Of a stretch of DNA of 64,000 bases, positions 1-64,000 are shown one piece after another; positions within the stretch are counted from its first letter, which is position 1; every line of letters starts with the position of its first letter. Under the pieces are notes generated by a model. It did not search any database and was not told where the DNA came from. It saw nothing but the letters and a program-made list of their open reading frames with translations. This stretch comes from an uncultured virus (IMG/VR IMGVR_UViG_3300023239_000006). Lineage: Duplodnaviria > Heunggongvirae > Uroviricota > Caudoviricetes. The stretch covers positions 1-64,000 of the IMG/VR virus record IMGVR_UViG_3300023239_000006; one strand, given 5' to 3'. The position numbers and the translations under genes were made by a program.

Positions 1-99
1 GTGATGATTCTCTTTATAACCCGATATGTCTAAAGGATTATTTTTTCTATTAGATATAATGCTGTTATACCATCTTGTATATTTGTTATTCTTAAACAT
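1..99 (-). CDS. HNH homing endonuclease, N-terminal part (continues beyond left edge)
   Basis: Manual translation from ATG at 99: MFKNNKYTRWYNSIISNRKNNPLDISGYKENHH, typical N-terminus of phage HNH endonucleases (Y..WY..II...Y.E.HH). TAAATA box 5 nt upstream. Not in the ORF track. Confidence 0.75.
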   Translation of the reverse strand, partial: MFKNNKYTRWYNSIISNRKNNPLDISGYKENHH

Positions 100-157
100 A
101 CAAGTATTTATCAAACTTTGGATCAAACCTACCGGTAACTAAAATTATTTTGCGCAT
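92..157 (-). pseudogene. Orphan 5' stub of a cytidylyltransferase-like gene interrupted by the HNH gene
   Basis: Translates MRKIILVTGRFDPKFDKYLYV*. The first 13 aa match the (K)IVLVTGGFDP-LHxGH start of HIGH-motif cytidylyltransferases. Own TAAATA box at 163-168. Confidence 0.65.
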
Positions 158-184
158 AAAGTTATTTATGTACGCAGTTAATAC

Positions 185-808
185 CTACCAGCCGAAAATG
201 TAATCTTTTCTAACGCTGGTTAATTCTATTGCACCTAGCGACTTAAGATATTCGCCTGCTTGCTTAAACTTTGCATGTTGTTCAACAATTAAAATAGGTT
301 TATATTTTAATATTGTTTCTGTAGCACCTTTAAGTACTTGGAGTTCGTAGGTTTCACAATCGAGTTTTATCATTCCAAATTTTGGAAGATTTAAATCATC
401 TAATTTTTTAATTAAAATACTACCAGTTCCGAGCGAATCTTTTTTAATATAACTTGCGCCAATGTTTTCATGATCGAAAAACATATCAACAGTATTGTTT
501 TCCTCGCCCAGCGCAAAGTTGTACAAATCAACGTTTAGCCCTTTAACATTTAGTTCTAAACATTCGTAGACTTCGTTAATTGGTTCAAATGCAATTACTT
601 TATTAAACCGTTCAGCTAGATGCTTTGCCCAAAGTCCTACATTGGCTCCTACATCAACAACTAGATCAAAGTCAGTTACATATTTGTATGCTGCATCTCT
701 TACGTCATCTTGATATTGTGCAGGTCCGCCTTTTTTAATACGTTTAGCAATTAACCCTTCAAAATGTTCGTCGCAATCGGGCATCCAATATTCGTAAACT
801 TTTTTCAT
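185..808 (-). CDS. FkbM-family SAM-dependent methyltransferase
   Basis: VDVGANVG, FEP and IKLDCETYE motifs. Confidence 0.85.
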   Translation of the reverse strand: MKKVYEYWMPDCDEHFEGLIAKRIKKGGPAQYQDDVRDAAYKYVTDFDLVVDVGANVGLWAKHLAERFNKVIAFEPINEVYECLELNVKGLNVDLYNFALGEENNTVDMFFDHENIGASYIKKDSLGTGSILIKKLDDLNLPKFGMIKLDCETYELQVLKGATETILKYKPILIVEQHAKFKQAGEYLKSLGAIELTSVRKDYIFGW

Positions 809-810
809 CT

Positions 811-1443
811 TTATACCTTGTATTTGTTGTATTCTACAAGATATTTATCTATGGTTTTCTGTTCGCCTTTGAGAGTTAAAAATACCCCATTGGTTTTATT
901 TTTTCCACTGTTTATCCATTGTTGTCCTACTGGAGAAAAATTATAATCAGTTGACATTTGCCCAAGAATTTTTTGATCTCTTCCCCACTTCCATTCTTCA
1001 ACAGGAATACTAGTTAACAACTCTGCATACCGTTTTCTAAAATCAGTATTGCCAAAAGATACTAAACATGCTAGCCATCTTGTTGATTTATGGTGCTGCA
1101 TTACGTACTGTTTTGTAAATAATGTTTTAAATTCAGCTTCGGTAAAACTTCTTGTGCATATCGTATCAGTATCTACTACAATTAGGGATTCACTATTTGG
1201 AATCTTTGATGCTGCAAGAAACCTAGCAGCCTGCAAATAAGAAATTTTAGATTCGTCATTTAAAAAAGAGATGTTTTCAGTTGTATATGAAACAAAATCT
1301 AATTCTTTTGCATTTATTGGGTTAACTATATGACATCTTAGTTTAATCCACGGATTGTTATAATGTATAGATTGTAATAATGCAATCCCCCAATCGTCAT
1401 AATAAGATTGGTCGCACCCAATTAAAATACTATAGTGACGCAT
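811..1443 (-). CDS. Putative glycosyltransferase-like protein (GT-A)
   Basis: DxD motif (VVDTDT), W..DQ motif near C-terminus, next to the FkbM gene. Confidence 0.45.
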   Translation of the reverse strand: MRHYSILIGCDQSYYDDWGIALLQSIHYNNPWIKLRCHIVNPINAKELDFVSYTTENISFLNDESKISYLQAARFLAASKIPNSESLIVVDTDTICTRSFTEAEFKTLFTKQYVMQHHKSTRWLACLVSFGNTDFRKRYAELLTSIPVEEWKWGRDQKILGQMSTDYNFSPVGQQWINSGKNKTNGVFLTLKGEQKTIDKYLVEYNKYKV

Positions 1444-1885
1444 CTTCTAATCCTGATACTCGTAATTTAACAATGTTGCTTAGATGCCATTGTTTCTGAT
1501 CAAGTGCTTTAATAATGCCCAACCACTTGTTACGTAATAGGGCAAAATCGTTGATAATTTTTTCAAAGTCTACAACGTCAGCTTCACCTTCTACGAACTT
1601 TTCACAGTCCCTAGAAGATAAAGCTCGTTGATAATTTTCAAGATACTTGCGAAAATATTGACTACGAAGTCTACGAAGTTCAATGTGTAAGTACTCAAGG
1701 ATACCTTCAATCTCTTGAAGTTGATTAAAGCGGTTTTCTACGATGCCGGGCATTTGCGAACTTGCTTTCTCAATGTTTCCCGCTATGCGGACATCTTGTT
1801 TTGCATGAATTAATTCAGCTTCATAATAAGCCACAGCATCGGGAATATTGCTTATATCTTTACTAACCTTGTGGTACCAGTTCAT
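1430..1885 (-). CDS. uvsY: UvsY-like recombination mediator
   Basis: Size, helical sequence, C-terminal KALDQKQWHLSNIVKLR, near uvsX. Confidence 0.75.
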   Translation of the reverse strand: MNWYHKVSKDISNIPDAVAYYEAELIHAKQDVRIAGNIEKASSQMPGIVENRFNQLQEIEGILEYLHIELRRLRSQYFRKYLENYQRALSSRDCEKFVEGEADVVDFEKIINDFALLRNKWLGIIKALDQKQWHLSNIVKLRVSGLEDASL

Positions 1886-2116
1886 TTAATCCTCGTAATC
1901 TTCTTCGTCTTGTTCTTCGATTTCTTCACCGTCTACTGCATATTCAATAGCCTGATCTAGATATGGATCTACGCCCATTAAACTTTCTAGTACGCTTTCT
2001 TTAATCCCATGATCTAGCAAAGCGTTTACAAAATCTGCTGCAACATCTTTTCTTGCTTTCTCAGGGATATGTTCAATAACAATAGTCCAAATATCCGTAA
2101 TTAAATCTTCTTTCAT
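1886..2116 (-). CDS. Hypothetical acidic protein
   Basis: 76-aa ORF coupled between uvsX and uvsY. Confidence 0.7.
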   Translation of the reverse strand: MKEDLITDIWTIVIEHIPEKARKDVAADFVNALLDHGIKESVLESLMGVDPYLDQAIEYAVDGEEIEEQDEEDYED

Positions 2117-3192
2117 TCAGTAATCTCCGTTTCAGGTTCAACAATAGTAGTTATCTCTGAATCGGATTTTTCGCCATGTTTCGAAATGTCTGCCATAATA
2201 ACATCGAGACCTTTCTTTTCATTGCGTTCCCACGGCTTACGGAACTGTTTGATAATTTCGCCATCACTGGTTATGTATACTAGGCTGTTACCTTCTTTCT
2301 TGAGCATCCCTTTAGCTTCGAACAAGTCGACTAATCCACTATATGGACTCATACCTGTTTCATAAGGAATCTCAACCTGTACACTTTCAAACGGCTTTGC
2401 ATAACGTGTTTTCATAATCTTACAAGCTGCACGAATACCTTGCACAGTTGAAGTTTTGTTACCGGCTGCATCAAGTTTCAACTTTAACTTGCGCATAGCG
2501 ACAACAATTGAACTTGCGTAGATAAAGCCTTGGCCGCCACTGATTTTATCATCCGGATCAAACATATCTTGTGATGCGTATGTGTGATTAGTACATACCA
2601 TACCAATGTTGTAAGCACCAAACATATTAACACAGTTACGAACAAGTGCGGTTAGTGCCTTAGGCTTACGGCCCATATCACCTTTCATATCACCTGCTTG
2701 GAATTGATTAACATCAGTCGGAGTCAACAACATGCCCAAGCTGTCAACGATAAACAATACTTTAGGACGATCTAGTTCATCCATTGTTTTGTACTCTGAA
2801 ATAAACTCTGTGATAGTCTTTGCTACATCGTCAATCATAGCCATGTTAAGTTTTAGCAACTTATCTGGACTCGTATCAACACCAAGAGCATGTAGCCATT
2901 TTTCATCAAGCGCATTCTCTGTATCAATCAAGATAGGATAGATGCCTTGTGCTTGTGCGTTCTTAACTAGATTGCCCGAACAGATAAAAGATTTACCTGC
3001 ACCAGATTCCCCAGCAAATACTGTAACCTTGCCTAGTGGAATGCCTCGATCAAAGTGTCCACTGATAAGATAGTTCAATGCGTAGTTGTTTGTACTAACC
3101 CAATCTGTTGGGTCGTTAAAGCCAATACTTAAACCTTCGATTGATTTAGTGATTGACTTTCTAAATTTAGAAATATCAAATGCTTTTGCCAT
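2113..3192 (-). CDS. uvsX: RecA-like recombinase UvsX
   Basis: Walker A GESGAGKS, DTENALD, IVDSLG, SGG motifs. Confidence 0.93.
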   Translation of the reverse strand: MAKAFDISKFRKSITKSIEGLSIGFNDPTDWVSTNNYALNYLISGHFDRGIPLGKVTVFAGESGAGKSFICSGNLVKNAQAQGIYPILIDTENALDEKWLHALGVDTSPDKLLKLNMAMIDDVAKTITEFISEYKTMDELDRPKVLFIVDSLGMLLTPTDVNQFQAGDMKGDMGRKPKALTALVRNCVNMFGAYNIGMVCTNHTYASQDMFDPDDKISGGQGFIYASSIVVAMRKLKLKLDAAGNKTSTVQGIRAACKIMKTRYAKPFESVQVEIPYETGMSPYSGLVDLFEAKGMLKKEGNSLVYITSDGEIIKQFRKPWERNEKKGLDVIMADISKHGEKSDSEITTIVEPETEITE

Positions 3193-3246
3193 ATTAGTCC
3201 CTGTAAATGAAGAAGAGTGGGAACCTGTCCCACTCTTTTATGTTGC

Positions 3247-4251
3247 TTACTCTGCTGCTTTGCGATTACGAATCATTGCAAGAATGTCTTGCGCACGACT
3301 ATCGCCACCTGTTGTTGCTGCTGGTGCAGCTACTGGTGTTGGTGCTTGAGTAACTCTTGCTACAGGAGCAGGCTCGCTGTCTGCATAGTCTGCACTAGCT
3401 TTAGCAGCTGGTGTAGCTGTGTTAGCAGTTGCACGATGCGGATCGCCAGTTGCTTGACCCATACCCGCTGGCTTGTAATACTGACCCCAACGTTCCAGGT
3501 CATATGCTTCGCCATCAACTGATGCTTCAAACATTTCCTTCATTACCTTAAGCTCAACATCAGTTGGCTTTTTAGGCAGGAAGTCGCTGAGAGTGTACAA
3601 CTCATTTGTTGCCAATGCACTTGCTTCAACTTCTGTCAATGCACGTTCACGACGGCTCCACTTTGAAGTAGAGTAATCAGCGAAGCCACCTTTAGATGTC
3701 TTAGCAATACGGAAGTCTACACCTTTCAGGTAGTCAGTTGGCAACTCTTCCAATTCTGGATCCATCAATGCTGAACGGATAATTTGAAAGATTTGAGGAC
3801 CAATGATGAATCGACGAATTGGGTTTGCCGGAGTCTTTTCTTCACGAATAGGATCTTCAACAACAAAGCCTTGGAAAATGTATGAACGCTTTTTCCAGTA
3901 CTTACGACCCATGTCTTCTAAAGATTTATCTTTAAACCAACCACGTACTTCTGATAAGATCGGACAAACAGTACCGTCATTGTACATTTCAATACAAGGA
4001 ACTTGTACTTGAACTGGACGACTGTCAGTTTCACCTTTAATACCTGCGAACGGCAACTTGATCATTGCACGTTCTACCCAGAAGAATGTATTGGCAGAAT
4101 TGCCATCGGGTAGCAAACGAATTACTGCTTCCTTACCTTCAGCCATGTTCCAATGTGGGTAAATTGCGTTGTCTCCACCGCCGGTGGATTGTCCTGTGGA
4201 CTTTGATTGTGCTTCTGCGAGTTTAGCACGGATTTCTGCGAGTGATGCCAT
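3247..4251 (-). CDS. 32: Single-stranded DNA-binding protein (T4 gp32-like)
   Basis: IRLLP, CP, YWKKR, ADYSTSKW motifs; strong SD (GGAGG); upstream of uvsX. Confidence 0.85.
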   Translation of the reverse strand: MASLAEIRAKLAEAQSKSTGQSTGGGDNAIYPHWNMAEGKEAVIRLLPDGNSANTFFWVERAMIKLPFAGIKGETDSRPVQVQVPCIEMYNDGTVCPILSEVRGWFKDKSLEDMGRKYWKKRSYIFQGFVVEDPIREEKTPANPIRRFIIGPQIFQIIRSALMDPELEELPTDYLKGVDFRIAKTSKGGFADYSTSKWSRRERALTEVEASALATNELYTLSDFLPKKPTDVELKVMKEMFEASVDGEAYDLERWGQYYKPAGMGQATGDPHRATANTATPAAKASADYADSEPAPVARVTQAPTPVAAPAATTGGDSRAQDILAMIRNRKAAE

Positions 4252-4312
4252 TTTTGTATGCCTCCTATAGCCTAAAATAAAAATGTTGTATATGCCTTAA
4301 TGCACATAAGCT

Positions 4313-4341
4313 ATTATGCGCTTTTTATTTAGTATTGTCAA
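4313..4341 (-). promoter_or_regulatory. Sigma70-type promoter for the gp32 operon with an embedded late box
   Basis: TTGACA (4336-4341)-17 nt-CATAAT (4313-4318); TAAATA at 4326-4331 in the spacer. Confidence 0.75.
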
Positions 4342-4379
4342 CGATTATCTACTACTTTATTGGTTTTATTAAGCCAAAA

Positions 4380-4405
4380 GAAAAGGACTTCGAAAAGTCC
4401 TTTTC
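4380..4405 (-). terminator. Intrinsic terminator
   Basis: gaaaaggactt-cgaa-aagtccttttc inverted repeat followed by a T-run on minus. Confidence 0.75.
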
Positions 4406-4420
4406 ATGAAGCATTGCTGC

Positions 4421-6160
4421 TTACATACTGTACATGCCTGATAGTGCTTTAATACGAGCTAGCTCTGGATTCTCTGCTGGTTCTGGAGCTTGTTGTTGCG
4501 GCGCCATTCTTTCAGCCATCTTACGAGCTACTGTTTCTGCCTGCTCACCAAACTTCTTACCTACCATAGTGCAAACGCCTTCTGGGCCTTTGGGAAATGT
4601 GCCTGAATCTTTATCATAAAAGCTGTGCATAAACTCAGCTAATTCTTGTACGTTCATCTTGCCACTATGTTCTTCCGGCGATTGTTCTTCCGATTCCTGT
4701 GGGACTTCTTCTGGCGCAGTTTCTTCACCCCCTTGGTCTGTCGCCGGCTCACCGCCCACTGGTTCTGGTTGAAAATCACCAAAATCTAATACCTCTAACA
4801 CTTCTGGAGCATTGGCTTCCAGCCATACTTGTACTAGGCCTCTTACATCTGCTTCCGGATCTTCTTTAGATTGCGTCTTAATTTCTTCTTCTAATCGTGG
4901 ATCATCTATGATGCCTTTAAGACTTTCAATTGCATTAGAACCGTCTACGCCTGCGGGGAATGCCTGGCTAACTAACTCTTGTAATTGTTGTGCTGCTGCT
5001 GCCTGTTCTTCTTCATCTTGGCTTTGTATTGCGCTTTCTTCGCCTAAATTCATAGCCCATTGTTCAAACTTTGCAAATGGGTCATAGCGGTCTGCGTTGA
5101 AATCCTCGTCTTCAGTTTGGATTTCTTCTTGTGTCATGGCGACTATGTCGTCGTAGCCTAGTTCACTTTCTTTCATTAAACGATACAGTACAGGAAATAC
5201 TGCGGCCATATCTTCTTTGAAATTCTTCACTGTAAATTGATCTTTAAATTGTTCTGCAATTTCTTGCGGAACTTCCATAGGTTGCTGTGCCTGGAAACTT
5301 TCTTTGTAAGCCTCATAGTGGCCTTGTTTTGATAGTGCTTTTATTTGCTCACGTAATCCGTTAAGTGCTTGTGTACTACGCTCAACAACACTGTTCGTGT
5401 CGCTGTTCATTAGATCATTGCGTACAACATAATTGCCAAAGCTCTTTAATTGTGCAATCTCTTCACTCATCTTAATGATGCTTTCACCAATGGCATCGTA
5501 CGGTAAGCCACCGTTAGCCACATGGCGTTGCATAGCACGGGCGCCTGCTAAGTGAATGAATGGATATTTAAATCTTTCACCGTCTGCGTTTTCTACAAAC
5601 AGGCCAGCGATATTACGACTTCTGGCACCCGGTGCCATATCGTCATTTAACTTTTGACTGTGTTTAACAATCAATCGTGTATTTTCTAATTTTTGGTAAC
5701 TAACGCTTTTAGTACCGTACATTGTGCTTTCTGCCATAACGCCTTCTCCGACTGGAACTGAATTTTGTGCTTCTTGTTTAGGTTGAGCATTACGAGTTAA
5801 AAATTTGTAATCTCTTTTATCTAGGTTGTCTTTGGCAATATCTCTAGTGTCAAAGTTTAGTAATCTACGCTTGGCAAACATACGTAATTCTTTTAGGAAT
5901 CCGTACCACCTGTCTTTTTGCTCTGCGTCCATTGATTCTGTAATTCCGTGACTGAAGTAAATCTTCATGGAATTATCTTCTGCTAGACTAATGCTAACGT
6001 GACCAATAGGAGTTTCACCTTCCATATAGTCAAAATCAAAGAAACGTGCTTCTTGTGGATTTATAGTAATTTCGCCAATTTCTGTACCTAATTTTAGACC
6101 AGAGAATCTGCTACGAATTTTGTAGAATAAATCTGTTGCGATGTTGTTAGTTGCGTCCAT
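4421..6160 (-). CDS. Large hypothetical head-associated protein with acidic C-terminus
   Basis: Long ORF downstream of terminase. Start moved to ATG 6160 (TAAATA box 5 nt upstream). C-terminal ELARIKALSG resembles the scaffold C-terminus. Confidence 0.7.
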   Translation of the reverse strand: MDATNNIATDLFYKIRSRFSGLKLGTEIGEITINPQEARFFDFDYMEGETPIGHVSISLAEDNSMKIYFSHGITESMDAEQKDRWYGFLKELRMFAKRRLLNFDTRDIAKDNLDKRDYKFLTRNAQPKQEAQNSVPVGEGVMAESTMYGTKSVSYQKLENTRLIVKHSQKLNDDMAPGARSRNIAGLFVENADGERFKYPFIHLAGARAMQRHVANGGLPYDAIGESIIKMSEEIAQLKSFGNYVVRNDLMNSDTNSVVERSTQALNGLREQIKALSKQGHYEAYKESFQAQQPMEVPQEIAEQFKDQFTVKNFKEDMAAVFPVLYRLMKESELGYDDIVAMTQEEIQTEDEDFNADRYDPFAKFEQWAMNLGEESAIQSQDEEEQAAAAQQLQELVSQAFPAGVDGSNAIESLKGIIDDPRLEEEIKTQSKEDPEADVRGLVQVWLEANAPEVLEVLDFGDFQPEPVGGEPATDQGGEETAPEEVPQESEEQSPEEHSGKMNVQELAEFMHSFYDKDSGTFPKGPEGVCTMVGKKFGEQAETVARKMAERMAPQQQAPEPAENPELARIKALSGMYSM

Positions 6161-6171
6161 AGTTATATTTA

Positions 6172-7758
6172 TCAATATCCTGTGCTTACAAAGATCGGCA
6201 TTGGCATTTGTTCTTCAGAAAGTCGTTCAGACATTTTTTCGTAAATCTTAGGATCCCAATCTGCTAATACATCTGCCATACGTATAATTAGCAATGCAGC
6301 GCTTATTAGATCGTCATTTTCTCCTGATTTAGCATTAAATCCTAGGCCGCTGGCTACGAATGTTTTAAGTTCTGATAATAGAGGTTTTGATTTAATAATT
6401 AGTTTGTTAGTTTCGACTAAGTTCTTAAACTGACTACATGCTGTGACTTTACTGCGATGTGTTGTATTAAATCCCTTACGAAATTTACGCACATGCCCTT
6501 TGCGAATAGGTTCGCTTAGGAATAGTCCTGGAAAGTTTTCTTCACCGATGTCACTGATAACAATAAGTGCTGCTTCACCTAGACTGTTGTTTTCTACTGA
6601 GTAATACATCTGGGGCGCACCGCCTTTTTCTATGCCACGATCTTGGATATATCGCAGTATCTCTCTCATGTGCTTTATCTGCTGTTGTATAGGAGTTAAA
6701 TTATGACGCCACTCTGCAACCTGTATCATACTAGGCATTTCAAATACTTGAATAGCTGCATAGTTGCCGCCTGTTCCCAGACTGGGATCTAACGACAATA
6801 AGTAAGTTGCCTTAGGATCAATGTCTTTGTAGAATCTAGTTTGCCCCATAGTCATTACAGGATCAACTCCAGACAGCTCTGCAAGTTTTACAGTATTAAT
6901 CAAGGTTTCGTCAAAGATCAAGAATTCGCAATCAAACTCGCGCCGGAAACGTTCAGGACCAATTTTAGCACGTTCTACTGCCGCCCACTTCTCATCTCGA
7001 TCTGGATGTTCATTCCAGTGTGCAAAGAAGCTGTGGAATCCGTTTGTGCCAAGTTCTTGTTCGTTGCCATACTCGTCAAACTTCTTATTAGCTTCTGTCC
7101 AGATTAAAGCAAATTGATCTTCGTCGCTGTTTGGTGTCGATGTAATGATACACTTACCACCTGTTGACAATGTAGGGCTTAGTGCCGTCCAGAACTCTTT
7201 AGCTTTCTCTGGCGGCTGCACGAATGCGAATTCATCACAGTAAATTAATGATAGTGACTTACCACGACCAGTGTTTTCTGTTGTAGTAGTTGCTTGAATA
7301 CGTGCGCCGTTGTCGTATTCAATTGTGTTTCTGTTGTAGCTGTATACACCTGCACGAATAAAGTCAGGCAAGTTCTCATAACCGAATCGGTAACGATTCA
7401 TAATATCCTGCGCACCTTCGTACTTATGAGCAGCAATTAATACTTGTGCTTCTGGCACAAACATTGTGTACCATAGTAAATATCCCGTAGCGCAAGTAGT
7501 CTTACCCATCTGACGAGGCAGCATACCAATAGACTGTTTGTAGTTGTGGTATGACTGTATTAGCCTCTCTTGGTATTCATACGGTTCAAACTTAATCGAT
7601 CCACGTACAGGATGTTGAATCTTTAAAAAGTTTTTACAGAAGTATAACGGACCGTCTACCGGATGCATACATGCTTCAAGATGCTTAACTTCCTCTAACG
7701 TGTATCGGATCGGAGCATGTGCTTTCTTAATTAAATTACCGTCTAGTGATTTTGCCAT
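6172..7758 (-). CDS. 17: Terminase large subunit
   Basis: PRQMGKT Walker A, YCDEFAF Walker B, TSTPN, nuclease DPS and NDD motifs. Confidence 0.95.
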   Translation of the reverse strand: MAKSLDGNLIKKAHAPIRYTLEEVKHLEACMHPVDGPLYFCKNFLKIQHPVRGSIKFEPYEYQERLIQSYHNYKQSIGMLPRQMGKTTCATGYLLWYTMFVPEAQVLIAAHKYEGAQDIMNRYRFGYENLPDFIRAGVYSYNRNTIEYDNGARIQATTTTENTGRGKSLSLIYCDEFAFVQPPEKAKEFWTALSPTLSTGGKCIITSTPNSDEDQFALIWTEANKKFDEYGNEQELGTNGFHSFFAHWNEHPDRDEKWAAVERAKIGPERFRREFDCEFLIFDETLINTVKLAELSGVDPVMTMGQTRFYKDIDPKATYLLSLDPSLGTGGNYAAIQVFEMPSMIQVAEWRHNLTPIQQQIKHMREILRYIQDRGIEKGGAPQMYYSVENNSLGEAALIVISDIGEENFPGLFLSEPIRKGHVRKFRKGFNTTHRSKVTACSQFKNLVETNKLIIKSKPLLSELKTFVASGLGFNAKSGENDDLISAALLIIRMADVLADWDPKIYEKMSERLSEEQMPMPIFVSTGY

Positions 7759-7771
7759 ATTGTTATTTACT

Positions 7772-7800
7772 GAAAAAAATAGGCTCCGAAGAGCCTATTT
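7772..7800 (-). terminator. Intrinsic terminator
   Basis: aaataggctc-cgaa-gagcctattt hairpin with T-run on minus. Confidence 0.8.
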
Positions 7801-7815
7801 GGTTTTATAGCTGTA

Positions 7816-8256
7816 TTAAGCGAAAGATAACCCAGTCAATGCCACTTCAGTAATTGTGATATCATTTTCTGCAACACCAAGTGCTGCGCCAATTGCATCT
7901 TCAAGATTTTCATAAGATCCGTCAAAACTTGTTGATGCTCCGTAGCCGTCTCCAGTATCTTCAGAGTGGATTAGCGCTACAAACTGATTAGCACCGGATG
8001 CTGTTGGCTTGCCTGCGTAATAAATCTCTGCACGGCTTTGAAGTCCTGTAAGTGCCTTAGACATATTACTGTTAGCAACTGTAGGTGTTGTGGTAAAGTT
8101 AATAGTTGCTGAAACAATCTTAATTGCCGTTAGCGTAGGAGTACCAAAACTTGTATATGGTCCAACTCCTGCTGCGCCATCTCCTAATACTCTTCTTGCA
8201 TTGGCGTCAACATTAACTGCTGTGCCGCCCGCGGTTGTTCCATATAAATCTGCCAT
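7816..8256 (-). CDS. Hypothetical virion protein
   Basis: 146-aa Ala/Gly/Thr-rich ORF with SD, in a late operon. Confidence 0.65.
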   Translation of the reverse strand: MADLYGTTAGGTAVNVDANARRVLGDGAAGVGPYTSFGTPTLTAIKIVSATINFTTTPTVANSNMSKALTGLQSRAEIYYAGKPTASGANQFVALIHSEDTGDGYGASTSFDGSYENLEDAIGAALGVAENDITITEVALTGLSFA

Positions 8257-9062
8257 TATTTTGCTCCCTTAGCTTCTGCTAATCTTTGTAATAGTTCTGC
8301 ACGGATACTAGCACGTAGGTCGGCGCCTTCTCTAACACGGTTCATTGGGTTGTCGCCGCCAGCCACTTTAGGATGTGTTCCTTTAGGCTTATTCATGCCA
8401 CCGGCTAATTGGTTGTTCATATAGTCAACACTTTTAACTTCAGGATCTGGCTCGTTTGCATATGATTCGTCTTTTTCTTTATCACGCATCTTCTTTTCTA
8501 GCTTGTGATCGTCCATGTCGTGATCACCATCGCCATCTTGGTCGCCCATTGCTTTCTGCATAGCGTCCATTGGACTGTCATCTTTCTCCATATCGTGATC
8601 GTCCATGTCGTGATCACCATCACCATCTTGGTCACCCATTGCTTTCTGCATAGCGTCCATTGGACTGTCATCTTTCTCCATATCGTGATCGTCCATGTCG
8701 TGATCACCATCACCATCTTGGTCACCCATTGCTTTATCAAAGTCTGGTAACATCTTCAACGGACCTTTATCTAGATTACCTAAACTTAAAGGTGCAATGC
8801 TAGGTCCAGGAGGAGTTAAACTAGGCATTGGTTGATTGATCATATCCGGATTTACTTTAGTCATTAACTTTAGTAAACTTTCAATGCTGTCCATACCTTG
8901 TGCATTAAGATTAACACTCATTGATGGTGGAGTTACTGCAGGAGTAGATGACATTGGGGGCATCATTCCACTCATCATAGAATCACCGCAGGCTTCTACT
9001 GCTACGTTACTGACCGGGCGATCTAAGTCACGCATTGTTTGCATTAATTTATTAAAATCCAT
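8256..9062 (-). CDS. Hypothetical low-complexity protein with Asp/His/Met-rich tandem repeats
   Basis: 268-aa ORF with 30-aa repeat KAMGDQDGDGDHDMDDHDMEKDDSPMDAMQ. Confidence 0.7.
   Translation of the reverse strand: MDFNKLMQTMRDLDRPVSNVAVEACGDSMMSGMMPPMSSTPAVTPPSMSVNLNAQGMDSIESLLKLMTKVNPDMINQPMPSLTPPGPSIAPLSLGNLDKGPLKMLPDFDKAMGDQDGDGDHDMDDHDMEKDDSPMDAMQKAMGDQDGDGDHDMDDHDMEKDDSPMDAMQKAMGDQDGDGDHDMDDHKLEKKMRDKEKDESYANEPDPEVKSVDYMNNQLAGGMNKPKGTHPKVAGGDNPMNRVREGADLRASIRAELLQRLAEAKGAK
8505..8733. repeat. 90-bp tandem repeat, about 2.5 near-identical copies
   Basis: gtgatcgtccatgtcgtgatcaccat recurs at 8505, 8595 and 8685. Confidence 0.95.
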
Positions 9063-9649
9063 TATACTTTTCCTTTAAGTGGATCTGGATTACTAATCTT
9101 GCTCATAGGAGCCATAGATCCAGCTTTGTCTTGTTTTGCCTTAGGTAATTTGTATTCCCCAACACCGTCTTCTTTCTTACGGGCTTTAGCCGTTTTCTCT
9201 AAATCTTTTAAGAAACTCTTGTTAAAATCATCCCCAAAATAATCTTTGTGTTTAATTTTTTCATTTTTGTACTCTGCTTCATCTAGTACTGCTTCACCGC
9301 TAGGGTCTAGGTCAAATGTAGCATGTTCTGCTTCAGCTGGGTCGCCGCCGTTACGCACTCTGAAATTAGATTCAGGCACTAAGTGGCCAACGTGTACAGC
9401 AAGTTCGGGTGCAGTAATTGGATATTCACAAACCACTTCGAATGTGTACACTTCCATGTTTGCAAGTTCTGGGAAATCCAACGGAATCGCTTGAGCAGAT
9501 GTTTTAGACTTTTCAATGATTGTTGGATTAGCTGCCCCGAGCATTTCCTTTAATTTTTTTTCAAAATCCTTAGGCAATTCGCCTGCGACTTTTACTCTAA
9601 AAGGGTATGCTTTTTTGCTTTCAGCAAGATATTCTTTAAAAGTTTTCAT
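9062..9649 (-). CDS. Hypothetical protein with capsid-targeting-like N-terminus
   Basis: Begins MKTFKEYLAE, resembling the T4 internal-protein CTS MKTYQEFIAE. Confidence 0.65.
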   Translation of the reverse strand: MKTFKEYLAESKKAYPFRVKVAGELPKDFEKKLKEMLGAANPTIIEKSKTSAQAIPLDFPELANMEVYTFEVVCEYPITAPELAVHVGHLVPESNFRVRNGGDPAEAEHATFDLDPSGEAVLDEAEYKNEKIKHKDYFGDDFNKSFLKDLEKTAKARKKEDGVGEYKLPKAKQDKAGSMAPMSKISNPDPLKGKV

Positions 9650-9657
9650 ATCAGTAT

Positions 9658-10134
9658 TTAGTCCTTTTGACCCAAACTCTTGAGCAATGCATTACGGTCT
9701 GTGATTATATAACCTGAACCTTTTAGCACATCGTTAGGGTCTTCTGGTGAATCTTTATCCATTTTTAGTTTCTTTAACTGTAGATCAATAGCTTTGAGCT
9801 TTTTATCTACTTTGTTAGTCTTTGCGGTGATAGCATGTCCTAGCATACTGCTAGCAACTTCAAATATTCTGCTAGAATATCGTACTTCTACGTTCATACC
9901 TAGATCCATTAGTTCGTCATAGGCTTTTTCTGCTTTTGCTGCTAGATCGTCAAGTTCGTCGTCGCCTAAGTCGTCCAACTCTGTAATCTGCGGTAATGTT
10001 CGAGTGATCTCTGCTACTGCGTTGTAACTATCAGTTATGCTTTTAACTTGAGAATGGGTAGGAGGTTCAATAACTGGCTTAGCTTCTGGCTCTGCTGAGT
10101 CTAGGTTGAACAATTCTTCTAACTTTTTGGTCAT
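9658..10134 (-). CDS. Probable terminase small subunit (gp16-like)
   Basis: 158 aa helical protein with RIFEVASSML motif; position near terL and gp4. Confidence 0.55.
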   Translation of the reverse strand: MTKKLEELFNLDSAEPEAKPVIEPPTHSQVKSITDSYNAVAEITRTLPQITELDDLGDDELDDLAAKAEKAYDELMDLGMNVEVRYSSRIFEVASSMLGHAITAKTNKVDKKLKAIDLQLKKLKMDKDSPEDPNDVLKGSGYIITDRNALLKSLGQKD

Positions 10135-10142
10135 ATAATTAC

Positions 10143-10583
10143 TTATCTACGTTTACTGCCTTGGTGGAAAATATCGCCTTCATTTACTATTCGAAATTTG
10201 ATACCTTGCTGTTTGCACCATGCAGTAGCAGCTTCCCATTTGGCTACATTCTTAACATACTGTTGCTGATTGTATTGACTCTTTCCTACTTTATCTATAA
10301 ATGTTTGACTAGACGGCTTTACTTCTATTAGCTCTGCATGTTTCGCGCCGTTTTTATCGTTGTACACTACAAAGAAATCAGGAACATAAATGGTATATTT
10401 GCCAGTGAGCGGATCCCTATACGGTATTTGTACGCTTTCGCTTGCCCACTTCTCAACGCTAGGATGTTCGTCTAGCATTTTCATAAAGATAAATTCCCAA
10501 GAGCTGCGAGACATAGGAGTTTTCTTCCCAACATACTTTTCGGGATTTTTTACTTCATATCTACCTTGTGCAAACTTTGCCAT
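10143..10583 (-). CDS. 4: Head completion nuclease (T4 gp4-like, TnsA/PD-(D/E)xK fold)
   Basis: RSSWE, WASE..IPY, YVPDF, IEVKP, AKWEAA motifs. Confidence 0.88.
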   Translation of the reverse strand: MAKFAQGRYEVKNPEKYVGKKTPMSRSSWEFIFMKMLDEHPSVEKWASESVQIPYRDPLTGKYTIYVPDFFVVYNDKNGAKHAELIEVKPSSQTFIDKVGKSQYNQQQYVKNVAKWEAATAWCKQQGIKFRIVNEGDIFHQGSKRR

Positions 10584-10951
10584 TATGCTGCAATATTCCT
10601 AATTTGAGTTGGTTTTACATCAGCAGTTCTAAATCCTAGTGTACTACTAGGAGTTCTATTATTATTAAGAACTTCTCCGACTACTTGACTTAACCCTAGA
10701 TTATCAAACCCAGTTAGGCTGTCTAATATTTGAAATATAGGAGTACCGTCTAACTTTGCCTGTTTTAATAAAACAGTTGATACTGTTTGTGCTGCATCTA
10801 ATTCGAATCCTTTTGATCTAAAGAATGCAATAGTTGCATTGACATCATCAGCATTAAATTCTAAAGGTGCTTGCCCATAACTATCAAAGAATAGTTTTGT
10901 TCCTGCTGCACTATCCTGTTTAATTTGTGCGGGGAGATTAGTAGTTGCCAT
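10583..10951 (-). CDS. Hypothetical protein
   Basis: 122-aa ORF coupled within a late operon. Confidence 0.7.
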   Translation of the reverse strand: MATTNLPAQIKQDSAAGTKLFFDSYGQAPLEFNADDVNATIAFFRSKGFELDAAQTVSTVLLKQAKLDGTPIFQILDSLTGFDNLGLSQVVGEVLNNNRTPSSTLGFRTADVKPTQIRNIAA

Positions 10952-10952
10952 A

Positions 10953-12029
10953 TTACGGTGCTAGGTTCTTTGGTGAAGCAGTAGTTGTTTCTGTGTTGCT
11001 GGAGCTTTTAGGAAATATTGTTCCTACAAGGCCGCCTACGGTGCTTACTGCGGTTGCAATATTTGCTGGGTTGCTTAAAACATTTATTGCTTCTCTCTTA
11101 AGACTATCTTTTGAAAGTTCTTTAAAATTCTTGTAGGTGTTGACCGTTTTAATAGCACTCCCTAAGAATCCCCCAAAACTGTCAAAAGTATTACCATTAG
11201 CTAAATCGCCAAATATACTTTCTAATCCATCAAGGACTCCGCCGTCACCTGTTAAGTTGCTTACGCCGCCGCCTGCTACACTTAATGGACTTGGTACAGT
11301 ATCATAGTGCAGTGTGGCAAATCCTTTTGGACTATCATATCCTACATTACCCGCACTATACTTTACCGCTTCATATTCTAAAGTCATTTGACTTTCTAGT
11401 ACTTCACTACCTGCTGCATAATCTAATGATCCGTGATTCCAGTTAGTAATTTTTGGATTAATTAACGTGTATCCGGTAAAGCGTCTGCGCGCCATAGTGT
11501 ATATGCTAATGCTTTTAAAGAAAGGAACAGAAATATTATTATCCATACCGTATCTAAAATTATCTAGTGGTGTCTTTGTAGGCCTGAATTTATTTTCGTT
11601 ATACGCAGAAGTTGGCAAGTGTCTATCAGCAACATAGTATCCGTAGTATATTGCCCATAATGCATTAGTTACACCTGCTGCATCATCGTGCATGGTAATT
11701 GATATAGGTTCGTAGTTGATGTTTTTGTAAACAATCTTTTTTCTATTATATTGATTTTTTGTAAGAGTATCAAATTTAAATTTAGGAAGTTCTGTAGTTT
11801 TAACCAGCATACCAACTTCTTGAGAATGTTTAGCTGTAAATGCTGCTGCTGCGTGGGCAGTTGGATCAATCTCAAATCGCACATAGTAATTAAACTTTGT
11901 ACGAGGAGCTAATCTCATAGTATCGTCTATGAATAGACGCGTGGCATGCTGCCAGTTAGAAACTATTCCCTTAGGAGTAGTTAACCCTGTGCCTACGCCA
12001 TTTAGAAAACGAGTAAAGTAGTTTGCCAT
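10953..12029 (-). CDS. Tail-tube-like baseplate protein (gp54/gp48-like tube initiator)
   Basis: Tube-fold motifs (ELPKF, YEPISITMHDD, MTLEYE); adjacent to tail tube. Confidence 0.6.
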   Translation of the reverse strand: MANYFTRFLNGVGTGLTTPKGIVSNWQHATRLFIDDTMRLAPRTKFNYYVRFEIDPTAHAAAAFTAKHSQEVGMLVKTTELPKFKFDTLTKNQYNRKKIVYKNINYEPISITMHDDAAGVTNALWAIYYGYYVADRHLPTSAYNENKFRPTKTPLDNFRYGMDNNISVPFFKSISIYTMARRRFTGYTLINPKITNWNHGSLDYAAGSEVLESQMTLEYEAVKYSAGNVGYDSPKGFATLHYDTVPSPLSVAGGGVSNLTGDGGVLDGLESIFGDLANGNTFDSFGGFLGSAIKTVNTYKNFKELSKDSLKREAINVLSNPANIATAVSTVGGLVGTIFPKSSSNTETTTASPKNLAP

Positions 12030-12046
12030 AATAATATTTATGCCGT

Positions 12047-12078
12047 AAAAAAAGCCCGGAATGCGTCCGAGCTTTTTC
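12047..12078 (-). terminator. Intrinsic terminator after tail tube
   Basis: aaaaagc-c-cgga/tccg-a-gcttttt imperfect hairpin with T-run. Confidence 0.65.
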
Positions 12079-12092
12079 TAGTACTGCGTAGA

Positions 12093-12731
12093 TTAGACTG
12101 GTGTACCTGCTCCAGTAACTGCCTCGCCAAGTGTACGACCAACTGCTGCACCGATACCAGATCCAACACTGGATGCTCCTGCACCCCATTGTTCCATGTT
12201 ATCAAAGCGGATTGTTAGTGCCACAGTAGCTGCTTCGTTAGTAGCGTAATTCATATCGCCGTAGTCTGCATTCATTAAGATGCAACCATACATGTTCATA
12301 GTTTCTAGAACGTTTGATACGTAGTTACCGTTACCGCCGTCTAGTACTTCAACACGAGTTGTGAACTTATAGTCAATACCTGAACGTGCAGATGATTGTT
12401 CCATAAAGTCAAACTGTTTCTGAATTTGCTGACCAACTAACTTTTGAACTTCACCACTAGCATCATCACGTAATGTTAATGATAATGTTTCAAAGCTAGG
12501 CTTACCAGCAAGGTAAACCTTGCTGTTGTAAACGTCTAACATAATCTCTTCAAAGTTTACCTTTGGACGAGTAACGTCTTGTACTTGCTTGGTTAGCTCA
12601 GTGGCTGCTGCAACACCAAAACCTAAGAGAGTCACTCTAAAGCGATACTTCAGTTTTGGCATCAATAGTACTTGCGTACTGCCGGCGCCTCCTGTCGGGA
12701 TACCAAAATTATTTAATGATGTAATAGCCAT
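12093..12731 (-). CDS. 19: Tail tube protein
   Basis: Directly downstream of sheath; RFRV, RPKVNFEE, YLAGK, LTIRFD motifs. Confidence 0.85.
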   Translation of the reverse strand: MAITSLNNFGIPTGGAGSTQVLLMPKLKYRFRVTLLGFGVAAATELTKQVQDVTRPKVNFEEIMLDVYNSKVYLAGKPSFETLSLTLRDDASGEVQKLVGQQIQKQFDFMEQSSARSGIDYKFTTRVEVLDGGNGNYVSNVLETMNMYGCILMNADYGDMNYATNEAATVALTIRFDNMEQWGAGASSVGSGIGAAVGRTLGEAVTGAGTPV

Positions 12732-12733
12732 TT

Positions 12734-15700
12734 TTAAATCTCTCCTGTGTTCTTGACACGCAATGGAATGTAAATGAACTCAACTGCCTTGACGGGTTCG
12801 ATAGCGATATCTACCCAAAGCTCGTTGCGATCAATTCTTGCCGCTGTGTTATTTGACTCGTCACACACTACAGCAAAGTCATACAATGCACGTAAGCCTA
12901 CCAATTCTAACAATAGACTTTCACATGCTTGTTTAACTTCATCTCTAGTAATCTTATCATTTGGTTCAAAGATAAACGGACGAGCTAATTTGTTTAACTG
13001 ACTACGTAAGTATACTGTTAAACGTGCTACGTTGATACGATCTAATGCTGATGCGTTTCTTGCACGAGTCTTCTGACCATAGTTAACTAGTCCAACACCA
13101 TTAAAGAATGTAATTGGGTTAATTTTTAAGTCATATAACGTATCACGTTGACCTTCATTCAGTGCAACAGTTTGGAATTCACCGCTTGCTGCATCAATGT
13201 AACCAACGGCTGTAGCGTTAGTAATGCCACCGCGTCTTGTACCTGCTGGAGCAAACCATGGGTAAGAAACGTTGTCGCTTAGTGCAATAGTCTTAAGCAT
13301 CATGTGTGAGCTAGGAACAACTGCATTGGCGCCGCTTAGGTCTGTGGTAAATCCACTTGGGTAGAACGTAGCCAAGTATTCGTCGTAAGTAACAAGCCCT
13401 TTATCGCCGTTATCAGTAACTAGCTCTGCATTTGAACCCCAGTTAGTTAATGTTGTAGCATCGCTAGCTAAACGTAGTGGAGTGTCACCAACTACAAACG
13501 CTGTAATTCCACGATCGATATTCAAGTTAACTAGATTGCTCATTAGCTCAGGATATCCTGGGCAAGAAATAATGTTAAAGTTACGTCTTTCTTCGTCACG
13601 GATCTCGCTGCTTGTATCAACTGCACTCTTAAGCGCAGCAACTACAACACCACGTTGTGCATGACGTAGGAATGATCCAGAACCGTCTTCATTATTTGGG
13701 CTAGCTGTAACCCAACGATCAGTTGCATAGTCTGCCATAGATTCGTTGTTGTTAAAACGTACATTATCACTTGCTGTATTCACGTAGTTGTTTTGGTAAC
13801 GCTTAACGTTGCCGCCACTTCTGCGCAAGTTCCACAGCAACATGCCTCTTGGATATAGATCTGGATCTGGAGCATCAAAGTCTAAGAAGTTACTGTTAGC
13901 TAGATCGCTAATAGAAGCTGCAATAGTTTCTTCGCCGTTCAAGTCATAACGTGCATCGGCAAACAAGATACCTTCTTCAGTTTGTTGATCAGTCTTGTCA
14001 ACTAATTCCCAACGATTCTTTCCGTCGGCAATATCAGTTCTTGCTGAATTGTAACGGTAAATTGTTGGATAATTTTCTAAGTCGGCTGTGCTAATCCACA
14101 AGTCGCCTGTTAGTGTTCCGGCTATCCAAGGATTGCTTGCTGATACCACTGGAGTGTATCCAATACGTGTTGTATCTACGCTATTAAAATCTGATGCAGC
14201 GTTTCTGTAACCAACCCAAGTTGTACCATCATGTATCATAATGTCAACATCGCCAACACTAGAGCTGTACCATAATTGTCCATCATCTGCTTCGTTTAGA
14301 GGAGCGCTAGCAGATGCACTAAAGGCAGTAGTTGTAAATGGTGCCCAGGCTGAGACAACATAGTCATCACTTGAACCTGCAGGCGCAGCATATACATTTA
14401 GTGCGCTGGCAAACAAGTTACCAAATACACTGTCAGTGTCGACAATTCTAAAGTCGCCTCCTAACTTGTGGTAAATGCTCAATACGTTAGTTGCATTAGT
14501 AGGCGCGGTACTTGCTGCTACTGATTCTGCTTCAATGTTTGCAAATCCTGCTGCGTTAATTGCTTGAGCAATTAGTTCAGCATCGTCCATGTCGTTGGTA
14601 GCAGTGAATGAAATAGTCTTTGCTGTACCTAATGCAATAACACCCTTAACACTTTCTGCAATTGTGAATGACTTTGGACCAGTAGATGCAACTGATCCTA
14701 CTGTTATGCTAGTAGCAATTGTTGTGTATTGTCCGGCCGCAACAGACCGTCTCCACATTCTAAATGTAACACTATCAGGCACTATGTCATTGAACGAGCC
14801 TTCTTGGCTGTTTGTTTGAACCATTAATGCGTTAGCACTAATGTTGATTCCGCCGCCGCTGCGGTCTAAGTAATACAATGCTGCATTTGTAGTAGCATAG
14901 ATAGGAGCTTCGCTTGCTACCCAAGTAGCAGTCGCTGAATTCCATTGCTTAACTCTCCAACGTGCGCCATTGTTTGGCTCAGTTGTCTTTAACCATACTG
15001 AACCTGTTGGGCGTGCAGTTGCATCGTTGCTCTTCCATGTTGGAACTTGCGTATGTGGAGTTTGCTGTAGACCTGGAGCATAAAATGTGCCAGCAACTAA
15101 ACCTAATAAGGATAGTGTAGTAGTGCCTGCACCAATGGTAATTGTTGTTGACAGACTAGAATCAACAGTAGCTGGTTGATCGTTAGTACCGGAAGTATAA
15201 AGATAAATTTCGCCGCCAACTGCTCTAGCAAATACGCCTCTTGCTTCTTCAGCATCAACAATAGTTAATCCATTAATAAGTGCAACTGTTGCTGCAACAG
15301 TTTCGCCACCGGTCAATGTAATAGTTGTTCCGTTAATTGTAAAGTTGCCTGCTATAGGAGTACTAAAGCCAGAGCCAGTTACAGTTGCGTGGCTTAATGC
15401 CCACTCTGTAGAACCAACTAGCGCCCATGCACCTGCAACAACACCAGCGACTGGTAGTCCAGCGCTCTTGAAATAAATTTTAGCTTCTTCGCTACCTGCG
15501 CCGCTTCCTTGCACTGTTTGGAACACAACACAGTAGTCACCGATAGAGCCAATAGATGCTTTTGGAACACCGCCTGATTCAATTTTAGAACTGTCGTCGT
15601 CTGTTAGTACTATTGGAGTTTTTGCTGCAAACTTCTGTCCACCGGTAGTGCTAACATCTGCACTGTTCCACTCTTGGATGCCCCAAGTAGTCGCTTGCGT

Positions 15701-16114
15701 ATCAACCCACCATTTGCCGTTATTCGGGGCCGCTCCCGGAGCAGTTGCTTGGGCTTCTAACTCTGATAGATCAACATCAGCACGTACAATAAATGCTGCG
15801 TTGCTGACTCCTAGCAAGCTGTAAGCTGCTAGCAGACCGTATTCGTTTCTTTCACCGCCGTGTACTGGACTTGAAGAAGCAGTCTTCTCAAAGAATGGTA
15901 CTCCAAACAGATCAGTAAGATCGCGTTGGCTAGTTAGTTTAAATGCCTTGCCGGCATTTGCTTTTGTTGTGGATGAGGCAACCGCTGTCCCTGATCCGTT
16001 CGTTTTGTCTTGCGCTGTAGCTACTACGATAAGAGGAGTAGTACCAGGCTCTGCTGGTGTGTAAAAACTCTCGTCGATAACTGTAACTTGTACGCCTGGT
16101 GATTGTAGTGCCAT
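12734..16114 (-). CDS. 18: Tail sheath protein with large internal insertion
   Basis: N-terminal SPGVQVTVIDES; C-terminal PWFAPAG..RG, INPI, RINVARL, FEPND, AVEFIYI. Confidence 0.95.
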   Translation of the reverse strand: MALQSPGVQVTVIDESFYTPAEPGTTPLIVVATAQDKTNGSGTAVASSTTKANAGKAFKLTSQRDLTDLFGVPFFEKTASSSPVHGGERNEYGLLAAYSLLGVSNAAFIVRADVDLSELEAQATAPGAAPNNGKWWVDTQATTWGIQEWNSADVSTTGGQKFAAKTPIVLTDDDSSKIESGGVPKASIGSIGDYCVVFQTVQGSGAGSEEAKIYFKSAGLPVAGVVAGAWALVGSTEWALSHATVTGSGFSTPIAGNFTINGTTITLTGGETVAATVALINGLTIVDAEEARGVFARAVGGEIYLYTSGTNDQPATVDSSLSTTITIGAGTTTLSLLGLVAGTFYAPGLQQTPHTQVPTWKSNDATARPTGSVWLKTTEPNNGARWRVKQWNSATATWVASEAPIYATTNAALYYLDRSGGGINISANALMVQTNSQEGSFNDIVPDSVTFRMWRRSVAAGQYTTIATSITVGSVASTGPKSFTIAESVKGVIALGTAKTISFTATNDMDDAELIAQAINAAGFANIEAESVAASTAPTNATNVLSIYHKLGGDFRIVDTDSVFGNLFASALNVYAAPAGSSDDYVVSAWAPFTTTAFSASASAPLNEADDGQLWYSSSVGDVDIMIHDGTTWVGYRNAASDFNSVDTTRIGYTPVVSASNPWIAGTLTGDLWISTADLENYPTIYRYNSARTDIADGKNRWELVDKTDQQTEEGILFADARYDLNGEETIAASISDLANSNFLDFDAPDPDLYPRGMLLWNLRRSGGNVKRYQNNYVNTASDNVRFNNNESMADYATDRWVTASPNNEDGSGSFLRHAQRGVVVAALKSAVDTSSEIRDEERRNFNIISCPGYPELMSNLVNLNIDRGITAFVVGDTPLRLASDATTLTNWGSNAELVTDNGDKGLVTYDEYLATFYPSGFTTDLSGANAVVPSSHMMLKTIALSDNVSYPWFAPAGTRRGGITNATAVGYIDAASGEFQTVALNEGQRDTLYDLKINPITFFNGVGLVNYGQKTRARNASALDRINVARLTVYLRSQLNKLARPFIFEPNDKITRDEVKQACESLLLELVGLRALYDFAVVCDESNNTAARIDRNELWVDIAIEPVKAVEFIYIPLRVKNTGEI

Positions 16115-16220
16115 ATTCCCTATTCTCCTGGTAATAGTTTACTCAAAGTATTTACCTGAATGCAGGAAAAATAGTCCGTTATAACCCCTGAAAAAGGGGC
16201 AGAAAAGGCTAAGTATTTTT

Positions 16221-16556
16221 ATGAGACCACTTTGCAAGTGCGGATACCGCCCTAAAGCAGTAAATTACAAGAAAAATGACAGAGTATACTACCGAAGTCT
16301 CTGTGAAATCTGCATGTCCAACGGAATTGGTCATGGAATACCCCGCTGGGTTAGAGCAGGGTATCAGATAAAGTTACAATGCGATAAGTGCGGGTTTCGA
16401 TCACCGCATAAAGAAGTGTTTAGAGTATTTCACGTAGACGGTAATTTAAACAACTGCCGTCCTAACAATCTAAAAACTGTTTGCTGTAACTGTGCTCAAG
16501 TACTAGGCAAAGAAGGAATTGCCTGGAAGCAGGGTGACCTCATCGCTGACTATTGA
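16221..16556 (+). CDS. Small Cys-rich HNH-like protein
   Basis: CxxC pairs and FHVDGNLNNC..NNLKTVCCNC; TAAGTA box 5 nt upstream. Confidence 0.7.
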   Translation: MRPLCKCGYRPKAVNYKKNDRVYYRSLCEICMSNGIGHGIPRWVRAGYQIKLQCDKCGFRSPHKEVFRVFHVDGNLNNCRPNNLKTVCCNCAQVLGKEGIAWKQGDLIADY

Positions 16557-17159
16557 AGCGGCCTGCTTGTACAATGCGTCAATAGTATGATTGTTGTCTA
16601 GAACAGCGTCAAAGTCTGTGCCCACCCATGCTGTTTCACTAGCATGAATTTTTCGCATCTTTAATTCTTGAATTGCATAATTGCGGCCTGTGTTTGCGTC
16701 GAGAGCCACTTGATACCAATCAGGTAATTCTCCACGTTGTACCCAGACAATCTTACCACCTGCATTTCGAATACTTTGAATTTCATTAGGAAATCTACAA
16801 TCACTAATTACTACATTATCTTTACTTAGACGGAGTTTGTTTTCCAAGCTAGCGATCCAGATATCGTCATGGAATGTTTTGCGGCATACTTCTGTACCCC
16901 AATATTGGAGAACCCAACGAGGAGTTAGTGTAGGCATTGCTAGGCGAGTTGCCCACCACGGATCTACTTGTTCTCGCCATTCGCGAGCTTCCTTAGTACG
17001 ACCTTCTAGCATAGTTCGGTCCCAACCAAATACTGCTGCCACTGCATCTTTAAGAGTTGATGCAAAGCTCTCTCTACGATACCGATGAAAATTTACGAGA
17101 TAATCCGCAACAGTATCTTTGCCGCTGCCTATAAATCCCACTACCCCAATTATAGCCAT
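16503..17159 (-). CDS. 1: Deoxynucleoside monophosphate kinase (T4 gp1-like)
   Basis: GFIGSGKDT P-loop, TPRWVLQYWGTE, ISDCRFPNE, HASE. Confidence 0.92.
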   Translation of the reverse strand: MAIIGVVGFIGSGKDTVADYLVNFHRYRRESFASTLKDAVAAVFGWDRTMLEGRTKEAREWREQVDPWWATRLAMPTLTPRWVLQYWGTEVCRKTFHDDIWIASLENKLRLSKDNVVISDCRFPNEIQSIRNAGGKIVWVQRGELPDWYQVALDANTGRNYAIQELKMRKIHASETAWVGTDFDAVLDNNHTIDALYKQAASIVSDEVTLLPGNSFFA

Positions 17160-17178
17160 AAGTTTTTTCCTTTTTCAT

Positions 17179-17207
17179 ATTATATTACACTTTTATATAC
17201 TTGTCAA
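17179..17207 (-). promoter_or_regulatory. Consensus sigma70 promoter for dNMP kinase (probable replacement promoter)
   Basis: TTGACA (17202-17207)-17 nt-TATAAT (17179-17184). Confidence 0.85.
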
Positions 17208-17229
17208 CCATAATTATAAATACAAAGTC

Positions 17230-17355
17230 ATGAAAGATTACCAATCTCAAGCATTTGTTTATAAATGGAAGCATATACCAACTAGTATGTGGTATATCGG
17301 ATCACGAACTGCAAAAAATTGTCATCTTAACGATGGATTGCTAACAGCAGTATAG
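17230..17355 (+). pseudogene. Truncated GIY-YIG homing endonuclease
   Basis: MKDYQSQAFVYKWKHIPTSMWYIGSRTAKNCHLNDG carries FVY...YIG then stops after 41 aa; TATAAATA at 17215-17222. Confidence 0.75.
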
Positions 17356-17426
17356 ATGTCAGCGCTGTTAATCAGCGTTCTACCAGTTGTGGGCCTTTCT
17401 AAGAACCCGCATACACCTATAATCAT
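17322..17426 (-). pseudogene. Orphan original 5' end of dNMP kinase fused to unrelated sequence
   Basis: MIIGVCGF(LERPTTG...) parallels the kinase start MAIIGVVGFIGSGK; has SD TAGGAG and its own promoter. Confidence 0.7.
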
Positions 17427-17445
17427 AACTATCTCCTATACGACA

Positions 17446-17474
17446 ATTATACTATAATAATGATATAGGGTCAA
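17446..17474 (-). promoter_or_regulatory. Sigma70 promoter in front of the kinase stub
   Basis: TTGACC (17469-17474)-17 nt-TATAAT (17446-17451). Confidence 0.75.
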
Positions 17475-17475
17475 C

Positions 17476-17814
17476 CTATCTATAAGGTTTTGGTTGTTTT
17501 GGTTTGTTAGTGTTCAATCTATTAGCTAATACACTTGCAGTATTGATAGATTTAGTTCTTTGAGTTCTTCTAGCTGCTTGAGGAGCAGTACGTGCTCTAG
17601 TAGTTTTCATCTTCTGGGCCTGTGCCATATCCATAGGCTGGTGGCATTTTGATGGATGACTAACTTGTCGGCTCTTCCTTGGTCCTGATGAACAACGGAA
17701 TTTTAATTTAGTTGTGCCGCCACGAGCAGTGTGCTTGCCAACACCCCAAACCATTTTAGCAGTTTCAGTATATAACTCTTCGTCATCTTCAAAAATAAAT
17801 TCATTAGCTTTCAT
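17476..17814 (-). CDS. Hypothetical basic protein, possible internal head protein
   Basis: Start moved to 17814 (TAATG overlap with the gp13 stop); MKANEFIFE N-terminus; Lys/Arg-rich. Confidence 0.65.
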   Translation of the reverse strand: MKANEFIFEDDEELYTETAKMVWGVGKHTARGGTTKLKFRCSSGPRKSRQVSHPSKCHQPMDMAQAQKMKTTRARTAPQAARRTQRTKSINTASVLANRLNTNKPKQPKPYR

Positions 17815-18569
17815 TATCCGATCACCCATCCCCAACCTTGTGTAGTAATACCAGTCTTAAGGTCTTCACTTAGTCTATCCATATCAGATTGTCCTTCAGC
17901 TTTCATTGCTGCCCCGTTAAGCGCTGTGCCGCCCTGCGGACCTGCAATGCTGGCAAACTTTTCACGGGCTTGACCAAGCATCATTTTGCAATTAGCAAGG
18001 GTGTAATCTTTAATCCATTGTCCTGCATACGTATCTTCGATAATTGCGTGATCAGGTTTGACGTTATAAACCAACAACATAACTGACTCTTGAGTGCGAG
18101 GACGTTGATGAATTGTTAGTTTACGGTTTTGTGGATTCCAATTAAAGTTAATAAAAGATCCAAACATCTTACCAACCATTTCTTGATAGCCTGCAAACAG
18201 TTCGTATGTTGCTAGCCCACCCATGTTTGTTGATGATAACAAATAGGTATTTGTGTAGGCTAAGTTAAACGGTTCAAATACGGTACCGCCGCTTCCTCCG
18301 CCTGTGCGCGAACCAATAGTTCTACGATAAATCTGTCGGACAACCTGTATTTCTTTTGGCAAAATATACTCGTTTTGATCTTCTTCAAGATTCAAAAAGA
18401 TGTAACTTTCTTCAACAGCATTATCTGCACGTTGTCGAAATACTGCTAAACTGCGTGTTAGCGCAGTTTCGTAATGGATAGGATCTAGCTCTATATCAAT
18501 CATGCCGTCACCCAGCATGGCTTTACAGTAGTCGTAAACGCTTTGTTTGGTAATATCTATTTGGCTCAT
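17814..18569 (-). CDS. 13: Neck protein (gp13-like)
   Basis: LG...IDIEL N-terminus, WIKDY.LA..K..LG..REKF..I.GP.GG..LNG. Confidence 0.8.
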   Translation of the reverse strand: MSQIDITKQSVYDYCKAMLGDGMIDIELDPIHYETALTRSLAVFRQRADNAVEESYIFLNLEEDQNEYILPKEIQVVRQIYRRTIGSRTGGGSGGTVFEPFNLAYTNTYLLSSTNMGGLATYELFAGYQEMVGKMFGSFINFNWNPQNRKLTIHQRPRTQESVMLLVYNVKPDHAIIEDTYAGQWIKDYTLANCKMMLGQAREKFASIAGPQGGTALNGAAMKAEGQSDMDRLSEDLKTGITTQGWGWVIG

Positions 18570-18574
18570 ACAAG

Positions 18575-18595
18575 TATTTATCGTTACGGTAAATA
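18575..18595. promoter_or_regulatory. Back-to-back late promoters for the divergent neck genes
   Basis: TAAATA on minus at 18575-18580 and on plus at 18590-18595, each 4-5 nt from an ATG. Confidence 0.7.
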
Positions 18596-18599
18596 TAGT

Positions 18600-19865
18600 A
18601 TGCCAAGATTAAGCCTCTACCGCGCCCAAAAGGGCAATGATTTTAAATTCATCGATAAAACCGTTTGGGAAATGTTCCAAGTCGGCGGAGTCGATGTACT
18701 TGTTCACAAGTATATAGGACCTGGTTCTAGCAGTGAAGTTACTCCGACAACTCCTGCATATACCACAGACAATCCTTTACAAATACAAGATTTACTATTC
18801 TTAGAAAATAGAGATCGTAAGTATGATCCGGATATATATAGGCTGCGAGGTGTTTATAATATTCAAGACATTGACTTTAACCTAAGTCAGTTTGGTCTAT
18901 TTCTACAAAATGACACAGTATTCATGACGTTTCATATTAACGATACTGTCGAAAAACTTGGACGTAAAATTATGTCGGGCGATGTAATTGAGCTACCGCA
19001 CTTAAAAGACGAGTATGCACTTAACGATTTGCAGTTTGCTCTAAAACGTTTTTACGTTGTTGAGGAAGTCAATCGTGCAGCGGAAGGATATTCAGTAACT
19101 TGGTATCCGCACCTATATCGTGCTAAATGTAAACCACTAGTAGACAGTCAAGAATTTAAAGACATTCTCAACGGTCTCGCTGACGGAGATGGTAACGATA
19201 CTACCACTACCTTACGTGACATTATGTCTACGTATGAAAAAGAAATGCAGATTACCCAAGCAGTTCTTAACCAAGCAGAAGCAGATGCTCCTAAGAGCGG
19301 ATACGATACTACTAAATTCTGGACTGTTCAACTGGATGAAAACGGAAATGCTGATCTAGTAACTGTTGACAATGAAACTATTGATGCTAGCTTGCAAACG
19401 CAGGCCACTGATGCTAATGGCAACTTGTTGTTTGATGCCAACAACGACCCAATATATGTTGGGCCAACAGCTAGCACAATGTTACAAACTGCCAAGGGCA
19501 ATGGCTACCAAGGTTACCTAACAGGAGATGGCATTCCTTCAAACGGCGCGCCGTTTACTGCTGGCATTGCATTTCCACTGTCAGGCGTAGACGGACAGTA
19601 TTGCCTAAGAAAAGATTACATGCCTAACAGACTGTTTAGGTTCAACGGAACAAGATGGGTTAAGATGGAAGATATACAGCGTATGACTATGAACAATCTA
19701 GGTGCTAGCGATACCGGAGTTGGCGATACATTTGAAGGTAAAGATGTTCGTCAAACACAGAAAGGTACATTTATTAACAATACAAATACAGCAGTCATCG
19801 ACGGGCATACTGTTGAAGAGAAACAAAGCCTTAGCAAGGCGCTTAGACCACAGGCGGATGTATAA
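18600..19865 (+). CDS. 14: Neck/head-closure protein (gp14-like) with C-terminal extension
   Basis: Divergent from gp13; LSQFGLFL, GDVIELP motifs; start moved to ATG 18600. Confidence 0.6.
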   Translation: MPRLSLYRAQKGNDFKFIDKTVWEMFQVGGVDVLVHKYIGPGSSSEVTPTTPAYTTDNPLQIQDLLFLENRDRKYDPDIYRLRGVYNIQDIDFNLSQFGLFLQNDTVFMTFHINDTVEKLGRKIMSGDVIELPHLKDEYALNDLQFALKRFYVVEEVNRAAEGYSVTWYPHLYRAKCKPLVDSQEFKDILNGLADGDGNDTTTTLRDIMSTYEKEMQITQAVLNQAEADAPKSGYDTTKFWTVQLDENGNADLVTVDNETIDASLQTQATDANGNLLFDANNDPIYVGPTASTMLQTAKGNGYQGYLTGDGIPSNGAPFTAGIAFPLSGVDGQYCLRKDYMPNRLFRFNGTRWVKMEDIQRMTMNNLGASDTGVGDTFEGKDVRQTQKGTFINNTNTAVIDGHTVEEKQSLSKALRPQADV

Positions 19866-20413
19866 TGTATATCTATAAATTTATACATACCGAAAGCGGA
19901 AGAGCGTATATAGGGCAAACTATACAAAATCCAAATCGGCGTCGGCTTGAACATATTGCCGATAGTAGGAATACTCCAAGAACATATCACTTTCACAATG
20001 CTTTAAAAAAATACGGATCAGAATCATTTATATTTGAAGTTATTGCAGAAGCGAAATCTTTGGAAGAATTAAACTTGTTAGAGGAAAAATATGTGAATCA
20101 ATACGATTCTATTAACAATGGGTTTAATATTCGACAAGCAGGTGGCAACAAGCTACATTCTGAAGAGAGTAAACAACGGATGAGTGATGCTCAAAAAGCT
20201 GCTCATTTACAGAGAAGATTAGAAGGAAGAGATAGCGGATGGAAAAGGAAAGATGGCGGGCCTATGAAAGGAAAAATCTGTTCCGAAGAAAATAAACAAA
20301 AAAAACGAGAAGCACATTTAAAAGCACAGCACTATACTGGAAAAACTTGGAAAGTTATAGATGGTAAAAGAGTGTGGTTAACTAAGGAGGCTGTGGCTAA
20401 CGCTACTGTATAA
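19865..20413 (+). CDS. Free-standing GIY-YIG homing endonuclease with NUMOD3-like repeats
   Basis: YIY...YIGQT, R..EH, E, NGFN motifs; HSEESKQRMS and SEENKQK motifs; flanked by 8-bp direct repeat TGTATAAT. Confidence 0.9.
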   Translation: MYIYKFIHTESGRAYIGQTIQNPNRRRLEHIADSRNTPRTYHFHNALKKYGSESFIFEVIAEAKSLEELNLLEEKYVNQYDSINNGFNIRQAGGNKLHSEESKQRMSDAQKAAHLQRRLEGRDSGWKRKDGGPMKGKICSEENKQKKREAHLKAQHYTGKTWKVIDGKRVWLTKEAVANATV

Positions 20414-21843
20414 TCATCGACTATTTTTATGACGGACAAATAAGACGATATGTAACGCAATTCATGCGTGTGTTTATAGGATTTAAGTATCAAGACGGAG
20501 AAGGCAATCAATTAAGTGTTCCGGTGCTGTACGGAGATATGACCAGGCAAGTTGCTAGTATTATTAAAGATAACAGCGAAAACAAAATGTCTACCGTTCC
20601 TCGCATTGCCTGTTATATCAGTGGCGTTGACATGGATATGAGTCGGATGAGTGATGCTACGTTTGTTAGTAAGGTTAATATTAGAGAACGTAGATATGAC
20701 GATATCGACGGTACAATTGATTATCAAAATGCACAAGGCGGCAACTATACCGTCGAACGGCTAATGCCTACTCCGTTCACACTGTCTATGAAAGCAGACA
20801 TCTGGACCAGTAACACTGATCAAAAGTTACAATTATTTGAACAGATTATGGTATTGTTTAATCCTAGTCTTGAGTTACAAACAACGGACAACTATATTGA
20901 TTGGACTAGTTTAAGCGTTCTAAATATAAAGACAACTAATTTTAGTTCTAGAACAATACCACAAGGCACTGACAGTGACATTGACATTTGTTCTGTTGAG
21001 TTCGATATGCCTATATGGTTATCTCCGCCAGCCAAGGTCAAGAAGTTAGGCGTGGTTAGATCAGTTATTGCTAATGTGTTCACAGAAGCCGGTGATATTG
21101 TTAATCTTGAAGATTTAGCATTTAATCGGGATAAGGGATCTTTCCAGACTAATCCGTTGCGCTTTCGTGTACTATTGTTTAAATCTAATACTGGTAATAT
21201 CAGTGATAATATTTACGATCTTACACTAGTCAATCCAGGTGCTGCTGTTATTGCACAAGGGTTAGATCAAAAAGCATTCAAGTTAGGTGAACCAGTTGAT
21301 TGGAATAGTTTGTTATCAGCTACCGGTGGGTTTAAAGCTGGAGACCATATTTTCTTTAAGCAGGCTAGCGGCTTTGACATGGTAGGCACATTTGATATTA
21401 ACCCTACTGATCCAACTATTCTAACTGTGTCGTTTGCAGACGATCCTAACCAAATTTCTAATACTGTTATTGCAGGCAAAACTTATGTAGATGCAATCAT
21501 TGATCCTTATAGATTCAATCCTGTTACTACATTTAACGGACAGGCAAATATACCTGAGATTAGATATCTAATGTTAGACGATGTCAATCCTAATAGTGCA
21601 AATGCAGATGGACCCGATGGCTGGAAGAATCTCGACCTTAGTGACCCAGTTATCAAAGCCAACAGTATTATTGAATGGAACGGCACTAACTGGGTTGAAG
21701 TTTGGGATCCTGCTACTGCTACTGTTCCAACTTATATTCAAAACTATCGTACAGGTATCCAATATCGCTGGGACGGTACTCAATGGATGAAAGCATTTGA
21801 AGGCGAGTACGCTCCAGGATACTGGGGAATAGTTAACGGGTAA
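20413..21843 (+). CDS. 15: Tail sheath stabiliser/terminator (gp15-like); true start probably upstream of ATG 20464
   Basis: gp15-like motifs (VPVLYG, P.PFTL....IW, EQI...FNP). The frame is open from 20401 and encodes DYFYDGQIRRY, the expected N-terminus, with no ATG. Confidence 0.7.
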   Translation: MIDYFYDGQIRRYVTQFMRVFIGFKYQDGEGNQLSVPVLYGDMTRQVASIIKDNSENKMSTVPRIACYISGVDMDMSRMSDATFVSKVNIRERRYDDIDGTIDYQNAQGGNYTVERLMPTPFTLSMKADIWTSNTDQKLQLFEQIMVLFNPSLELQTTDNYIDWTSLSVLNIKTTNFSSRTIPQGTDSDIDICSVEFDMPIWLSPPAKVKKLGVVRSVIANVFTEAGDIVNLEDLAFNRDKGSFQTNPLRFRVLLFKSNTGNISDNIYDLTLVNPGAAVIAQGLDQKAFKLGEPVDWNSLLSATGGFKAGDHIFFKQASGFDMVGTFDINPTDPTILTVSFADDPNQISNTVIAGKTYVDAIIDPYRFNPVTTFNGQANIPEIRYLMLDDVNPNSANADGPDGWKNLDLSDPVIKANSIIEWNGTNWVEVWDPATATVPTYIQNYRTGIQYRWDGTQWMKAFEGEYAPGYWGIVNG

Positions 21844-21855
21844 TAATTCTAAAGT

Positions 21856-24147
21856 TTAAAGAGTAGAGATAGTTTTAACAGTAATCAGCCCTACCATTGA
21901 GCCGTGTACGCTACACTGATATCGGTATCCACCTGATATGTCCGATGGTACTTTCCAATATAATGTTCCAGAAACCTTACCTTGTGCATTAGTTCCAGTT
22001 GATACTGTACCACCAGTTGATACATGAATTAATCCAGTATTATAATTTATACCGCCTGGTGTTTGTATTAGGAAAGGATGGCCGCTTACATTTAAATTAA
22101 AAGCAATAGTCATTCCTGTAATTGCATATACTGTTGGGTTATCAGTAGATCCGTATTGATCAAATCTATATGCCGATGCTCCGTTATTTGTTACTAACAA
22201 CATTGTCATTGCTGGTAAGTAGATTTGATCTATAGTTGCGCCGGCCGAATCGCTTAATCCTGTAAATGCAGTGGCTCCAGAGGCTACTGTACTTGTAATA
22301 GTTACTGTGTCTGTACTCTCATTTGTAGTTATGCTAATACCTGTACCAGCGGAGATCGTTAACGTATCAGTAGCACTATCTGCTACTACATCATTTTGTC
22401 CGGTAACTGCAATAGTTGCAAAAGCATTAGCAGAGCTAGAACTGTTAGTAATAGTCACAGTGTCTGTGCCTGCATCTGTAGTTATACTGATACCGGTGCC
22501 AGCGACTAGTGTTAACGTATCAGTAGCTGAATCTGCTGCAACACTAGTCTGTCCTGCTACTGCTATTGTTGCAAAACTATCTGATTGTGCGCCACCGCCA
22601 GCTACGGTTGTCCAAGTATTATCGCCTCTCAAGAACGTGGTAGTATCTCTAGTTCCAGCAGTGCCTAACCTCAAAACTGGCACAGTACCACTTGCTAAGT
22701 TACTAGCATTTAATGCTGTTAAGTTTATTCCGCTTACTACTGGAAGCGTAGCAGGGAATCTAGCATCTGGCATAGTACCACTTGCTAAGTTGCTAGCATT
22801 TAATGCTGTTAAGTTTACTCCGCTGGCAACAGGCAGCGTAGCAGGAAATCTAGCATTAGGAACTGTACCACTTGCTAAGTTGCTAGCATTTAATGCTGTT
22901 AGACTTGTTCCTATACCGCTGAATGATGTTGCTGATAATATTCCAGTATCGCTGATAGAAGCCAAACTAGTTTGTATAGATGTACCGGATACACCGTTGT
23001 ACCGGACAAGGTTGTTATCTGCATAGCCGCCATTTACTGAGCTAACATCGCCGGCGCCGCTACCTGTAGGACCAGGAGGGCCTTCATCGCCTTGCGGCCC
23101 TACTAACGTTGCTGTGCTTTGTCTACTACCGTCCCCAAATACGATTTCGCTGCCTATTTCCACATCTGCTGAAAAACTTACATCGGTTAAAAAGGATATA
23201 CTGCTGCCTGTTGACAAATCTATAGTGTTAGTAGAGAAAATTAAGTCGCCTGCGGCAGCAGAAGAATTTATAGTAACTACTCCTTGATTAGTAGTTAGTG
23301 TGATTCCGGTACCTGCAGTAATGCTTAACACTCCTGTATTAGATACCGTAAATGCACCTGCGGTTTCAGAAACTGCAATCCCTGCGGCTGCTTGAATATC
23401 TAATACACCTGTATTAGTCACAGTAGTTACATTATCAACTACTGCTACAGAAATGCCACTACCTGGGGTTATATTAGCAATTCCACCTGATCCTGGATCT
23501 GCTACTGATATGGCATTTCCCATAACTAAATGGTTAGAACACCAATAGTAAAGAGTCGCTGGTGTTGAGTTGGTTATTGTTATCCAAACTTGTCTAGAGG
23601 TGGCTGAGTTGAACGCTGAACTATTATATACAGTCTCAGTTACAGTAAGCCCATTAAGAAAATATCTTACGTTGGACAAATAACGTGTGCCGCCGCCCAA
23701 CGATCCACTTAAATTGTCATCGGAAAAATTCAAAGGATGAGGATTAGGAGTAGAGTTGGTAGCATTTGGAAAGTATACATTAGTAGCATCGCCTTGATCA
23801 AATACATAAGTGTATCCTACTACAAGAGTTGGACTTGCACGATAAATATTGTTAAGATTGTATTTGTTTCCCGCGTCGGCCTCCTGTGGTCCAGTAACAG
23901 TTACTGTATAAACAACAGTTGACACTCTAGATTCTACAGATTTTTTTCTAAATCCTATATTATCTATATTAGAAAGATCAGCCTTAGCAAGCGAAATTCC
24001 GCCTGTCAGATCACCATCAAATAATCTAAGTGTATTTGAATCTCTATCGTAAAAAATTTCTCCCCTGCTCCCAACTTTCCTGTCTAGAAAGTCAGATTCT
24101 CTAGGAATAATTCTTACGCTGTTTAGTATAGGTGCTTTGTTTGACAT
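21856..24147 (-). CDS. Tail-fibre-like virion protein with collagen segment, internal repeats and two cupredoxin-like motifs
   Basis: GPQGDEGPPGPTG; repeats LTALNASNLASGT and FATIAV.GQ..V.ADSATDTLT; HP...YYWCSNHLVMG and HP...YQCSVHGSMVG. Confidence 0.7.
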   Translation of the reverse strand: MSNKAPILNSVRIIPRESDFLDRKVGSRGEIFYDRDSNTLRLFDGDLTGGISLAKADLSNIDNIGFRKKSVESRVSTVVYTVTVTGPQEADAGNKYNLNNIYRASPTLVVGYTYVFDQGDATNVYFPNATNSTPNPHPLNFSDDNLSGSLGGGTRYLSNVRYFLNGLTVTETVYNSSAFNSATSRQVWITITNSTPATLYYWCSNHLVMGNAISVADPGSGGIANITPGSGISVAVVDNVTTVTNTGVLDIQAAAGIAVSETAGAFTVSNTGVLSITAGTGITLTTNQGVVTINSSAAAGDLIFSTNTIDLSTGSSISFLTDVSFSADVEIGSEIVFGDGSRQSTATLVGPQGDEGPPGPTGSGAGDVSSVNGGYADNNLVRYNGVSGTSIQTSLASISDTGILSATSFSGIGTSLTALNASNLASGTVPNARFPATLPVASGVNLTALNASNLASGTMPDARFPATLPVVSGINLTALNASNLASGTVPVLRLGTAGTRDTTTFLRGDNTWTTVAGGGAQSDSFATIAVAGQTSVAADSATDTLTLVAGTGISITTDAGTDTVTITNSSSSANAFATIAVTGQNDVVADSATDTLTISAGTGISITTNESTDTVTITSTVASGATAFTGLSDSAGATIDQIYLPAMTMLLVTNNGASAYRFDQYGSTDNPTVYAITGMTIAFNLNVSGHPFLIQTPGGINYNTGLIHVSTGGTVSTGTNAQGKVSGTLYWKVPSDISGGYRYQCSVHGSMVGLITVKTISTL
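22684..22900. repeat. 90-bp coding repeat, about 2.4 copies
   Basis: gtaccacttgctaagtt(a/g)ctagcatttaatgctgtta recurs at about 22685, 22775 and 22865. Confidence 0.9.
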
Positions 24148-24261
24148 GTATAATTCCCGTATCAATATATTTATTCATAATACAACATAGAATTGTGTGC
24201 CAATACTGGGGTAGTTACCATTATACTATAGGGTAGTTAACTGCTAACGATAAGTATTGGT

Positions 24262-24639
24262 ATGCAACAGCGTGCCGGATTACTATTCTTAGCAAAAACA
24301 ACAGGTAGGGTACTTCTTATATTAGAAGAATCTAAATGGACAGTTCCTACCTTCCCTCGTAGCCGATCGCTCCTAGAAGATGCTGATGTATTATTAGACA
24401 GGTATTCTAAAGGACGTATTTTGCCTATTGAATTGTACCTATCAGAAGACCGGGGATTTGAATATGGTACGTATGTTTGTCTCGTTGATGAAGAATTTTT
24501 AACAACTGCTGCCTCAACTATTGCTTGGAGTAACCTAGAATATTTGCCTAAGCAATTACATACTGGATTAAAAATTACATTAAATAATTCAGTTATAAGA
24601 ACTAAAATTGAAACTATATTGGAGTTAGAAAAATGTTAG
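24262..24639 (+). CDS. Degenerate NUDIX-fold-like protein
   Basis: AGLLFL..TGRVLL N-terminus and YVCLVDEEF...W...LP..LH.GL C-terminus, but no Nudix box. Confidence 0.5.
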   Translation: MQQRAGLLFLAKTTGRVLLILEESKWTVPTFPRSRSLLEDADVLLDRYSKGRILPIELYLSEDRGFEYGTYVCLVDEEFLTTAASTIAWSNLEYLPKQLHTGLKITLNNSVIRTKIETILELEKC

Positions 24640-24905
24640 AAATACTTAAATCTGAAAGATTTCAAGAAGAATATAAAATGTATCAAGCTAGTATTGATGC
24701 TATAGCTAATAGTGATATTCGAGCACAAGCAGAGATATTACTTAAAAGTTTAGTTAACGAAGTGAGAAAACTTGATAATCAACATCAAGAAATGTTTTCC
24801 GGTAATCAAATTCCTATGGCGCTAGGAGACTCTAGATTGGGGATTACTCAGTTACGGAAAAAACTTGATGTTCTTTGTAAAGAGTTGAAAACTTTAAAAA
24901 AATAA
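24633..24905 (+). CDS. Hypothetical protein
   Basis: 90-aa helical ORF with SD, overlapping the previous gene. Confidence 0.65.
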   Translation: MLEILKSERFQEEYKMYQASIDAIANSDIRAQAEILLKSLVNEVRKLDNQHQEMFSGNQIPMALGDSRLGITQLRKKLDVLCKELKTLKK

Positions 24906-24922
24906 TATGCTTATTTGATCTA

Positions 24923-25534
24923 CTAATATAAGTTACCTTGTCTTGTTATTACTATGTTTGATGCAAACACAACTCTCGATTCAGTTGTTTGATTATAGAA
25001 TACATAATGTTCGAGGCATGATGGAAATATTATTAATATTCCCTCTTCCATTGGTGGCTTATATACATTCGGATATTGATCTAGTGGGTCCAATTCTAAA
25101 TATTTCAAATGATTCGATAGATTAGGAGTCCTAAAAACAAGCTGGCCCGAATTCAAATTAGGTTGTTTTAATATCGCTATACATGAAAATGCTGGTACAT
25201 TAGTTGTTATATGATTATGCAATTGTTGGTGATCGTATTGATTATGAACATTATACCATGTATCTATTTCAACTTTATACGGAAATTGAAACATAAAAGA
25301 ATCTATGTAGGACTGAATGTAAGGTCCAGGTAGTACTGTATCATTCCATTTTTTAAAGAATTCAGCATCGCACCAGCGTTGAGATGCATTTTTAGAAATT
25401 CTACTTTCATCGCCTTTGTATTCATCTTCTTCTCCATTTAGTATTAATGGAAGATAATGATCTTGTAGCGTTTTTAGATCTACAGGATTCAATCGAGAAA
25501 TGCTTATTGGGTATCCTTCAAGTTGTATTTTCAT
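24923..25534 (-). CDS. Putative 2OG-Fe(II) oxygenase (TIGR02466-like)
   Basis: WYN...HNH, G.LVF, IFPS.LEH.V, R.VFASN. Confidence 0.8.
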   Translation of the reverse strand: MKIQLEGYPISISRLNPVDLKTLQDHYLPLILNGEEDEYKGDESRISKNASQRWCDAEFFKKWNDTVLPGPYIQSYIDSFMFQFPYKVEIDTWYNVHNQYDHQQLHNHITTNVPAFSCIAILKQPNLNSGQLVFRTPNLSNHLKYLELDPLDQYPNVYKPPMEEGILIIFPSCLEHYVFYNQTTESRVVFASNIVITRQGNLY

Positions 25535-26259
25535 TAGATATTGTCTTTGGTGTACAAGCCAGTTTTAAAATTACTTGTGAGATCTACAGTATTACCAGTG
25601 TTAAAGAAGTCAATTACTTTGTCTGCTAAAATTTTATGATTAACTTCTGAAAAGTGATTAAAACGCAGGTCGCCAGTTGCTGCACGATATATCGCAGCCG
25701 TTTCATCGTAGTCAAACTCAGAGCTTGAAGTGTTAAACATAGTGCCTTCTACTCCTGTAACGGAGTGAAACCCTGGTAGAATCAAACATCGAACACCTTG
25801 CTGTGCATATAGTTTAGTTCTAAAAGTTATCGCATCAAGAATTGCATCATAGTGTATTAAAAGGCGGTGATCGGAATATAAATATTTTTTATACATTTCT
25901 AATGCTTCGGCTTGTTCTTTTGTAACATGAATTCCGGGCACAAATTTTGCATTTAGGAAGTTTCCCATGTCTGGGTTATCTTCAAAGAACCATTCTCTGT
26001 AATAAGAAGTAAGTTGTATTATAACATAGTCACCACTTTTAAATGACGGTTCACGACTTCTTAGGGTATGGAAAATATACTCATTGGCACAGCCAGCTAC
26101 AGCGTCATTTATATAATCGCTATCTCCAGTAAAACTTTCAAAAACAATATCGGTCCAATTCTTTTCTAAAGGCATGAACGTTACCGGGCCGTTAATCCCA
26201 ATAACTTCATCCTTATGAGCATTGGGTAAACTAAAACTGTCGCCGAAAATATATAACAT
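25534..26259 (-). CDS. SGNH/GDSL-like hydrolase or acyltransferase
   Basis: FGDSFS N-terminus, AGCAN block, C-terminal NHFSEVNH. Confidence 0.6.
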   Translation of the reverse strand: MLYIFGDSFSLPNAHKDEVIGINGPVTFMPLEKNWTDIVFESFTGDSDYINDAVAGCANEYIFHTLRSREPSFKSGDYVIIQLTSYYREWFFEDNPDMGNFLNAKFVPGIHVTKEQAEALEMYKKYLYSDHRLLIHYDAILDAITFRTKLYAQQGVRCLILPGFHSVTGVEGTMFNTSSSEFDYDETAAIYRAATGDLRFNHFSEVNHKILADKVIDFFNTGNTVDLTSNFKTGLYTKDNI

Positions 26260-26888
26260 TAATTAGTTGCTCCGGTTTCTAATAAAATATTGAAAGATAA
26301 ACTAATACGATCTTCATTAGTTTTATTTTCATCAACGCTATGATCTAAATAGCCTGGCCACATACTTATTCTGCCTTGATCCGGAGAGAATGCGTTTTCA
26401 TGAGCATATGAACTTCCGATTGGATTACATTTTAATGCTTTAAGCGCATTTTTAAAAACTATATCACCATCTTGACCATTTGTCTTGAACCAATATACTC
26501 CGCTAATATGACTGGTCCCGTGATCATGAAGATGAACATACTGACCGGGTTTGGTTAGTGTTAGCCATGAGGATTCAATTGCAGGCTTATAAAGAGGTTT
26601 AACATTCATCATTCTCATATAATTGAGACAATTATGCATAATACATGACGTAACTGCCCTCATTTCTTCGACTCGTAAAATAGACTCTCCAAAATTACCT
26701 TTATTAGACAGACAATTGGTGTTAGAATTCCAATGTGGATTTTGCCCCCATTGATCTTCTAAATAAAGTTTATCAACTACAGTTTGCAATTCGGTTTGTA
26801 TCTCAGCATATTCCCTATTTTCTGTTTTATAGGTATAAAAAGGCGTAGGAAATAACGAATAAATTTTAGCTTCATTTTCGTTGTTCAT
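26259..26888 (-). CDS. Putative 2OG-Fe(II) oxygenase (TIGR02466-like)
   Basis: LFPTP, HLHDH, ISGVYW, WPGYLDHSV, RISLSFN. Confidence 0.85.
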   Translation of the reverse strand: MNNENEAKIYSLFPTPFYTYKTENREYAEIQTELQTVVDKLYLEDQWGQNPHWNSNTNCLSNKGNFGESILRVEEMRAVTSCIMHNCLNYMRMMNVKPLYKPAIESSWLTLTKPGQYVHLHDHGTSHISGVYWFKTNGQDGDIVFKNALKALKCNPIGSSYAHENAFSPDQGRISMWPGYLDHSVDENKTNEDRISLSFNILLETGATN

Positions 26889-26902
26889 ATTTTATTCCGT
26901 AT

Positions 26903-27493
26903 TTAAATAAACATCATTTGATTAATTCTATAAGAATCGCCAACAAACCAATCAGGTTGCATTACTGCTGTATGTACATCAGTCTGTCTATATAATACTA
27001 ATCTATTAAACATCATTTCTGCATAACCTAGTTCCTGCCCGTTTTCAGAATAGAACGCAGTGCCGCCGCGTGATTCGTTGTTGTAATTTAAATATATCGA
27101 TGCTGCAAATCTTCCAGGATTTGCACTATCTCGATGAGGCGTTGGCTGGTCTTGTCCTTGCATTACATTTACTAAAAATGGCATGAAATTAAACGCTTCA
27201 CGTATATCGTTACTAGTCTTTCGAGGACCATCATTAAAATTCTCATTGATTAATTTAACAAATGTTTCTGCTAACCCTGTTAGATTAATTCCAAGACTGA
27301 TTGATAATCCTGGGTAAGTATTTCTAATCATGCTTTTTGATGCAGGAATAGAAAGGGTCAATTCTCTAATCTTTTCAGGATTAACATAAAAGTCATCAAC
27401 AATAACGCATTTGGAATCGCCTAATTGATGTACACATACTTTAAAATTAGGATTGATTGCAAATATGTCGCATTCATTTATTTTTTTAATCAT
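26903..27493 (-). CDS. 2OG-Fe(II) oxygenase (DUF6445-like)
   Basis: IVDDFY.NP, YPG, PHRD, YLN...GGTAFY, FNRLVLY...H, R..Q. Confidence 0.8.
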   Translation of the reverse strand: MIKKINECDIFAINPNFKVCVHQLGDSKCVIVDDFYVNPEKIRELTLSIPASKSMIRNTYPGLSISLGINLTGLAETFVKLINENFNDGPRKTSNDIREAFNFMPFLVNVMQGQDQPTPHRDSANPGRFAASIYLNYNNESRGGTAFYSENGQELGYAEMMFNRLVLYRQTDVHTAVMQPDWFVGDSYRINQMMFI

Positions 27494-29301
27494 GCTCTAG
27501 CATTATGCTCAATCTCTACCAGCATTCTAACTGCCGGGAAATAGATGTAATTAATTCCGGAATTATACAGAGTACGCATAGCATCGTCAATAGTTTCAAC
27601 TAATGGCTCACCGCCTAAATTAAAACTAGTATTAAACAATGCAGGAACTCCTGTTTGATTTTTAAATTCTTTAATTAAATTATACCAATGAAAGTTTTGC
27701 TCTTCAGTTACAGTTTGAATTCTACATGTACCATCGATGTGTATAACTGCTGGAATCTTTTCTTCTATTCCCGGCTGACAATTAACAGCATACATCATCG
27801 AAGGAGAATCTTCCATGCCTCTTAGATCGAACCAATCATGCACATCGTCCTGTAGTACAGATGCAGCAAATGGTCTAAAGTATTCTCGCTTCTTAATTAA
27901 ATTAACAAAATCTTTACCATCTGTAAATGTTGGATCAAACATCAGTGATCGATTGCCTAATGCACGCGGTCCGTTTTCACATCTTTCTTGAAATAATGCT
28001 ACAATGTTCTTTGATCGGATAGTATTAATAATATCTTTGTAATCAACATCTAGTGTTACGCTTCCGCCGTATTTGCTTGCAGTCTCTATCACTGCATCTT
28101 CAGTAATGCGCTGCACTGGCCCAAGATATAGTCCTTCGTCTTTAGCTCTAATTTTCCTATCTTGTGTAACTTTATAGTAATGATAAAGTGCTGCACCCAT
28201 TGCGGTGCCAGCATCGCTTGATATTGGCTCAACATATATCTTTACGCCTTTTGGTAAGTGCTGTAGATAGAAATAGTTAGCTACGCAATTTAAAGCATAT
28301 CCTCCGCTAATAACAATATTTTTATTGCCAGTACGTTCAATTGATTTTAGAATTAAGTCTAGCACCAATTGCTGAGATTCAGTTTGAACATTGTACGCCA
28401 TATTTCTTCTAGAGGACAATAGCGTTACATCTTCTGCATTAGCTTCAAGCATTTGTTGTTCGTAACGCTGCCTCTGTTGTTGATCAGTAGGGTCTGTTAC
28501 TGCTCTATGAATTACTGTTGGATTATGTAGCCTATCATCTAGCTCGTCGTATAGTTCTTCATTGACCAATGCTCCATTGGGATAGGTTGGTACGATTAAA
28601 TTCTTATTTGCACCAATTTTTTCATAAATCTTTGGTGCTTTATTTGGTTCACCGTATGGGAATAGTCCCATAGTTTTACCTGCTTCGATTGAATGCCACC
28701 CGCAAAATCTAGTAACGGCTTCGTATGCTTTAACAATGCCTGCTCTATCACTAATTACAACTTCACATCCGTTATGGTGAATCTCAGTTGCCCACGGTCC
28801 GTTTCCAGCACAGTGTTTATACACTTCTGTAAACACTGAAGGATATGATACGTCATATATACTTTCTACTTCCCACATTGTGTCGCCATCGTGACGTTTA
28901 ATAAAAGTGCCAGCACCATCTACAATAATAGCACTTGCTTTATCAAACCCAGATCTATAAAATGCACATGCAGCATGATTTCTATGATGTTGATCATGGT
29001 ACTCAGCTACTTGTGTACTAACATCATCAATCAGCCCAACTTTTCTTGCTAGAGAAGAATAAATATTTTCACCAGTGTAATCAACTCTTGCATTACATTC
29101 ATCAGTGTGTGAAATTACCAAATAATCAATTTTATCAGTATAGTCAAGTATTTTTAAAATGCTAGCAAACGGGCCGCCGTCATACTTCTGTCGAGTTAAT
29201 CTTTCTTCTTCGATAGCAAATACAATTTCTCCATCTTTTAAAAGACAAACTCCTGCATTATGTCCTCGAGCAATACCTGCGATATAACCTGTTTTTTGCA
29301 T
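27490..29301 (-). CDS. O-carbamoyltransferase (NodU/CmcH/TobZ family)
   Basis: EEERLTR.K, HH..HA, GK.MGL..YG, SGGYALNCVAN, GPRALGNRS, KKRE.FRPFA, NTSFN; start at 29301 chosen for AGGA SD (ORF open to 29319). Confidence 0.93.
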   Translation of the reverse strand: MQKTGYIAGIARGHNAGVCLLKDGEIVFAIEEERLTRQKYDGGPFASILKILDYTDKIDYLVISHTDECNARVDYTGENIYSSLARKVGLIDDVSTQVAEYHDQHHRNHAACAFYRSGFDKASAIIVDGAGTFIKRHDGDTMWEVESIYDVSYPSVFTEVYKHCAGNGPWATEIHHNGCEVVISDRAGIVKAYEAVTRFCGWHSIEAGKTMGLFPYGEPNKAPKIYEKIGANKNLIVPTYPNGALVNEELYDELDDRLHNPTVIHRAVTDPTDQQQRQRYEQQMLEANAEDVTLLSSRRNMAYNVQTESQQLVLDLILKSIERTGNKNIVISGGYALNCVANYFYLQHLPKGVKIYVEPISSDAGTAMGAALYHYYKVTQDRKIRAKDEGLYLGPVQRITEDAVIETASKYGGSVTLDVDYKDIINTIRSKNIVALFQERCENGPRALGNRSLMFDPTFTDGKDFVNLIKKREYFRPFAASVLQDDVHDWFDLRGMEDSPSMMYAVNCQPGIEEKIPAVIHIDGTCRIQTVTEEQNFHWYNLIKEFKNQTGVPALFNTSFNLGGEPLVETIDDAMRTLYNSGINYIYFPAVRMLVEIEHNARA

Positions 29302-29324
29302 TATTTTTCCTTGTAGCATTTATT

Positions 29325-30311
29325 TTAAGAACAACCGGGAGTAGAACAACCAGCAAGTTGTTTAGGTTCAGTATATGTACTGGTAGTTTTACTTAAAGTA
29401 GTTTTAATTCCTTTAGTAAGTGTCTTGATAGTTTCGTCATTAAGTTTCATTAAATTTTCGTTATGCCTATCAATTCTAATATCTACTACAACTCTTATTG
29501 GAGAATATCGTCTTTCGTCTTTGCCATTATCTAGTATCGTAAGTGTACTGCTACTAGGATACGAAATATTTTCTGGGAATGTGCTGCCTATAACCACTGT
29601 ACCTGGTTTGTTTAGAGCATGTGCAATATGCTGTCCAACTGAGTCGCAACCTAAAAAATAATCAGCAGCATTAACAATTCCGGTCCATTGTAATAGGCTA
29701 ACACTCTCCGGAACCATTACTCCTAATGCTTTATTTGTAGGAATTTTTAACTCGCTCATCATTATAACGGCGTAATTTTTATTCAGTTCTTCGAGTATTT
29801 TTATAATATCGTCAACTTCAAATGATCTACCACTTTCGTCAATTATAACATCGCCTTGTATTCTAGCTGTAGATCCGAATGGTTGAAATATTACTACTTG
29901 TTGCTTTTTAAAATGATTCCTAGCTTCATTAACTAGTTCGTTTGATGTTACAATGTCTTTTTTACCAATAAAGATATTGTATTCTTTTGTTTCTGGAATA
30001 GTTTCGGGCGGAACGTCGTAGTTAATCAACATATCAAATGCTTGGACAAGATTGCATCGTTGAGTAAAGTATGCGTTTAGTTTGTACGGTTCGGGAGTAA
30101 TTATTTCTCTGTCTTTTAATTTTTCAAAAAGATTCGGGTCGTTAGCAGGATGTACATTACTTGCTAAGATTTTGCTAGTTAAATATAAATCGATCCAACC
30201 TTCGACAATAATAACTACAGTCGGATCGATATGTTTGACGTAATATTCTAGTGCGGGAATTGCACATAGTACTCTGCCTGCGCCGCCATTTATAAAAAAT
30301 GCTTTTTTCAT
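29325..30311 (-). CDS. Glycosyltransferase, GT9/heptosyltransferase-like
   Basis: GGAGRVLC..PAL N-terminus; FLGCDS..QHIA.A..KP motif. Confidence 0.75.
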   Translation of the reverse strand: MKKAFFINGGAGRVLCAIPALEYYVKHIDPTVVIIVEGWIDLYLTSKILASNVHPANDPNLFEKLKDREIITPEPYKLNAYFTQRCNLVQAFDMLINYDVPPETIPETKEYNIFIGKKDIVTSNELVNEARNHFKKQQVVIFQPFGSTARIQGDVIIDESGRSFEVDDIIKILEELNKNYAVIMMSELKIPTNKALGVMVPESVSLLQWTGIVNAADYFLGCDSVGQHIAHALNKPGTVVIGSTFPENISYPSSSTLTILDNGKDERRYSPIRVVVDIRIDRHNENLMKLNDETIKTLTKGIKTTLSKTTSTYTEPKQLAGCSTPGCS

Positions 30312-30347
30312 TAATATTACAACCTTTGATAACTCATCGTATTATAA

Positions 30348-30353
30348 TATTTA
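30348..30353 (-). promoter_or_regulatory. Late box upstream of the tailoring-enzyme operon
   Basis: TAAATA on minus, 37 nt upstream of the GT start. Confidence 0.5.
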
Positions 30354-30427
30354 TTGTGAAGTATGTACCTCTAAGAACAATGTGGCTGTTAAGTATTGTG
30401 CCGTTTCCAGCATAATACTATTTAAGA

Positions 30428-31144
30428 TTACTTAACGCCAGCAGGTAGCTGTGACAATGCATCATTGTCTATATCAGTTCTATCAGCAATTCTAATAACA
30501 TCAACGTATGGGTCATTAAATTCCATATCAACAGAGTCATCGGGGCTCATTGGAAATCTTATTAGGTAGCCTGGAACTCCTGCCCAATCTGCTGGCAAAT
30601 CTCTAAGTTTTTGTCTGTATGTCATCCATTGTTCTTTTAATGCAGCAGGCATATCTGATGCAAGTCTACCGTCACTAGCTGCTAATAGTGAGTTTCTTTC
30701 AATTTTAGTAAACTCTATTGACCTATCTCGTAGGTACTCAAAGAACGAAAGAGGTGCAGTATAGTCGCTATCTACAGTCTCTCTATTGTAAACTATTCTA
30801 ACATCGGACGGATCTACAACTGTAGCATTTGCCGCATCAGCTGGGCCAACTGCAACTTCGTAAATTTTTGGCTTGTCGAATCCGCTGTGTATTAATCCAA
30901 TTCTAATACAGTTTTCGTCAGTGTCTGCTTTTAAGATCTCTCTTTTAAGATCCAATGGCAGCGGTTGTGCTGGCTCATTTTCTGCTTCCCACGATTGTGT
31001 AACCCGGCCGGTATCTTTACTAATCCAAAGTATCAATTCGGCTGGACCGTTGTACAACTGTGTACTAGTTTTACCCAACGTAGTTGCAGTTGAGTACATT
31101 TCATCTGGTACGCTATATGTTAGCATTTTAGTTATTTTTGCCAT
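30428..31144 (-). CDS. Tail fibre assembly chaperone-like protein
   Basis: ERNSLLAASD...W..YRQKLRDLP motif. Confidence 0.7.
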   Translation of the reverse strand: MAKITKMLTYSVPDEMYSTATTLGKTSTQLYNGPAELILWISKDTGRVTQSWEAENEPAQPLPLDLKREILKADTDENCIRIGLIHSGFDKPKIYEVAVGPADAANATVVDPSDVRIVYNRETVDSDYTAPLSFFEYLRDRSIEFTKIERNSLLAASDGRLASDMPAALKEQWMTYRQKLRDLPADWAGVPGYLIRFPMSPDDSVDMEFNDPYVDVIRIADRTDIDNDALSQLPAGVK

Positions 31145-31154
31145 TTTATTCTCC

Positions 31155-31982
31155 TTAACTATACGTTATTTTAACTAGGCCGCCGGCGCCAAAACTACCC
31201 CAACATGCACTTGATGAGTCAGTTGCGTGTCCCGCGCCCCCGCCACCTGGGAACGCCGCGTGTGCAGAGCAACAGGCTAAGTTCCCAACACATCGATGTT
31301 TTCCGCCTATGCCATGAGGAGCAGTAAATGGTCCACTTGGTCCACCTGCTACTGAGAATGCATCTGCACAACAGTTATACTGCCTGTTAAATGATCCCGT
31401 AGTTCCTCTAAATTCAATATCGCCGCCATAAGTTGGTGAGTTGCAGCTATGGTTGACCCAACCTGCGTTGTAGTTACCTCTGTCACATTGAGTATTACCA
31501 ATATGACAGTTATAACAGTTTGATGTCATATCCCAGCTAGTTGAGCCGCCCATGCCGCCAATTGCACAGAAATTACTTAGGCCAGTTCCCTGAACCCAAC
31601 TAGTACATCCATGACGGCAGTTCATGTTACATGAACAGCAGCAGCTACAGTTTGACGAACCAGCAGCACACACAGTATACCCAGTACCATCTCCAAATCC
31701 ATGCACTGATTTAGTCAATGTCTTTGCGGTATAATTGCCGCCTGCGCCTCCTACACCGTGGTCATAGTCACCACCTGAGGAGCCGCCTGGGCCGCCTCCT
31801 GATAATATTTCAAACTTTATAGAAGTAGTTCCTGCTGGGGCTATAAATTGACAGCATCTTCCGCCGTTTTCTGGCGTCCAGTTGTTTGTATTATATACCC
31901 ATATTTCTTTAACTTCAGCAATTGCGCATTGGTGCTGTCCATTAGCATATACTATACCGTTATTTGATAATTGTACTGGCAT
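31155..31982 (-). CDS. Cys/Gly-rich fibre-tip/adhesin-like protein, paralog B
   Basis: Glycine-rich loops (GGGPGG, PGGGG, G.GGLVKITY) and about 22 Cys. Confidence 0.65.
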   Translation of the reverse strand: MPVQLSNNGIVYANGQHQCAIAEVKEIWVYNTNNWTPENGGRCCQFIAPAGTTSIKFEILSGGGPGGSSGGDYDHGVGGAGGNYTAKTLTKSVHGFGDGTGYTVCAAGSSNCSCCCSCNMNCRHGCTSWVQGTGLSNFCAIGGMGGSTSWDMTSNCYNCHIGNTQCDRGNYNAGWVNHSCNSPTYGGDIEFRGTTGSFNRQYNCCADAFSVAGGPSGPFTAPHGIGGKHRCVGNLACCSAHAAFPGGGGAGHATDSSSACWGSFGAGGLVKITYS

Positions 31983-31997
31983 TTTTTTTATTTCCTC

Positions 31998-32825
31998 TTA
32001 ACTATATGTTATTTTAACTAGGCCGCCGGCACCAAAGCTGCCCCAACATGCATTTGATGACATTGTTGTGTGACCTGCTCCGCCGCCACCTGGATAAGCC
32101 GCATGTGCAGAACAACAGGCTAAGTTGCCAACACATGGATGCTTTCCGCCTATGCCGTGGGCAGCACTTATTGGTCCTGATGGAGAACCTGCAACTGAGA
32201 AGTGGTCTGCACAACAGCTGTACTCTCGGTTCATAGATCCAGCTGTACCTCTAAATTCCATATCGCCGCCATAAGTCGGTGAGTTGCAGGCATTTGCCTG
32301 CCAGCTAGAGTTGTATAATCCTAGATTACACTGGACATTGCCAATGTGACAGTTATAACATTGACTCATCTTGTCCCAGATCGTTGGGCCACCCATGCCG
32401 CCAATAGCGCAGAAATTACTTAGACCTGTTCCTTGGACCCAACCTGTGCATCCATGACGGCAGTTTACGTTACACGAACAACAGCAACTACAATCCGATG
32501 TGCCAGCGGCGCATACTGTATATGTTTGACCATCTGTAAATCCATGCACTGATTTTTGTAGTGTTTTTGCAGTATAATTGCCGCCCTGTCCGCCTATACC
32601 ATAATCATAGTCGCCGCCTGATGAGCCACCTGGCCCGCCGCCTGATAGTATTTCAAACTTTATAGAAGTAGTCCCTGTAGGCACAACCCAGCCACAACAT
32701 CTGCCACCATTTGCAGGCGACCAATGGTTTCCGTTATAAACATAAACTTCTATTTTTTCTTCAATCGTACACTTATGTTGATTGTTGGAATAAATAATAC
32801 CGCAATTTGATAGTTGCACTGCCAT
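31998..32825 (-). CDS. Cys/Gly-rich fibre-tip/adhesin-like protein, paralog A
   Basis: Same length (275 aa) and colinear with paralog B. Confidence 0.65.
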   Translation of the reverse strand: MAVQLSNCGIIYSNNQHKCTIEEKIEVYVYNGNHWSPANGGRCCGWVVPTGTTSIKFEILSGGGPGGSSGGDYDYGIGGQGGNYTAKTLQKSVHGFTDGQTYTVCAAGTSDCSCCCSCNVNCRHGCTGWVQGTGLSNFCAIGGMGGPTIWDKMSQCYNCHIGNVQCNLGLYNSSWQANACNSPTYGGDMEFRGTAGSMNREYSCCADHFSVAGSPSGPISAAHGIGGKHPCVGNLACCSAHAAYPGGGGAGHTTMSSNACWGSFGAGGLVKITYS

Positions 32826-32827
32826 TA

Positions 32828-33718
32828 TTAAATCTCTCTTTTAATATTGTCAATTTCTTCTTTTAGAGTTTTAATAGACTCTATTAACAAAGGAATTATC
32901 TTATTATAATTTACAGCAAGATACCCGTCGTCTCTTTGGACTACAGCTGATGGCAATACTTCCTTTACTTCTTGAGCAATAACTCCCACGTCTAGCGTAG
33001 TTCGCTCTGGATGTAGTTCTTGCGCAATGCTATTCCAGTAATACTCATATCCTGATATTTTTAATAGTTTTTCTAAGCTATTATCAATTTTTGTAATATT
33101 TTCTTTTAGTCTAATATCAGAAGCAGCAAATGCAACAATATCGCCGCCTACATATAGTGATCCACCAATGCCTGCCCCGCCAGTTACAACTAATGCGCCC
33201 GTAGTCTTACTTGATGACCCTGTAGAAGCACTAGCTCTTAGTTCAGAGGAAGATACTGTTCCGGTACTAGGTTGATATGTCAGTTTTGAACTCGACACAC
33301 TAACTGATGTTGCTGCGCCTGATGTAGCAGTGGTAAACAACGGATACTGAAAAGTTGCTGTAGTAATTTCATCACCAATTATAACTGACTTCGATGACCA
33401 ACTTAGTGTACCTGCTGCATTTGTAGTTAATACCTGATCGCTAGATCCGTCAGTTGCCGGTAATGTCCAGATTACGTCTGATACAATAGTTGCAGGAGGT
33501 TTAAAACCTACCCAATTTGAACTATCAGCATCTGAAAATCTTAACTCGCTCTGGGTGCTTAACTCAAAAGCCGTGGTAGAAATTAATATGCCGCCAGCTC
33601 CAGGACTAATGGTAATATTTTGATCGTCTGCTGTAGCAAGTTCTGCATTGGCCGAAATCTGAATAGTTCCTATAAATGTCGAACTACCTGCCAGTCCGCC
33701 TGTAATTTTTCTTGCCAT
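32828..33718 (-). CDS. Tail fibre protein with C-terminal intramolecular chaperone (peptidase S74)
   Basis: SDIRLKENI, GVIAQEV..VLP.AV, V.Y.KIIPLLIE.IK.L. Confidence 0.85.
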   Translation of the reverse strand: MARKITGGLAGSSTFIGTIQISANAELATADDQNITISPGAGGILISTTAFELSTQSELRFSDADSSNWVGFKPPATIVSDVIWTLPATDGSSDQVLTTNAAGTLSWSSKSVIIGDEITTATFQYPLFTTATSGAATSVSVSSSKLTYQPSTGTVSSSELRASASTGSSSKTTGALVVTGGAGIGGSLYVGGDIVAFAASDIRLKENITKIDNSLEKLLKISGYEYYWNSIAQELHPERTTLDVGVIAQEVKEVLPSAVVQRDDGYLAVNYNKIIPLLIESIKTLKEEIDNIKREI

Positions 33719-33732
33719 GATATTATCCTTTT

Positions 33733-34053
33733 TTAAACTGTGGCGGTTTCAATACCATATACTATTGCATTAACGCTAATAGCACTTGATCTTACAACCA
33801 GTAACTTTCCTGCATCTAGTACAATACCAGTACGCTCTAACACACCCTTTGCTAGTAAAGTTATATCAAATTCTAGATACTCGTCGACACCCGGAGTTGA
33901 GGTATCACAAATTGCCAGTTGAACTGTTGCCGAACCACTTCCGCGATTACATACACTAACTGTTACTACTGCAAATGTATCAGCAGGGCAAGTATACACC
34001 GTAGTGTTAGTTGCTGCTGTTAAATCTGCTGTTCCTAATCTTCCTGTTGCCAT
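33733..34053 (-). CDS. Small virion protein (family with 47464-47796 and 50640-51014)
   Basis: About 110-aa beta-rich ORF with VCN motif and shared C-terminal pattern. Confidence 0.6.
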   Translation of the reverse strand: MATGRLGTADLTAATNTTVYTCPADTFAVVTVSVCNRGSGSATVQLAICDTSTPGVDEYLEFDITLLAKGVLERTGIVLDAGKLLVVRSSAISVNAIVYGIETATV

Positions 34054-34073
34054 AATTTATTTCTCCAATGTAT

Positions 34074-37000
34074 TTAGTTTAAAAAGTAGTTGAATGCTAG
34101 TGGTAAGCCTATTACTCCACCACGGAATTCAAAAGTTGCATTCATCTTAATCGGTGTACCTGTAACTGTAGTAATTACATTACTGCTAATAAAAATAGCA
34201 CCTGCTGTTACGCTATTTACGTTCAACGATGCGCCACCGCCACCAATTTGTGAAGCAATAAATGCTTTAATTGCTCGCTGTGTTGGTACAATATTATCGC
34301 TATCTGCTGTAAAGAACGGATCTGTTGAGAATTCTGTAATAGTTGCTGATCCGCCACCAAGTGTAACATTACCTAGATTAAGTTCCTGTAGACCACTAAT
34401 ATTAAACGCATCAGCATTCAATGTAGCAATACCAGTCGACTGCTCAATAGCAAACAAACTACCAACTCGGAAGTTGCCGTCTTGGTCAGTTGAAGTAAAG
34501 AATACTCGTCCGCCGTCAGCTTCAACCGTCTCGTTACCCGGTATTGGATCTTGCAATGGATCATTAGGGTAGTTACTTTCTGTGAAGCTACCTGTACCAA
34601 TGTCTAAGAAATCGTGTCCAGTTAATCGTACCTGACTGTAGCGCAATCTAGTAGTTACACCCTCTAAATGTTCAGGAGCTTGACTGATTGTTAATTGAGG
34701 ACTTATTTGTAAGAATGCTGTATATTCTCCATCATTCGTACCAAGGAAAGTTACAATATTTACTAACTTAAAAGTTACTCCTGGTACACCATCGAACACT
34801 ACGTTAGATCCAGCTACTGGACGTGTTGCTAGTTGTCGAACTGCAACAAAACTACCTGTTTGATAGTTATCAGCAAATCCGTCGCCACTACCTATCTCAG
34901 CACTTGCTGTTTCGTACTGGATTCCGCGATTAATAAATGACGGGTTGGCTAATGTTCCTTTACCTGTTCTGACTGTAAATGGTGCTTCGAAGATATTGTT
35001 AGGGTCAGTAATGGTCATTGTTGGCAATGAAGCATAACCCGATCCAGGTTCTAAGATATTAATTGCAAATATTTTACCGTTAGCTACTTGCGCTCTTGCT
35101 CGGGCACGGGTGCTAGCAGTTATCACACTAACATTAGATGCGCCGCTGTTACTAATTGTTACAAATTTACCAATTCTATTTGTATTTCCAAATACTACGG
35201 CTACACTGTTACTTGTACTAATAGTTCTTGAAGTCCAAACAACTCCGTCTGGAGAGCTAGCTGCTGTTGTACCTGCGCCTACTGCAACAAATGTTCCTTG
35301 GCCGTAAGCAACTGACAGGTAAGCAGCACTAATAATAGTGCTAGCTACCCAAGTAATGCCGTCTAAGCTGAAAGCTGCTGCTGTTCCGCTAGTACTTGAT
35401 ACTGCAACAAATCTATTATTGCCAAATTCAACACTCTTCCAGTTAGTGCTAGATGGTAAAGCAGCCGTAACCCAGGTTAAACCGTAATTTATAGAGTATG
35501 CTGCTTGAGTTCCGCCTGAAGCTACTGCAACAAATTTTCCAGCACCGTAAGTAACGCTAGTCCAAGTAGTGCTTGCAGGCAATACTGCTCCGGCTACCCA
35601 TGTTAGTCCGCCGTTTGTGCTATATGCATTTGCAGTTCCGCCCGTAGCAACTGCAACCCATACTCCGCCACCGTAGGCAATACTAGTCCAAGTAGTAGTT
35701 GCAGGTAAGTTTCCGCCGGCTGTCCAATTAATTCCGCCATCGACTGAGCGTGTAGTTGTGTTAGAGCCAGTTGCAATTGCAACTATTATAGAATTAACTG
35801 CTACAACTGTTCCAGTGCCTGTAGTAGCGCCTGTGGCAATAAATGTAGTTCCAACAAAGTTGTTTACTGCTCCTACTGTATTGAACAACGAATCACCTAA
35901 TACTGTAATCTTATATGCTGTTCCAGCTACTAGACTGTCAGCGGTGATAGCTGTAATATCTTGTCCAGATGCAGCGGCAATCCAATCTCTGCTAGCAGAT
36001 AGTGTTCTTGAGGTCCATGTGCCGCCGATTGATGTTTCAGCTGTAGCACTTCCTGACAACAATGCAACAAAATTGCCGCCAACTCCGCTACCAGTAGTGT
36101 CAACTGCAAGTACTGCACCAGATAGGCTGTTAATTGCTGTGATAGTGATAGTGATATCATTGGTTGTGCTAACACCGCCTAGCGATGTCCCTGCAATTGT
36201 TAGAGTGTTTAATCTAACATATCCAGTTCCGGCAGCGGCAATACTTACAAGGTACTTGGTTCCTTTCTTGATAACATTAAATGTAGCGCCAGTTCCTGTG
36301 CCGCCTGTGCCAGCAACTCCGAGGTAAGTAGTTACTGCTGATGCAAATTTTACATCAGTGTATGTACCAGCAGTTGGAAGCCCTGTTCCTGCCGCAGAAG
36401 CATATGATGGTGCTGTAAACGTTAATCTTGGTTCAACAGTGTACGTAGTACTTGCATCCGGAGAAGCAATAGTAGTTCCTGCTACAAAATGTTCCCACCC
36501 TGCTGCGCCTGTAGATTCGGTAATTATTGTGGCAATTTTGGTACCGGTGTTGTATGTATCGATGATACCAAACTGGCCTACTCCTGTTCCGCCAGTAATT
36601 ACTACCTTCATTCCAATATATCCTGTACTAATTGTACTATCAGTAGCAGCTAGTGTAATTTGCGTAGTAGATCCTGCTTGAGCTGTGTTGGAGTTAGTTA
36701 GGTATCCTGAGCCGCCAAACTCGCCATTAAGCCCATCTTCTGCTAATTGCACCAATCTAACTTGGTAAACTGCATCGTCTCGGAACTCGTCCGCTTCAGA
36801 AGTAGCATTAATTCCGCCGCCCGTTAGTACAAATTGTGCATCAGTGTAGTCTATACCTGCATTACTAAACTCTAAACCAATAAACTGTGCGCCAGTTGTA
36901 GTTACATTACCGACTGTTGCAACAAACTGCAATATGTTATCGACTACCGCAGTGTTTGGTGTTTCGCGATCGTCGAATCCTTCTGCTACAGAACCAAAAT

Positions 37001-40000
37001 CTCCATAAGAGTTATTGCCATTAGTAGCTCTGATTCGTCCGCCGTTTTCAGCTAGGTATGCTATGTGTGCATAGTATGAGAACACAGATACTAACTCTGC
37101 ACGACCATTGTTGGTGATCCAAGCACCGATACCGTCTGATATTACCTGCGTAAAGTCATTAGATACTATAGAATCGTTACCGCCATTATGCAATGCGCCG
37201 TCAATTTTTTGTCCTACTGCTCCGTTACCAAATGTAGTTAACCCTTGCACATACGGTGAACGGCTGATAATCCATGTACGGAAGTCATTTGGTCCCCAAC
37301 CTGGATCTAAACTTGCATATGCTCCAGCTGACACGCGGCTAGTGCCAAATTCATTTTCTGCTAACATGTCACCTGTTAGTCCAACTAATGTCTGATCTCG
37401 TAATCCAGTGCCATCACGTAGATAATACATATCTTCTTCTAGACTTCCAAGCACTGCATTTGCATAATAACGTGAAGCAAATCTTGATTGATAGTTAGAA
37501 GTATATTTCAAATCCCACTTTAGTGCGTCAATGTATGTACCAACATCTCGTGCGCATGACTCTGTGTTGTAAGCTAAATTAACAGCCATTGACCCTGTAT
37601 CGTCAGTAAATAATGCAGCAGTTCCATAACGTGTTGTGGATACTGTAAAGGTAGTTGAGCTAACTACACTTTGAACATAATACCTAGTACCTACGGTAAT
37701 CCCGCCAAATGTTGTGCCACTGAATACAATCTCAGCGTTTCTTTTTAACCAGCTAGTATCGCTAATTGTAATTACGTTAGTAGTCACAGCGGTAGCAGTA
37801 TCACTAAAGGTATTAGCAATATATGCATTAACTTCTGCTACAATAAATGATCGGTTAAGTTCAAGTTGTAAGATTGCATAATCTCTGTTACGTAATTCTG
37901 TTGAACAAACATTTCCTTCATTTGATCCGCTGTAGATAATCGTAGTAATCAAAGGCATCAATATGTTTATACGTGCAATCGCAGTTGCATCACTACTCAC
38001 ATTAGCAATAGCCTGTGTTCGAGCATACTCAATTGCTTCTATAGTAACTGCCTTTTGTCCTAAAGTATATACTTCAGCAGCGTTATCTCTCAAATAAGAC
38101 TGTGCTGCAATAATTGATTTAAAGTTAGTAGACACATTATTAGCTGCAACATTACCAAGCATAAAATCGTAGCCAACAGCTTTTAGAATAATACCAATAT
38201 CTCTTGAACACTTTGCACTATCGTATGTTAATGCCGGATATTGTGCATTAATATAGGAGATTGTATTTGCTCTAATAGTTGCTGCTGCTGAATTCAATGC
38301 ACTATATGCACCAATTAATGCAGTAGTAGAGCTTACTCCGTCAGTAGTAGCTGGGTCAGATAATGTTACGGTAGATCCAACTGCGCCAGGACCAGTATCG
38401 ATAATTTCAATAATTGCATCTAAACTATTACCAATAAGTGTTGACGATTCTGCACTGCCTACTGTATCAGTATACGGTGTAATCACAGTCTGTAGTGGAG
38501 TAAATGCGCTACCGAGTGCAACTGCCTGCATTCTAGTTTTTAAAAATGCAAGTCCGGCAAGTGTTGCTGGTTTAAATGATGCAGAAAGTATTGATTTAGC
38601 AATAGTACTGTCAGCACTGTCGCCATCAAAATATGCTAGACCAGCAGTAACACTTTGAGAGTTTCCGCCGTAAGTTAAGTCATATATCACGGCATCAATT
38701 GCATACCCAGTATCTCTTCGATTAGCAGTTCTACTATATTTTGTATCAGCTTTAATTATAGTAGATGGCACTGTTTGAAACTTACTTACTTCGTATGTAC
38801 CAATTTCACCAGTAGCGCCTGAAAGTTGTTTATCGATACGTGTGCCTTGAATTACACTTTCACCGTGAATTAATGCATCATTAGTAACCACGCCACTTTC
38901 AACTGAAGTAACAGTTAACACATTTCCAGCAATTGATCCAGTAAATGCTAGAGAACTGTATGAATTTTTAAGATACGTAATTACTTCTTCTTGCAAGAAC
39001 TTTTTGTTTTCTTTAATTAATTTTCTAGCATTACCATATCCTGCTAGATAGCCGGCATTGTAGCCCACAGGATCTATAAGATTTGTAGTATGCAATGTGC
39101 CTAAGCGATAATCACTTTGCAACTTAATTACGTCAACTAATTGAGTAACGGCAACATTTTCTGCTACATCAGCGAATGGCCAATTTGCGCTTTGTGCTAC
39201 AATGTTTCCGGTTGTCGGTGTGACTGTGCTGCCTGTAACAATATTGCCAATAAATCCACTAATGTGTGCCAGAGAGCTAAGGCTGTAGTAGCTATCTGAA
39301 ATATCAACTAAGCTGCCTGCTGGACCAACATTAGTAGAACGTAGTTCGTCACCTTGTATACAAGTGTTTGCTGGTACAATAATTGGCAATGTTTCACGAT
39401 ACTGCCCAGTTGCTACATTAATTAATGTGAACGGTACGTATCTTGCAGGAATTGTAGGTAACGGTCCAACTTGTGTAGGATTAGCTAGTGCATCGGTAAT
39501 AATGGCCACTAGTAAAGTAATAGTTGTTAGTACTCCTGCTTCTGCAACTAATGTAATATCAATAAATTGTCCAGCAATTGCTGTAGAATCATCTGTTACA
39601 TTTTGATATGCAACTGCAGGTGCTTGGTTAGCTAACACTGCTGCAACAACCACTAGCAGATAATTATATGCTGCGATTCCTTGAGCTGTTTCTGACGATA
39701 ATGTAGAATATGGTGCATCTTCTTCGGCTACTGAAAATGGTCCATCGACTAAAAGTCCTAGCAAAGATTGAGCTGCTGCTCTAATCTTTAAATTGCCTCC
39801 ATGCCCAATATCCCACTGTAGTCTGTCAACAACGAACCCAATATCTCTTGCGCACTTGGCATCTTCGTATACAAAGTTTTCCCAAATGCTGTCAGAAGTT
39901 GCATTTGCAACTTGATAGTCAATCCAGCTAGTAACTTCACGTTGAATAAACACGCGGTTCAGTTCTAATAGTCGTTGTGCGCTAGGGTTACGTGGTCCGT

Positions 40001-41450
40001 TTTCAACTTGCTCACATGCGTATCGGATTGTTTTAAACGGCTTATCTAAAGTTTTGCCTTGTACTGGACTTGGTGCGTCGGAACCATGTGGTGCAACATA
40101 ATACACTTGGTCAGCAGCACCTAATGACACCCATTCTGGATCGTCTGCTCCTGCACGTAAAACTTGTCCTTCAGTACCAATTGGTAACCTAGTTGGGCCT
40201 GCTCCGCCAAAGTACACTAAATCGCCACGAGTAGTTAATACAGATACTTCTGTACCGATAGATAACAGATTCCAGTACGTACCACTAATATCTTGGTCTG
40301 GACGGCTGTTTACATTGCCGCCGCCTTGTGGATCATTGCCAATAGTTGATCCATCGTCTGCTTCAGATTTATGACCCAATACACAGATATAAGCATTTGA
40401 TCCGTAACGGACTGCATCTCCCAATTTGTATATAACATCATCTACCCACTCGGCTTGCCATGAAATACCAGAATTAAGTTTTTGCCAGTATGTTAAGTTT
40501 GGCGGTTCTTGATTTGTACTGTCTGCGGTGGCAATATATGTGTATCCGCGTTGGCTAATTACATTACCGACACGATAGGCAGTTGCACTACTCCATTCTG
40601 ATTCGAACGTAATGCCTTCACTAAATAATGACCAGATAGCAGTACTTGTACTAGGCGTTGCATTGAAATGGTTAGTTATTGCAATATATTGATTGCCGCC
40701 GTAACGTACAATATCACCTATCTGGTAGACTGTTGAACTGTTCCAATTATCTTCAAATTGTACACCCTCAACAAACTGACTCCAGTACGCGGAACTATCA
40801 GTAATGAAGTTAGTAGTAGAAATGTGTTTATCTATACAAATCCATAATCCTGCACCTTGTTTAACAATATCGTTAAGTTTGTAAAGTACTGAGCTTCCAC
40901 TCCATGCGCCTTTATATTCTAATCCGGCGTTAAACTCGTCCCAATTTGCGGCGTTGGCTTCTAATCCTAATAGTTCAGTAGCTGCTGAAGTATGTCCGGT
41001 CTTACAAACATATGTGTATGCGCCGGTTCTAACTAGATCGCCGATTTTGTATCGAGTACTAATTGTCCAGGTGTTTTTCCACTCGGTACCTTCAGCAAAT
41101 ACATCCCAATTGTCTGGCAAATTAGCTTCAAGCCCTAGTGCTAAGGTAGCAGCCGATGTGTGAGAATTTGTACAGATATATAAAAGAGCTCCGTATTTTA
41201 CAACATCGTTATCTTTATAAAATGTACCTACAGTCCAGTCACTTTTCCATTCTTGACCGTCTGTCATTTGATTCCATTTTGTTGGATTGTAATCAAGATT
41301 GGTATAGAAGTCGGCAGCGGCTGTGTGTCCTACAGTACAAATATAGGTTTTGCCGCCGTTTCTAACTACATCGTCAACATAATATGTTGTACCGGTGATC
41401 CATACATCTTTCCATACAAATCTAATTCTACCTAATTTAAATTCTGCCAT
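34074..41450 (-). CDS. Giant virion/fibre protein (2458 aa): carbohydrate-binding-like repeats, beta-helix and propeller regions
   Basis: Repeated W....Y..GD.V.YG...Y units; SPYVQ..T.FG; W.S..YG...FVAV repeats; paralog of the next gene. Confidence 0.75.
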   Translation of the reverse strand: MAEFKLGRIRFVWKDVWITGTTYYVDDVVRNGGKTYICTVGHTAAADFYTNLDYNPTKWNQMTDGQEWKSDWTVGTFYKDNDVVKYGALLYICTNSHTSAATLALGLEANLPDNWDVFAEGTEWKNTWTISTRYKIGDLVRTGAYTYVCKTGHTSAATELLGLEANAANWDEFNAGLEYKGAWSGSSVLYKLNDIVKQGAGLWICIDKHISTTNFITDSSAYWSQFVEGVQFEDNWNSSTVYQIGDIVRYGGNQYIAITNHFNATPSTSTAIWSLFSEGITFESEWSSATAYRVGNVISQRGYTYIATADSTNQEPPNLTYWQKLNSGISWQAEWVDDVIYKLGDAVRYGSNAYICVLGHKSEADDGSTIGNDPQGGGNVNSRPDQDISGTYWNLLSIGTEVSVLTTRGDLVYFGGAGPTRLPIGTEGQVLRAGADDPEWVSLGAADQVYYVAPHGSDAPSPVQGKTLDKPFKTIRYACEQVENGPRNPSAQRLLELNRVFIQREVTSWIDYQVANATSDSIWENFVYEDAKCARDIGFVVDRLQWDIGHGGNLKIRAAAQSLLGLLVDGPFSVAEEDAPYSTLSSETAQGIAAYNYLLVVVAAVLANQAPAVAYQNVTDDSTAIAGQFIDITLVAEAGVLTTITLLVAIITDALANPTQVGPLPTIPARYVPFTLINVATGQYRETLPIIVPANTCIQGDELRSTNVGPAGSLVDISDSYYSLSSLAHISGFIGNIVTGSTVTPTTGNIVAQSANWPFADVAENVAVTQLVDVIKLQSDYRLGTLHTTNLIDPVGYNAGYLAGYGNARKLIKENKKFLQEEVITYLKNSYSSLAFTGSIAGNVLTVTSVESGVVTNDALIHGESVIQGTRIDKQLSGATGEIGTYEVSKFQTVPSTIIKADTKYSRTANRRDTGYAIDAVIYDLTYGGNSQSVTAGLAYFDGDSADSTIAKSILSASFKPATLAGLAFLKTRMQAVALGSAFTPLQTVITPYTDTVGSAESSTLIGNSLDAIIEIIDTGPGAVGSTVTLSDPATTDGVSSTTALIGAYSALNSAAATIRANTISYINAQYPALTYDSAKCSRDIGIILKAVGYDFMLGNVAANNVSTNFKSIIAAQSYLRDNAAEVYTLGQKAVTIEAIEYARTQAIANVSSDATAIARINILMPLITTIIYSGSNEGNVCSTELRNRDYAILQLELNRSFIVAEVNAYIANTFSDTATAVTTNVITISDTSWLKRNAEIVFSGTTFGGITVGTRYYVQSVVSSTTFTVSTTRYGTAALFTDDTGSMAVNLAYNTESCARDVGTYIDALKWDLKYTSNYQSRFASRYYANAVLGSLEEDMYYLRDGTGLRDQTLVGLTGDMLAENEFGTSRVSAGAYASLDPGWGPNDFRTWIISRSPYVQGLTTFGNGAVGQKIDGALHNGGNDSIVSNDFTQVISDGIGAWITNNGRAELVSVFSYYAHIAYLAENGGRIRATNGNNSYGDFGSVAEGFDDRETPNTAVVDNILQFVATVGNVTTTGAQFIGLEFSNAGIDYTDAQFVLTGGGINATSEADEFRDDAVYQVRLVQLAEDGLNGEFGGSGYLTNSNTAQAGSTTQITLAATDSTISTGYIGMKVVITGGTGVGQFGIIDTYNTGTKIATIITESTGAAGWEHFVAGTTIASPDASTTYTVEPRLTFTAPSYASAAGTGLPTAGTYTDVKFASAVTTYLGVAGTGGTGTGATFNVIKKGTKYLVSIAAAGTGYVRLNTLTIAGTSLGGVSTTNDITITITAINSLSGAVLAVDTTGSGVGGNFVALLSGSATAETSIGGTWTSRTLSASRDWIAAASGQDITAITADSLVAGTAYKITVLGDSLFNTVGAVNNFVGTTFIATGATTGTGTVVAVNSIIVAIATGSNTTTRSVDGGINWTAGGNLPATTTWTSIAYGGGVWVAVATGGTANAYSTNGGLTWVAGAVLPASTTWTSVTYGAGKFVAVASGGTQAAYSINYGLTWVTAALPSSTNWKSVEFGNNRFVAVSSTSGTAAAFSLDGITWVASTIISAAYLSVAYGQGTFVAVGAGTTAASSPDGVVWTSRTISTSNSVAVVFGNTNRIGKFVTISNSGASNVSVITASTRARARAQVANGKIFAINILEPGSGYASLPTMTITDPNNIFEAPFTVRTGKGTLANPSFINRGIQYETASAEIGSGDGFADNYQTGSFVAVRQLATRPVAGSNVVFDGVPGVTFKLVNIVTFLGTNDGEYTAFLQISPQLTISQAPEHLEGVTTRLRYSQVRLTGHDFLDIGTGSFTESNYPNDPLQDPIPGNETVEADGGRVFFTSTDQDGNFRVGSLFAIEQSTGIATLNADAFNISGLQELNLGNVTLGGGSATITEFSTDPFFTADSDNIVPTQRAIKAFIASQIGGGGASLNVNSVTAGAIFISSNVITTVTGTPIKMNATFEFRGGVIGLPLAFNYFLN

Positions 41451-41495
41451 TTTCTACTCCGTATCTTATATTTATGTATCTGTTATTACTATTGT

Positions 41496-44400
41496 TTAGA
41501 ATGATTTATAAAACATAGTTTGTGCTAGTATACTGCCGCTGACGCCTGCAAACTCGCCTTCAAATTTTGCGAGTTTAGGAAAGATTATTTTTGACCCAGC
41601 AGTATTTCCCATTTTATCTGGACCTACTAGTACTGTACCTGCAATAAAACTTCCCACTGCAATTTCTGATCCACCAATACTTAATCTTCCTGCCAAGTAC
41701 GCACGAATTGCTCGTTGTGTAGGAACTACATTATTAGAATCTGCAGTAAATAACGAATCTGTTGAAAATTCCCTAACTACTGCTCCAGTACCTCCTACTC
41801 TAATACCACCCAAGGTCAATTCTGTCAATCCGCTAAAGTCAAAGAAGTCTGCACTAATTGTAACAGTACCAGTTGCCTGTTCTACAGCAAATAATTCGCC
41901 TGTTCTAAAATTACCTGATTGATCAGTACTTGTATAGAATACGCGGCCACCGCCTGTTTCAACAATTTCGTTTTCTGGAGAAGGTGTATAAAATCCTGAA
42001 TATAATAGTGGGTAATTAGTTTCTTGAAAATTGCCAGTTCCGACGTCTAAAAAGTCGTGTCCAGTAATTCGACATTGGCTATATCGTGATCTAATGGATA
42101 CCTGAGTATTGTGTTGTAGGTTATCTCTAACTGTAATTTCCGGACTAATTCGAATCCTTGCAGCAAGTCCTTGATCAGTTTGCCCAATTGGTGTAATTGC
42201 AACTAATGTGAAAATACCCTCGAGACCAGCAATAGTTAGCTGTGCGCCAGGTCCTGGATAATTTTCCAACTCGTTTATAACAATAAATTTACCGGACGGA
42301 ATAATGTCAGCGAATCCATTTCCAGCTATTGTAATTTTAGTAGAATTAGTACGATATCCCAACCCTCGGTTAATCCATGTTGGATTAGGTAATACTCCGT
42401 CTCCGACTCTACTTTCAAGTAGCACATCAGATGTATTATTTGGATCAATTAGCGTAATCGCAGGACCATCAAGATAGCCTGATCCCGGATCCCATAATCT
42501 AATCTCTGATATTTTGCCTGCTACAACAGTTGCTCTTCCTAACGCTCTAGCTCCTGTTAACACTTTGTTAAATTTATCAGTAGCCGCAGGAACTACTACC
42601 CACATTGGTGAACGTTTTCCTATAGACGAGTCTCTTGACGCAATGTAAGGATTTCCAAAGCCAACTGCTTCCCATGATTGCTCTGATGCTAATTCTCTGT
42701 TAGTCCAAACTATGCCGTCGAATGATGTTGCTGCGAAAGTTGTAGGTCCTGCAGTAGCATCAGCGCCGACTAATCGTGCTCCAGTATCGCCAATAGCAAA
42801 GAATACGCCTTGGGCGTATCTAATTTTCTTCCAATTGTGTGAAGTTGATCCGTCCTGACTTGGCATCGTTCCTGGATACCATTCTACTCCATCAAAGCTG
42901 TATCCGACGTCACCAGTAGATGATATTGCCACAAATCTATTATTGCCATATGCAATACTTTGCCAAGACTTGTTAGATGAGTCAGCAATAACATCCATTG
43001 TGCGAGGAGTCCATGTAATAATACCGTCTTCACTGTTATATACTCCAATTCCAACATAGTTTCCACTATTTGACAATGCTACAAATTTTCTTGCGCCGTA
43101 GGCTATGTCAACCCATTCGCTAAAACTTGAGTCGCCAAATTCTGGTAAATTAGTTGATGTCCAAGTAGTTCCGTTAGTACTAATAGCTCCTGCATCTAAA
43201 TCACCAGCAACTGCAACAAATATACCGTTACCGTAAACAACTGAGTTCCAAAGCCTACTTGCTGGCATCGTTCTAGCAGTCCATGTTATTCCGTCCAATG
43301 AACTAGCTGCGGCATTACTTCCTGTACGGATGGCTACAAATTTGTTATCGCCTGCGGCTGTACATTTCCAGTCTCCCGCAGTAGGTAAAGTAAATGATTC
43401 CCATGTGTCTCCGTCGCCGCTATAAAGGCCTGCTGTTCCGCCTGACGAGATAACAACAAATTTACCGCTTGATGCTTCGATGCCGTTTCCTGCTCCGAAT
43501 GTTCTCTGATCAATAGCTAAAATTGAGTTAGTGCTGTCATCACTAGCAGAAGTTACTACAAGTAACAAATCGTTTAATGGAGTTTCTCCGCCGATTTTTT
43601 CTCCAGTAATTATTAACTGGTCGCCAACAAGGTACCCTGAACCTGCCGTTGCAATATCAACAGTGTAATCTCTTCCAATTTTAGTAATAGTAAAAGTTGC
43701 GGCAGTTACTACTAGGCCATCACGACCATCGACACTGCCAGTGCCTGTACCGGCTGTTAACTCTGTATATGTTTCAGTAGTTTCACCGTAGGCAATATCA
43801 GTCCAAGTAGTACTAACAGGAGTAGTAACTTCAGCAGCAATGTACTGAGGAGCTGCAAAGATAATTCTTGGCTCTATTCGATATGTAGTTCCAGTAGTTA
43901 ACGGTATAGTTGCTGGCTTTCCCGGAACAACATGATCCCAGCCGGGCTGATCGTCACTTTCTCTATAAACTGTGAGAACTTTACTTGTATTATTGTAAGC
44001 TGTTACGTAACCATATTGTCCAGTACCTGGTCCGCTAGTTAACACAATTCTCATGCCTAGATAATTAGATTGTGCGTTTGGATCATTAGTTGCTAGAGTG
44101 ATAGTTGTTGCGTTTCCTGTTTGTGCGTTGTTCTGAACAATGATGTAGCCGCCGCCGCCGATATCCTGTGTGATAGTCTCACTGACATCTAAACGACGTG
44201 CTTCAAACACTGCGTCATCTCTAAATTCTTCAAATAATACTTCAGCGTCTACTCCAGCTCCTACAAAGGTAGCAGTTGCTTGTGTATAATCTTGTCCAGC
44301 ATTAGTCCACTCAAATATTTGAATCTCATCAACGAAGTCGCCGGCAAACGCCGATGATATAATTGCCTCGTTGGCTCTAGTACCAACTGCTGCTGCTACA

Positions 44401-47075
44401 GGTACTTCTGTTAGGTCAACTCCAGATGCAATGGCTCCAAACGTACCGTATGAACTGTTACCGTTAGTTGCACGAATAATTCCGCCGTTTTGAGTTAAGT
44501 AGCCAATGTGTGCATAATACGAGAAAACAGATACAAGCTCTCCTCTACCATTATTCGTAACCCATGCACCAATACCATCACTGATTACTTGTGTAAAGTC
44601 GTTAGATACAATAGATCTATTTCCGCCATTATGTAAGTTACCGTCGATCTTTTGCCCAGTACATCCAGTACCAAATGTAGTAACTCCTTGAATATAAGGA
44701 GAACGATTAATAATCCAAGTACGATTATCAGCTGGACCCCAGCCTGGATCTAATGATATATATGCTCCAGCAGTGGGCACTCTAAAAATATCAGCCACTC
44801 CTAACGGATTTAAGACTCCAGCTAACCCTGTTAATGTACAGTTTCTAACTCCAGTAGTATCGCGGCAGTAAAACATATCTTCAGTTGCTGAGCCTAATAC
44901 CGAATTACGATAGCATCTTGCTGCTAATTTTGATTTATAATTACCAGTATAGATAATGTCATACTTCCATGCATCAATGTATCTACTTAAGTCTGCTTTA
45001 ACTAGCTCGCTATCAAAATTGTAGTCTGGGTGAGTAAATTCAATAAATGCAACAGCTTCAGCAATTATGAACTGTCTGTTAGCTTCGAGAATACGCACAG
45101 CATTTACGTATCCAGCTGATGTAATCGCAACGTTACTACCGACTAATGTCGGATCAATTCCAGTTGAATTAACATAAAAATTAATATAATTTTTAATATC
45201 TAAAATTAATAGTTGAATATCAGTTGCGGCTTGTTGATCAGCTACTACCACCCCTGTAGAAGTTGATGTTGTAGAAATACCATACTCATCTATAACTGTT
45301 TCTGAAACTGTTTCAGTTAATATTACTTGATCTTTTAAATTTCCAACAGTTTTTGGCGGTATTAATTCTGTACCTCCAATTACTCCTTCAATTACTTGTG
45401 AAATTCTAGTTAACACTGCAATAGTGTAAGCACTATCTAATGCCAATGATGCAATCGGTCCAGCGGCATTTATCACAGTAGTTCTTAACTCTGAGCCTAA
45501 CACCACTGTTCTTGCAGGGACACTTATTGGCAAAATTTCATCGTATGTGCCAGCGCCAACTTTTACTGTAGATGTTCCGGCAAATCCGTCGTCTAGTTGA
45601 TCACAGGCAAATCTAATTGTGCGCCATGGTTTAAATTGACTGTTTCCTTGTTGTGGATCAGAGGTATCATCAGTGCCATTGATATCTACGTAAACAACTC
45701 TGTTAGCTTGTCCGAAGATTTTATAGATAACACTATCTGTATTGTTAATAGCAACTACCTGTCCAGGAGTTCCAATATTAACTGCTGCTGCGCCAAATGT
45801 ACTGCCGTCGCCTGCTGCGCCACGACTAAGATCATAAGTTAATAAATCTCCTCGAAGTCTAAGACCTGATTCAGAACCAGCTAATAGTACCAACTCCCAG
45901 TAGAAATATCCTGAGCCGTTATCTCCAGGATAATTCTGATCCGTTGACACATGCTCAGTTATCGATTTATATGTGCTTCCTAGAAAAATTACTAGATCGT
46001 TAGGAGAATAGCGATTGCCGTCAGCCCAAAAATTACGCCAGTTTTGGCCAACAGTAATAAGTTCCCAGTTTGTATCGTCTAGATAATCTAGACTACTGCC
46101 GTCGGCTGTTGTATCTAGTAATGCACTATAAGTGTTTCCGCCTCGGCGGACTAGGTCGCCTGTTTTATATAATCCAGTAACGCTCCAGTCGCCTCTAAAA
46201 TTAATATTCTTAGCTGCAATTTGCCAATCTATTGCATCAACTCTATCTTCTAATTGATAGATGCTGTTACTTGGATTGCTACCGTAATTATTAGTTAAAC
46301 TATAAAATAAGTACCCACCATGTTTAACCAAGTCACCGACTTGATATACCGTAGTAGTGTTCCACTCGTTACTAAACTGAAATCCTGGAAATTCAATTTC
46401 CCAATTTTCTTCTTGATTAAAGTTTAAAGTTGAGTCGCTGCCAGCAGTATGTCCTTTCTTACAACGGAATAATGTTCCACCAAATGTTGTTAGATCATTT
46501 TTACGATATCGAGTGCCATTTGCCCACTGTCCTACATATTCTACGCCGTCGTAAACAAGTTCCCACTTTTCTTGATCTGCTTCTAATCCGTCGCTAATTG
46601 AGCTTGCAGTATGTCCAGTAATAGCACGATACACAATACCATTGTATTTTACAACATCGCCTGCACCATACCGTGTACTATCAATCCAATCTGATTTAAA
46701 TGCTGAACCCTCAGTGTACACAATCCAATTACTAATATCGTCATCAAATATACTAGTTGAGGTATAGCTAACTGCACACAGATATAAGTTACCACCGTTT
46801 AATACGATGTCGCCGGGGTTATATAACGTAGATCCTGTCCAAGCTGAACGCCACGCATAACCGTCGGTCATTTTGCGCCATGCTGGTGTTGGATCTGTAT
46901 CGTTAGGATTTGCTAAAAATGTTTGGTCAGCAGCAAATGCCCCGGCAGTATGTTGTCTAAAACATACCCAAGAATAACCACCGTATTGTACTACATCATC
47001 TCTATTATACTCAGTTGAAAGAACCCATGTTCCTTTCCAGGTATATCGTAATCTACTGATCTTAAATTCTGCCAT
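41496..47075 (-). CDS. Giant virion/fibre protein (1859 aa), paralog
   Basis: Same architecture; shared MAEFK start and TGHDFLD.GTG.F / FTSTDQ.GNFR.G.LF..EQ.TG C-terminal block. Confidence 0.75.
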   Translation of the reverse strand: MAEFKISRLRYTWKGTWVLSTEYNRDDVVQYGGYSWVCFRQHTAGAFAADQTFLANPNDTDPTPAWRKMTDGYAWRSAWTGSTLYNPGDIVLNGGNLYLCAVSYTSTSIFDDDISNWIVYTEGSAFKSDWIDSTRYGAGDVVKYNGIVYRAITGHTASSISDGLEADQEKWELVYDGVEYVGQWANGTRYRKNDLTTFGGTLFRCKKGHTAGSDSTLNFNQEENWEIEFPGFQFSNEWNTTTVYQVGDLVKHGGYLFYSLTNNYGSNPSNSIYQLEDRVDAIDWQIAAKNINFRGDWSVTGLYKTGDLVRRGGNTYSALLDTTADGSSLDYLDDTNWELITVGQNWRNFWADGNRYSPNDLVIFLGSTYKSITEHVSTDQNYPGDNGSGYFYWELVLLAGSESGLRLRGDLLTYDLSRGAAGDGSTFGAAAVNIGTPGQVVAINNTDSVIYKIFGQANRVVYVDINGTDDTSDPQQGNSQFKPWRTIRFACDQLDDGFAGTSTVKVGAGTYDEILPISVPARTVVLGSELRTTVINAAGPIASLALDSAYTIAVLTRISQVIEGVIGGTELIPPKTVGNLKDQVILTETVSETVIDEYGISTTSTSTGVVVADQQAATDIQLLILDIKNYINFYVNSTGIDPTLVGSNVAITSAGYVNAVRILEANRQFIIAEAVAFIEFTHPDYNFDSELVKADLSRYIDAWKYDIIYTGNYKSKLAARCYRNSVLGSATEDMFYCRDTTGVRNCTLTGLAGVLNPLGVADIFRVPTAGAYISLDPGWGPADNRTWIINRSPYIQGVTTFGTGCTGQKIDGNLHNGGNRSIVSNDFTQVISDGIGAWVTNNGRGELVSVFSYYAHIGYLTQNGGIIRATNGNSSYGTFGAIASGVDLTEVPVAAAVGTRANEAIISSAFAGDFVDEIQIFEWTNAGQDYTQATATFVGAGVDAEVLFEEFRDDAVFEARRLDVSETITQDIGGGGYIIVQNNAQTGNATTITLATNDPNAQSNYLGMRIVLTSGPGTGQYGYVTAYNNTSKVLTVYRESDDQPGWDHVVPGKPATIPLTTGTTYRIEPRIIFAAPQYIAAEVTTPVSTTWTDIAYGETTETYTELTAGTGTGSVDGRDGLVVTAATFTITKIGRDYTVDIATAGSGYLVGDQLIITGEKIGGETPLNDLLLVVTSASDDSTNSILAIDQRTFGAGNGIEASSGKFVVISSGGTAGLYSGDGDTWESFTLPTAGDWKCTAAGDNKFVAIRTGSNAAASSLDGITWTARTMPASRLWNSVVYGNGIFVAVAGDLDAGAISTNGTTWTSTNLPEFGDSSFSEWVDIAYGARKFVALSNSGNYVGIGVYNSEDGIITWTPRTMDVIADSSNKSWQSIAYGNNRFVAISSTGDVGYSFDGVEWYPGTMPSQDGSTSHNWKKIRYAQGVFFAIGDTGARLVGADATAGPTTFAATSFDGIVWTNRELASEQSWEAVGFGNPYIASRDSSIGKRSPMWVVVPAATDKFNKVLTGARALGRATVVAGKISEIRLWDPGSGYLDGPAITLIDPNNTSDVLLESRVGDGVLPNPTWINRGLGYRTNSTKITIAGNGFADIIPSGKFIVINELENYPGPGAQLTIAGLEGIFTLVAITPIGQTDQGLAARIRISPEITVRDNLQHNTQVSIRSRYSQCRITGHDFLDVGTGNFQETNYPLLYSGFYTPSPENEIVETGGGRVFYTSTDQSGNFRTGELFAVEQATGTVTISADFFDFSGLTELTLGGIRVGGTGAVVREFSTDSLFTADSNNVVPTQRAIRAYLAGRLSIGGSEIAVGSFIAGTVLVGPDKMGNTAGSKIIFPKLAKFEGEFAGVSGSILAQTMFYKSF

Positions 47076-47087
47076 AATATATTCCGT

Positions 47088-47453
47088 TTAACTTGATGTA
47101 CCTGTTGGATACACGTATCCTTGATTTATTCGTTGTACTAATCGACCTTCTGCACCAATATAGTACAGCATATTTCTATTATCCCATCGATACTGAGTCC
47201 AATTTAAATTGTCATACTCAACTACATGATCGGCAGTAACACCTTCAAAATAATCAACACCAGGTTCAAAATCTTCAAAATTTTCCGAAGGAATTCCTGC
47301 AGTATTTAATTCAATCGAATCTTTATCTTTTAATTGATCACTACGCAGTAAAAATAATTCACCGTCATCGTTTCTACGAAGTGCGTACCAGTACCTAGGA
47401 CTATCTCCTAGGGCTTCATCTGGACTGGTACCTAAATAATATGGGCTTGGCAT
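47088..47453 (-). CDS. Hypothetical virion protein
   Basis: 121-aa ORF within a structural operon. Confidence 0.65.
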   Translation of the reverse strand: MPSPYYLGTSPDEALGDSPRYWYALRRNDDGELFLLRSDQLKDKDSIELNTAGIPSENFEDFEPGVDYFEGVTADHVVEYDNLNWTQYRWDNRNMLYYIGAEGRLVQRINQGYVYPTGTSS

Positions 47454-47463
47454 TAGTTTTTCC

Positions 47464-47796
47464 TTATGATATCTCTACGTAACTTACCGTAGCATCAATG
47501 CTGTCAGGGGTATCGCATACTAATCTTAACCCTGTTGTTGACGGAAGAATTAACTTTTCTCCCTGTGTAATTACTTTAACACTAGTATTTGGAGGAATTA
47601 CTAATCCTCGTATGTAATAACTTACTGTGGTGTCTGCTCCTACAACTTGTAGGTCAGCAACAACAGTATCATAATCTGTTATATTTGCAAGGTTACAACC
47701 AATTACAGTTGCTCTAACTCCTGCATCAATAGTTACTAGATCTTGAGGAACAGTTCCTATTTCTGTTACTAGTGCATGTCTAAATACGGTTGGCAT
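47464..47796 (-). CDS. Small virion protein
   Basis: 110 aa, similar pattern to 33733-34053. Confidence 0.6.
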   Translation of the reverse strand: MPTVFRHALVTEIGTVPQDLVTIDAGVRATVIGCNLANITDYDTVVADLQVVGADTTVSYYIRGLVIPPNTSVKVITQGEKLILPSTTGLRLVCDTPDSIDATVSYVEIS

Positions 47797-47803
47797 ATTA
47801 TAA

Positions 47804-48856
47804 TTATCCTAATGTTAGTGCGAACGAAACTGCAATATCTTCTGCTTGGATACCGCTAACTGCACCTGATGCGCCTGCTGGGCTAGCCCATGCAAATCCG
47901 TCCCAAATTTCAAGAGCTTTCGAGTTCGTGTTATACCGTGTCATACCAGCTATTGCATAAGCAGTTGGACGTTGAGCATCATTGCCTACAGGTGGTACAA
48001 ATCCGTTAGTGGTTGCTATTTTAAAATAGCCGGTTCCGGTTTGCGCAATTTGAGTAATTGCATTATTTGATACGTTTGTAATAACGTTGTCAACAATTCT
48101 AAAATTACCTAATCTAACGCCGCCGACGCCACTTCCATCTATGTATAAATCGCTGCCGGAAGTTGTTGTAATTTCATTATCACGAAATATTAAATTACCA
48201 ACATCTAGTGTAGGTAATGTAACTGAAGTTGTGTAGAAATTGTTAACGTATAAATTATTCCATCTAAAAGAGGCGCTACCTAAATCATATAGCGTGTCAG
48301 TTTCGGGAATTAAATCACTTTTAATAGCAGCGTTAATAACAATGTTATCAGTTAGTGCATCACCAATTACAATGTTGCCGCCAATAGTAACGTTACCTGT
48401 TGCTGAAATATTTCCAGCAACATCTAAATTACCAGTGATTTGAGTGTTACCAGTAATTTCAACAATGCCAGACCCATTAGGTTGAAGTTCTAAATTACTG
48501 TTTGAAACAAAAGTAGATATTACATTACCAGTAATCTGTATATCATCAACTTGTAAAATTGCGTTGTAGATTACAGGATTCCCTGCGCTGGCAACAAAAC
48601 TAATAGTATCGATATCACTGGAAATTGTATTGCCAGTGATATGTAAATTGCCTACATCTAGTTGGTCGGTTACAGAAAGTGTTGTAGTACGGGTTGTACC
48701 GATAACATCTAGGTCTGTGGTCGGATTGGAGTTATTCACGCCTATGCGTGAGTTAGTAACATCTAGGTATAACAGGTCAGTCTCAAAAGCAAGATCCACA
48801 CCATCTCTGATGAGGTTAGCCTTTAAGAGCGGACCACTAATTCGACCAATAGCCAT
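47804..48856 (-). CDS. Virion structural/fibre-like protein
   Basis: GRISGPLLKANL.R.G.DLAF, RIGVN, P.G..AQRP....G..RYNT motifs. Confidence 0.7.
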   Translation of the reverse strand: MAIGRISGPLLKANLIRDGVDLAFETDLLYLDVTNSRIGVNNSNPTTDLDVIGTTRTTTLSVTDQLDVGNLHITGNTISSDIDTISFVASAGNPVIYNAILQVDDIQITGNVISTFVSNSNLELQPNGSGIVEITGNTQITGNLDVAGNISATGNVTIGGNIVIGDALTDNIVINAAIKSDLIPETDTLYDLGSASFRWNNLYVNNFYTTSVTLPTLDVGNLIFRDNEITTTSGSDLYIDGSGVGGVRLGNFRIVDNVITNVSNNAITQIAQTGTGYFKIATTNGFVPPVGNDAQRPTAYAIAGMTRYNTNSKALEIWDGFAWASPAGASGAVSGIQAEDIAVSFALTLG

Positions 48857-48977
48857 GTGCTCTCCATTTCCACCGACTTACACGGATACGGACACCTTAC
48901 ATAGCGGTCCTGCGCTGTTGAGTATCGTAAAAACTTGGTCAGTCTTTACAGTAATAGTATTTAGCCCAAAGGACATT

Positions 48978-50084
48978 TTAGCCAAGTATGAGGCTAAAAA
49001 CGTTACCTAAATCTTCCATAACACCTTGAGTAACTTCTTCACCACCGCCAGTAGCAATAACATATACATTACCGTCAAAACACTCTAGGTAGCTTATCTC
49101 AGTATTCCATCGAGTATCGCCTAATTCAGGAACAGCTGGGCGACTAGCATTATCACCTGCTGGGATTGCTAACGCATTTGTACCAACAAATTTTACATAT
49201 CCAATACCTCCATTATTTCTAAATGTTAATGCAGTATTAAGCAAGTTAGTAATGTCATTTTCTTGCCATTTAATGTTTTCAATATAAACAACGCCAGTCT
49301 CTGGGTTTAGTAGTACATCTTCATTAGATTGCAAACCGCTAATCTTATTGTCAACTCCGTTAATAAATAGCTGGTCGCTAACTATAACGTTAGTTGGTCG
49401 TATAGTATCTATCTGTTGCCAGACAGGAGAACGAAGTTCGGACCAACGTTTATTGCTCTTACCTAGATCATAAGTAATATCAGTTCCCGGAATAATGCTC
49501 TGTGTAAAATCAGTGTTAACTGTTACAGTATCTAATATGTTGTCACCAACTGTAATAGTGCCGTCGGCTTGTAAATTGCCTCCCATAACAATATTACCAG
49601 TACCGGTTCCTTGTACTGTGACATTACCATAAGTTTGTACATTTGATTCAGCTACAACTTGACCAGTGCCATTAGGGTCTAATTTAATATTAGAATTAGC
49701 GATGCTATCAATTCGACCATTATATATTTCTAAATAATCGCTTTTTAGCTTACCCATTGAGATAACTGAATTAGGTATTGCTGTAGAAATAATAATAGGA
49801 CCAGTGTATGATCCAAACGAGCCGGCTGCATTGATTAAGATATTATCAATACGTGCTTGACCTGTAACATTTAAAACTGTAGTTTTAACATCAGTATCAA
49901 TCTGTAGATCGTATAACGGTGCATCAGTATTAATACCGATACGCAGGTTATTAACGTCAAGATATAATAAGTCGTCGTCAGTAGGAGCGTTTCTAAAGGT
50001 TAGATCGCTACCGTTGCGTAGAAGGTTTTCAGTAAGTAGCTTACCGCTGATTCTACCTAAACTGGCTGCATAAGATTCTGGCAT
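48978..50084 (-). CDS. Virion structural/fibre-like protein, paralog of 47804-48856
   Basis: GRISGKLLTENL.R.G.DL.F and P.G....RP.....G..RWNT motifs. Confidence 0.7.
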   Translation of the reverse strand: MPESYAASLGRISGKLLTENLLRNGSDLTFRNAPTDDDLLYLDVNNLRIGINTDAPLYDLQIDTDVKTTVLNVTGQARIDNILINAAGSFGSYTGPIIISTAIPNSVISMGKLKSDYLEIYNGRIDSIANSNIKLDPNGTGQVVAESNVQTYGNVTVQGTGTGNIVMGGNLQADGTITVGDNILDTVTVNTDFTQSIIPGTDITYDLGKSNKRWSELRSPVWQQIDTIRPTNVIVSDQLFINGVDNKISGLQSNEDVLLNPETGVVYIENIKWQENDITNLLNTALTFRNNGGIGYVKFVGTNALAIPAGDNASRPAVPELGDTRWNTEISYLECFDGNVYVIATGGGEEVTQGVMEDLGNVFSLILG

Positions 50085-50125
50085 TACATATCTCCGTTCG
50101 ATATGTATATTTACTCTAAATCTAG

Positions 50126-50638
50126 TTAGTTAGCAAAGCCGTAATAGACTGTAACGTACTTGCCGCCCGGGATAGCACTGGTAAATTCGATTTCAGTGTT
50201 GCCGTTGATCAAGTTATAGTTAGTAACAGAAATTTGCATAACGTTTTCTACTAGAACAATAAGATTATCTGCACTAGATGGTGCTATATCAAATGGTGGG
50301 TTAAGAGTATAAGTAGTTTCGACATCGTTGCCAGGGCCTAATGTTTCTTTAGTAATTGCAGTTGCACCCGGACCTCGTACAATTTCCCATACTCCTGCAA
50401 TAAGAGCTTCTAAGCTGTTAGTGTCTAAGTTGTAACGAATTGTACCGTCGGCAAATTCAGCGCCACTAATGCCGCCTGGATAACGTACAAGTGTTTCGTT
50501 AGGACGTTGTGCAGTTGTTCCCTGTGGCAATCTTAACCCACCAGTTAGTCCCATTACTGCACGACCAAATTGATTAGTGAATAGAGTTTGGTCTCTAATA
50601 CTAAACTTTGAAATATTTTTTTGTTTTAGAAATTTCAT
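50126..50638 (-). CDS. Virion structural protein
   Basis: LPQGTTAQRP...G.IRYN motif and LIVLVENVMQ. Confidence 0.65.
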   Translation of the reverse strand: MKFLKQKNISKFSIRDQTLFTNQFGRAVMGLTGGLRLPQGTTAQRPNETLVRYPGGISGAEFADGTIRYNLDTNSLEALIAGVWEIVRGPGATAITKETLGPGNDVETTYTLNPPFDIAPSSADNLIVLVENVMQISVTNYNLINGNTEIEFTSAIPGGKYVTVYYGFAN

Positions 50639-50639
50639 A

Positions 50640-51014
50640 TTATACCGGCAATGAACTTACTGTTACTGCGATTAAGTCTGCAACATCTGCGCCTACATAA
50701 ATTGTATCGTTTGCATCTAACACTATTCTTTCTTCTGAAAAGAAAACAGTTTCGCCTGCTGGAATAATCAAGTTGCTAACAATCCTGTTATAATTTTGAT
50801 TGCCAATTCCAGCACGAGCAAACCAAATATTAACTGTAACTGCATTAGCTGTTTCGTCAGTTAGTGTTACATCACCAATATTACATAATGCAATAGTTGT
50901 TATAGCATTCACTTGCCCAGTCCCGCCACTAGCTCCGTTAGTAGTGCTAACAAAAATAGGAAGTCCTGGAGATGTAAGTGCTCTTGTTACATCAATCAAT
51001 GTACTTGTAATCAT
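50640..51014 (-). CDS. Small virion protein
   Basis: 124 aa; LCN...IPAGET...E.IVL pattern shared with the other small paralogs. Confidence 0.6.
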   Translation of the reverse strand: MITSTLIDVTRALTSPGLPIFVSTTNGASGGTGQVNAITTIALCNIGDVTLTDETANAVTVNIWFARAGIGNQNYNRIVSNLIIPAGETVFFSEERIVLDANDTIYVGADVADLIAVTVSSLPV

Positions 51015-51024
51015 AGTTGTCTCT

Positions 51025-52119
51025 TTAAAATATCATGCTAAAAACAAGTGCCTTGTTTTTGCTTATTAATTCGCCAGTTCGGTGATTAGTGCTTGCACTA
51101 TCGTTTACATAGTAAACACCGCTAGTTCCTAATCCCGGGTCGCCTGCTCGAATTAATGTTGCCCCAGAAACAAAAGCAGGATCACTAGATATTTGATCTA
51201 GTTGTAATGCATAATTTGTTTGAAGCTTTCCAGTACTGCCGGCATCAAATCGAGCAGTGTTGATAAAAATATTTTGATCCGATACACCGTTGGGCGTTCT
51301 TACTTCAAAATTTACCCCGTCGATCTCAATACCATTCAGTCCTTTGAGTCCAACTAAAAATCTATCTGCAAAAAACTGAGCCGTTAGCGTAGTATCCACT
51401 ACAATAGATACAGAGCTTTCATTAATTAATTGACCAACAGTTGCAGTAGCAAATGCAAGCGAGCCTGCTGTATCTGTATTATTAGGAGTAACATCGGCGT
51501 CAGCAATAATTACTCTAGTGTTATCTTTAAGAATTTGAAATGTTGGATTATTTTGAATTGCATCATCAACATATTTTTTGTTTGTTAACACATCGTCGTG
51601 TGTAACTTGATCTTCATAGCTAGTAGTACCAGATACTTTAACAACTCCTGTTCCCTGACCAATCAATGTCAAGTCTCCGGCGTCTGTTATACTATCTGTA
51701 ATTATTTGTCTTAATTTTAAACGACTGTTTTGGAATGTATAAGCGTCTTCGGCGCCGACTAGTTTCCATCCGCCTGCGGTTGCTCCTAGTTCTAAACTTG
51801 GAAATGTCTGTGCTGTTGGTATAGCAATATTCTCATCCCAAAGTAAAGAAGCGTCATCAGCTGAACCTCGATCAATTCGGATTCCGGAAATAATTAATGA
51901 TACTCCGTCGCCTCCTTCACCTTTGTTTAGCGTGATAACGTTGTCTTCAATTTCTAATTGTGTTGCAGCAACATAGACAGTTTCCCCTTCAACTAGTAAT
52001 CCGCCAGTTACAATAACCGTACCTGAAGGTCCAGTATCTAGAGTAATTGTACCTCCGGATACTGAATCTCTAATGGCTTGTATATTATAATCGCCGTTGA
52101 CTCTTAAAAACTGTCCCAT
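51025..52119 (-). CDS. Virion structural protein
   Basis: IEDNVITLNKGE...GI.IDRG and NKKYVD fibre-type motifs. Confidence 0.65.
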   Translation of the reverse strand: MGQFLRVNGDYNIQAIRDSVSGGTITLDTGPSGTVIVTGGLLVEGETVYVAATQLEIEDNVITLNKGEGGDGVSLIISGIRIDRGSADDASLLWDENIAIPTAQTFPSLELGATAGGWKLVGAEDAYTFQNSRLKLRQIITDSITDAGDLTLIGQGTGVVKVSGTTSYEDQVTHDDVLTNKKYVDDAIQNNPTFQILKDNTRVIIADADVTPNNTDTAGSLAFATATVGQLINESSVSIVVDTTLTAQFFADRFLVGLKGLNGIEIDGVNFEVRTPNGVSDQNIFINTARFDAGSTGKLQTNYALQLDQISSDPAFVSGATLIRAGDPGLGTSGVYYVNDSASTNHRTGELISKNKALVFSMIF

Positions 52120-52133
52120 GTTGTAATCCTAAA

Positions 52134-52529
52134 TTAAACGATTGCTGTTAGTACAATGTAGTCTGCTGATGAGTCATTTTCTAAGTACCAATTGTACTTA
52201 ACGCCGTCGAAGTCTGTAGCTACACGTTTAGTAATCTTAGCAATTTGTTTGGTATTATTAAGTCCGTTTCCGCCAACATAACCAGTGATACGCATTTCGC
52301 CGTATGCATTAGGTTCATCAGATACTACAGTTGCAGTAACATATGATGAAGTTGTACCAATGTTTCCTACTTGAGTAACTACGAAAGTTTTTGCGCCACG
52401 TTGCTTGAGAATAACACCGTCTGTTCTTAACGATGCATCAAAAAACTCAACTCTTACACCAGTAGCTGTAGTAGCACCAGTTCCGATAACATCAACTCCG
52501 TTTACATCTTTTCTTAATGGACGTCCCAT
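52134..52529 (-). CDS. Hypothetical virion protein
   Basis: MGRPL start with strong SD (AAGGAG); follows the MCP region. Confidence 0.7.
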   Translation of the reverse strand: MGRPLRKDVNGVDVIGTGATTATGVRVEFFDASLRTDGVILKQRGAKTFVVTQVGNIGTTSSYVTATVVSDEPNAYGEMRITGYVGGNGLNNTKQIAKITKRVATDFDGVKYNWYLENDSSADYIVLTAIV

Positions 52530-52600
52530 TTTGTTTCTCCTTAATTTGACGTTCTAGGTCTACGCAGAGGGATTCTGCATAAATCTTCTTGACTCTTTAT

Positions 52601-52870
52601 TTATCCACGACTAAGCATTGCCATTAGCTCAATTTTTTCAACTGTGCTTAGTATTTGATTAATAGTGTCTATTTCTTTTTGTGCTTTTTCTAAATAGGCT
52701 CGACTTTTAGTTTGTCTATGCTGTACCATAATAATACTATGTTGCTTTATGCGATTTTCAATCATATGTTCTATCTGATTAACATCGTGAGTAAACATAG
52801 GAAAGCGTTTACGCCATATACTAAACTGCTCACGCATCTGTTTAAAGTCGTTGTCTGATTCTATTTGCAT
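52601..52870 (-). CDS. Hypothetical protein
   Basis: 89-aa ORF; TAAATA box 4 nt upstream. Confidence 0.65.
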   Translation of the reverse strand: MQIESDNDFKQMREQFSIWRKRFPMFTHDVNQIEHMIENRIKQHSIIMVQHRQTKSRAYLEKAQKEIDTINQILSTVEKIELMAMLSRG

Positions 52871-52886
52871 TAGGTATTTAAGTCAA

Positions 52887-52911
52887 CAAAAAAGCCCCGA
52901 AGGGCCTTTTT
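52887..52911 (-). terminator. Intrinsic terminator after major capsid gene
   Basis: aaaaaagccc-cgaa-gggccttttt hairpin (UUCG loop on minus). Confidence 0.8.
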
Positions 52912-52936
52912 GAATCTTTCTTCTTGTTTCTAAGAA

Positions 52937-54106
52937 TTAAGCAAAACGTAGGTTTGCGCTAGTTACAGCAACAGTACCTAGGTAATCAGCTGCGTTACCT
53001 AAAGAAGATGCTGTGTTTGTCAACTCAACATAACCATAGCGTGTCATGAATGACACCACTGGTTCGAATGTTGATGGATCTAACACTACACCAGAACTCA
53101 TTAGAGGAATGTAAGGGCAGTAAAATGCCGCTGCATCTGACTCAGATGAACCTTTGTAACCTACTAATACGTTGTCGTCAGTAGCATAGCCGTTAACATA
53201 AATCTTCATTGCACTGTTCAATGTACCAACAAACTTTGTGTTTGTAGGAGCTTCGAATGTACCTTCTGTTGTACGAGCAAATGCGCTTGTAGTAGCAGAT
53301 TGTAGAAGAGTTAGAACTGTTGGAGATACAACAGCCCAGTTACCAGCACCACGACGTGTGCGTTGAGCAATCAAGTTAGCAGTACGATTGATTTGAACAG
53401 CTAAAGCAGCGTGCTCGTCACCAACGAAAGTTGCAGTACCAGAAACAGCAGCTTGGTCGTATGTTAATACGATACCAGACAAGCTCTTCAAGCTAGCAAT
53501 AACTTCTTGGTCAATTTCAGCAGTAATTTCTTGCGCCAAAGCAGCCATAATTTCTGCTTCGATGTCAATACCCTGTTGGGCTTGTGCATCTTGTGCAGAC
53601 TCAAACGTCCAGCGAGCTGACAATTTACGTGTCTTAGCTTCAACTGTCTGTTTCAAGATTTGAATGCTTAGTCTGTTACCAGCACGACCTTCTAAAGCTG
53701 CTGTACTAGCTGCTTTGTCAGATGCTGAACCGGAATAGCCTTCGGCGATCTTGAATGGGCTTAGTGCCTCATCACCAGCTGTGATGTCAGTACCGGCTGC
53801 GCTGTTAAAGCTATCTGCATAGCGAACACGCAAGGTATGGATCTGACCAACTGGGCCAGTCATTGGTTGTACACCTACTAACTCGTTAGCGATAACGGTA
53901 GGCATTACACGTCTGATCACTGGAAGGATCACACGATTTAAAGTTGCAACGTTGCCAGCGGATGTAGCTCCAGCAGTAGCACTCTCAGCCAAATACTTGC
54001 GGGTATTTTCTAAAGTAGTAGCCATTACTGAACGCTTGTTACCTTGAAGACCTTCTAGAAGGGCGTCTTTGGTTTCCGACCAGCGTGACTCGAGTAATTG
54101 TGACAT
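52937..54106 (-). CDS. 23: Major capsid protein
   Basis: VGVQPMTGP.GQI, TRKL.A.W..E.AQD, FYCPYIPL, TRYG. Confidence 0.97.
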   Translation of the reverse strand: MSQLLESRWSETKDALLEGLQGNKRSVMATTLENTRKYLAESATAGATSAGNVATLNRVILPVIRRVMPTVIANELVGVQPMTGPVGQIHTLRVRYADSFNSAAGTDITAGDEALSPFKIAEGYSGSASDKAASTAALEGRAGNRLSIQILKQTVEAKTRKLSARWTFESAQDAQAQQGIDIEAEIMAALAQEITAEIDQEVIASLKSLSGIVLTYDQAAVSGTATFVGDEHAALAVQINRTANLIAQRTRRGAGNWAVVSPTVLTLLQSATTSAFARTTEGTFEAPTNTKFVGTLNSAMKIYVNGYATDDNVLVGYKGSSESDAAAFYCPYIPLMSSGVVLDPSTFEPVVSFMTRYGYVELTNTASSLGNAADYLGTVAVTSANLRFA

Positions 54107-54117
54107 TATAGTTCTCC

Positions 54118-55212
54118 TTAAACTTTTAGTCCCGCAAGCCTGCGGATGTCAAATATTTCAGCAGTTTTTTCTTCACTGCTAAATTGTTGTGCCTGATGTT
54201 TATTGCCTGTAATTTCTTTGCCTTCGGTCAATGCTTTCTTGGCCGGAGTTCCACCATTCATTACTGCTGGTAGATACTTGTCAAAAGCTGCATTTAGCTT
54301 ATCTGTTTGTACTGACTCTAATAGTTGGCTCATTACTGAACGCTTATCACCACCTAATGGTCCTAACAACTCGCCTATAACTGCTGTGCGCTTTGCGGAT
54401 TCTTTAATGATTCTTAATTCAGTTTTATTGCTTTCTACTAATTTTTCTGTTTCTGCAACAATCTTTGCTGCTTCTTCTAATTCCATTTCTTTCTGTGCAA
54501 CTACCTTTAACAGGCGTGCAGTTTCAGATTTTTCATTTAGATGACTTGCAGCAAACTCGCTTGCGAATGATTCAAAAATTCTGCGACCAAAGTCGTTTCT
54601 GCGAGCAGAGTTGATATCTTCTTTCAACTGAGTCATTTCAGATTTCAATCCCTTAGAGACTGTTTCTTCAATGATTTGTGCTGAACGAGCGATGAAATCT
54701 TTCCTGACAGCTTCAAACTTAACTCTACTATCACGTACTAGACGTACTTTAGTTTCAGCTAAATCTTTCTTGTCGCTGTGGAATTCTGCGATTTCTTTCG
54801 CTAGTGAGTCCACAATAAAAGACTCTAATTTTTCAACGTTGCCTGCAACTGCGTTACGGTCTTCGTGTAATTCTGCAATTTCTTTGCGTAGATTATTTAA
54901 GATAAATGATTCCATAGTGGCCGCATCATCTTTCATTTTTCTAGCGTATTTTGCACGGGCTTCGATAAGTCCTTGACGGTCTTCAGCAAGTTCTGTTAGC
55001 TCTGCGGTTAAGCGATCAGCTAACATTCCTTCAACAGCTTCAACCATTGCGGTTTTATCGTGCGCATATTTCTGCGCAAATTCTTCACGTAGTGTAGCAG
55101 TGACTTGATCACGAGATTCTTGAATCTGCGTATTCCAAGCAGTTTCAATCTCCGATTTGATGTCCTCGGAAATCACATTGTTTTCAAATAATTGTTTAAC
55201 GAAATCTAGCAT
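54118..55212 (-). CDS. 22: Prohead scaffolding/core protein
   Basis: Coiled-coil Glu-rich protein between protease and MCP. Confidence 0.8.
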   Translation of the reverse strand: MLDFVKQLFENNVISEDIKSEIETAWNTQIQESRDQVTATLREEFAQKYAHDKTAMVEAVEGMLADRLTAELTELAEDRQGLIEARAKYARKMKDDAATMESFILNNLRKEIAELHEDRNAVAGNVEKLESFIVDSLAKEIAEFHSDKKDLAETKVRLVRDSRVKFEAVRKDFIARSAQIIEETVSKGLKSEMTQLKEDINSARRNDFGRRIFESFASEFAASHLNEKSETARLLKVVAQKEMELEEAAKIVAETEKLVESNKTELRIIKESAKRTAVIGELLGPLGGDKRSVMSQLLESVQTDKLNAAFDKYLPAVMNGGTPAKKALTEGKEITGNKHQAQQFSSEEKTAEIFDIRRLAGLKV

Positions 55213-55225
55213 GTGATTCTCCTTT

Positions 55226-55861
55226 TTATTTGAGATCCTTGATGATTTTCACCAAGCTCTCTGCTATATATCTTTGTGCCTGTGGGTTGCCTTGTACTTC
55301 TAATGCCATTTTAAATGCCTGATAGCCACCTGTGTTATTCATCAAGTGCTCATATACTGGAGTTGGGTAAGCTCCGGGTGCGCTTGGCTGCGCAACAATG
55401 TCAACAGTGATAATTTCAAATCCCTGGACATTGCCGCCACCGTCTACTTCGCCGGATCCTCTTGAACTTACACCCAACTTAACTCCTGCCGTCAACATGG
55501 ATTCAATTAATTTACCCATTGGTGTTGGCAAGATTTTTAGTTTTCCGTAGCCGTTAGGACCATCCATCCACATCTTGGTAATCATATGACTAACACGATC
55601 TAGATTAATTTTTAAATCCTGAGGATGATCAACTTCACCTAGCACAGAGTAACCACCAGAGATCTGTTCGTTGAGCGTTTTGACAGCCCTGCCAATCTCT
55701 TGAGAAGAATAAACACGTTGATTTGCATTGCGGATATCACCTTGGATGCAAATCCCGTTGAGATGTAACGACTTACCGCCGTTACCATCTTCTTCGCTCT
55801 CAAGAACAATCTTAGCCTGATCGTAACTTAAATGTTCTGCTAGAGTAAATTTTTTCACCAT
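55226..55861 (-). CDS. 21: Prohead protease
   Basis: N.N.RVY, GEVDHP, GVSSRGSG, DIVAQPSAP.A. Confidence 0.95.
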   Translation of the reverse strand: MVKKFTLAEHLSYDQAKIVLESEEDGNGGKSLHLNGICIQGDIRNANQRVYSSQEIGRAVKTLNEQISGGYSVLGEVDHPQDLKINLDRVSHMITKMWMDGPNGYGKLKILPTPMGKLIESMLTAGVKLGVSSRGSGEVDGGGNVQGFEIITVDIVAQPSAPGAYPTPVYEHLMNNTGGYQAFKMALEVQGNPQAQRYIAESLVKIIKDLK

Positions 55862-55870
55862 TCGGTCCTA

Positions 55871-56707
55871 TTATCTACGACCACGGAAAAGACTTTGGCC
55901 ATCAGTGGAACCTTCCGCTGCGCCCTTTTTCTCAGCACCATGACCTGACTCTTTCTTGGAGAAAGCACTACCTGCTTTTCCGCCTGGGACATTGATGTTA
56001 CCTGTATTTTGTTCTTTTGGATTACCTTTTAACAGACCGTTGCCTTTTAATGCACCTGTCTCTGAACCTTCGCTACCGTTACGGCCGCTTAGGATGTTAG
56101 CAGTTGTACCACCCATATCATTCTTACCAGCTACTGGGGACTTGCCGCCGTCAGCTTTTTCGGATTGACCTTTCTTTTCTGCGCCGTGACCTGCTGGAAC
56201 TTTCTCAACATATTCACGCACTGTTTCTAGATCAAAGTCATCTTTCATTTCCATTTCGTCGCCCATGTCGTCGCTGTCGTCAGCCATGTCGCCACCTTTC
56301 AATGCATCAAACTTAGCTTGTAGTTCATCTACAATACTGTCTAGATCTTGGAATAATTCTTCTTCGGACTTTTCTTCGTCATCTTCTTCTGGACCCATGT
56401 CCATATCTAAATCACTTTCTAGATCGTCAGTTGCGTCGCCGCCCATTTCGTGATCGCCTTCATATGCGATATCTTCGAAGTTTTCATCCATCTTGTCTTC
56501 TTCAGCATCTTCATCTTCAGCTGCTTCGTCCATTTCTTCTTCGTCTTCGTCTTCTTCTTCTTCTTCAGAAATTTCGGAATCGATTAGATTTTCGTAAATT
56601 TCACGTGAAGCAGCAACTACGTATTCGTGGAATAGTTCTTCTGCTTTAGCTTGGTCTTCGTTAACTAGATGCGCTAGCATCTGTTCTAAAATATTTTTGT
56701 CTGCCAT
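55871..56707 (-). CDS. Acidic prohead core protein (gp67/68 position)
   Basis: Extremely Asp/Glu-rich; upstream of protease; SD GGAG. Confidence 0.6.
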   Translation of the reverse strand: MADKNILEQMLAHLVNEDQAKAEELFHEYVVAASREIYENLIDSEISEEEEEDEDEEEMDEAAEDEDAEEDKMDENFEDIAYEGDHEMGGDATDDLESDLDMDMGPEEDDEEKSEEELFQDLDSIVDELQAKFDALKGGDMADDSDDMGDEMEMKDDFDLETVREYVEKVPAGHGAEKKGQSEKADGGKSPVAGKNDMGGTTANILSGRNGSEGSETGALKGNGLLKGNPKEQNTGNINVPGGKAGSAFSKKESGHGAEKKGAAEGSTDGQSLFRGRR

Positions 56708-56770
56708 GTTATGTTCTCCTTCAAGATTGTTAGGCTGTAGTATATTTAATGCGTAGATTTAAAACCGGCG

Positions 56771-57421
56771 TTAAATGATAGTTTTTTGATTCGTTTGATC
56801 TGAATATGCAGTTTCTGGAAATTTTTGTTCAAATTGACTAAAACTTATATGGCTAAGATTACCTAGCTGATTTCCAAGTTTATCTGGAATAAAAGCAGTT
56901 GTCGGTATAACTCTATAAAATTTAATACCTTTAAACTCTTTAATAACTTTTTCCGTCTGACTTAACCAGTTTCCATGAAAAGTTGCTGCGTCTGTTGATT
57001 TTTTGTAGTTAAATGTATCTGCATACACATTGTTAAACTTTCCAGCAATACCTTGATAGTCAAACCCTAAAATGTAAACTTCTTTATGGCCTTGACTTGC
57101 AGCATGCCATAGTGCTGTTGGACCACTTGACCAACCTTTATGAGGTGTAAAGAAATTTATACCTGCTTTAGAGCTAATACCTTTATTAGGATTAGTCCAT
57201 ACCTGGTGTGTCTTATGATAGCCAGACTCAATAATCTCATTAACCATTTTAACATCTACTGCAATTAAAACGTGTGGTTCATATTCTCTATACTGGGCAT
57301 TACATCCGTAAACAATACCTTTAGGTAGCAGAGATTTAGGATCAACAGATAGTCTGCTGGTTCCATTTCCTAGTACAAATGCTGGAGTATTATTCGGCTG
57401 CTGCTTCAACTGGGATACCAT
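56771..57421 (-). CDS. DUF115/MptE/GT42-like protein (possible nucleotide-sugar transferase)
   Basis: FVLGNG.SR, GCNA, SSGPTAL..A...G.KEVYILGFD motifs. Confidence 0.55.
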   Translation of the reverse strand: MVSQLKQQPNNTPAFVLGNGTSRLSVDPKSLLPKGIVYGCNAQYREYEPHVLIAVDVKMVNEIIESGYHKTHQVWTNPNKGISSKAGINFFTPHKGWSSGPTALWHAASQGHKEVYILGFDYQGIAGKFNNVYADTFNYKKSTDAATFHGNWLSQTEKVIKEFKGIKFYRVIPTTAFIPDKLGNQLGNLSHISFSQFEQKFPETAYSDQTNQKTII

Positions 57422-57632
57422 ACATCTGTTGGATAAACCCTTGCTCTGAATTTTCTTCTGCTTGGTGCGCTTCAGATTGTAACCTAAGCTGATTTATCTG
57501 TCTTAGTGTTAAGCGAATCTTGCGAGTGTCGCTTTTTTTCACAACTGAACTGTCTTTACTGTTATCGTATCTACGATCGTTAGCAAAGTCGTTATTTTCG
57601 TTGTTGAAATAAAAAAATTCTAATAGGAGCAT
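57390..57632 (-). CDS. Hypothetical protein
   Basis: 80 aa, TRK.RLTL.QIN.LR; TAAATA box 5 nt upstream. Confidence 0.7.
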   Translation of the reverse strand: MLLLEFFYFNNENNDFANDRRYDNSKDSSVVKKSDTRKIRLTLRQINQLRLQSEAHQAEENSEQGFIQQMYGIPVEAAAE

Positions 57633-57646
57633 ACTTGTATTTAGTC

Positions 57647-59350
57647 TTATACTGCTGGAGGTTCTTCTGCAGGTGCCTGGGCTGCTGCGCCTGCTTCGGC
57701 TGCTGCTGCCATATCATCAGGAGCTGTTTCATCTTGGGCGCCTAAATCAGCTGACATACCGCTTGGAGTAATACCTGCTGATCGCATCTCGCTTGCTGCA
57801 TCTGTGGATGCTTTTAGCTTGTTGCCGTTTTCTTCGCGCCATAATGTTTCGTTTTCTACAATCTCTTCCTGAGTAAGACCAAGATATCGTTTCATAGCAA
57901 AACGTTTGCTCATATGTGGAATTTCTTGCACCTGCGCAAACACTCCAACACGAGTAGTATCAAGTTCTGCTTGACGGTAAGCAGCAAAGTTTTGCGGAGG
58001 ATTAAATCTTAAGTCAAACAAACTTGAATCAATATTGATGCCTTGGTGCTGCATCCATAACTTAAATTCTAAGTCGAATGTTTCGACAACCATTGCCTGC
58101 AACCGTTCGCAGTACTTGTTAAATCGTAGTTCTTGAATGTATGCTGTGCCAACTTTGCCATCGGCAACTGAGTTACTTGATTCTTCAACACCTGTTGGCA
58201 AGTAAGCACTGGGAATTCTCAACGCACGGAATAACTTGTTAGTAAAGAAGCGTAAGTCAGTAATTTCACCTAGGTTAGTACCGCCTGGTAACGTTTCTAC
58301 TTTTGATCCGCGACCTTCTGCTGTCTGCGGAAAGAAATAATCTTCGTTAGTGCTTAATGGATTATAACTTGAGTCAACAATGTTTGAACCGCCGCCACTA
58401 GCACTAGGAATGCGGCGCTGCTGTATTTCGTTTTTAACACGTTCAACAAAGCTCATGGCCATGTGTGCTGGCATATTACCCACGTCAACATAGAAAATCC
58501 TACGTTCAGGCGCACGTTGAATACGATAGATAATAATTGCATCTTCCAGCAATTCTTTTTGCTTGTAAACTTTGAATACTGATTCTAGCAAGCTATTGCC
58601 GAAAGGATAGTTTCTATCTAGTCCTTCACTTAATGAAATATGCACAACATCTTTTGCATCAACGCAAAATTCGTTTGAAGCATTTTGAAAACGTGTACCA
58701 GGAGACTGTCCCATATCACCAACCATACCGCGTCCAAATCCGCCACCTGTGGTGTAAGAGCTTGTACCGCTAGGGCTAGTGTTAGATGTTCCGTGTGGAG
58801 TAACCGCAACTAGATTTGCAAAGTTGAAGTTCATATCTTTAATAACATACTGCTCAGGAACTTTACCTTCGCTTTCGTTTACAATAATTTTGCTTACTTT
58901 GGCAGCATCAACAAATAGCCATTTTTTAGTTTCAGGATCACGTACAAAGAAACAGTCGCCGTATTTGAATGCATTACGCACAATGCGGAATATACGTGTT
59001 TCAAATTGTTGTTGCTTGACCCACTTCTGCAGGCTGTCTTTAATTAGTTTAACTTCAGTGCTAGTCGGCTTGCCGCGGAAGTGTGTACTAAACGGTGTTT
59101 CGTTTTCTTTATCGCGCTGTGTACAAAATTCAGCAAGGATATCTAGTGCAGCGTTAACTTCACTGTCCATATCCATTGTGTCGTATTGAATATACTTTTC
59201 AATACGGTTCGGACTACCTGCGTATACATCTGGCAAGTAGCTTGAGTAATTAGTACGAGCTGGCCCGGGTCTCCCTTGGCCGCCCAATGGACTCATTGAT
59301 CCTGATTGATTCGATGTGTCTACTGGGGTGAAGTATTTTTTCCAACTCAT
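57647..59350 (-). CDS. 20: Portal protein
   Basis: EDAIIIYRIQRAPERRIFYVDVGNMP, EDYFFP, TLPGG.NLGEI.D. Confidence 0.97.
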   Translation of the reverse strand: MSWKKYFTPVDTSNQSGSMSPLGGQGRPGPARTNYSSYLPDVYAGSPNRIEKYIQYDTMDMDSEVNAALDILAEFCTQRDKENETPFSTHFRGKPTSTEVKLIKDSLQKWVKQQQFETRIFRIVRNAFKYGDCFFVRDPETKKWLFVDAAKVSKIIVNESEGKVPEQYVIKDMNFNFANLVAVTPHGTSNTSPSGTSSYTTGGGFGRGMVGDMGQSPGTRFQNASNEFCVDAKDVVHISLSEGLDRNYPFGNSLLESVFKVYKQKELLEDAIIIYRIQRAPERRIFYVDVGNMPAHMAMSFVERVKNEIQQRRIPSASGGGSNIVDSSYNPLSTNEDYFFPQTAEGRGSKVETLPGGTNLGEITDLRFFTNKLFRALRIPSAYLPTGVEESSNSVADGKVGTAYIQELRFNKYCERLQAMVVETFDLEFKLWMQHQGINIDSSLFDLRFNPPQNFAAYRQAELDTTRVGVFAQVQEIPHMSKRFAMKRYLGLTQEEIVENETLWREENGNKLKASTDAASEMRSAGITPSGMSADLGAQDETAPDDMAAAAEAGAAAQAPAEEPPAV

Positions 59351-59365
59351 TATATTATCCTATTA

Positions 59366-61954
59366 TTAGACGCTGGCAAATAAGTCACCGCTCAATCCTT
59401 GCTGCACTGTAAGCTGTCTATCTTGAACATCTTTCATGTTCATATTTACTTTTATTAACTGCTCCAACTTAGTATTTAAGCTAGCAAGTAATGATTCTGC
59501 TGATTCTTGAGTAGGTGCCGCAGCAGTAGCAGCGCCTCCTGAGTTCTTCATCTCTGCTTTGTCTGCTTTAGCTTTAACTTCAGCTTCTTTTTTATTTTCA
59601 ATATCTTTCTTTCCGGCTTCAGCTGTAGACATACCGCCTGATTTTGGTCCTCCGGCAATTGCTACTTCAGATTTCAACAAGTCTAAACTATTGTTTGTAT
59701 TAAAATTAGTCTTTGCTTGTGCTGCCTCGGCTTTATCGTTTTCAACACCAATTTTCTTAGTATGACTATCTTTTAGTCCAATAAGTTTTTTATCTATTTC
59801 AGTTTTCTTTTGCTCTCTGGCTTCTTTCTTTGTTTCACTGCTTCGTTCGTTAGCTACCCCTTTTCTTTCTGCATCTCTAACTTTTTCTTTTTCGTCTAAT
59901 GCTTGTCGTTCAGCTGCTACTTCTTGTTGTTTAAGTTTAACTGCTTTATTTGCATCACCAAATGTAATTTTATCAAGTACTGCTAAAAATCCGTCTTGCA
60001 ACAATAGAAAGAATCGTTTTAAATTATCTCCGACTGCATCAAGTGCTGTGCTAAATGACCAACCAGTATCATAGAGCTGTTTAAATCCTGCAATAAGTGC
60101 AACAACACCTGCAACTATACCAATAATTGGAAGAGTAAGCAAAGATAGTGCCGTTGTGGCTAAAAAGGATGCTGCAGATTGTGCTAGAGTTGCGGCTGTC
60201 GTTATAGCTAGATAGCCTCCATATATTGCTAATGCTGTACCTAATCCCAAAAATATTGGCATCAGATTATCAGCAATAAATGTTCCTATACGTTCAAACA
60301 TAGGCATTACATAGGTGCCTATTAGATTAGCAATGTCGTTAAACACGGGTACAACATAGTCGTTAATAGCTGATGCCATTAGTTGCAACACTGGAACAAT
60401 ATCTACCAACACAAATGCTGCCAAAGTTAGGAAAGCTGGGTACAGGCTATCTCTAATAAAGTTTCCAATACTTTCAAATATTGGTTTTAAATTTGTTACA
60501 AGATACATACCAACTTGTGTAATAATATCGCTAAAAATCATAAAGGCAGGTAACACATAAGTTGTTACTAGATCGGCAACAATTTTAAATGCTCCCATTA
60601 ATACATCAAGCATACCACTTCCAGCTAATGCCATTGAAAAAGCGTTTCCAATTTCTGCAAGACTTTGCTGAAACTTTTGCATCTTCTCATTCATCTTGTC
60701 AGTGTTCTTTGCAGCTTCGCCCTGTTGTTCCCCTGCTTTCTTCACACCGTCTGTGGCAATTTGGTAAGTGGCTGCAAGTGCATTAGTGGTTCCTGCAAGA
60801 CTAGCATCGGCTGCTGCTGCACTTTTAATATTTTTTAGATTCTTTGCACCCTCTTCCTTCATTTTATTGTTAAGAGCGTTACGTTCTGCATCAGTAACCG
60901 CTTCACCACGCTGCATCTTCTGTTGCATAGTAGTTAACATAGCCGCCGACTGAGGCAATTGCGCTAACAACTTTTGATTCTCTTCAGTAGTTGCTGTACC
61001 GTTGGCCAACATATCTTTGGTAAAGTTCTGCAACGGTTCTGGCAATCCGAGAACAGTATTTCTAAAAGACTTTTGTACTTCTTCGTTCTGTCCAGCCATT
61101 GCTGCTTGGAACTGTGCATCTTTAGCCAGTGTTGCTGCTTGTGCTTCTTTAGCAGAACGTTCTTCGCCGGTAATCTTTGCAAGGCCGTCCATCTCTTTTA
61201 GATATGTCCTTGCACCTTGTGCTAGTTGAGCATTAGTCTTACCGCCAGACAACCCTTGGCTTCTTAATAACGCACCATATCGAATAAGACCGCCATTAAT
61301 TTCTTGACTACTCATACCTAGTGCATATAACTCCGAACTAGTTGACCGTACTGATTTTGAAACTTGTGCAAAGTTTTTAGCACCATCTTCGGTAGTTGTA
61401 CCAAAGGCCATCAAGCCGGCACCGTTATTTTTAATTAATGATCCAAATTCTGCCATGTTCATGCCAGCTTGAGATGCTGATGCAGAGAAACTAGCCATGC
61501 TTCCACCGAAACTTGCTCCGCCGCCTGCGGCATTTACAAATGATTTAGTAACTCTATCAGCTGCGCCAGCAACTGCTCCAAATGCTCCACCTACTAGGCC
61601 GCCCACAATTGGTAACTGTTTAAATATATCAGCTGCATCTGTAATTGAACCATCTAACTGAGCGAACTGGCTAACAGTGCTGGTTAGTTTATTACCTAGA
61701 GTAAAGAACCCTCCAACAACACTACTGATACCAACTGTTAGTCTTTTAAAATGATCAGTGCTAGCTTTCCGGTTACCGTTATCTTCTTTCTGATTTTTAT
61801 TTCGATCTCTCTGATTCTTTTCGTCGTCTTTATTACCTTTTCCACCTTTCATTCCCTTAATAGCACTGACTAACTCTCGTAAGGTGGCTTCAGACGCTGC
61901 ATTCTTAGCTTCTACATTTCCTATGCCTGGTATATCAATTGTTACTGATGCCAT
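59366..61954 (-). CDS. Tape-measure-like protein
   Basis: 862 aa, Ala/Gly-rich helical with hydrophobic segments; divergent from the gp26-like gene. Confidence 0.65.
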   Translation of the reverse strand: MASVTIDIPGIGNVEAKNAASEATLRELVSAIKGMKGGKGNKDDEKNQRDRNKNQKEDNGNRKASTDHFKRLTVGISSVVGGFFTLGNKLTSTVSQFAQLDGSITDAADIFKQLPIVGGLVGGAFGAVAGAADRVTKSFVNAAGGGASFGGSMASFSASASQAGMNMAEFGSLIKNNGAGLMAFGTTTEDGAKNFAQVSKSVRSTSSELYALGMSSQEINGGLIRYGALLRSQGLSGGKTNAQLAQGARTYLKEMDGLAKITGEERSAKEAQAATLAKDAQFQAAMAGQNEEVQKSFRNTVLGLPEPLQNFTKDMLANGTATTEENQKLLAQLPQSAAMLTTMQQKMQRGEAVTDAERNALNNKMKEEGAKNLKNIKSAAAADASLAGTTNALAATYQIATDGVKKAGEQQGEAAKNTDKMNEKMQKFQQSLAEIGNAFSMALAGSGMLDVLMGAFKIVADLVTTYVLPAFMIFSDIITQVGMYLVTNLKPIFESIGNFIRDSLYPAFLTLAAFVLVDIVPVLQLMASAINDYVVPVFNDIANLIGTYVMPMFERIGTFIADNLMPIFLGLGTALAIYGGYLAITTAATLAQSAASFLATTALSLLTLPIIGIVAGVVALIAGFKQLYDTGWSFSTALDAVGDNLKRFFLLLQDGFLAVLDKITFGDANKAVKLKQQEVAAERQALDEKEKVRDAERKGVANERSSETKKEAREQKKTEIDKKLIGLKDSHTKKIGVENDKAEAAQAKTNFNTNNSLDLLKSEVAIAGGPKSGGMSTAEAGKKDIENKKEAEVKAKADKAEMKNSGGAATAAAPTQESAESLLASLNTKLEQLIKVNMNMKDVQDRQLTVQQGLSGDLFASV

Positions 61955-62022
61955 TAAATAAATTCCTGGTAAACTGCGTACATAAATACGTTATAACACT
62001 ATTGTATTTATCGGAGAAAAAT

Positions 62023-62889
62023 ATGAATCAAAATGTAAATATACCGCAAACGCCAAAATTAAATCCTTTGGCTAATTGGTATAGACAGCCTAAAATCTAT
62101 GTGAGATTGCCTAGTCAAGGTCGATTCTATCCCCCAGGTGCATTAGACGTTAGTGCAAACGAAGAATATCCTGTATACTCAATGACTGCCAAAGACGAGT
62201 TAATGTTTAAAACTCCTGATGCACTGTTAAGCGGGCAAAGTACAGTTGAAGTTATTAAAAGTTGTATTCCTGCTATTTTAGATCCCTGGGCAATGCCCAG
62301 TATTGATCTAGACTTTGCACTCATTGCTATCCGCATCGCTACCTACGGCGAAAACATGGAAGTTAGAGTAGACTGTCCACATTGCAAAGAAGAAAATACC
62401 TACGATATCAACCTGTCAGACTGGATTGGTATCTTTAGCCAATTTACTTACAATTCAATTGTAGAAGCTGGGCCGCTAAACGTGCATGTGAGACCTTACA
62501 ACTATAAAGAAGTTACAAAAGCATCAATTAAAACACTAGAGCAACAGAAGATCTTTGGCATTATTAACAATGAAGAAATCAGCGATGAACTAAAGTTAGA
62601 AAAGTTTGGTGAAAGTTTTGTTAGACTAACTGAACTCACAGTTGATATTATTGCAGATTGCATTACACATATTGAAACTCCAGACGGATCCACTGACGAT
62701 AAAGTTCAGATCAAAGACTTTATTAATAATTCATCTAAAGATGTATTTGAAGCTATCCAAACACACATTACTAAAATTAAAGATACTATAGAGTTTAAAG
62801 CAAAAGATGTCCAATGCGGAGACTGTCATAAGGAGTTCTTACTACCTGTGACAATGGACCAATCAAATTTTTTCGCAGTAAAATCTTAA
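62023..62889 (+). CDS. gp26-like baseplate hub / tail assembly chaperone
   Basis: NPL..WYRQPK..V.LPS.G, MTAKDE, IRIATYGE, CPHC and CGDC; start at ATG 62023 with SD GGAG. Confidence 0.7.
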   Translation: MNQNVNIPQTPKLNPLANWYRQPKIYVRLPSQGRFYPPGALDVSANEEYPVYSMTAKDELMFKTPDALLSGQSTVEVIKSCIPAILDPWAMPSIDLDFALIAIRIATYGENMEVRVDCPHCKEENTYDINLSDWIGIFSQFTYNSIVEAGPLNVHVRPYNYKEVTKASIKTLEQQKIFGIINNEEISDELKLEKFGESFVRLTELTVDIIADCITHIETPDGSTDDKVQIKDFINNSSKDVFEAIQTHITKIKDTIEFKAKDVQCGDCHKEFLLPVTMDQSNFFAVKS

Positions 62890-62913
62890 ACAGCCCTTTG
62901 CCGGAGATTTTAC
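62868..62913 (+). other. Putative programmed -1 ribosomal frameshift signal
   Basis: In-frame heptamer T TTT TTC (62868-62874); stem GTAAAATCT (62878-62886)/AGATTTTAC (62905-62913); -1 frame open to 63101. Confidence 0.7.
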
Positions 62914-63101
62914 AGATAGCCAAACGGATGGAGTCTGAGGTTAAGGGAATCAAGAAAGACGTTCTCAAAATGTGTTGGTACATGAGAGGTCTTTCTTATA
63001 GTGAAGGCATGAATCTAAGTCATGATGAAAGAGAAATTGTTGCTGAGATTATTAAAGAAAACTTAGAGACTACAAAGAAAACTAACTTACCTTTCTTTTA
63101 A
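62874..63101 (+). CDS. gp51-like / 'T'-type ORF, probably the frameshift extension of the upstream gene
   Basis: LKMCWYMRGLSYSE.MNLS.DER motif; no SD-linked start; -1 frame relative to 62023-62889. Confidence 0.6.
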   Translation, partial: RSKILNSPLPEILQIAKRMESEVKGIKKDVLKMCWYMRGLSYSEGMNLSHDEREIVAEIIKENLETTKKTNLPFF

Positions 63102-63105
63102 TCAT

Positions 63106-63133
63106 AAAAAAGCCTGCTTAAAGCAGGCTTTTT
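63106..63133. terminator. Bidirectional intrinsic terminator between convergent genes
   Basis: aaaaaagcctgct-taa-agcaggcttttt. Confidence 0.85.
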
Positions 63134-63147
63134 GTTGGCTGTATATA

Positions 63148-63714
63148 TTACTTTTGACGGAACAATGTAAAGCCTTCGGCAACTACTTTACCGCTATTAA
63201 CTTTACTTTGAGTCTGCATAGCTGGTTGAGCTGGTTGAGCTGCTGCTCTGCCAGTAACTCTAACTGGATTTTTGCGTACAGGAGCCGGCGCTGTCATTGA
63301 AGTTTGTAGCATAGCAAGAATTTTCTGTTTCTCGCTAGGCTTTAAAGTGGCAATGGCCTGCTGTGCTTGTTTGTACCCAGATGCTGCTGCCATTGGTGCT
63401 GCGTTCTTAGGAGCTGCTTTCTTAGGAGCTGCTTTCTTAGGAGCCGTAACTTTAGCATATTCATCGTCATATGCTTTTTTCACAGCTGGATCTTGTTCTG
63501 CATCTGGTTCTGCATCTGGAACATCACCTGCAATGTTTGCAGTAGAAGTAGCTTTACCTTTTTGGTACGCTTTCTTAACGCCACCTGCAATGCCGCCAAT
63601 CATACCAACGCCTTTAGCAACCCCGCCAATGCCCTTAGCTAGTCCACGACCAATAGCACCTAACGGTCCTTCTTCAAGTTCTTGTGATTCAGTTAAGATT
63701 TCAGTTAGTCGCAT
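63148..63714 (-). CDS. Hypothetical basic Ala/Lys/Pro-rich protein, possible internal head protein
   Basis: MRLTEILTES N-terminus; KKAAP repeats (15-bp units around 63400-63445). Confidence 0.7.
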   Translation of the reverse strand: MRLTEILTESQELEEGPLGAIGRGLAKGIGGVAKGVGMIGGIAGGVKKAYQKGKATSTANIAGDVPDAEPDAEQDPAVKKAYDDEYAKVTAPKKAAPKKAAPKNAAPMAAASGYKQAQQAIATLKPSEKQKILAMLQTSMTAPAPVRKNPVRVTGRAAAQPAQPAMQTQSKVNSGKVVAEGFTLFRQK

Positions 63715-63859
63715 TTTAATTCATTCCTAGGCATATGTTATAATCTTTTTCAGATCTATAGTTTATTTATTACAATAATGAGCTAAAGCTCATTTGCTTT
63801 TTCGCTCACGCTCAAAGCACTTCTTTTATTTAACAGTATTTTAAGAGATATGTTATTAA

Positions 63860-64000
63860 TGCAATTAAGTATTATGCAGATTGTTCAGTCACACTTAGCC
63901 CTTGCGGGCTAAGAAAATCTAGCATTATGCGAGTTGCACAGTACACAGTAGCGTTAGAACTATAAGCATTGCTGCTTGCGTAGGCGGTTATCCGGTACCT
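63860..64000 (-). ncRNA. 3' part of a putative structured non-coding RNA (cut by window edge)
   Basis: No ORF; minus-strand hairpins cttagccc-GCAA-gggctaag and aagca-GCAA-tgctt. Confidence 0.45.

Follow-up and report, generated by a model that had tools for sequence, protein, structure and literature searches.

How can a selfish endonuclease gene settle within the first codons of a conserved gene, with no splicing element, and leave that gene usable? The giant-phage fragment analyzed here, a window of 64,000 nt, raises this question three times, because three endonuclease genes each lie within codons 1-13 of a host gene: a cytidylyltransferase (CT), a dNMP kinase and a gp15-like tail gene. 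A reading made from the sequence alone had pointed to this arrangement, and our comparisons confirm the observation at all three sites. The endonuclease genes are real and lie where that reading placed them (profile matches, and homology to related genes at all three), their position within codons 1-13 holds in every case, and the insert-free relatives with which it had proposed to map the junctions provided empty alleles, and mapped junctions, for each site. We consider it quite probable that the three inserts are free-standing homing-endonuclease cassettes, independent of one another and of an “end-replacement” type, which spread by the mechanism proposed below; the host genes would stay functional without splicing because each cassette brings a rewritten copy of the beginning of the gene.

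At the dNMP kinase a near-isogenic empty site fixes the borders of the cassette to the base. The kinase gene in use (16503..17159, minus strand; phrog_139, E 8.5e-50; Pfam DNMK) starts MAIIGVVGFIGSGKD, and the relatives L001 and G001, which are 99.8% identical on one flank, lack window positions 17140-17403 (BLAST). Relative to L001, the window has 22 substitutions in 17075-17139, the 65 nt beside the insert, vs. four in the next 880 nt. A contig of run X23 (depth 33), which shows that the empty site also occurs in the same habitat type, joins 17074 to 17404 with 59 other letters for 329 nt. The complete cassette (17075..17403) hence measures 329 nt and replaces 59 nt of the empty allele. The foreign tract in the kinase gene, a replacement 5′ end or co-conversion tract delimited by the substitutions against L001 and the X23 contig joint, had been put at about 13 codons but proves to comprise codons 1-28 (17159..17075, minus strand). 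The original first eight codons, MIIGVCGF, persist as a stub (17403..17426, minus strand) that is 1 nt off L001 and whose ORF extends to 17322. Of 80 relatives, 78 have MIIGVCGF as their N-terminus, the exceptions being a cut one and the same phage; the motif is single copy in 78/80 loci, whereas the N-terminus MAIIGVVGFIG is confined to seven cassette-bearing contigs in IMG/VR.

The two best promoter-like sites of the region (16400-20600) correspond to these two starts. The best, TTGACA-17-TATAAT (17179..17207, minus strand; 12/12), is new and lies within the cassette upstream of the new start; the second best, TTGACC-17-TATAAT (17446..17474, minus strand; 11/12), is the original, now “orphan”, site, which is kept in relatives and followed by a GGAGA ribosome-binding site. 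The endonuclease is a GIY-YIG gene decayed to 42 codons (17230..17355, plus strand), opposite in strand to and divergent from the new kinase start, with 45-76% identity to the N-termini of related GIY-YIG genes; the three relatives inspected that were neither fused nor cut are 172-220 aa long. An 8-nt tandem-duplication variant of the remnant is present in run X17. As the endonuclease is decayed and none of 41 homologue loci had an intact GIY-YIG copy adjoining the kinase gene, homing at this site is reconstructed from its scars.

The HNH + NUMOD3 gene at the CT site runs off the left end of the window, which holds its first 33 codons (1..99, minus strand; ATG at 99..97; phrog_655, E 2e-7). 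The full gene, seen in the read-through contigs L300 and L301, encodes 231 aa (in L300, Pfam NUMOD3 E 2.6e-13 and HNH E 4e-4). The reading from the sequence alone needs correction here, as CT is represented within the window by a stub only and the neighboring gene at 185-808 is an FkbM-type methyltransferase. The CT region is a variable sugar-modification island. The stub ORF (92..157, minus strand) consists of 13 native CT codons (157..119, MRKIILVTGRFDP), matched by the G001 CT N-terminus in tblastn, and eight unrelated codons, and its stop overlaps the HNH start. The counterpart of MRKIILVTGRFDP in most of 80 uninterrupted relatives reads MK[RKTN]IVL[IV]TGGFDP. The CT gene is uninterrupted in G001 and in 80/80 endonuclease-free relatives, and the N-terminal motif is single copy in 79/80 loci, the remaining one being an unrelated chance match. 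Alignment of upstream regions identified a CATAAATA motif (163..170, minus strand) at the spacing from the stub ATG that ATAAATA motifs have upstream of uninterrupted CT genes. It looks like a retained, or “orphan”, late-type promoter, from which the stub ORF and the HNH gene would now be read, and seems to resemble the T4 late promoter, TATAAATA.

Contig L300, which is 100% identical to the window, has the order stub, HNH gene, CT gene (252 aa), with the CT gene starting MKIVLCTGGYDP and following HNH through an ATGA stop/start overlap. Its CT gene differs from that of the close relative G001 only in the first ~52 nt, the following 385 nt being 100% identical. The respelled start in the read-through contigs is MK[IV]VLCTGGYDP. 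The survey for endonuclease genes accompanied by duplicated N-terminal stubs, which had been suggested from the sequence alone, found stub, HNH gene (78-100% identical) and this start in nine of nine IMG/VR loci with both flanks, and the kinase cassette N-terminus in the seven contigs mentioned above. The same nine CT loci have five different stubs and five different CT gene bodies, while the new start is constant; the stubs track the recipient phage lineage, and the junction, mapped against 13 relatives, is identical in all five stub lineages. L300 and L301 share ~440 nt of the 5′ half of HNH at 100% identity, vs. 60-84% in the flanks. The stub in the window phage was probably imported with a larger segment and not made in place, because upstream of CT this phage has 2,041 nt, including two cargo genes, where G001 has 55 nt.

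At these two sites, then, the old promoter and first codons are kept, the stubs are similar to uninterrupted N-termini, and extra N-terminal copies occur only in endonuclease-bearing alleles, all of which the sequence-only reading had either described or staked its case on. Its view of splice-less cassettes with replacement 5′ ends is likewise supported, since the respelled 5′ end is a physical part of the insert. The copy in use travels with the endonuclease ORF while the orphan matches the host lineage (at CT a constant start with five stubs; at the kinase a stub close to L001 and a start found only in cassette carriers). No splicing is needed because the new starts have their own ATG and the kinase cassette also has its own promoter. 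Were these starts recoded to rescue the gene, as had been proposed? They are respelled, and native and respelled starts differ in the CT and dNMP kinase alignments, but rather than having been recoded for the purpose they appear to be natural allelic variants that co-conversion brought along; CT genes that start MKIVLCTGGYDP exist without an endonuclease (L231, L235, L236). We infer that the enzymes would cleave conserved N-terminal coding sequence in empty alleles and that the respelled starts would be immune to cleavage.

The third site differs in that the endonuclease, an intact GIY-YIG + NUMOD3 gene of 182 aa (19865..20413, plus strand; Pfam E 2.5e-7; phrog_314 E 1.6e-27), begins at an ATG within a TAATG overlapping the stop codon of the preceding virion gene. 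Among 80 gp15 loci, 74 are uninvaded, and in all 74 this TAATG is the gp15 start, reading TAATG-GAT; four invaded alleles read TAATG-[endonuclease gene]-TAATC-ATC-GAC. The claim that the endonuclease took the ATG itself is thus accurate as regards TAATG, but the start was not simply lost, as an in-frame ATC stands exactly at the position of the old ATG. Homologs of this endonuclease occupy the same junction in 33 of 38 loci. Copies of the gene that are 100% identical occur in 12 IMG/VR contigs with three gp15 5′-end variants, and in L020, L022 and L023, which represent one phage type, an identical gene lies between flanks of 69-76% identity and before a gp15 whose protein is 63% identical to that of the window. 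In diverged phages the 100%-identical block runs ~30 nt into gp15, so that by its identity profile the mobile unit that is identical between phage types (19862..20445, plus strand) comprises the endonuclease gene and about the first 10 gp15 codons. In run X17, 19862-20445 forms a separate unitig with a depth of 36.7 vs. ~10 in the flanks.

Where, then, does translation of gp15 begin? The gene (20416..21843, plus strand; Pfam T4-gp15_tss, a tail sheath stabilizer) likely starts at a non-AUG codon, the in-frame ATC at 20416 that replaces the ATG, because related cassettes leave ATA, ATT or ATC (AUH) there; ATC at 20413 and ATA at 20410 are further in-frame candidates. At the 33 gp15 junctions the codon before the second gp15 codon is ATA, ATT or ATC in 22, an ATG lies at most four codons upstream of the conserved motif in seven, GTG or TTG in one, and none of these in three. 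Inside the 3′ end of the endonuclease gene an AAGGAGG followed by a 5-bp hairpin (20384..20406, plus strand) may act as a ribosome-binding element for gp15; it is present in 10 of 10 aligned junction types, with weak covariation support. AUH initiation is not the whole story, because at four junctions codon 2 is preceded by neither ATG nor AUH; L325 and L326 among them have an intact endonuclease, L011 and L056 a remnant only. It is possible, instead, that the window gp15 begins at the canonical ATG of codon 17 (20464), is N-terminally shortened and is preceded by 16 codons of untranslated leftovers. That ATG is the first in-frame ATG, GTG or TTG, and L011 and L056 keep Met17 while having no AUN start. 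We nevertheless consider this unlikely, for conservation within the family is highest in the 16 codons, which raise the Pfam match from 68.2 bits, as scored from the ATG, to 85.7 bits (+17.5). In addition, among 12 cassette-linked alleles the 15 codons after the gp15 start have pS 0.86 vs. pN 0.09 (pN/pS ~0.1) with no stop or frameshift, and invaded L314, L315, L320 and L321 lack Met17 and have ATA, ATT or ATC exactly at the old start; several invaded lineages (L320, L325) have no in-frame ATG for ~40 codons. Part of this low pN/pS may date from before the invasions.

Could the stubs be scars of illegitimate recombination between phage modules, with the endonuclease genes as bystanders at module borders? 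The 2-kb segment with two cargo genes that separates the window phage from G001 upstream of CT, the location of CT in a variable island and the dead endonuclease at the kinase would all suit such passive mosaicism. It is improbable all the same, because three different endonuclease families each abut a junction, a base-exact junction recurs in five CT stub lineages and 33/38 gp15 loci, inserts are 100% identical vs. 69-76% in their flanks, the co-conversion tracts beside them are short and steep, and no stub is present in 79/80 (CT) and 78/80 (dNMP kinase) endonuclease-free loci. To read the inserts as self-splicing introns or inteins, with the stubs as first exons or exteins, is hardly conceivable, even though gene-internal phage endonuclease genes are described as usually intron- or intein-borne in the accounts we drew on (PMC2988022, PMC10448857). 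In agreement with the sequence-only reading, we found no intron or intein signal: no Rfam family, group I and II introns included, matches at E <= 1 in window 1-22000, L300 or L301, and Pfam scans show no Hint/intein domain. Splicing would yield a product with the stub codons twice, because the gene after each insert repeats them. The inserts have a terminal stop codon or sit on the other strand, and at the kinase the insert measures 264-329 nt, has its own promoter and carries its endonuclease on the opposite strand. End-replacing homing cassettes fit better. The nucleases belong to homing families and carry a DNA-binding module (GIY-YIG + NUMOD3; HNH + NUMOD3 in L300; the GIY-YIG remnant by homology), close relatives differ in whether each of the three genes occupies its one precise site, and the inserts are far more alike than their flanks, with co-conversion tracts. 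A point against this explanation is that three further endonuclease-like genes in G000 and G001 are plainly intergenic and stand without stubs.

We propose that the enzyme presumably cuts an endonuclease-free allele in the most conserved DNA of the gene, here its 5′ end: the GGFDP/LHSGH nucleotide-binding motif of CT, the P-loop of the dNMP kinase or the invariant N-terminus of gp15. Double-strand-break repair would then copy the donor endonuclease gene together with the donor's variant first codons. At CT and the dNMP kinase the recipient's promoter and first 8-13 codons would be left upstream of the insert as a stub, while at gp15 only TAATG would remain of the gene and become the endonuclease start. 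The host gene would be read from the imported start, which would make splicing unnecessary, and the stub would serve as left homology arm for later invasions. At the CT and gp15 sites the promoter, ribosome-binding site or start codon of the host gene would also drive the endonuclease gene, and gp15 would most likely be initiated at the in-frame ATC after the endonuclease took the ATG.

Among known layouts, the endonuclease “gene hybrids” of fungal mitochondria, which concern 3′ ends, and the T4 MobA element come closest. Mobile endonuclease ORFs (mORFs) form such hybrids with Glomus atp6, atp9, cox2 and nad3 and Allomyces macrogynus atp6; in the cases described there, a free-standing endonuclease ORF inserts close to one end of a conserved gene, a diverged foreign gene end is carried in and used, the native end is left adjacent as an orphan duplicate and no splicing is involved (PMC3630166). 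In the phage cassettes, too, two diverged copies of one gene end flank the endonuclease, but the 5′ end is duplicated, not the 3′ end (C-terminus) replaced in those fungal genes, and the nucleases are HNH/NUMOD3 and GIY-YIG where the fungal ones are mostly LAGLIDADG (PMC3630166). With the 5′ end replaced, a start codon and in some cases a promoter have to come with the phage cassette as well, and the old promoter stays with the orphan. In T4-like phages, the MobA element is described as mobA plus gene 39/60 extensions and a bypass cassette (bioRxiv 10.1101/2022.08.31.505936). It too is an HNH endonuclease cassette inside coding sequence, a defined insert with clean junctions and repeated insertion, for which 55-75 nt of target are deleted and an element-borne homologous region put in place; by the same account, MobA divides the gene so that two polypeptides result and depends on ribosomal bypassing (bioRxiv 10.1101/2022.08.31.505936), whereas the host genes here stay in one piece because only their first codons are replaced. 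The 12 free-standing seg/mob endonuclease genes of T4, as presented in PMC2988022, are GIY-YIG/HNH genes that adjoin a conserved target gene and spread by double-strand-break repair with flanking co-conversion. They are intergenic, however, and those described here lie within a reading frame or on a start codon, with a stub or a changed start as the result.

Do “end-replacement” homing cassettes form a general class in phages that has so far not been described, including a gp15 forced onto an AUA, AUU or AUC start with a cassette-borne Shine-Dalgarno sequence and hairpin? We suggest so only tentatively. If true, the resistant copy of the first codons and the stub at the old start would give a free-standing endonuclease the gains of an intron (homology to the target gene on either flank, safety inside an essential gene and the promoter of the host gene) without splicing machinery. 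Homing endonucleases would then have a third way of residing in conserved genes, next to self-splicing and intergenic placement, and the layout is seen three times within 20 kb. Phage annotation is confused by short orphan ORFs and “duplicated” N-termini, which such cassettes would explain; they would also imply that endonucleases drive the import of foreign gene ends and apparently of neighboring cargo genes. The sites offer testable enzyme/target pairs with natural empty and occupied alleles, and the gp15 family presents AUG-to-AUH start-codon replacements as a natural series in an essential gene.

The sequence-only reading of this DNA held that homing endonucleases have inserted within the first codons of three host genes, and this was confirmed by mapping each insertion against empty or uninterrupted relatives. 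As far as architecture goes, the interpretation of these elements as end-replacing cassettes, each consisting of an endonuclease gene and a replacement 5′ end for its host gene, is supported as well. The viral contig is 126.6 kb long, an estimated one third or so of a jumbo-phage genome, and its first 64 kb form the window. A nucleotide search of the phage collection gave no DNA-level match to it, and its gp15-like and dNMP-kinase proteins have only distant protein relatives, in Rak2/121Q/CBB/PA5oct/Atu_ph07-type jumbo phages (25-52% identity). There are hundreds of environmental relatives in IMG/VR, and the decisive comparison was with G001, a near-isogenic relative on a 186-kb contig (loci L001 and L161); over long stretches it shares 99.4-99.8% identity with the window.

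The dNMP kinase gene in use (16503-17159, minus strand) starts MAIIGVVGFIGSGKD, whereas 78 of 80 related loci start MI[IV]G[IV]CG[FW]IGSGKD, one of the others being cut and one belonging to the same phage. The start typical of those 78 relatives is found instead as a stub, ATG ATT ATA GGT GTA TGC GGG TTC (MIIGVCGF; 17426..17403, minus strand), 267 nt upstream of the start in use, and it is preceded by GGAGA and TTGACC-17-TATAAT, as are the kinase genes of the relatives. Between stub and new start lie the N-terminal 42 codons of a GIY-YIG gene on the strand opposite to the kinase (17230-17355), with 45-76% identity to related GIY-YIG genes elsewhere (172-220 aa in the three inspected, fused or truncated ones aside), and a new promoter-like site inside the cassette, a perfect TTGACA-17-TATAAT (17207..17179, minus strand). 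The orphan promoter and this new one are the two top promoter-like sites in 16400-20600.

In G001 (locus L001) the equivalent of 17140-17403 is absent and the site reads as the ancestral uninterrupted kinase gene. Relative to it, substitutions in the window number 22 within 17075-17139 but just 4 over the adjoining 880 nt, which delimits the foreign tract as kinase codons 1-28. Independent confirmation of the empty site is provided by a salt-lake metagenome run, X23, in which a 13.8-kb contig (depth 33) has 59 other letters between 17074 and 17404 where the window has 329. The occupied form is present in runs X1 and X17, the latter also showing an 8-nt tandem duplication inside the GIY-YIG remnant. 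The degenerate pattern MAIIGVVGFIG occurs in IMG/VR only in seven cassette-bearing contigs; a native kinase with this start outside the cassette lineage was searched for there and not found, and none of 41 other homologues of the remnant, among which an intact copy was sought, adjoins a kinase gene. One such homologue, in a T4-like contig (L250 1919-3061), is apparently fused in frame behind a prohead-protease-like gene in a single 380-aa ORF; the two are separate genes at L252, L258 and L259. Overlapping the 3′ end of the kinase convergently is a 111-aa cysteine-rich ORF (16221-16556, plus strand) with a weak HNH_3 match (E 0.008), but it has 79 hits among the 80 related loci (74-83% identity) and is therefore a conserved core gene, which ruled it out as a mobile endonuclease.

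At the cytidylyltransferase (CT) gene the minus strand reads CATAAATA-N6-ATG followed by MRKIILVTGRFDP (157..119) and eight unrelated codons; here, as had been claimed, an N-terminal stub and what looks like an old promoter remain, as at the kinase. The stop of the stub ORF overlaps the ATG of the HNH gene (99..97), which runs off the window; circular joining of the contig ends did not continue it. All 80 related CT loci are uninterrupted; in most of them a similar ATAAATA motif precedes the start MK[RKTN]IVL[IV]TGGFDP[LI]HSGH. When the stub/HNH junction was sought in IMG/VR as an exact pattern, the sole match was a contig beginning at the same base. For three independent contigs of IMG/VR (in L162/L356 and L357), the break falls inside the HNH gene at the exact first base of the window contig. 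This shared break suggests an assembly branch point, with an identical HNH 5′ half common to different phage genotypes.

One metagenome scan yielded two contigs that read through the HNH gene. The first, L300, is 100% identical to the window and encodes a 231-aa protein with HNH and NUMOD3 domains; an ATGA overlap links its gene to a complete CT gene downstream (252 aa; CTP_transf_like and mannose-6-P isomerase domains), which starts MKIVLCTGGYDPLHSGH. Compared with the CT gene of G001, mismatches are confined to the first ~52 nt and the next 385 nt are identical. The second, L301, comes from a diverged phage; the stub is its own (MNKVVLVTGGFDP), the junction is the same and the new CT start reads MKVVLCTGGYDP. 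The HNH 5′ half is 100% identical across ~440 nt. A scan with the HNH protein gave 18 loci: nine with both flanks, one in which a stub precedes a broken HNH gene, three truncated by contig ends and five distant homologues (36-60% identity) located elsewhere. All nine with both flanks (HNH 78-100% identical) have a stub, the HNH gene and MK[IV]VLCTGGYDP, but differ in their CT gene bodies, of which there are five kinds, and in their stubs, also of five kinds, some of which have decayed to FDS or contain early stops. That the respelled start is constant while the stubs vary indicates that the start is part of the mobile unit, whereas the stub is the recipient's. Endonuclease-free CT genes with the start MKIVLCTGGYDP (L231, L235 and L236) may represent the source allele or have arisen by loss of a cassette.

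The exchange at CT was probably larger than the cassette. Window 1-400 is absent from G001, and 2,041 nt of the window's phage (window 185-1443 and L300) replace 55 nt of G001 (L161 5530-5584), the segment comprising a 210-aa ORF and an FkbM-type methyltransferase along with the stub, the HNH gene and the new CT start. Thus the stub in this phage probably came in with a larger co-converted segment, and the cassette may have brought in genes of a sugar-modification island as cargo, through co-conversion.

The third endonuclease, as the same reading proposed, took the ATG itself. At 74 of 80 related loci the uninvaded junction is ...GAA TAATG GAT TAT TTT, meaning that the stop of the upstream virion gene overlaps the gp15 ATG. 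The invaded junction (the window and four loci) is ...GTA TAATG TAT ATC...[182-aa GIY-YIG + NUMOD3]...ACT GTA TAATC ATC GAC TAT TTT: the original TAATG now starts the endonuclease gene, and TAATC ATC precedes gp15 codon 2. The GIY-YIG gene of the window is 100% identical to those of L020, L022 and L023, with flanks of only 69-76% and identity reaching ~30 nt into gp15, a sign, judging from these sequences, of recent spread. In run X17 the block 19862-20445 assembled as a separate unitig with a depth of 36.7 versus ~10 for its flanks. Homologues in IMG/VR lie directly in front of gp15 at 33 of 38 loci.

Where, then, does gp15 translation begin? The codon before codon 2 is ATA, ATT or ATC in 22 of these 33 loci (10 distinct junction types); seven have an ATG at most four codons upstream of the conserved gp15 motif, one has GTG/TTG and three have none of these. 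The first in-frame ATG of the window's gp15 (Met17, 20464) is missing from several invaded lineages, and in L320 and L325 the first is ~40 codons downstream. The Pfam gp15 score is 68.2 bits from Met17 onward and 85.7 bits once the preceding 16 codons are included, and in 12 cassette-linked alleles these codons contain zero stops and have pS 0.86 versus pN 0.09, which is evidence that they are translated. With moderate confidence, we propose that gp15 initiates at an AUH codon (AUA, AUU or AUC), ATC at 20416 in the window.

An AAGGAGG and a small hairpin in the endonuclease 3′ end (window 20384-20406) may help this initiation. Both are present in 10 of 10 aligned junction types, with weak covariation support, and the 3′ ends of the family (the window, L314-L329, L011, L056) share a conserved GGAGG with a 5-bp hairpin, 12-16 nt before gp15 codon 2, the endonuclease's own UAA lying in the loop in most members. 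This hairpin, which separates the Shine-Dalgarno sequence from the gp15 start, had unremarkable z-scores, and no compensatory pairs were counted in the automatic alignment, although that alignment missed three changes on both sides of the window stem despite which it is maintained.

Junctions of the TCG type do not fit AUH initiation. L325/L326, which also lack Met17, and L011 and L056, which retain just 43-50 nt of the endonuclease, have AAA TCG before codon 2 and no in-frame ATG or AUH. The endonuclease gene of L325/L326 has the 3′ end GGAGG-N5-GUU UAA C, and gp15 follows in the +1 frame, an arrangement reminiscent of the prfB frameshift site. A +1 shift of that kind at GUU-UAA-C might account for these two, but a TGA blocks the route in L011/L056 and we did not adopt it. 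A frameshift or readthrough fusion of GIY-YIG and gp15 in the window was rejected, there being no slippery site and a gp15-frame stop at 20398-20400.

None of this would need splicing. As claimed from the sequence alone, the cassettes are neither introns nor inteins: an Rfam search of window 1-22000, L300 and L301 gave no match at E ≤ 1, Pfam scans found no Hint domain, and the gene bodies repeat the stub codons, so that a spliced product would duplicate them. The insertion points adjoin the most conserved DNA of each gene (the HxGH motif region, the P-loop and the gp15 N-terminus), and conserved DNA is what homing endonucleases typically recognise (PMC2988022). The endonuclease would cut an empty allele, and repair would copy its gene and the donor's variant 5′ end, with the recipient's promoter and first codons staying as the left flank. 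The element would thereby gain target-gene homology at both sides, even without conserved upstream synteny, and at CT and gp15 also the host gene's promoter and translation start. Cleavage of empty alleles and immunity of occupied ones are what we infer from this layout.

The nearest described layout is found in fungal mitochondria, in the mORF "gene hybrids" with their duplicated C-termini (PMC3630166); the T4 MobA element, with its homologous replacement region, is also close (bioRxiv 10.1101/2022.08.31.505936). T4's own free-standing endonucleases, by contrast, are intergenic (PMC2988022). We found no description of a 5′-end version in phages in the full-text literature, whose coverage excludes subscription journals. 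These cassettes offer unusually clean natural controls, together with an unexpected start-codon twist.

Three further small GIY-YIG/HNH-like genes are flanked by conserved genes, at 64312-64746 (minus strand) of the window's own contig, just right of the window, at L298 1174-1833 and at L299 1264-1866 (G001). None of them has a stub or a duplicated gene end, and the ~600 nt downstream of the first contain no ATG-started ORF of at least 60 aa. Within the window, 8256-9062 (minus strand) encodes a 268-aa acidic protein with three tandem copies of a ~30-aa unit (MGDQDGDGDHDMDDH.MEKDDSPMDAMQKA), a repeat that gives rise to long ORFs on both strands.

Follow-up and report, generated by a model that had tools for sequence, protein, structure and literature searches.

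A mobile GIY-YIG endonuclease cassette has probably inserted directly after the start codon of a gp15-like tail gene, and its 3′ end appears to form a replacement initiation region from which gp15 would be translated at AUC 20416; we put the probability of this reading at about 0.7. The window analysed here is a 64,000 nt stretch of the 126.6-kb record of an uncultured tailed phage (IMGVR_UViG_3300023239_000006), and all the features described lie on the + strand. In the proposed arrangement the endonuclease would have appropriated the ATG of gp15, together with the TAATG that overlaps the end of the structural gene upstream. The 3′ end of the cassette would in turn have given gp15 a new initiation region, consisting of a Shine-Dalgarno (SD) sequence, a hairpin, a spacer and a weak start.

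The upstream gene (18543..19865, ORF as listed) encodes a virion structural protein matching phrog_11591 with an E-value of 4e-89, and the corresponding proteins of relatives have the same ending, RP(K/Q)AD(E/N/V)*. Direct reading agrees with the initial annotation in placing the endonuclease start at a TAATG overlap, where TAA 19863–65, the stop of the structural gene, overlaps ATG 19865. The ORF that begins there (19865..20413, 182 aa) is a free-standing GIY-YIG/NUMOD3 homing endonuclease gene, scoring 31.3 bits against the Pfam GIY-YIG profile (cut-off 22.6) and 25.9 bits against NUMOD3 (cut-off 20.4), and matching phrog_314 (E 1.6e-27). No second copy of this gene occurs in the whole record. 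In relatives, the endonuclease's ATG is the gp15 start codon: TAATG runs directly into GAY in 69 of the 79 relatives, all without an insert, and deleting 19868–20418 from the window recreates precisely this junction. The insert thus sits exactly between the ATG and codon 2 of gp15, and the earlier proposal that gp15 lost its ATG to the endonuclease is well founded. That proposal also drew on an 8-bp repeat, TGTATAAT, flanking the endonuclease. Both copies are present (19859–19866 and 20407–20414), but the repeat is not significant as an insertion signature, because TGTATAAT is an ordinary word in the window (6 copies against 5.9 expected) and the upstream copy reads TGAATAAT in a sister lineage that carries an identical cassette. 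A Megablast search of 19300–21000 against GenBank phages gave no match.

The gp15-like gene, encoding a tail sheath stabiliser/terminator, occupies 20416..21843 (475 codons counted from ATC 20416, stop at 21841–43). Its product matches PF16724 with 85.7 bits (cut-off 25) over profile positions 1–215 of 245, and phrog_11196 (E 1.9e-74) and phrog_227 (E 6.9e-20), both aligned from residue 1–2; residues 2–225 also align, weakly, with residues 3–220 of the T4 gp15 chain (4huh, 3j2m; E 0.0013). Position 1 of the PF16724 profile falls at YFY, and the gp15 proteins of PA5oct, Phosso and Atu_ph07 begin 1–3 residues before the YFY...RRY motif; these nearest named phages (the PA5oct group, Phosso and Atu_ph07) share at most 33.5% gp15 identity with the window. 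The conserved N-terminus here, DYFYDGQIRRY, is encoded from 20419. Upstream of it, the frame reads TAA (20398–400), CGC TAC TGT ATA (20410) ATC (20413) ATC (20416) GAC TAT TTT, with no ATG, GTG or TTG between the stop at 20398 and GAC 20419, so that the N-terminus is preceded, as had been noted from the outset, by ATA ATC ATC and an in-frame stop, with no canonical start.

The first canonical start in the gp15 frame is ATG 20464..20466. It is very improbable that gp15 begins there, with some 16 upstream codons left as untranslated relics. The family profiles and T4 gp15 begin at the YFY motif, and across 32 distinct N-terminal coding sequences from module-bearing loci, residues 1, 3–7, 9 and 11 are invariant, with Y or F at residue 2 and R or K at residue 10, while the codons of the invariant residues vary synonymously. 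The position of Met 20464 itself is Ile in 10 of these 32 sequences and Leu in PA5oct and Atu_ph07, and no SD-like motif was seen by eye ahead of it. The initial annotation had allowed for a start at Met 20464 with the 17 upstream residues unconserved; what the alignments indicate is that the residues ahead of this Met are conserved and under purifying selection, and we regard it as an internal residue rather than the start.

Since the insert lies between the ATG and codon 2, its precise removal would regenerate the ancestral gene, and recoding or RNA processing might in principle join ATG 19865–67 to GAC 20419, whether by intron-like excision, by a bypass like that of gene 60 or by frameshift fusion. 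A mobile endonuclease cassette with a bypass signal is indeed described for T4 gene 60 (bioRxiv 10.1101/2022.08.31.505936). We consider this explanation highly unlikely for the present locus. An Rfam search over 19700–20600 (E up to 10) returned one spurious microRNA match (E 4.5) and no intron or ribozyme, and the endonuclease ORF occupies 549 of the 551 inserted bases, leaving 2 outside it; a group I or II intron carrying the endonuclease ORF was rejected on these grounds. Scars of ∼36–43 nt in two relatives (L108, L057) still keep the initiation module. Reading of the variant sequences found no matched take-off and landing codons common to them, the distance from GAGGC to GAY is 27, 28 or 29 nt, and the frame of the endonuclease relative to gp15 differs between variants, so that there is no conserved frameshift. 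A bypass of the gene 60 type, which would here have to cross a gap of 551 nt, was rejected for want of a shared codon pair and a common frame. None of the DNA contigs joins the two sides of the insert, and no RNA run is among the 24 runs listed as carrying the sequence.

The preferred reading, initiation within the 3′ end of the cassette, rests on an arrangement that is conserved among relatives. The SD sequence TAAGGAGG (20383..20390), described as perfect in the initial annotation, lies within the last endonuclease codons (K-E-A) and has as its core a GGAGG (20386–90), which we take to be the strong SD for gp15. The word AAGGAGG is rare in the window (2 copies against 4.6 expected), and columns G7 A8 G9 G10 C11 (GAGGC) are unchanged in all 26 aligned modules. 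Next comes an RNA hairpin (20391..20408), in which C20391 pairs with G20408, U20392 and U20407 are mismatched, and GUGGC (20393–97) pairs with GCUAC (20402–06) around a UAAC loop (20398–20401) that holds the gp15-frame TAA. The GUGGC/UAAC/GCUAC portion (20393–20406) is the minimum-free-energy fold, at −7.2 kcal/mol, and the C20391:G20408 pair extends it. The hairpin of the window is small and its energy is ordinary compared with shuffled sequences (z −0.27 to −0.86); support for it comes from covariation across relatives rather than from energy. In the conserved 7-bp hairpin of the family, five of the seven stem pairs change on both sides. Compensatory cells number 22, where shuffles give 7.1 ± 2.0 and none of 500 reaches 22; the covariation score of 0.357 compares with a maximum of 0.173 when the partners are slid. 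All these statistics are inflated by the kinship of the aligned modules and by the derivation of the structure from the same modules.

The stem is followed by a single-stranded spacer of 7 nt (20409..20415), which holds the endonuclease stop TAA 20411–13 as well as the in-frame ATA 20410 and ATC 20413. Measured linearly from the end of GGAGG (20390), the candidate starts lie 25 nt (20416), 22 nt (20413) and 19 nt (20410) away. The 18-nt hairpin would take out most of the 25-nt gap, leaving the 7-nt spacer between the hairpin and AUC 20416–18. Of 29 modules, 23 have 10 nt between the stem and codon 1 (GAY); the remaining 6, which include the window, show a different folding register (5 rows) or a distance of 11 nt (L424). 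Relatives with no hairpin have GAGG, 8 nt, and then ATC, ATT or ATA. The idea that SD, hairpin and non-AUG codon belong together is thus sustained, the module being conserved and covarying across relatives.

By analogy with T4 genes 38 and 25, we infer that the hairpin shortens the distance from SD to start. In those genes, hairpins reduce it from 22 to 5 nt and from 27 to 11 nt, respectively (Nivinskas et al. 1999; Malys and Nivinskas 2009, as reviewed in PMC3014915). On the account given in that review, both systems have a linear gap that is too long, 25 nt in the window and 22 and 27 nt in the T4 genes. A hairpin reduces it to a working distance in T4 (5 and 11 nt) and is predicted to do so in the window (7 nt, single-stranded); in both cases the structure persists among relatives and serves a late structural gene. 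Unlike the T4 genes, which use AUG, the window has a proposed AUC start and its relatives ATH; the sequences are unrelated, the SD is inside the coding region of another gene, and the entire region is carried by a mobile cassette subject to gain and loss. The split ribosome-binding site proposed here would be a variant of the T4 gene 38/25 type, sharing its SD distance and hairpin but not its AUG.

The codon ahead of GAY varies across the 30 distinct hairpin modules: 9 have ATA, 9 ATC, 4 ATT, 1 ATG and 7 (AAA)TCG. An ATH codon thus precedes GAY in 22 of the 30, and the ATG found at the same position in one locus (L421) means that the avoidance of ATG is not absolute. In scans that left this codon free, none of 55 loci had ATG, GTG or TTG there. 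The initial annotation had preferred ATA 20410 or ATC 20413, and this preference was not upheld. Most likely, to judge from the module comparisons, the hairpin-bridged SD drives initiation at AUC 20416..20418, directly ahead of GAY, because the codon before GAY is the sole position conserved in all modules, lies 7 nt past the stem and is the one occupied by ATG in L421. The sequence of the window by itself does not separate the three in-frame near-cognates at 20410, 20413 and 20416, and AUC 20413 may be a minor start. Ribosomes would then start at AUC, with initiator tRNA reading the weak near-cognate codon 20416–18 and the protein beginning M-D-Y-F-Y-D-G-Q.

A weak codon after a strong SD would be expected to give a low level of gp15. 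The AUU start of E. coli infC serves autoregulation by IF3. In an E. coli reporter, AUA, AUC and AUU initiate at 1–2% of the level of AUG (bioRxiv 10.1101/063800). The AUU-initiated infC and pcnB of E. coli, as presented in the same source, resemble the present case in that a near-cognate AUH replaces AUG, is evolutionarily kept and is expected to give low output. Unlike infC and pcnB, the gene here is a phage tail gene, the three AUH codons occur interchangeably, and the codon is delivered by a mobile element.

As ATC and ATG are one base apart, a sequencing or assembly error, with the true phage carrying ATG at 20413 or 20416, might be invoked, and the initial annotation had raised a G>C change at 20415. 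The probability of such an error is close to negligible. Twelve further IMG/VR contigs, drawn from 12 datasets and each carrying a 100% identical endonuclease, have the same junction letters, and Logan contigs of four runs (2017, 2017, 2018 and 2020) have only the window's letters at 20410–20418, a check made at the level of contigs rather than raw reads, where minor variants would not show. ATH is also found at the equivalent place in 21 further distinct hairpin modules.

Gp15 might instead be reached mainly by termination and reinitiation, with ribosomes stopping at UAA 20411–13 and restarting at AUC 20413 (UAAUC) or 20416, and with the SD and hairpin playing a minor part. Coupling to endonuclease termination, as suggested at first, is possible in the window, where the endonuclease stop lies 2 nt ahead of ATC 20416 and overlaps ATC 20413, and overlapping stop/start coupling is common in the record (18 of 122 crude gene calls). 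As the main route it is nonetheless unlikely, for want of conservation. Most relatives that carry the endonuclease (L119, L346, L343, L406 and others) end it at the hairpin-loop TAA, ∼18 nt upstream, the late stop of the window arising from a loop one base shorter than that of L355, and many module-bearing loci (L102, L109, L112 and L161) have no endonuclease or ORF ending nearby. Homing endonucleases are, moreover, described as generally weakly translated (PMC2988022), so that coupling would supply few ribosomes.

The cassette moves as a unit that includes the proposed initiation region. A tract of 19862..20445, comprising the endonuclease, SD, hairpin, ATC ATC and the first nine codons of gp15, shows no differences from a second phage lineage (L085, L098 and L135, with L106 on one side), while the flanks are only 74% (left) and 70% (right) identical, which indicates recent horizontal transfer. 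Consistent with this, the unitig spanning the tract has a depth of 32.6 and 36.7 in runs X20 and X23, against 8.55–11.6 for its flanks. We found 38 related endonuclease loci, and the 20 relatives inspected that share 57% identity or more all occupy this same junction. The module recurs in dozens of related uncultured phages, with or without the endonuclease; it is kept after endonuclease loss in loci such as L102, L108, L109, L112 and L161, and in L355 alongside a 24-codon remnant. On a gp15 tree obtained by a quick tree search, module-bearing rows are interspersed among ATG rows. A regex scan of the phage's own record gave no second copy of the SD, hairpin and start site, its other matches looking like chance hairpins.

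One class of modules does not fit a near-cognate start. An invariant AAATCG stands directly before GAY in 7 of the 30 distinct modules and in 20 of the 39 IMG/VR loci of one scan, on contigs of up to 221 kb. The distance from stem to GAY is 10 nt, as in the other modules, which puts the ATC one base off the gp15 frame. That frame reads ACT AAA TCG, with no near-cognate, and its DYFYDG codons are again under purifying selection. A plain ‘AUH start’ therefore cannot explain the whole family. Expression of this class would require four-base AU(C)G initiation, a +1 shift of a near-cognate initiator, or initiation at UCG. Bypass, frameshift, readthrough and a mini-ORF (NUG-NNN-UAA) were checked by hand, and none fits all variants. 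Neither the window nor the full 126.6-kb record was found to contain a tRNA. The 221-kb contig of this class encodes 41 tRNAs, including three CAT, two Ile-GAT and one Ile-TAT but no Ser-CGA, and by eye none of the 41 looks like an initiator with an anticodon altered to match AUC or UCG. It is conceivable, though we hold it doubtful, that the geometry of SD and hairpin, rather than a proper start codon, sets the choice of start site in the module. Should any of the three routes named above operate, AUC 20416 would be part of a family of portable initiation elements in which the start-codon rule is relaxed.

The cassette can be compared with two known kinds of mobile endonuclease. Like the T4 seg and mob endonucleases, as described in PMC2988022, it is a free-standing GIY-YIG gene between two essential genes, riding on expression of the upstream one; signals for the downstream gene lie inside its coding region, favouring retention; and it shows presence/absence polymorphism and transfer along with flanking sequence. 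The embedded signals described there are promoters, whereas here they make up a complete ribosome-binding module with a predicted non-AUG start. At this locus the endonuclease has also appropriated the start codon of the host gene. In the MobA/gene 60 cassette (Manning and Atkins, bioRxiv 10.1101/2022.08.31.505936), as it is presented there, a mobile endonuclease likewise interrupts an essential gene, that gene stays expressible thanks to a short, structured RNA signal that contains an SD, and there are many independent insertions at one site with hit-and-run losses. In contrast to gene 60, where elongating ribosomes hop 50 nt between matched codons, the present locus has no sign of hopping, and its signal resembles a new initiation site. 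Our literature search found no published description of an endonuclease cassette with a replacement initiation module.

In a whole clade of large uncultured phages, translation of an essential structural gene appears to begin at AUA, AUC or AUU, and gene callers would cut gp15 back to its internal Met or deem it broken. The T4 concept of a split ribosome-binding site would then also cover a non-AUG start and a mobile element, with more than 20 natural variants carrying compensatory stem changes, and the AAATCG class poses a concrete puzzle in start-codon recognition. For the phages themselves, the finding suggests how a host can survive the insertion of a selfish endonuclease at a start codon: the element would bring along a portable SD, structured spacer and weak start, and this initiation module remains as a scar once the endonuclease decays.

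In the window, the gp15-like gene (20416–21843, plus strand) is separated from the upstream gene, which ends GAT GTA TAA at 19857–65, by a 182-codon ORF (19865–20413, plus strand) whose ATG overlaps the upstream stop and which itself terminates at TAA 20411–13. Profile matches (phrog_314) identify this middle ORF as a GIY-YIG homing endonuclease with NUMOD3, present in one copy in the whole IMG/VR record (126.6 kb, 39% G+C). The upstream gene matches phrog_11591, ‘virion structural protein’, and the name gp14 given to it in the initial annotation is not established. The matches of the downstream protein place it among the T4 gp15-type tail sheath stabilisers: it hits Pfam PF16724 at 85.7 bits with profile position 1 at the Y of YFYDGQ, its alignments to PHROG profiles begin at residue 1–2, and T4 gp15 chains align, weakly (E 0.0013), from their residue 3.

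Direct reading of 19500–21400, together with the ORF list, bore out all the coordinates of the initial annotation. Two copies of TGTATAAT lie at 19859–66 and 20407–14, and the Shine–Dalgarno sequence (SD) TAAGGAGG at 20383–90, with its core GGAGG at 20386–90. The hairpin stem extends from C20391 to G20408 and is followed by a 7 nt spacer (20409–15) and by ATC 20416–18, directly before the GAC of gp15 (all on the plus strand). In the gp15 frame, TAA 20398–400 is followed by CGC TAC TGT ATA ATC ATC GAC TAT TTT TAT GAC GGA, and the earliest ATG, GTG or TTG after this stop is ATG 20464. A G>C event or error at 20415, which the initial annotation wished to see excluded, is not borne out. The junction letters are the same in 12 other IMG/VR contigs from 12 datasets, where the endonuclease is 100% identical, and the stretch is present in 23 DNA runs with the label salt lake metagenome; the Logan contigs of four of these (2017, 2017, 2018 and 2020) span 20410–20418 with no alternative letter listed, rare variants being invisible in such contigs. 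The contig of one run (X19) has T>C at 20143, inside the endonuclease gene, the sole difference listed for that run, though its piece counts two other letters.

Could gp15 simply start at Met 20464? Thirty-three distinct coding sequences were collected from loci bearing the module (SD, hairpin, 7 nt and the codon before GAY, gp15 codon 2), of which one (L300) is an unrelated ORF and 32 were used. Ten of the 32 have Ile where the window has Met 20464, which excludes a start there for the family. The residues upstream of it, whose conservation had been named as a check, are retained: residues 1, 3–7, 9 and 11 (D.FYDGQ.R.Y) are constant in 32/32, position 2 takes Y or F and position 10 takes R or K, with silent variation in the codons of all of them. 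This pattern indicates that the N-terminus of gp15 at module-bearing loci is translated.

The module itself was traced by pattern scans of IMG/VR and a metagenome collection, plus a search with the endonuclease protein, giving 30 distinct versions (one, L115, sits at a contig end and was put in by hand). Its layout is (G)GAGG; C, 5′ arm, loop (mostly UUUAAC or UUAAC), 3′ arm, G; 7 nt; one codon; and GAY or another first residue. The codon before GAY is ATA in nine versions, ATC in nine, ATT in four and ATG in one, and 7/30 have AAATCG as the hexamer preceding GAY. Two scans that left this codon free found ATG, GTG or TTG in 0 of 55 loci, with ATA 12, ATC 5, ATT 2 and ATCG 20 among the 39 viral loci and ATA 2, ATC 6 and ATCG 8 among the 16 metagenome loci, some metagenome records being the same contigs as IMG/VR entries. 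Five relatives without the hairpin (L089, L090, L110, L116 and L225) have GAGG, C plus 7 nt, and then ATC, ATT or ATA.

The one ATG version, missed by the free-codon scans because its N-terminus reads DHYYDG, is found at the endonuclease 3′ end of a 163,947 b IMG/VR contig (L421), which reads SD, hairpin, 7 nt, ATG, GAC CAC TAC TAT. No other module found has ATG at the conserved position and, since this ATG falls exactly at the window's 20416, it marks that position as the start site; as far as sequence goes, it also shows that ATG is tolerated there. The start of gp15 is thus most likely ATC 20416–18. ATA 20410 and ATC 20413, the starts predicted initially, are non-conserved positions 1 nt and 4 nt after the stem. 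The rarity of ATG (1 of 23 third positions, in rows that are non-independent) suggests that it is selected against in the module context; alternatively, the scarcity would stem from the cassette being immune to the enzyme that it encodes.

For the hairpin, 26 of 31 distinct sequences were aligned, with the window in place of L005; the five left out (L197, L241, L257, L261 and L263) are unrelated ORFs merely containing the peptide motif. In the 7-pair stem 86.7% of cells are paired, as against 17–48% with slid partners, and five of the seven pairs show changes on both sides. There are 22 compensatory cells, compared with 7.1 ± 2.0 after shuffling (0/500 shuffles as high), and the covariation score is 0.357, compared with 0.180 ± 0.022 for shuffled and ≤0.173 for slid alignments, the rows being related and the structure being derived from those same rows. 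Examples of the two arms are CUGUGGC/GCUACUG in the window, CAAUAGU/ACUAUUG (L107), CAUCGGU/GCCGAUG (L112), CAUUGGU/GCCAAUG (L115) and CGACAGU/ACUGUCG (L258). The hairpin is the minimum free energy structure in 6/6 folded cases (−5.4 to −11.7 kcal/mol, window −7.2), with energies unremarkable relative to shuffles. The covariation argues for the SD-plus-hairpin arrangement proposed initially. The window loop (20397–20401) is one base shorter than that of L355 and L346 (CUAAC versus CUUAAC or UUUAAC), as a result of which the endonuclease stop shifts from the loop TAA to TAA 20411–13 and five residues are gained (NATV after EAVA). A crude regex scan also picked out GAAGG, an immediate 5–7 bp hairpin and ATG at 63003–63030 (plus strand) and, outside the window, at 79512 of the record (plus strand); both are candidates for additional hairpin-bridged ribosome sites.

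Comparison with relatives shows how the gene lost its ATG. The named phages are distant (gp15 identity ≤33.5%); in PA5oct, Phosso and Atu_ph07, gp15 starts 1–3 residues before the YFY motif, with a TAATG overlap in PA5oct and Atu_ph07 and a short gap in Phosso. Among 79 IMG/VR loci encoding closer relatives (53–71% identity, or 100%), 69 read GAY GAR TAATG|GAY TAY TTT, eight are identical to the window and two (L057 and L058) have a 43-nt insert. By this comparison, the 551-nt insert of the window (19868–20418) falls precisely between the ancestral ATG and codon 2, and the ATG was, as first proposed, lost to the endonuclease, which now uses it. The gp15 junction is a hot spot for insertions. 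Unrelated ORFs sit there with the TAATG overlap with gp15 kept (L033, L046, L048, L050–L052, L076, L083; L035, L038, L039, L042–L045), one Cys-rich and ending QQGKEFN, another ending KKASK. In L166, 60 nt before gp15, a scar opens with the first 12 bases of the window endonuclease (ATG TAT ATC TAT) and breaks off; ATG TCT GAT TAT then supplies a new canonical start. In L419 the endonuclease stop is followed by GGGGAGGG, 6 nt and GTG, one base off the gp15 frame across a 7-T run, which means a homopolymer error in that one contig or else a slippage site.

Intact endonucleases with their last codons (K/R-E-A-x-x) over the SD occur with both ATH (ATA, ATC or ATT) and AAATCG modules (window, L119, L181, L084, L258, L343, L344, L346, L406, L407, L412, L425, L226 and L232). 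Elsewhere the module stands alone directly after the upstream stop (L102, L109, L112, L161, L099 and L107), or endonuclease remnants are left (L355, with Met and the last 23 codons; L057; L108, with ATG GAG GCU). In a quick maximum-likelihood tree built from gp15 residues 1–180 (125 rows; unrelated L145, L197 and L261 dropped), module-bearing rows are interspersed with ATG rows; the hairpin-ATH label changes 12 times, at least four of them forced by well-supported branches, and the AAATCG label five times, at least three forced. In a second lineage (L085, L098, L135 and, on one side, L106), with flanks sharing 74% and 70% identity with the window, 19862–20445 has zero differences. The depth of the 19862–20445 unitig is 33–37 in runs X20 and X23, compared with 8.5–12 for the window's own flanks and 28–32 for another right flank, which is diverged. 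The identical block amid 70–74% flanks, with these depths, indicates that the endonuclease, SD, hairpin, ATC ATC and the first nine codons of gp15 were recently transferred as a unit. The upstream gene of the second lineage ends GAT GAA TAA TG, so that the window's perfect 8-bp repeat hangs on one base (19861); with a word this common (six copies in the window, 5.9 expected), the repeat is meaningless as an insertion signature.

The module also occurs without an ATH codon in frame. In the AAATCG class, where an invariant AAATCG stands directly before GAY, with the hairpin (L057, L233, L232, L230, L195, L223, L226, L340 and L352) or without it (L273 and L251), the SD, hairpin and 10-nt stem-to-GAY distance are as in ATH modules, and the class makes up 20/39 IMG/VR loci of the free-codon scan. 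Here ATC occupies −4 to −2 outside the gp15 frame and meets TGA after five codons; in frame, the nearest stop is followed by ACT AAA TCG, with no near-cognate start. The candidate readings for this class are a four-base or +1 start, a start at UCG, or no expression at all. The DYFYDG codons vary synonymously within the class, a pattern of purifying selection on its N-terminal codons. Given this class, an ‘AUH start’ may be incomplete as an account of module function. Anticodon CGA is absent among the 41 tRNAs of a 221-kb AAATCG-class contig. In a 221-kb relative (L389, G001:C1:5000–19000) 41 tRNA genes are clustered within 14 kb; the 126.6-kb record has none, and a larger contig from the phage of the window (G003) has two tRNA genes at its end, so the cluster there is probably cut off.

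In the window, the hairpin would shrink the 25-nt gap between the SD and ATC 20416 to 7 nt of single strand, and initiation would occur at the near-cognate AUC 20416 behind the strong SD GGAGG. Within the record, GGAGG ranks with the strongest SDs (the window has two copies of AAGGAGG) and stands before 3 of 122 crude gene calls, a rough figure as start choice favoured SDs. A strong SD paired with a weak codon would keep output low, as would suit a protein required in small numbers; T4 gp15 is a hexamer, in line with the titles of matched structure entries. In an E. coli reporter, AUA, AUC and AUU give 1–2% of AUG with N-terminal Met, and infC and pcnB are the only non-canonical starts that the study lists as confirmed (bioRxiv 10.1101/063800).

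The initial annotation was thus largely right in outline, and wrong in its start position, G>C event and repeat. The arrangement of SD, hairpin and start matches the split ribosome binding sites of T4 genes 38 and 25, where a hairpin between SD and AUG shortens the spacing from 22 to 5 nt for gene 38 and from 27 to 11 nt for gene 25, and translation drops when the hairpin is destabilised (review PMC3014915). In contrast to these, the window module would have a non-AUG start and is part of a mobile endonuclease cassette. It is similar in spirit to the MobA/gene 60 element, which brings its own recoding signal (bioRxiv 10.1101/2022.08.31.505936); T4 free-standing endonuclease genes have promoters for the downstream gene embedded in them (PMC2988022). 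Rfam has no family for the hairpin, the module belongs to no described RNA family, and a full-text literature search, with subscription journals largely outside its coverage, found no description of it in print. It would be a split ribosome binding site of the T4 gene 38/25 kind, set apart by its non-AUG start and its mobile cassette.

What the first reader, a model, noticed from the sequence alone, without database searches (positions are those of the whole stretch)
62832..63101. Lambda G/GT-style programmed -1 frameshift in a T4-like phage, next to the tape-measure gene
Seen: the gp26-like ORF ends ...AAT TTT TTC GCA GTA AAA TCT TAA, placing a slippery heptamer T TTT TTC (62868-62874) in frame just before its stop. 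The -1 frame is open from 62832 to 63101 and reads RSKILNSPLPEIL... into the downstream ORF, which has no SD-linked start. A perfect 9-bp stem (GTAAAATCT/AGATTTTAC) begins 3 nt after the heptamer, closer than the usual spacer. The gene is divergent from the tape-measure-like gene. Known: many long-tailed phages make tail assembly chaperones gpG/gpGT by a -1 frameshift next to the tape measure; T4 gp26/gp51 are described as separate genes. Inference: this pair is a G/GT chaperone system.
Basis: partly seen in the sequence, partly recalled or inferred. Interest (0 to 1): 0.85.

Follow-up and report, generated by a model that had tools for sequence, protein, structure and literature searches.

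The report
Frameshift in baseplate-hub chaperone gene
One tail-assembly gene of this uncultured giant T4-related phage very probably makes a short and a longer protein because some ribosomes slip back one base on an invariant TTTTTTC, doing with one gene what phage T4 does with its two related genes 26 and 51.

Summary
The gp26-like gene (62023-62889, Pfam PF12322) carries T_TTT_TTC in frame at 62868-62874. The -1 frame is open to 63101, and a 10-bp stem starts 3 nt after the heptamer.

- **Conservation:** the heptamer, its register and a 55-75-codon -1 ORF are kept in 95 of 95 related loci that hold the gene end. These include PA5oct, Atu_ph07 and Rak2-like phages at about 30% protein identity. 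They also occur in 4 of 10 sampled T4-type phages, cyanophage P-SSM2 among them.
- **Coding frame:** codon periodicity switches from frame 0 to frame -1 exactly at the heptamer.
- **No conserved start:** 26 of 74 distinct sequences have no start codon in the first 20 -1 codons.
- **Stem:** it shows compensatory changes.
- **T4 link:** T4 gp26 and gp51 are both PF12322. The extension aligns to the gp51 C-terminal tail (hhalign 79%). Genomes with the slip site have one PF12322 gene; T4 has two.

Best reading: a programmed -1 frameshift makes a gp26-like short form and a gp51-like long form of a hub-assembly chaperone. This is lambda G/GT logic, not G/GT homology.

No paper or sampled GenBank record reports it. 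This scan has noted it before on other DNA.

The parts
62023..62889 (+). gp26-like gene, 0-frame product of 288 aa (short form), PF12322 T4_baseplate family
   Evidence: ORF. Pfam PF12322 E 1.2e-17; phrog_150 baseplate hub E 3.3e-22. AlphaFold model pLDDT 94.2. Phe283-Phe284 are nearly invariant in 103 sequences.
62868..62874 (+). Slippery heptamer T_TTT_TTC in the 0-frame register (AAT TTT TTC)
   Evidence: Present in frame in 95 of 95 related loci that hold the gene end. Entropy 0 at all 7 bases in 63 distinct sequences. The base before the Phe codons is always T although that codon encodes N, S, H, Y or D.
62878..62913 (+). Downstream RNA stem-loop: arms 62878-62887 and 62904-62913, 16-nt loop holding most of the 0-frame stop codon
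   Evidence: -10 kcal/mol in the window, z -1.73. Covariation on 63 sequences: 91.1% of cells paired, 4 pairs with compensatory changes, score 0.208 against 0.125 shuffled (0 of 500), slid controls at most 0.107.
62874..63101 (+). -1-frame extension, 75 codons plus stop. Joined after Phe284 it gives a predicted 359-aa long form (junction ...NFF|RSKIL...)
   Evidence: Codon periodicity follows the -1 frame from the heptamer on. Model pLDDT 90.6, helix-loop-helix. hhalign to the gp51 C-terminal tail: Prob 79.3%, E 1.5e-5.
59366..61954 (-). 862-aa tape-measure-like gene, divergent neighbour
   Evidence: ORF. No Pfam or PHROG hit. Atlas feature hits to tape-measure families at score 0.94, a lead only. 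The syntenic homolog in PA5oct is a virion protein by ESI-MS/MS according to its record.
57647..59350 (-). T4-type portal gene (context, conserved synteny portal / tape-measure-like / divergent gp26-like)
   Evidence: PF07230 E 1.3e-104. The same order is seen in PA5oct, Turkey5, Phosso, CBB, XaC1 and Kaldavass.
63107..63133 (.). Terminator-like hairpin just after the -1 ORF stop, between convergent genes
   Evidence: strand folding: -19.3 kcal/mol, z -4.69. The consensus scan did not list it.

Best explanation
The gp26-like gene is decoded in two ways.

Most ribosomes read the 0 frame and stop at 62887-62889, giving a 288-aa protein of the T4 gp26/gp51 family (PF12322). A fraction slip back one base when the two Phe tRNAs sit on TTT TTC. 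They re-pair on T TTT TT, read CGC next, and continue for 75 codons in the -1 frame. The result is a 359-aa protein with the same body plus a small helix-loop-helix tail.

A conserved stem-loop just downstream probably acts as the stimulator.

The long form corresponds to T4 gp51 (PF12322 body plus a homologous C-terminal tail, in one frame). The short form corresponds to T4 gp26. This phage therefore makes from one gene the pair that T4 encodes in two paralogous genes.

By analogy with T4 genetics and with lambda gpG/gpGT, the pair is taken to act as non-virion assembly chaperones of the baseplate hub and tape-measure complex, with the long form as the minority species.

**Shown here:** the signal, its conservation, the frame switch of selection, the stem covariation, the gp26/gp51 paralogy, the extension-to-gp51-tail similarity, and the one-gene versus two-gene distribution.

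**Inferred:** that ribosomes slip, the ratio of the two forms, and the chaperone function with its partners.
For: 1. **Heptamer conservation.** T_TTT_TTC is in frame in 83 of 83 loci, 14 of 14 loci of further lineages and 95 of 95 in all. Protein identity falls to about 30%.
2. **Synonymous sites frozen.** Entropy is 0 at the heptamer. The preceding codon is always NNT whatever residue it encodes.
3. **Periodicity switch at the heptamer.** Upstream, 0-frame positions 1/2/3 score 0.83/0.47/1.27 bits. In nt 7-27 after it, -1-frame positions score 0.91/0.54/1.17. In nt 27-110 they score 0.75/0.45/1.32.
4. **Contrast of the two frames.** The 0-frame tail after FF is short (1-12 residues) and unconserved. 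FFR (Q after FF in PA5oct, L in LG08 and Melnitz) and the following residues are conserved in the -1 frame.
5. **No conserved start.** 26 of 74 distinct sequences have no ATG/GTG/TTG in the first 20 -1 codons, and 56 of 74 have no ATG. Candidate starts lack Shine-Dalgarno pairing. In 12 of the 14 rows the -1 frame is closed by a stop 3-8 codons before the 0-frame stop.
6. **Stem covariation**.
7. **T4 paralogy.** T4 gp26 (E 8.8e-64) and gp51 (E 3.9e-52, residues 1-201 of 249) are both PF12322.
8. **Extension matches the gp51 tail.** The extension profile against the gp51 profile hits the gp51 tail: Prob 79.3%, E 1.5e-5. Three of three single comparisons also land on the tail. Annotators already label the small ORF 'gp51' or 'hub assembly' in P-SSM2, Melnitz and Cygsa01.
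9. **PF12322 copy number.** It is 1 in seven genomes with the heptamer (LPCS28, LG08, PA5oct, Turkey5, Atu_ph07, CBB, Vibrio 2.275.O) and 2 in T4 and Aeromonas asfd_1h, which lack it.
10. **In-frame database fusion.** One database protein (P0001) reads ...NFF|RSKIL... in a single frame.
11. **Literature.** Leiman 2010 Table 2 lists gp26 and gp51 as hub assembly chaperones (passage). Atkins 2016 states that G-T frameshifting is conserved in long-tailed phages 'except T4' (passage).
Against: - No protein or ribosome data exist. No RNA run holding the stretch was listed.
- The stem begins only 3 nt after the heptamer, less than the usual 5-9 nt. Its two outer pairs are the least conserved (15 and 9 of 54 cells unpaired), so the well-kept core starts 5-7 nt away. 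In the window itself the stem is weak (-10 kcal/mol, z -1.73, 12 of 200 shuffles as good).
- No common stem position was seen in the distant lineages.
- In some lineages an ATG overlaps the stop (Turkey5, Atu_ph07, Phosso, L089; Marzo has an annotated ribosome-binding site). Separate initiation could coexist there.
- Five of 10 sampled T4-type genomes lack the heptamer.
- The extension-to-gp51-tail match is moderate. Probabilities are 79% for profile against profile, and 63%, 18% and 0.8% for single sequences.
- Only 2 in-frame fusions were found against 765 stand-alone ORF calls. P0001 could be a homopolymer sequencing error.
- The CBB record calls the homolog a 'structural protein', which would not fit a non-virion chaperone.
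Confidence: 0.8

Rival explanations
1. Two separate genes. The small downstream ORF is translated on its own, by an internal start or by termination-reinitiation at the gp26-like stop, giving a free gp51-tail-like protein of about 8 kDa. The heptamer would be a by-product of the conserved Phe-Phe.
For: Gene callers and annotators treat it this way: 765 stand-alone ORF calls, and separate CDS in Turkey5, Vibrio 2.275.O, Phosso, CBB, XaC1, Kaldavass, P-SSM2 and Marzo. Cygsa01 and Vibrio K452 have an ATG overlapping the stop and no heptamer, so a free small protein can suffice. Several heptamer-bearing lineages also have an ATG at or near the stop.
Against: There is no conserved start. 26 of 74 distinct sequences lack any ATG/GTG/TTG in the first 20 -1 codons, although these codons are under -1-frame selection from the heptamer on. 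Window candidates have no Shine-Dalgarno pairing. Phe-Phe alone does not explain an invariant TTT TTC, or an invariant T before it across five different residues. T4 gp51 carries the tail fused to the body.
Confidence: 0.08
2. Transcriptional slippage. RNA polymerase adds one U on the T6 run, and standard translation of the edited mRNA gives the same long protein.
For: A one-base insertion in the run gives exactly the same junction (...NFF|RSKIL...). The single in-frame database protein P0001 would fit a slipped transcript or template as well as a fusion.
Against: The run is only 6 T. The efficient bacterial cases I recall use 8-9 or more (recalled, not checked here). The conserved stem lies downstream of the run, where it can act on a ribosome but not on a polymerase that has not yet transcribed it (inference). 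The run length never grows in 95 loci.
Confidence: 0.07
3. No recoding. The -1 ORF is a decaying or chance ORF and the heptamer has no role.
For: None beyond the lack of direct expression data.
Against: A 55-75-codon -1 ORF is kept, with protein-like periodicity, a confident fold (pLDDT 90.6) and homologs across very distant phages.
Confidence: 0.02

Closest known systems
Phage T4 gp26 (208 aa) and gp51 (249 aa), hub assembly chaperones (Leiman et al. 2010, PMC3004832, Table 2 passage seen)
   Same: Same protein family: PF12322 for the window protein, gp26 and gp51. The short form ends right after the conserved aromatic pair, as gp26 does. The long form carries a C-terminal tail that aligns to the gp51 tail.
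   Different: T4 uses two divergent paralogous genes and has no slip site: gp26 ends GAG TTC TTT GAG..., and gene 25 follows. Here one gene plus a -1 frameshift is predicted to give both forms. The window protein is longer (288 against 208 aa) and only distantly similar (hhalign Prob 35% to the single gp26 sequence).
Lambda gpG/gpGT and the conserved -1 frameshift of tail assembly chaperone genes in long-tailed phages (Xu, Hendrix and Duda 2004, recalled; Atkins et al. 2016, PMC5009743, passages seen)
   Same: A slip near the 3' end of a non-virion assembly gene beside the tape-measure gene yields a short product and a C-terminally extended product that share their N-terminal body.
   Different: No sequence homology was detected (no chaperone family in Pfam). 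The protein is about twice the size of gpG and has two CxxC pairs. The gene is divergent from the tape-measure-like gene and far from the tube gene (12093-12731). A downstream stem is conserved, whereas the lambda site is described as lacking a stimulator (PMC5009743 passage). Binding partners are untested.
Cyanophage 'gp26' plus small 'gp51' gene pair (P-SSM2 record AY939844, annotation seen)
   Same: Same arrangement. P-SSM2 also has AGT TTT TTC GTA TAA, and the 'gp51' ORF lies in the -1 frame.
   Different: It is annotated as two independent genes starting at an ATG. No frameshift is annotated.
Phage P1 PmgB, proposed tape-measure chaperone (PMC9024508, passages seen)
   Same: Weak PHROG similarity (phrog_1854, E 2.3e-4). 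PmgB is essential for tail formation, was not detected in virions, and lies next to the tape-measure gene sit.
   Different: The similarity is below a safe threshold, and no frameshift was examined here.

Membership tests
Programmed -1 ribosomal frameshift site | X_XXY_YYZ heptamer in the 0-frame register | tested here: met
   T_TTT_TTC at 62868-62874. Same register in 95 of 95 related loci.
Programmed -1 ribosomal frameshift site | Long open -1 frame under protein-coding selection starting at the slip site | tested here: met
   75 codons. -1-frame periodicity holds from nt 7 after the heptamer. The ORF is kept in all lineages.
Programmed -1 ribosomal frameshift site | Slip site conserved at synonymous positions | tested here: met
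   Entropy 0 at the 7 bases against 1-1.9 bits at neighbouring third positions.
Programmed -1 ribosomal frameshift site | Downstream RNA structure at a stimulatory distance (usually 5-9 nt) | tested here: inconclusive
   The stem has covariation in the window's clade, but its first pair is 3 nt from the heptamer. The well-conserved core begins 5-7 nt away. No common structure was seen in distant lineages.
Programmed -1 ribosomal frameshift site | Transframe protein detected | not testable with these tools
   No RNA holder was listed and no proteomics are at hand.
PF12322 T4_baseplate (T4 gp26/gp51 family) | Match to the family model above the curated cut-off | tested here: met
   64.7 bits against a cut-off of 24.5. 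T4 gp26 scores 215.6 bits and gp51 177.5 bits.
T4 gp51-type long form (PF12322 body plus C-terminal tail) | C-terminal tail homologous to the gp51 tail | tested here: met
   hhalign A7 against A6: Prob 79.3%, E 1.5e-5, extension 39-73 on gp51 223-257. Single sequences also map to the tail, with Prob 62.7, 17.7 and 0.8%. Support is moderate. The Pfam tail family PF28602 seen on gp51 homologs is not in the local library, and no extension homolog carried it.
Lambda gpG/gpGT tail assembly chaperones | Two products with a common N-terminus made by a slip near the 3' end | tested here: met
   Predicted from the sequence signals above. Not shown at the protein level.
Lambda gpG/gpGT tail assembly chaperones | Sequence membership in a tail assembly chaperone family | tested here: not met
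   Pfam scan to E 0.1 lists only PF12322 and zinc-ribbon noise. PHROGs gives baseplate hub.
Lambda gpG/gpGT tail assembly chaperones | Shared fold with solved chaperones | tested here: inconclusive
   Foldseek pdb gave no match at E <= 0.001. VIA lists were filled by the helical hairpin 144-253, Z at most 7.8. The N-terminal part was barely tested.
Lambda gpG/gpGT tail assembly chaperones | Gene pair lies between the tube gene and the tape-measure gene on the same strand | tested here: not met
   Tube at 12093-12731. The gp26-like gene is divergent from the tape-measure-like gene.
Lambda gpG/gpGT tail assembly chaperones | Short form binds the tape measure, extension binds the tube protein, both absent from virions | not testable with these tools
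The PA5oct record flags its neighbours but not this gene as ESI-MS/MS virion proteins. The CBB record says 'structural protein'.

The most novel reading that the evidence does not exclude
The -1 frameshift in the PF12322 gene is the ancestral state of the whole T4-related supergroup: giant phages, cyanophages and several T4-like genera. T4 itself hard-wired the two reading outcomes into paralogous genes 26 (short) and 51 (long) after a duplication. The 'catalytic', sub-stoichiometric gp51 would then be the counterpart of lambda gpGT. The one stated exception ('except T4') to the tail-chaperone frameshift rule of long-tailed phages would disappear, even though the protein family is unrelated to gpG.
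Probability: 0.5. Interest if true: 0.85.

Novelty: new variant of a known kind. Interest (0 to 1): 0.8.

Why it matters
**Closing a stated exception.** Tail-chaperone frameshifting is treated as near universal in long-tailed phages, with T4 as the stated exception (PMC5009743). These data suggest that T4's relatives use the same trick in an unrelated protein family, and that T4 replaced it with two genes.

**A testable role for gp26 and gp51.** This is a long-standing puzzle of T4 hub assembly. [quoted passage not shown] The prediction is that the two proteins are the short and long forms of one chaperone, needed in unequal amounts.

**Annotation.** Hundreds of 'hypothetical' ORFs of 67-95 aa (765 at E <= 0.001) and the cyanophage 'gp51' genes are probably frameshift extensions.

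**Recoding.** It adds a deeply conserved U_UUU_UUC site with a covarying stem to the bacterial and phage recoding catalogue.

Tried and rejected
- (coordinates one base off) were corrected. (term too short) was corrected.
- **DNA search.** blastn of the locus against phage records found no match. All comparisons had to go through protein.
- **Relatives in IMG/VR.** Single-protein scans gave only a few extra lineages.
- **Extension against T4 proteins.** Against single T4 gp51 the extension profile gave a spurious hit at residues 33-65, Prob 2%. Against gp28, Prob 0.2%. The gp51-tail match appeared only with profiles.
- **Family scans of the extension.** Pfam found nothing credible. A PHROG scan of a wider extension set failed on a coordinate error and was not repeated. 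The 67-aa version had no PHROG hit.
- **Fold searches.**
  - Extension: PDB Foldseek best E 3.1. VIA wide best Z 5.7 to bHLH domains, a generic helix-loop-helix. BFVD gave only uncharacterised phage proteins of about 72 aa (E 0.011), with 'tape measure chaperone' rows at E 3-5, which is noise.
  - gp26-like model: no PDB match. No sequence relative has a solved structure. No tail assembly chaperone appeared in these lists.
- **Complex prediction.** The extension with the tail tube protein gave no support: score 0.00, mark 0.32, controls not run. This is no evidence either way.
- **Expression.** No RNA holder was listed. Only DNA contigs could be laid.
- **Terminator scan.** It listed none, although folding shows a strong hairpin.
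- **Literature.** Searches found no paper describing a frameshift in gp26-like genes or the gp26/gp51 short-and-long relation. PRFect (PMC10885494) has no mention of baseplate or jumbo phages. Subscription journals and supplements were not searched.
Full report
**What is there**

Window 62023-62889 (+) encodes a 288-aa protein of Pfam PF12322 'T4_baseplate' (E 1.2e-17) and phrog_150 'baseplate hub'. It ends AAT TTT TTC GCA GTA AAA TCT TAA. This places T_TTT_TTC (62868-62874) in the X_XXY_YYZ register, 13 nt before the stop.

The -1 frame is open from 62832 to 63101. A slip on the two Phe codons would continue with CGC (Arg) at 62874.

A 10-bp stem (62878-62887 with 62904-62913, 16-nt loop) starts 3 nt after the heptamer.

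The gene is divergent from an 862-aa gene (59366-61954, minus strand), which follows a T4-type portal gene (PF07230, E 1.3e-104). The 862-aa protein has no family hit. The Atlas places tape-measure families near it only at lead level (score 0.94).

The rest of the window holds sheath, tube, terminase, capsid, protease and tail-fibre genes of a T4-related phage. The record is a 126.6-kb fragment estimated 36% complete.

Contigs of four runs cover 62700-63150 without indels.

**Conservation of the signal**

Relatives came from IMG/VR (360 confirmed, the best 80 kept, 58-100% identity) and from GenBank phage records (95 records, all under 60% identity, from the Rak2-like, PA5oct-like and Atu_ph07-like giant phages).

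- In 83 of 83 sources (window, 80 IMG/VR loci, Atu_ph07, PA5oct) the gene has T_TTT_TTC in frame close to its stop. The -1 ORF runs 68-74 codons past the stop. Three loci are cut by a contig end.
- Fourteen of 14 rows covering further lineages show the same: two Rak2-like loci, CBB, XaC1, Kaldavass, Phosso, Vibrio phage 2.275.O and two IMG/VR lineages, with Atu_ph07 and PA5oct repeated.
- Overall, 95 of 95 loci that hold the 3' end have it. L088 is truncated and T4 was set aside.
- The codon before the Phe pair encodes N, S, H, Y or D but always ends in T.
- The 0-frame tail after FF varies from 1 to 12 residues with no conservation. The -1 reading FFR... is conserved, with Q in place of R in PA5oct.
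- Among the 150 best of 1305 cluster representatives of the family, 133 end 0-17 residues after an FF pair, 127 of them within 6. Most of the other 17 are fragments. None is a body-plus-extension fusion.

**Selection switches frame at the heptamer**

In 63 distinct sequences of the window's clade, all seven heptamer bases have zero entropy. The table gives column entropy by codon position.

| Region | Frame used | Position 1 | Position 2 | Position 3 |
|---|---|---|---|---|
| Upstream of the heptamer | 0 | 0.83 | 0.47 | 1.27 |
| nt 7-27 after it | -1 | 0.91 | 0.54 | 1.17 |
| nt 27-110 after it | -1 | 0.75 | 0.45 | 1.32 |

**No conserved independent start**

- 26 of 74 distinct site sequences have no ATG, GTG or TTG in the first 20 -1 codons. 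56 of 74 have no ATG there.
- Candidate starts in the window have no Shine-Dalgarno pairing.
- In 12 of the 14 rows a -1-frame stop lies 3-8 codons before the 0-frame stop.
- Some lineages do have an ATG at or overlapping the stop (Turkey5, Atu_ph07, Phosso, L089, Marzo). A separate start may coexist there.

**The stem**

On the 63-sequence alignment, the 10-bp helix has 91.1% of cells paired. Four pairs show compensatory changes. For example, columns 21-48 read GC 35, AU 17, GU 2, with none unpaired. These are synonymous sites of the -1 frame.

For the whole structure tested (this helix plus a 3-pair outer extension) the covariation score is 0.208 against 0.125 in shuffles (0 of 500 reach it). 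Slid controls reach at most 0.107.

The two outermost pairs are the least kept, so the conserved core begins 5-7 nt after the heptamer. This softens the short-spacer oddity.

In the window the stem is thermodynamically modest (-10 kcal/mol, z -1.73). Distant lineages show hairpins at varying distances with no common register.

A stem that lies downstream fits a ribosomal mechanism better than a transcriptional one.

**Link to T4**

T4 gp26 ends ...KEFFELL, with GAG TTC TTT GAG and no slippery run. Gene 25 follows at once.

Both T4 gp26 (E 8.8e-64) and T4 gp51 (E 3.9e-52, residues 1-201 of 249) match PF12322. They are adjacent, divergent paralogs.

gp51 has about 48 extra C-terminal residues. 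Its homologs carry a second Pfam family, PF28602, in precomputed annotation.

- A profile of 22 diverse extensions against a profile of 41 gp51 proteins aligns extension 39-73 to gp51 223-257, the tail. Prob is 79.3% and E 1.5e-5.
- The -1 ORF of LPCS28 aligns without gaps to gp51 200-252, starting at the junction (Prob 17.7%).
- The Cygsa01 small ORF aligns to 209-252 (Prob 62.7%).
- The Turkey5 extension aligns to 222-250 (Prob 0.8%).
- Annotators of P-SSM2, Melnitz and Cygsa01 already call the small ORF gp51 or 'hub assembly'.

**Distribution**

The table lists the ten T4-type genomes sampled through gp26-type tblastn hits.

| Genomes | State of the gene end |
|---|---|
| LG08, LPCS28, P-SSM2, Marzo | T_TTT_TTC plus a -1 tail ORF |
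| Melnitz | T_TTT_TTT directly before the stop |
| Cygsa01, Vibrio K452 | No heptamer; ATG overlapping the stop |
| PhiSH19 | Neither a heptamer nor an obvious start |
| T4, Aeromonas asfd_1h | No heptamer and no tail ORF |

PF12322 copy number is 2 in T4 and asfd_1h. It is 1 in LPCS28, LG08, Cygsa01, PA5oct, Turkey5, Atu_ph07, CBB and Vibrio 2.275.O. The other five sampled genomes were not counted. So, where tested, one gene with a slip site or a separate tail ORF alternates with two paralogs.

**Fusions**

A search for longer proteins containing the extension gave two hits.

- P0001 is a partial protein from one 1.7-kb contig that reads the predicted junction in one frame.
- P0002 joins the second zinc-ribbon directly to the extension.

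Against these stand 765 stand-alone ORF calls of 41-132 aa. The rarity of fusions fits a need for both forms. P0001 could also be a homopolymer error.

**Structure and partners**

The body folds confidently (pLDDT 94.2). The extension folds as a helix-loop-helix (pLDDT 90.6).

Neither has a convincing solved relative. I therefore could not reproduce the statement in two earlier notes of this scan that the body folds like lambda-type chaperones. My lists were dominated by the helical hairpin at residues 144-253, and the N-terminal part stayed barely tested.

**Function**

The chaperone role is inferred.

- Leiman et al. 2010 list gp26 and gp51 as hub assembly chaperones and say gp51 is required but absent from the particle (passages).
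- The PA5oct record flags the portal and the tape-measure-like neighbour, but not this gene, as virion proteins.
- The CBB record calls its homolog 'structural protein' on an unstated basis.
- The synteny portal / tape-measure-like / divergent gp26-like is kept in six giant phages. It is not kept in Atu_ph07 or Vibrio 2.275.O.

**Comparison and novelty**

The site works like lambda G/GT: a slip near the stop of an assembly gene beside the tape measure, giving two nested products. It fails membership in that family on sequence and on gene position.

Atkins et al. 2016 write that G-T frameshifting is conserved among long-tailed phages 'except T4' (passage).

None of my literature searches found a description of this frameshift or of the gp26/gp51 short-and-long relation. 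None of the 16 GenBank records I opened that carry the heptamer annotates it.

The scan's own notebook holds 180 notes with these words in at least 163 genomes, and the eight shown reach the same reading. I saw them, so they agree with my reading and did not found it. The 'except T4' pointer came from them, and I checked it.

**Verdict**

This is a real, deeply conserved recoding signal. It is very probably a programmed -1 ribosomal frameshift that makes gp26-like and gp51-like forms of a baseplate-hub chaperone. It is a new variant of the known tail-chaperone frameshift theme and awaits protein-level proof.

Noticed in passing
window 63107-63133: A 12-bp GC-cored hairpin flanked by A and T runs sits just after the -1 ORF stop, between convergent genes (-19.3 kcal/mol, z -4.69). 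It looks like a bidirectional terminator, but the consensus scan listed none.
   Followed up: partly
window 63148-63714 (-): A 188-aa ORF rich in Ala, Lys, Pro and Gly, with the tandem motif KKAAP repeated. It has no Pfam or PHROG family.
   Followed up: no
window 19865-20413 (+): A GIY-YIG-type homing endonuclease gene (phrog_314, E 1.6e-27) is wedged between a virion structural gene and a sheath-like gene.
   Followed up: no
window 24923-29319 (-): A Nol-like carbamoyltransferase (609 aa) and two 2OG-Fe(II) oxygenase genes lie inside the structural gene block, next to tail-fibre genes.
   Followed up: no
window 34074-47075 (-): Two very large tail-fibre-like genes (2458 and 1859 aa) share phrog_9851.
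   Followed up: no
L190 (Salmonella phage PhiSH19) around 1290-1460: In this Vi01-like phage the gp26-type gene ends GAG ATT TTC ATT TAA. The homologous tail ORF is in the -1 frame, with no canonical heptamer, no ATG at the conserved position and no annotated CDS. How the tail is expressed there is unexplained.
   Followed up: no
L192 (Methylophilales phage Melnitz) around 1185-1196: The slip site is T_TTT_TTT followed directly by TAA, and the -1 reading gives FFLIAL... This is a variant heptamer with the stop codon as the next codon.
   Followed up: no
P0002 (metagenome protein, 274 aa): An in-frame protein joins the second zinc-ribbon of the PF12322 body straight to the extension. The junction region of about 25 residues and the slip site are missing. 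It comes from a single contig, so it may be a natural deletion or a chimera.
   Followed up: no
P0305 (67-aa homolog of the extension): One source names this small ORF 'mRNA-degrading endonuclease RelE', which looks like a mis-annotation of the frameshift extension.
   Followed up: no
window 10953-12029 (-): A second, longer tube-like protein (358 aa; phrog_4542 and phrog_13438, E about 3e-12) lies next to the tube gene. It may be a tube initiator or cap.
   Followed up: no
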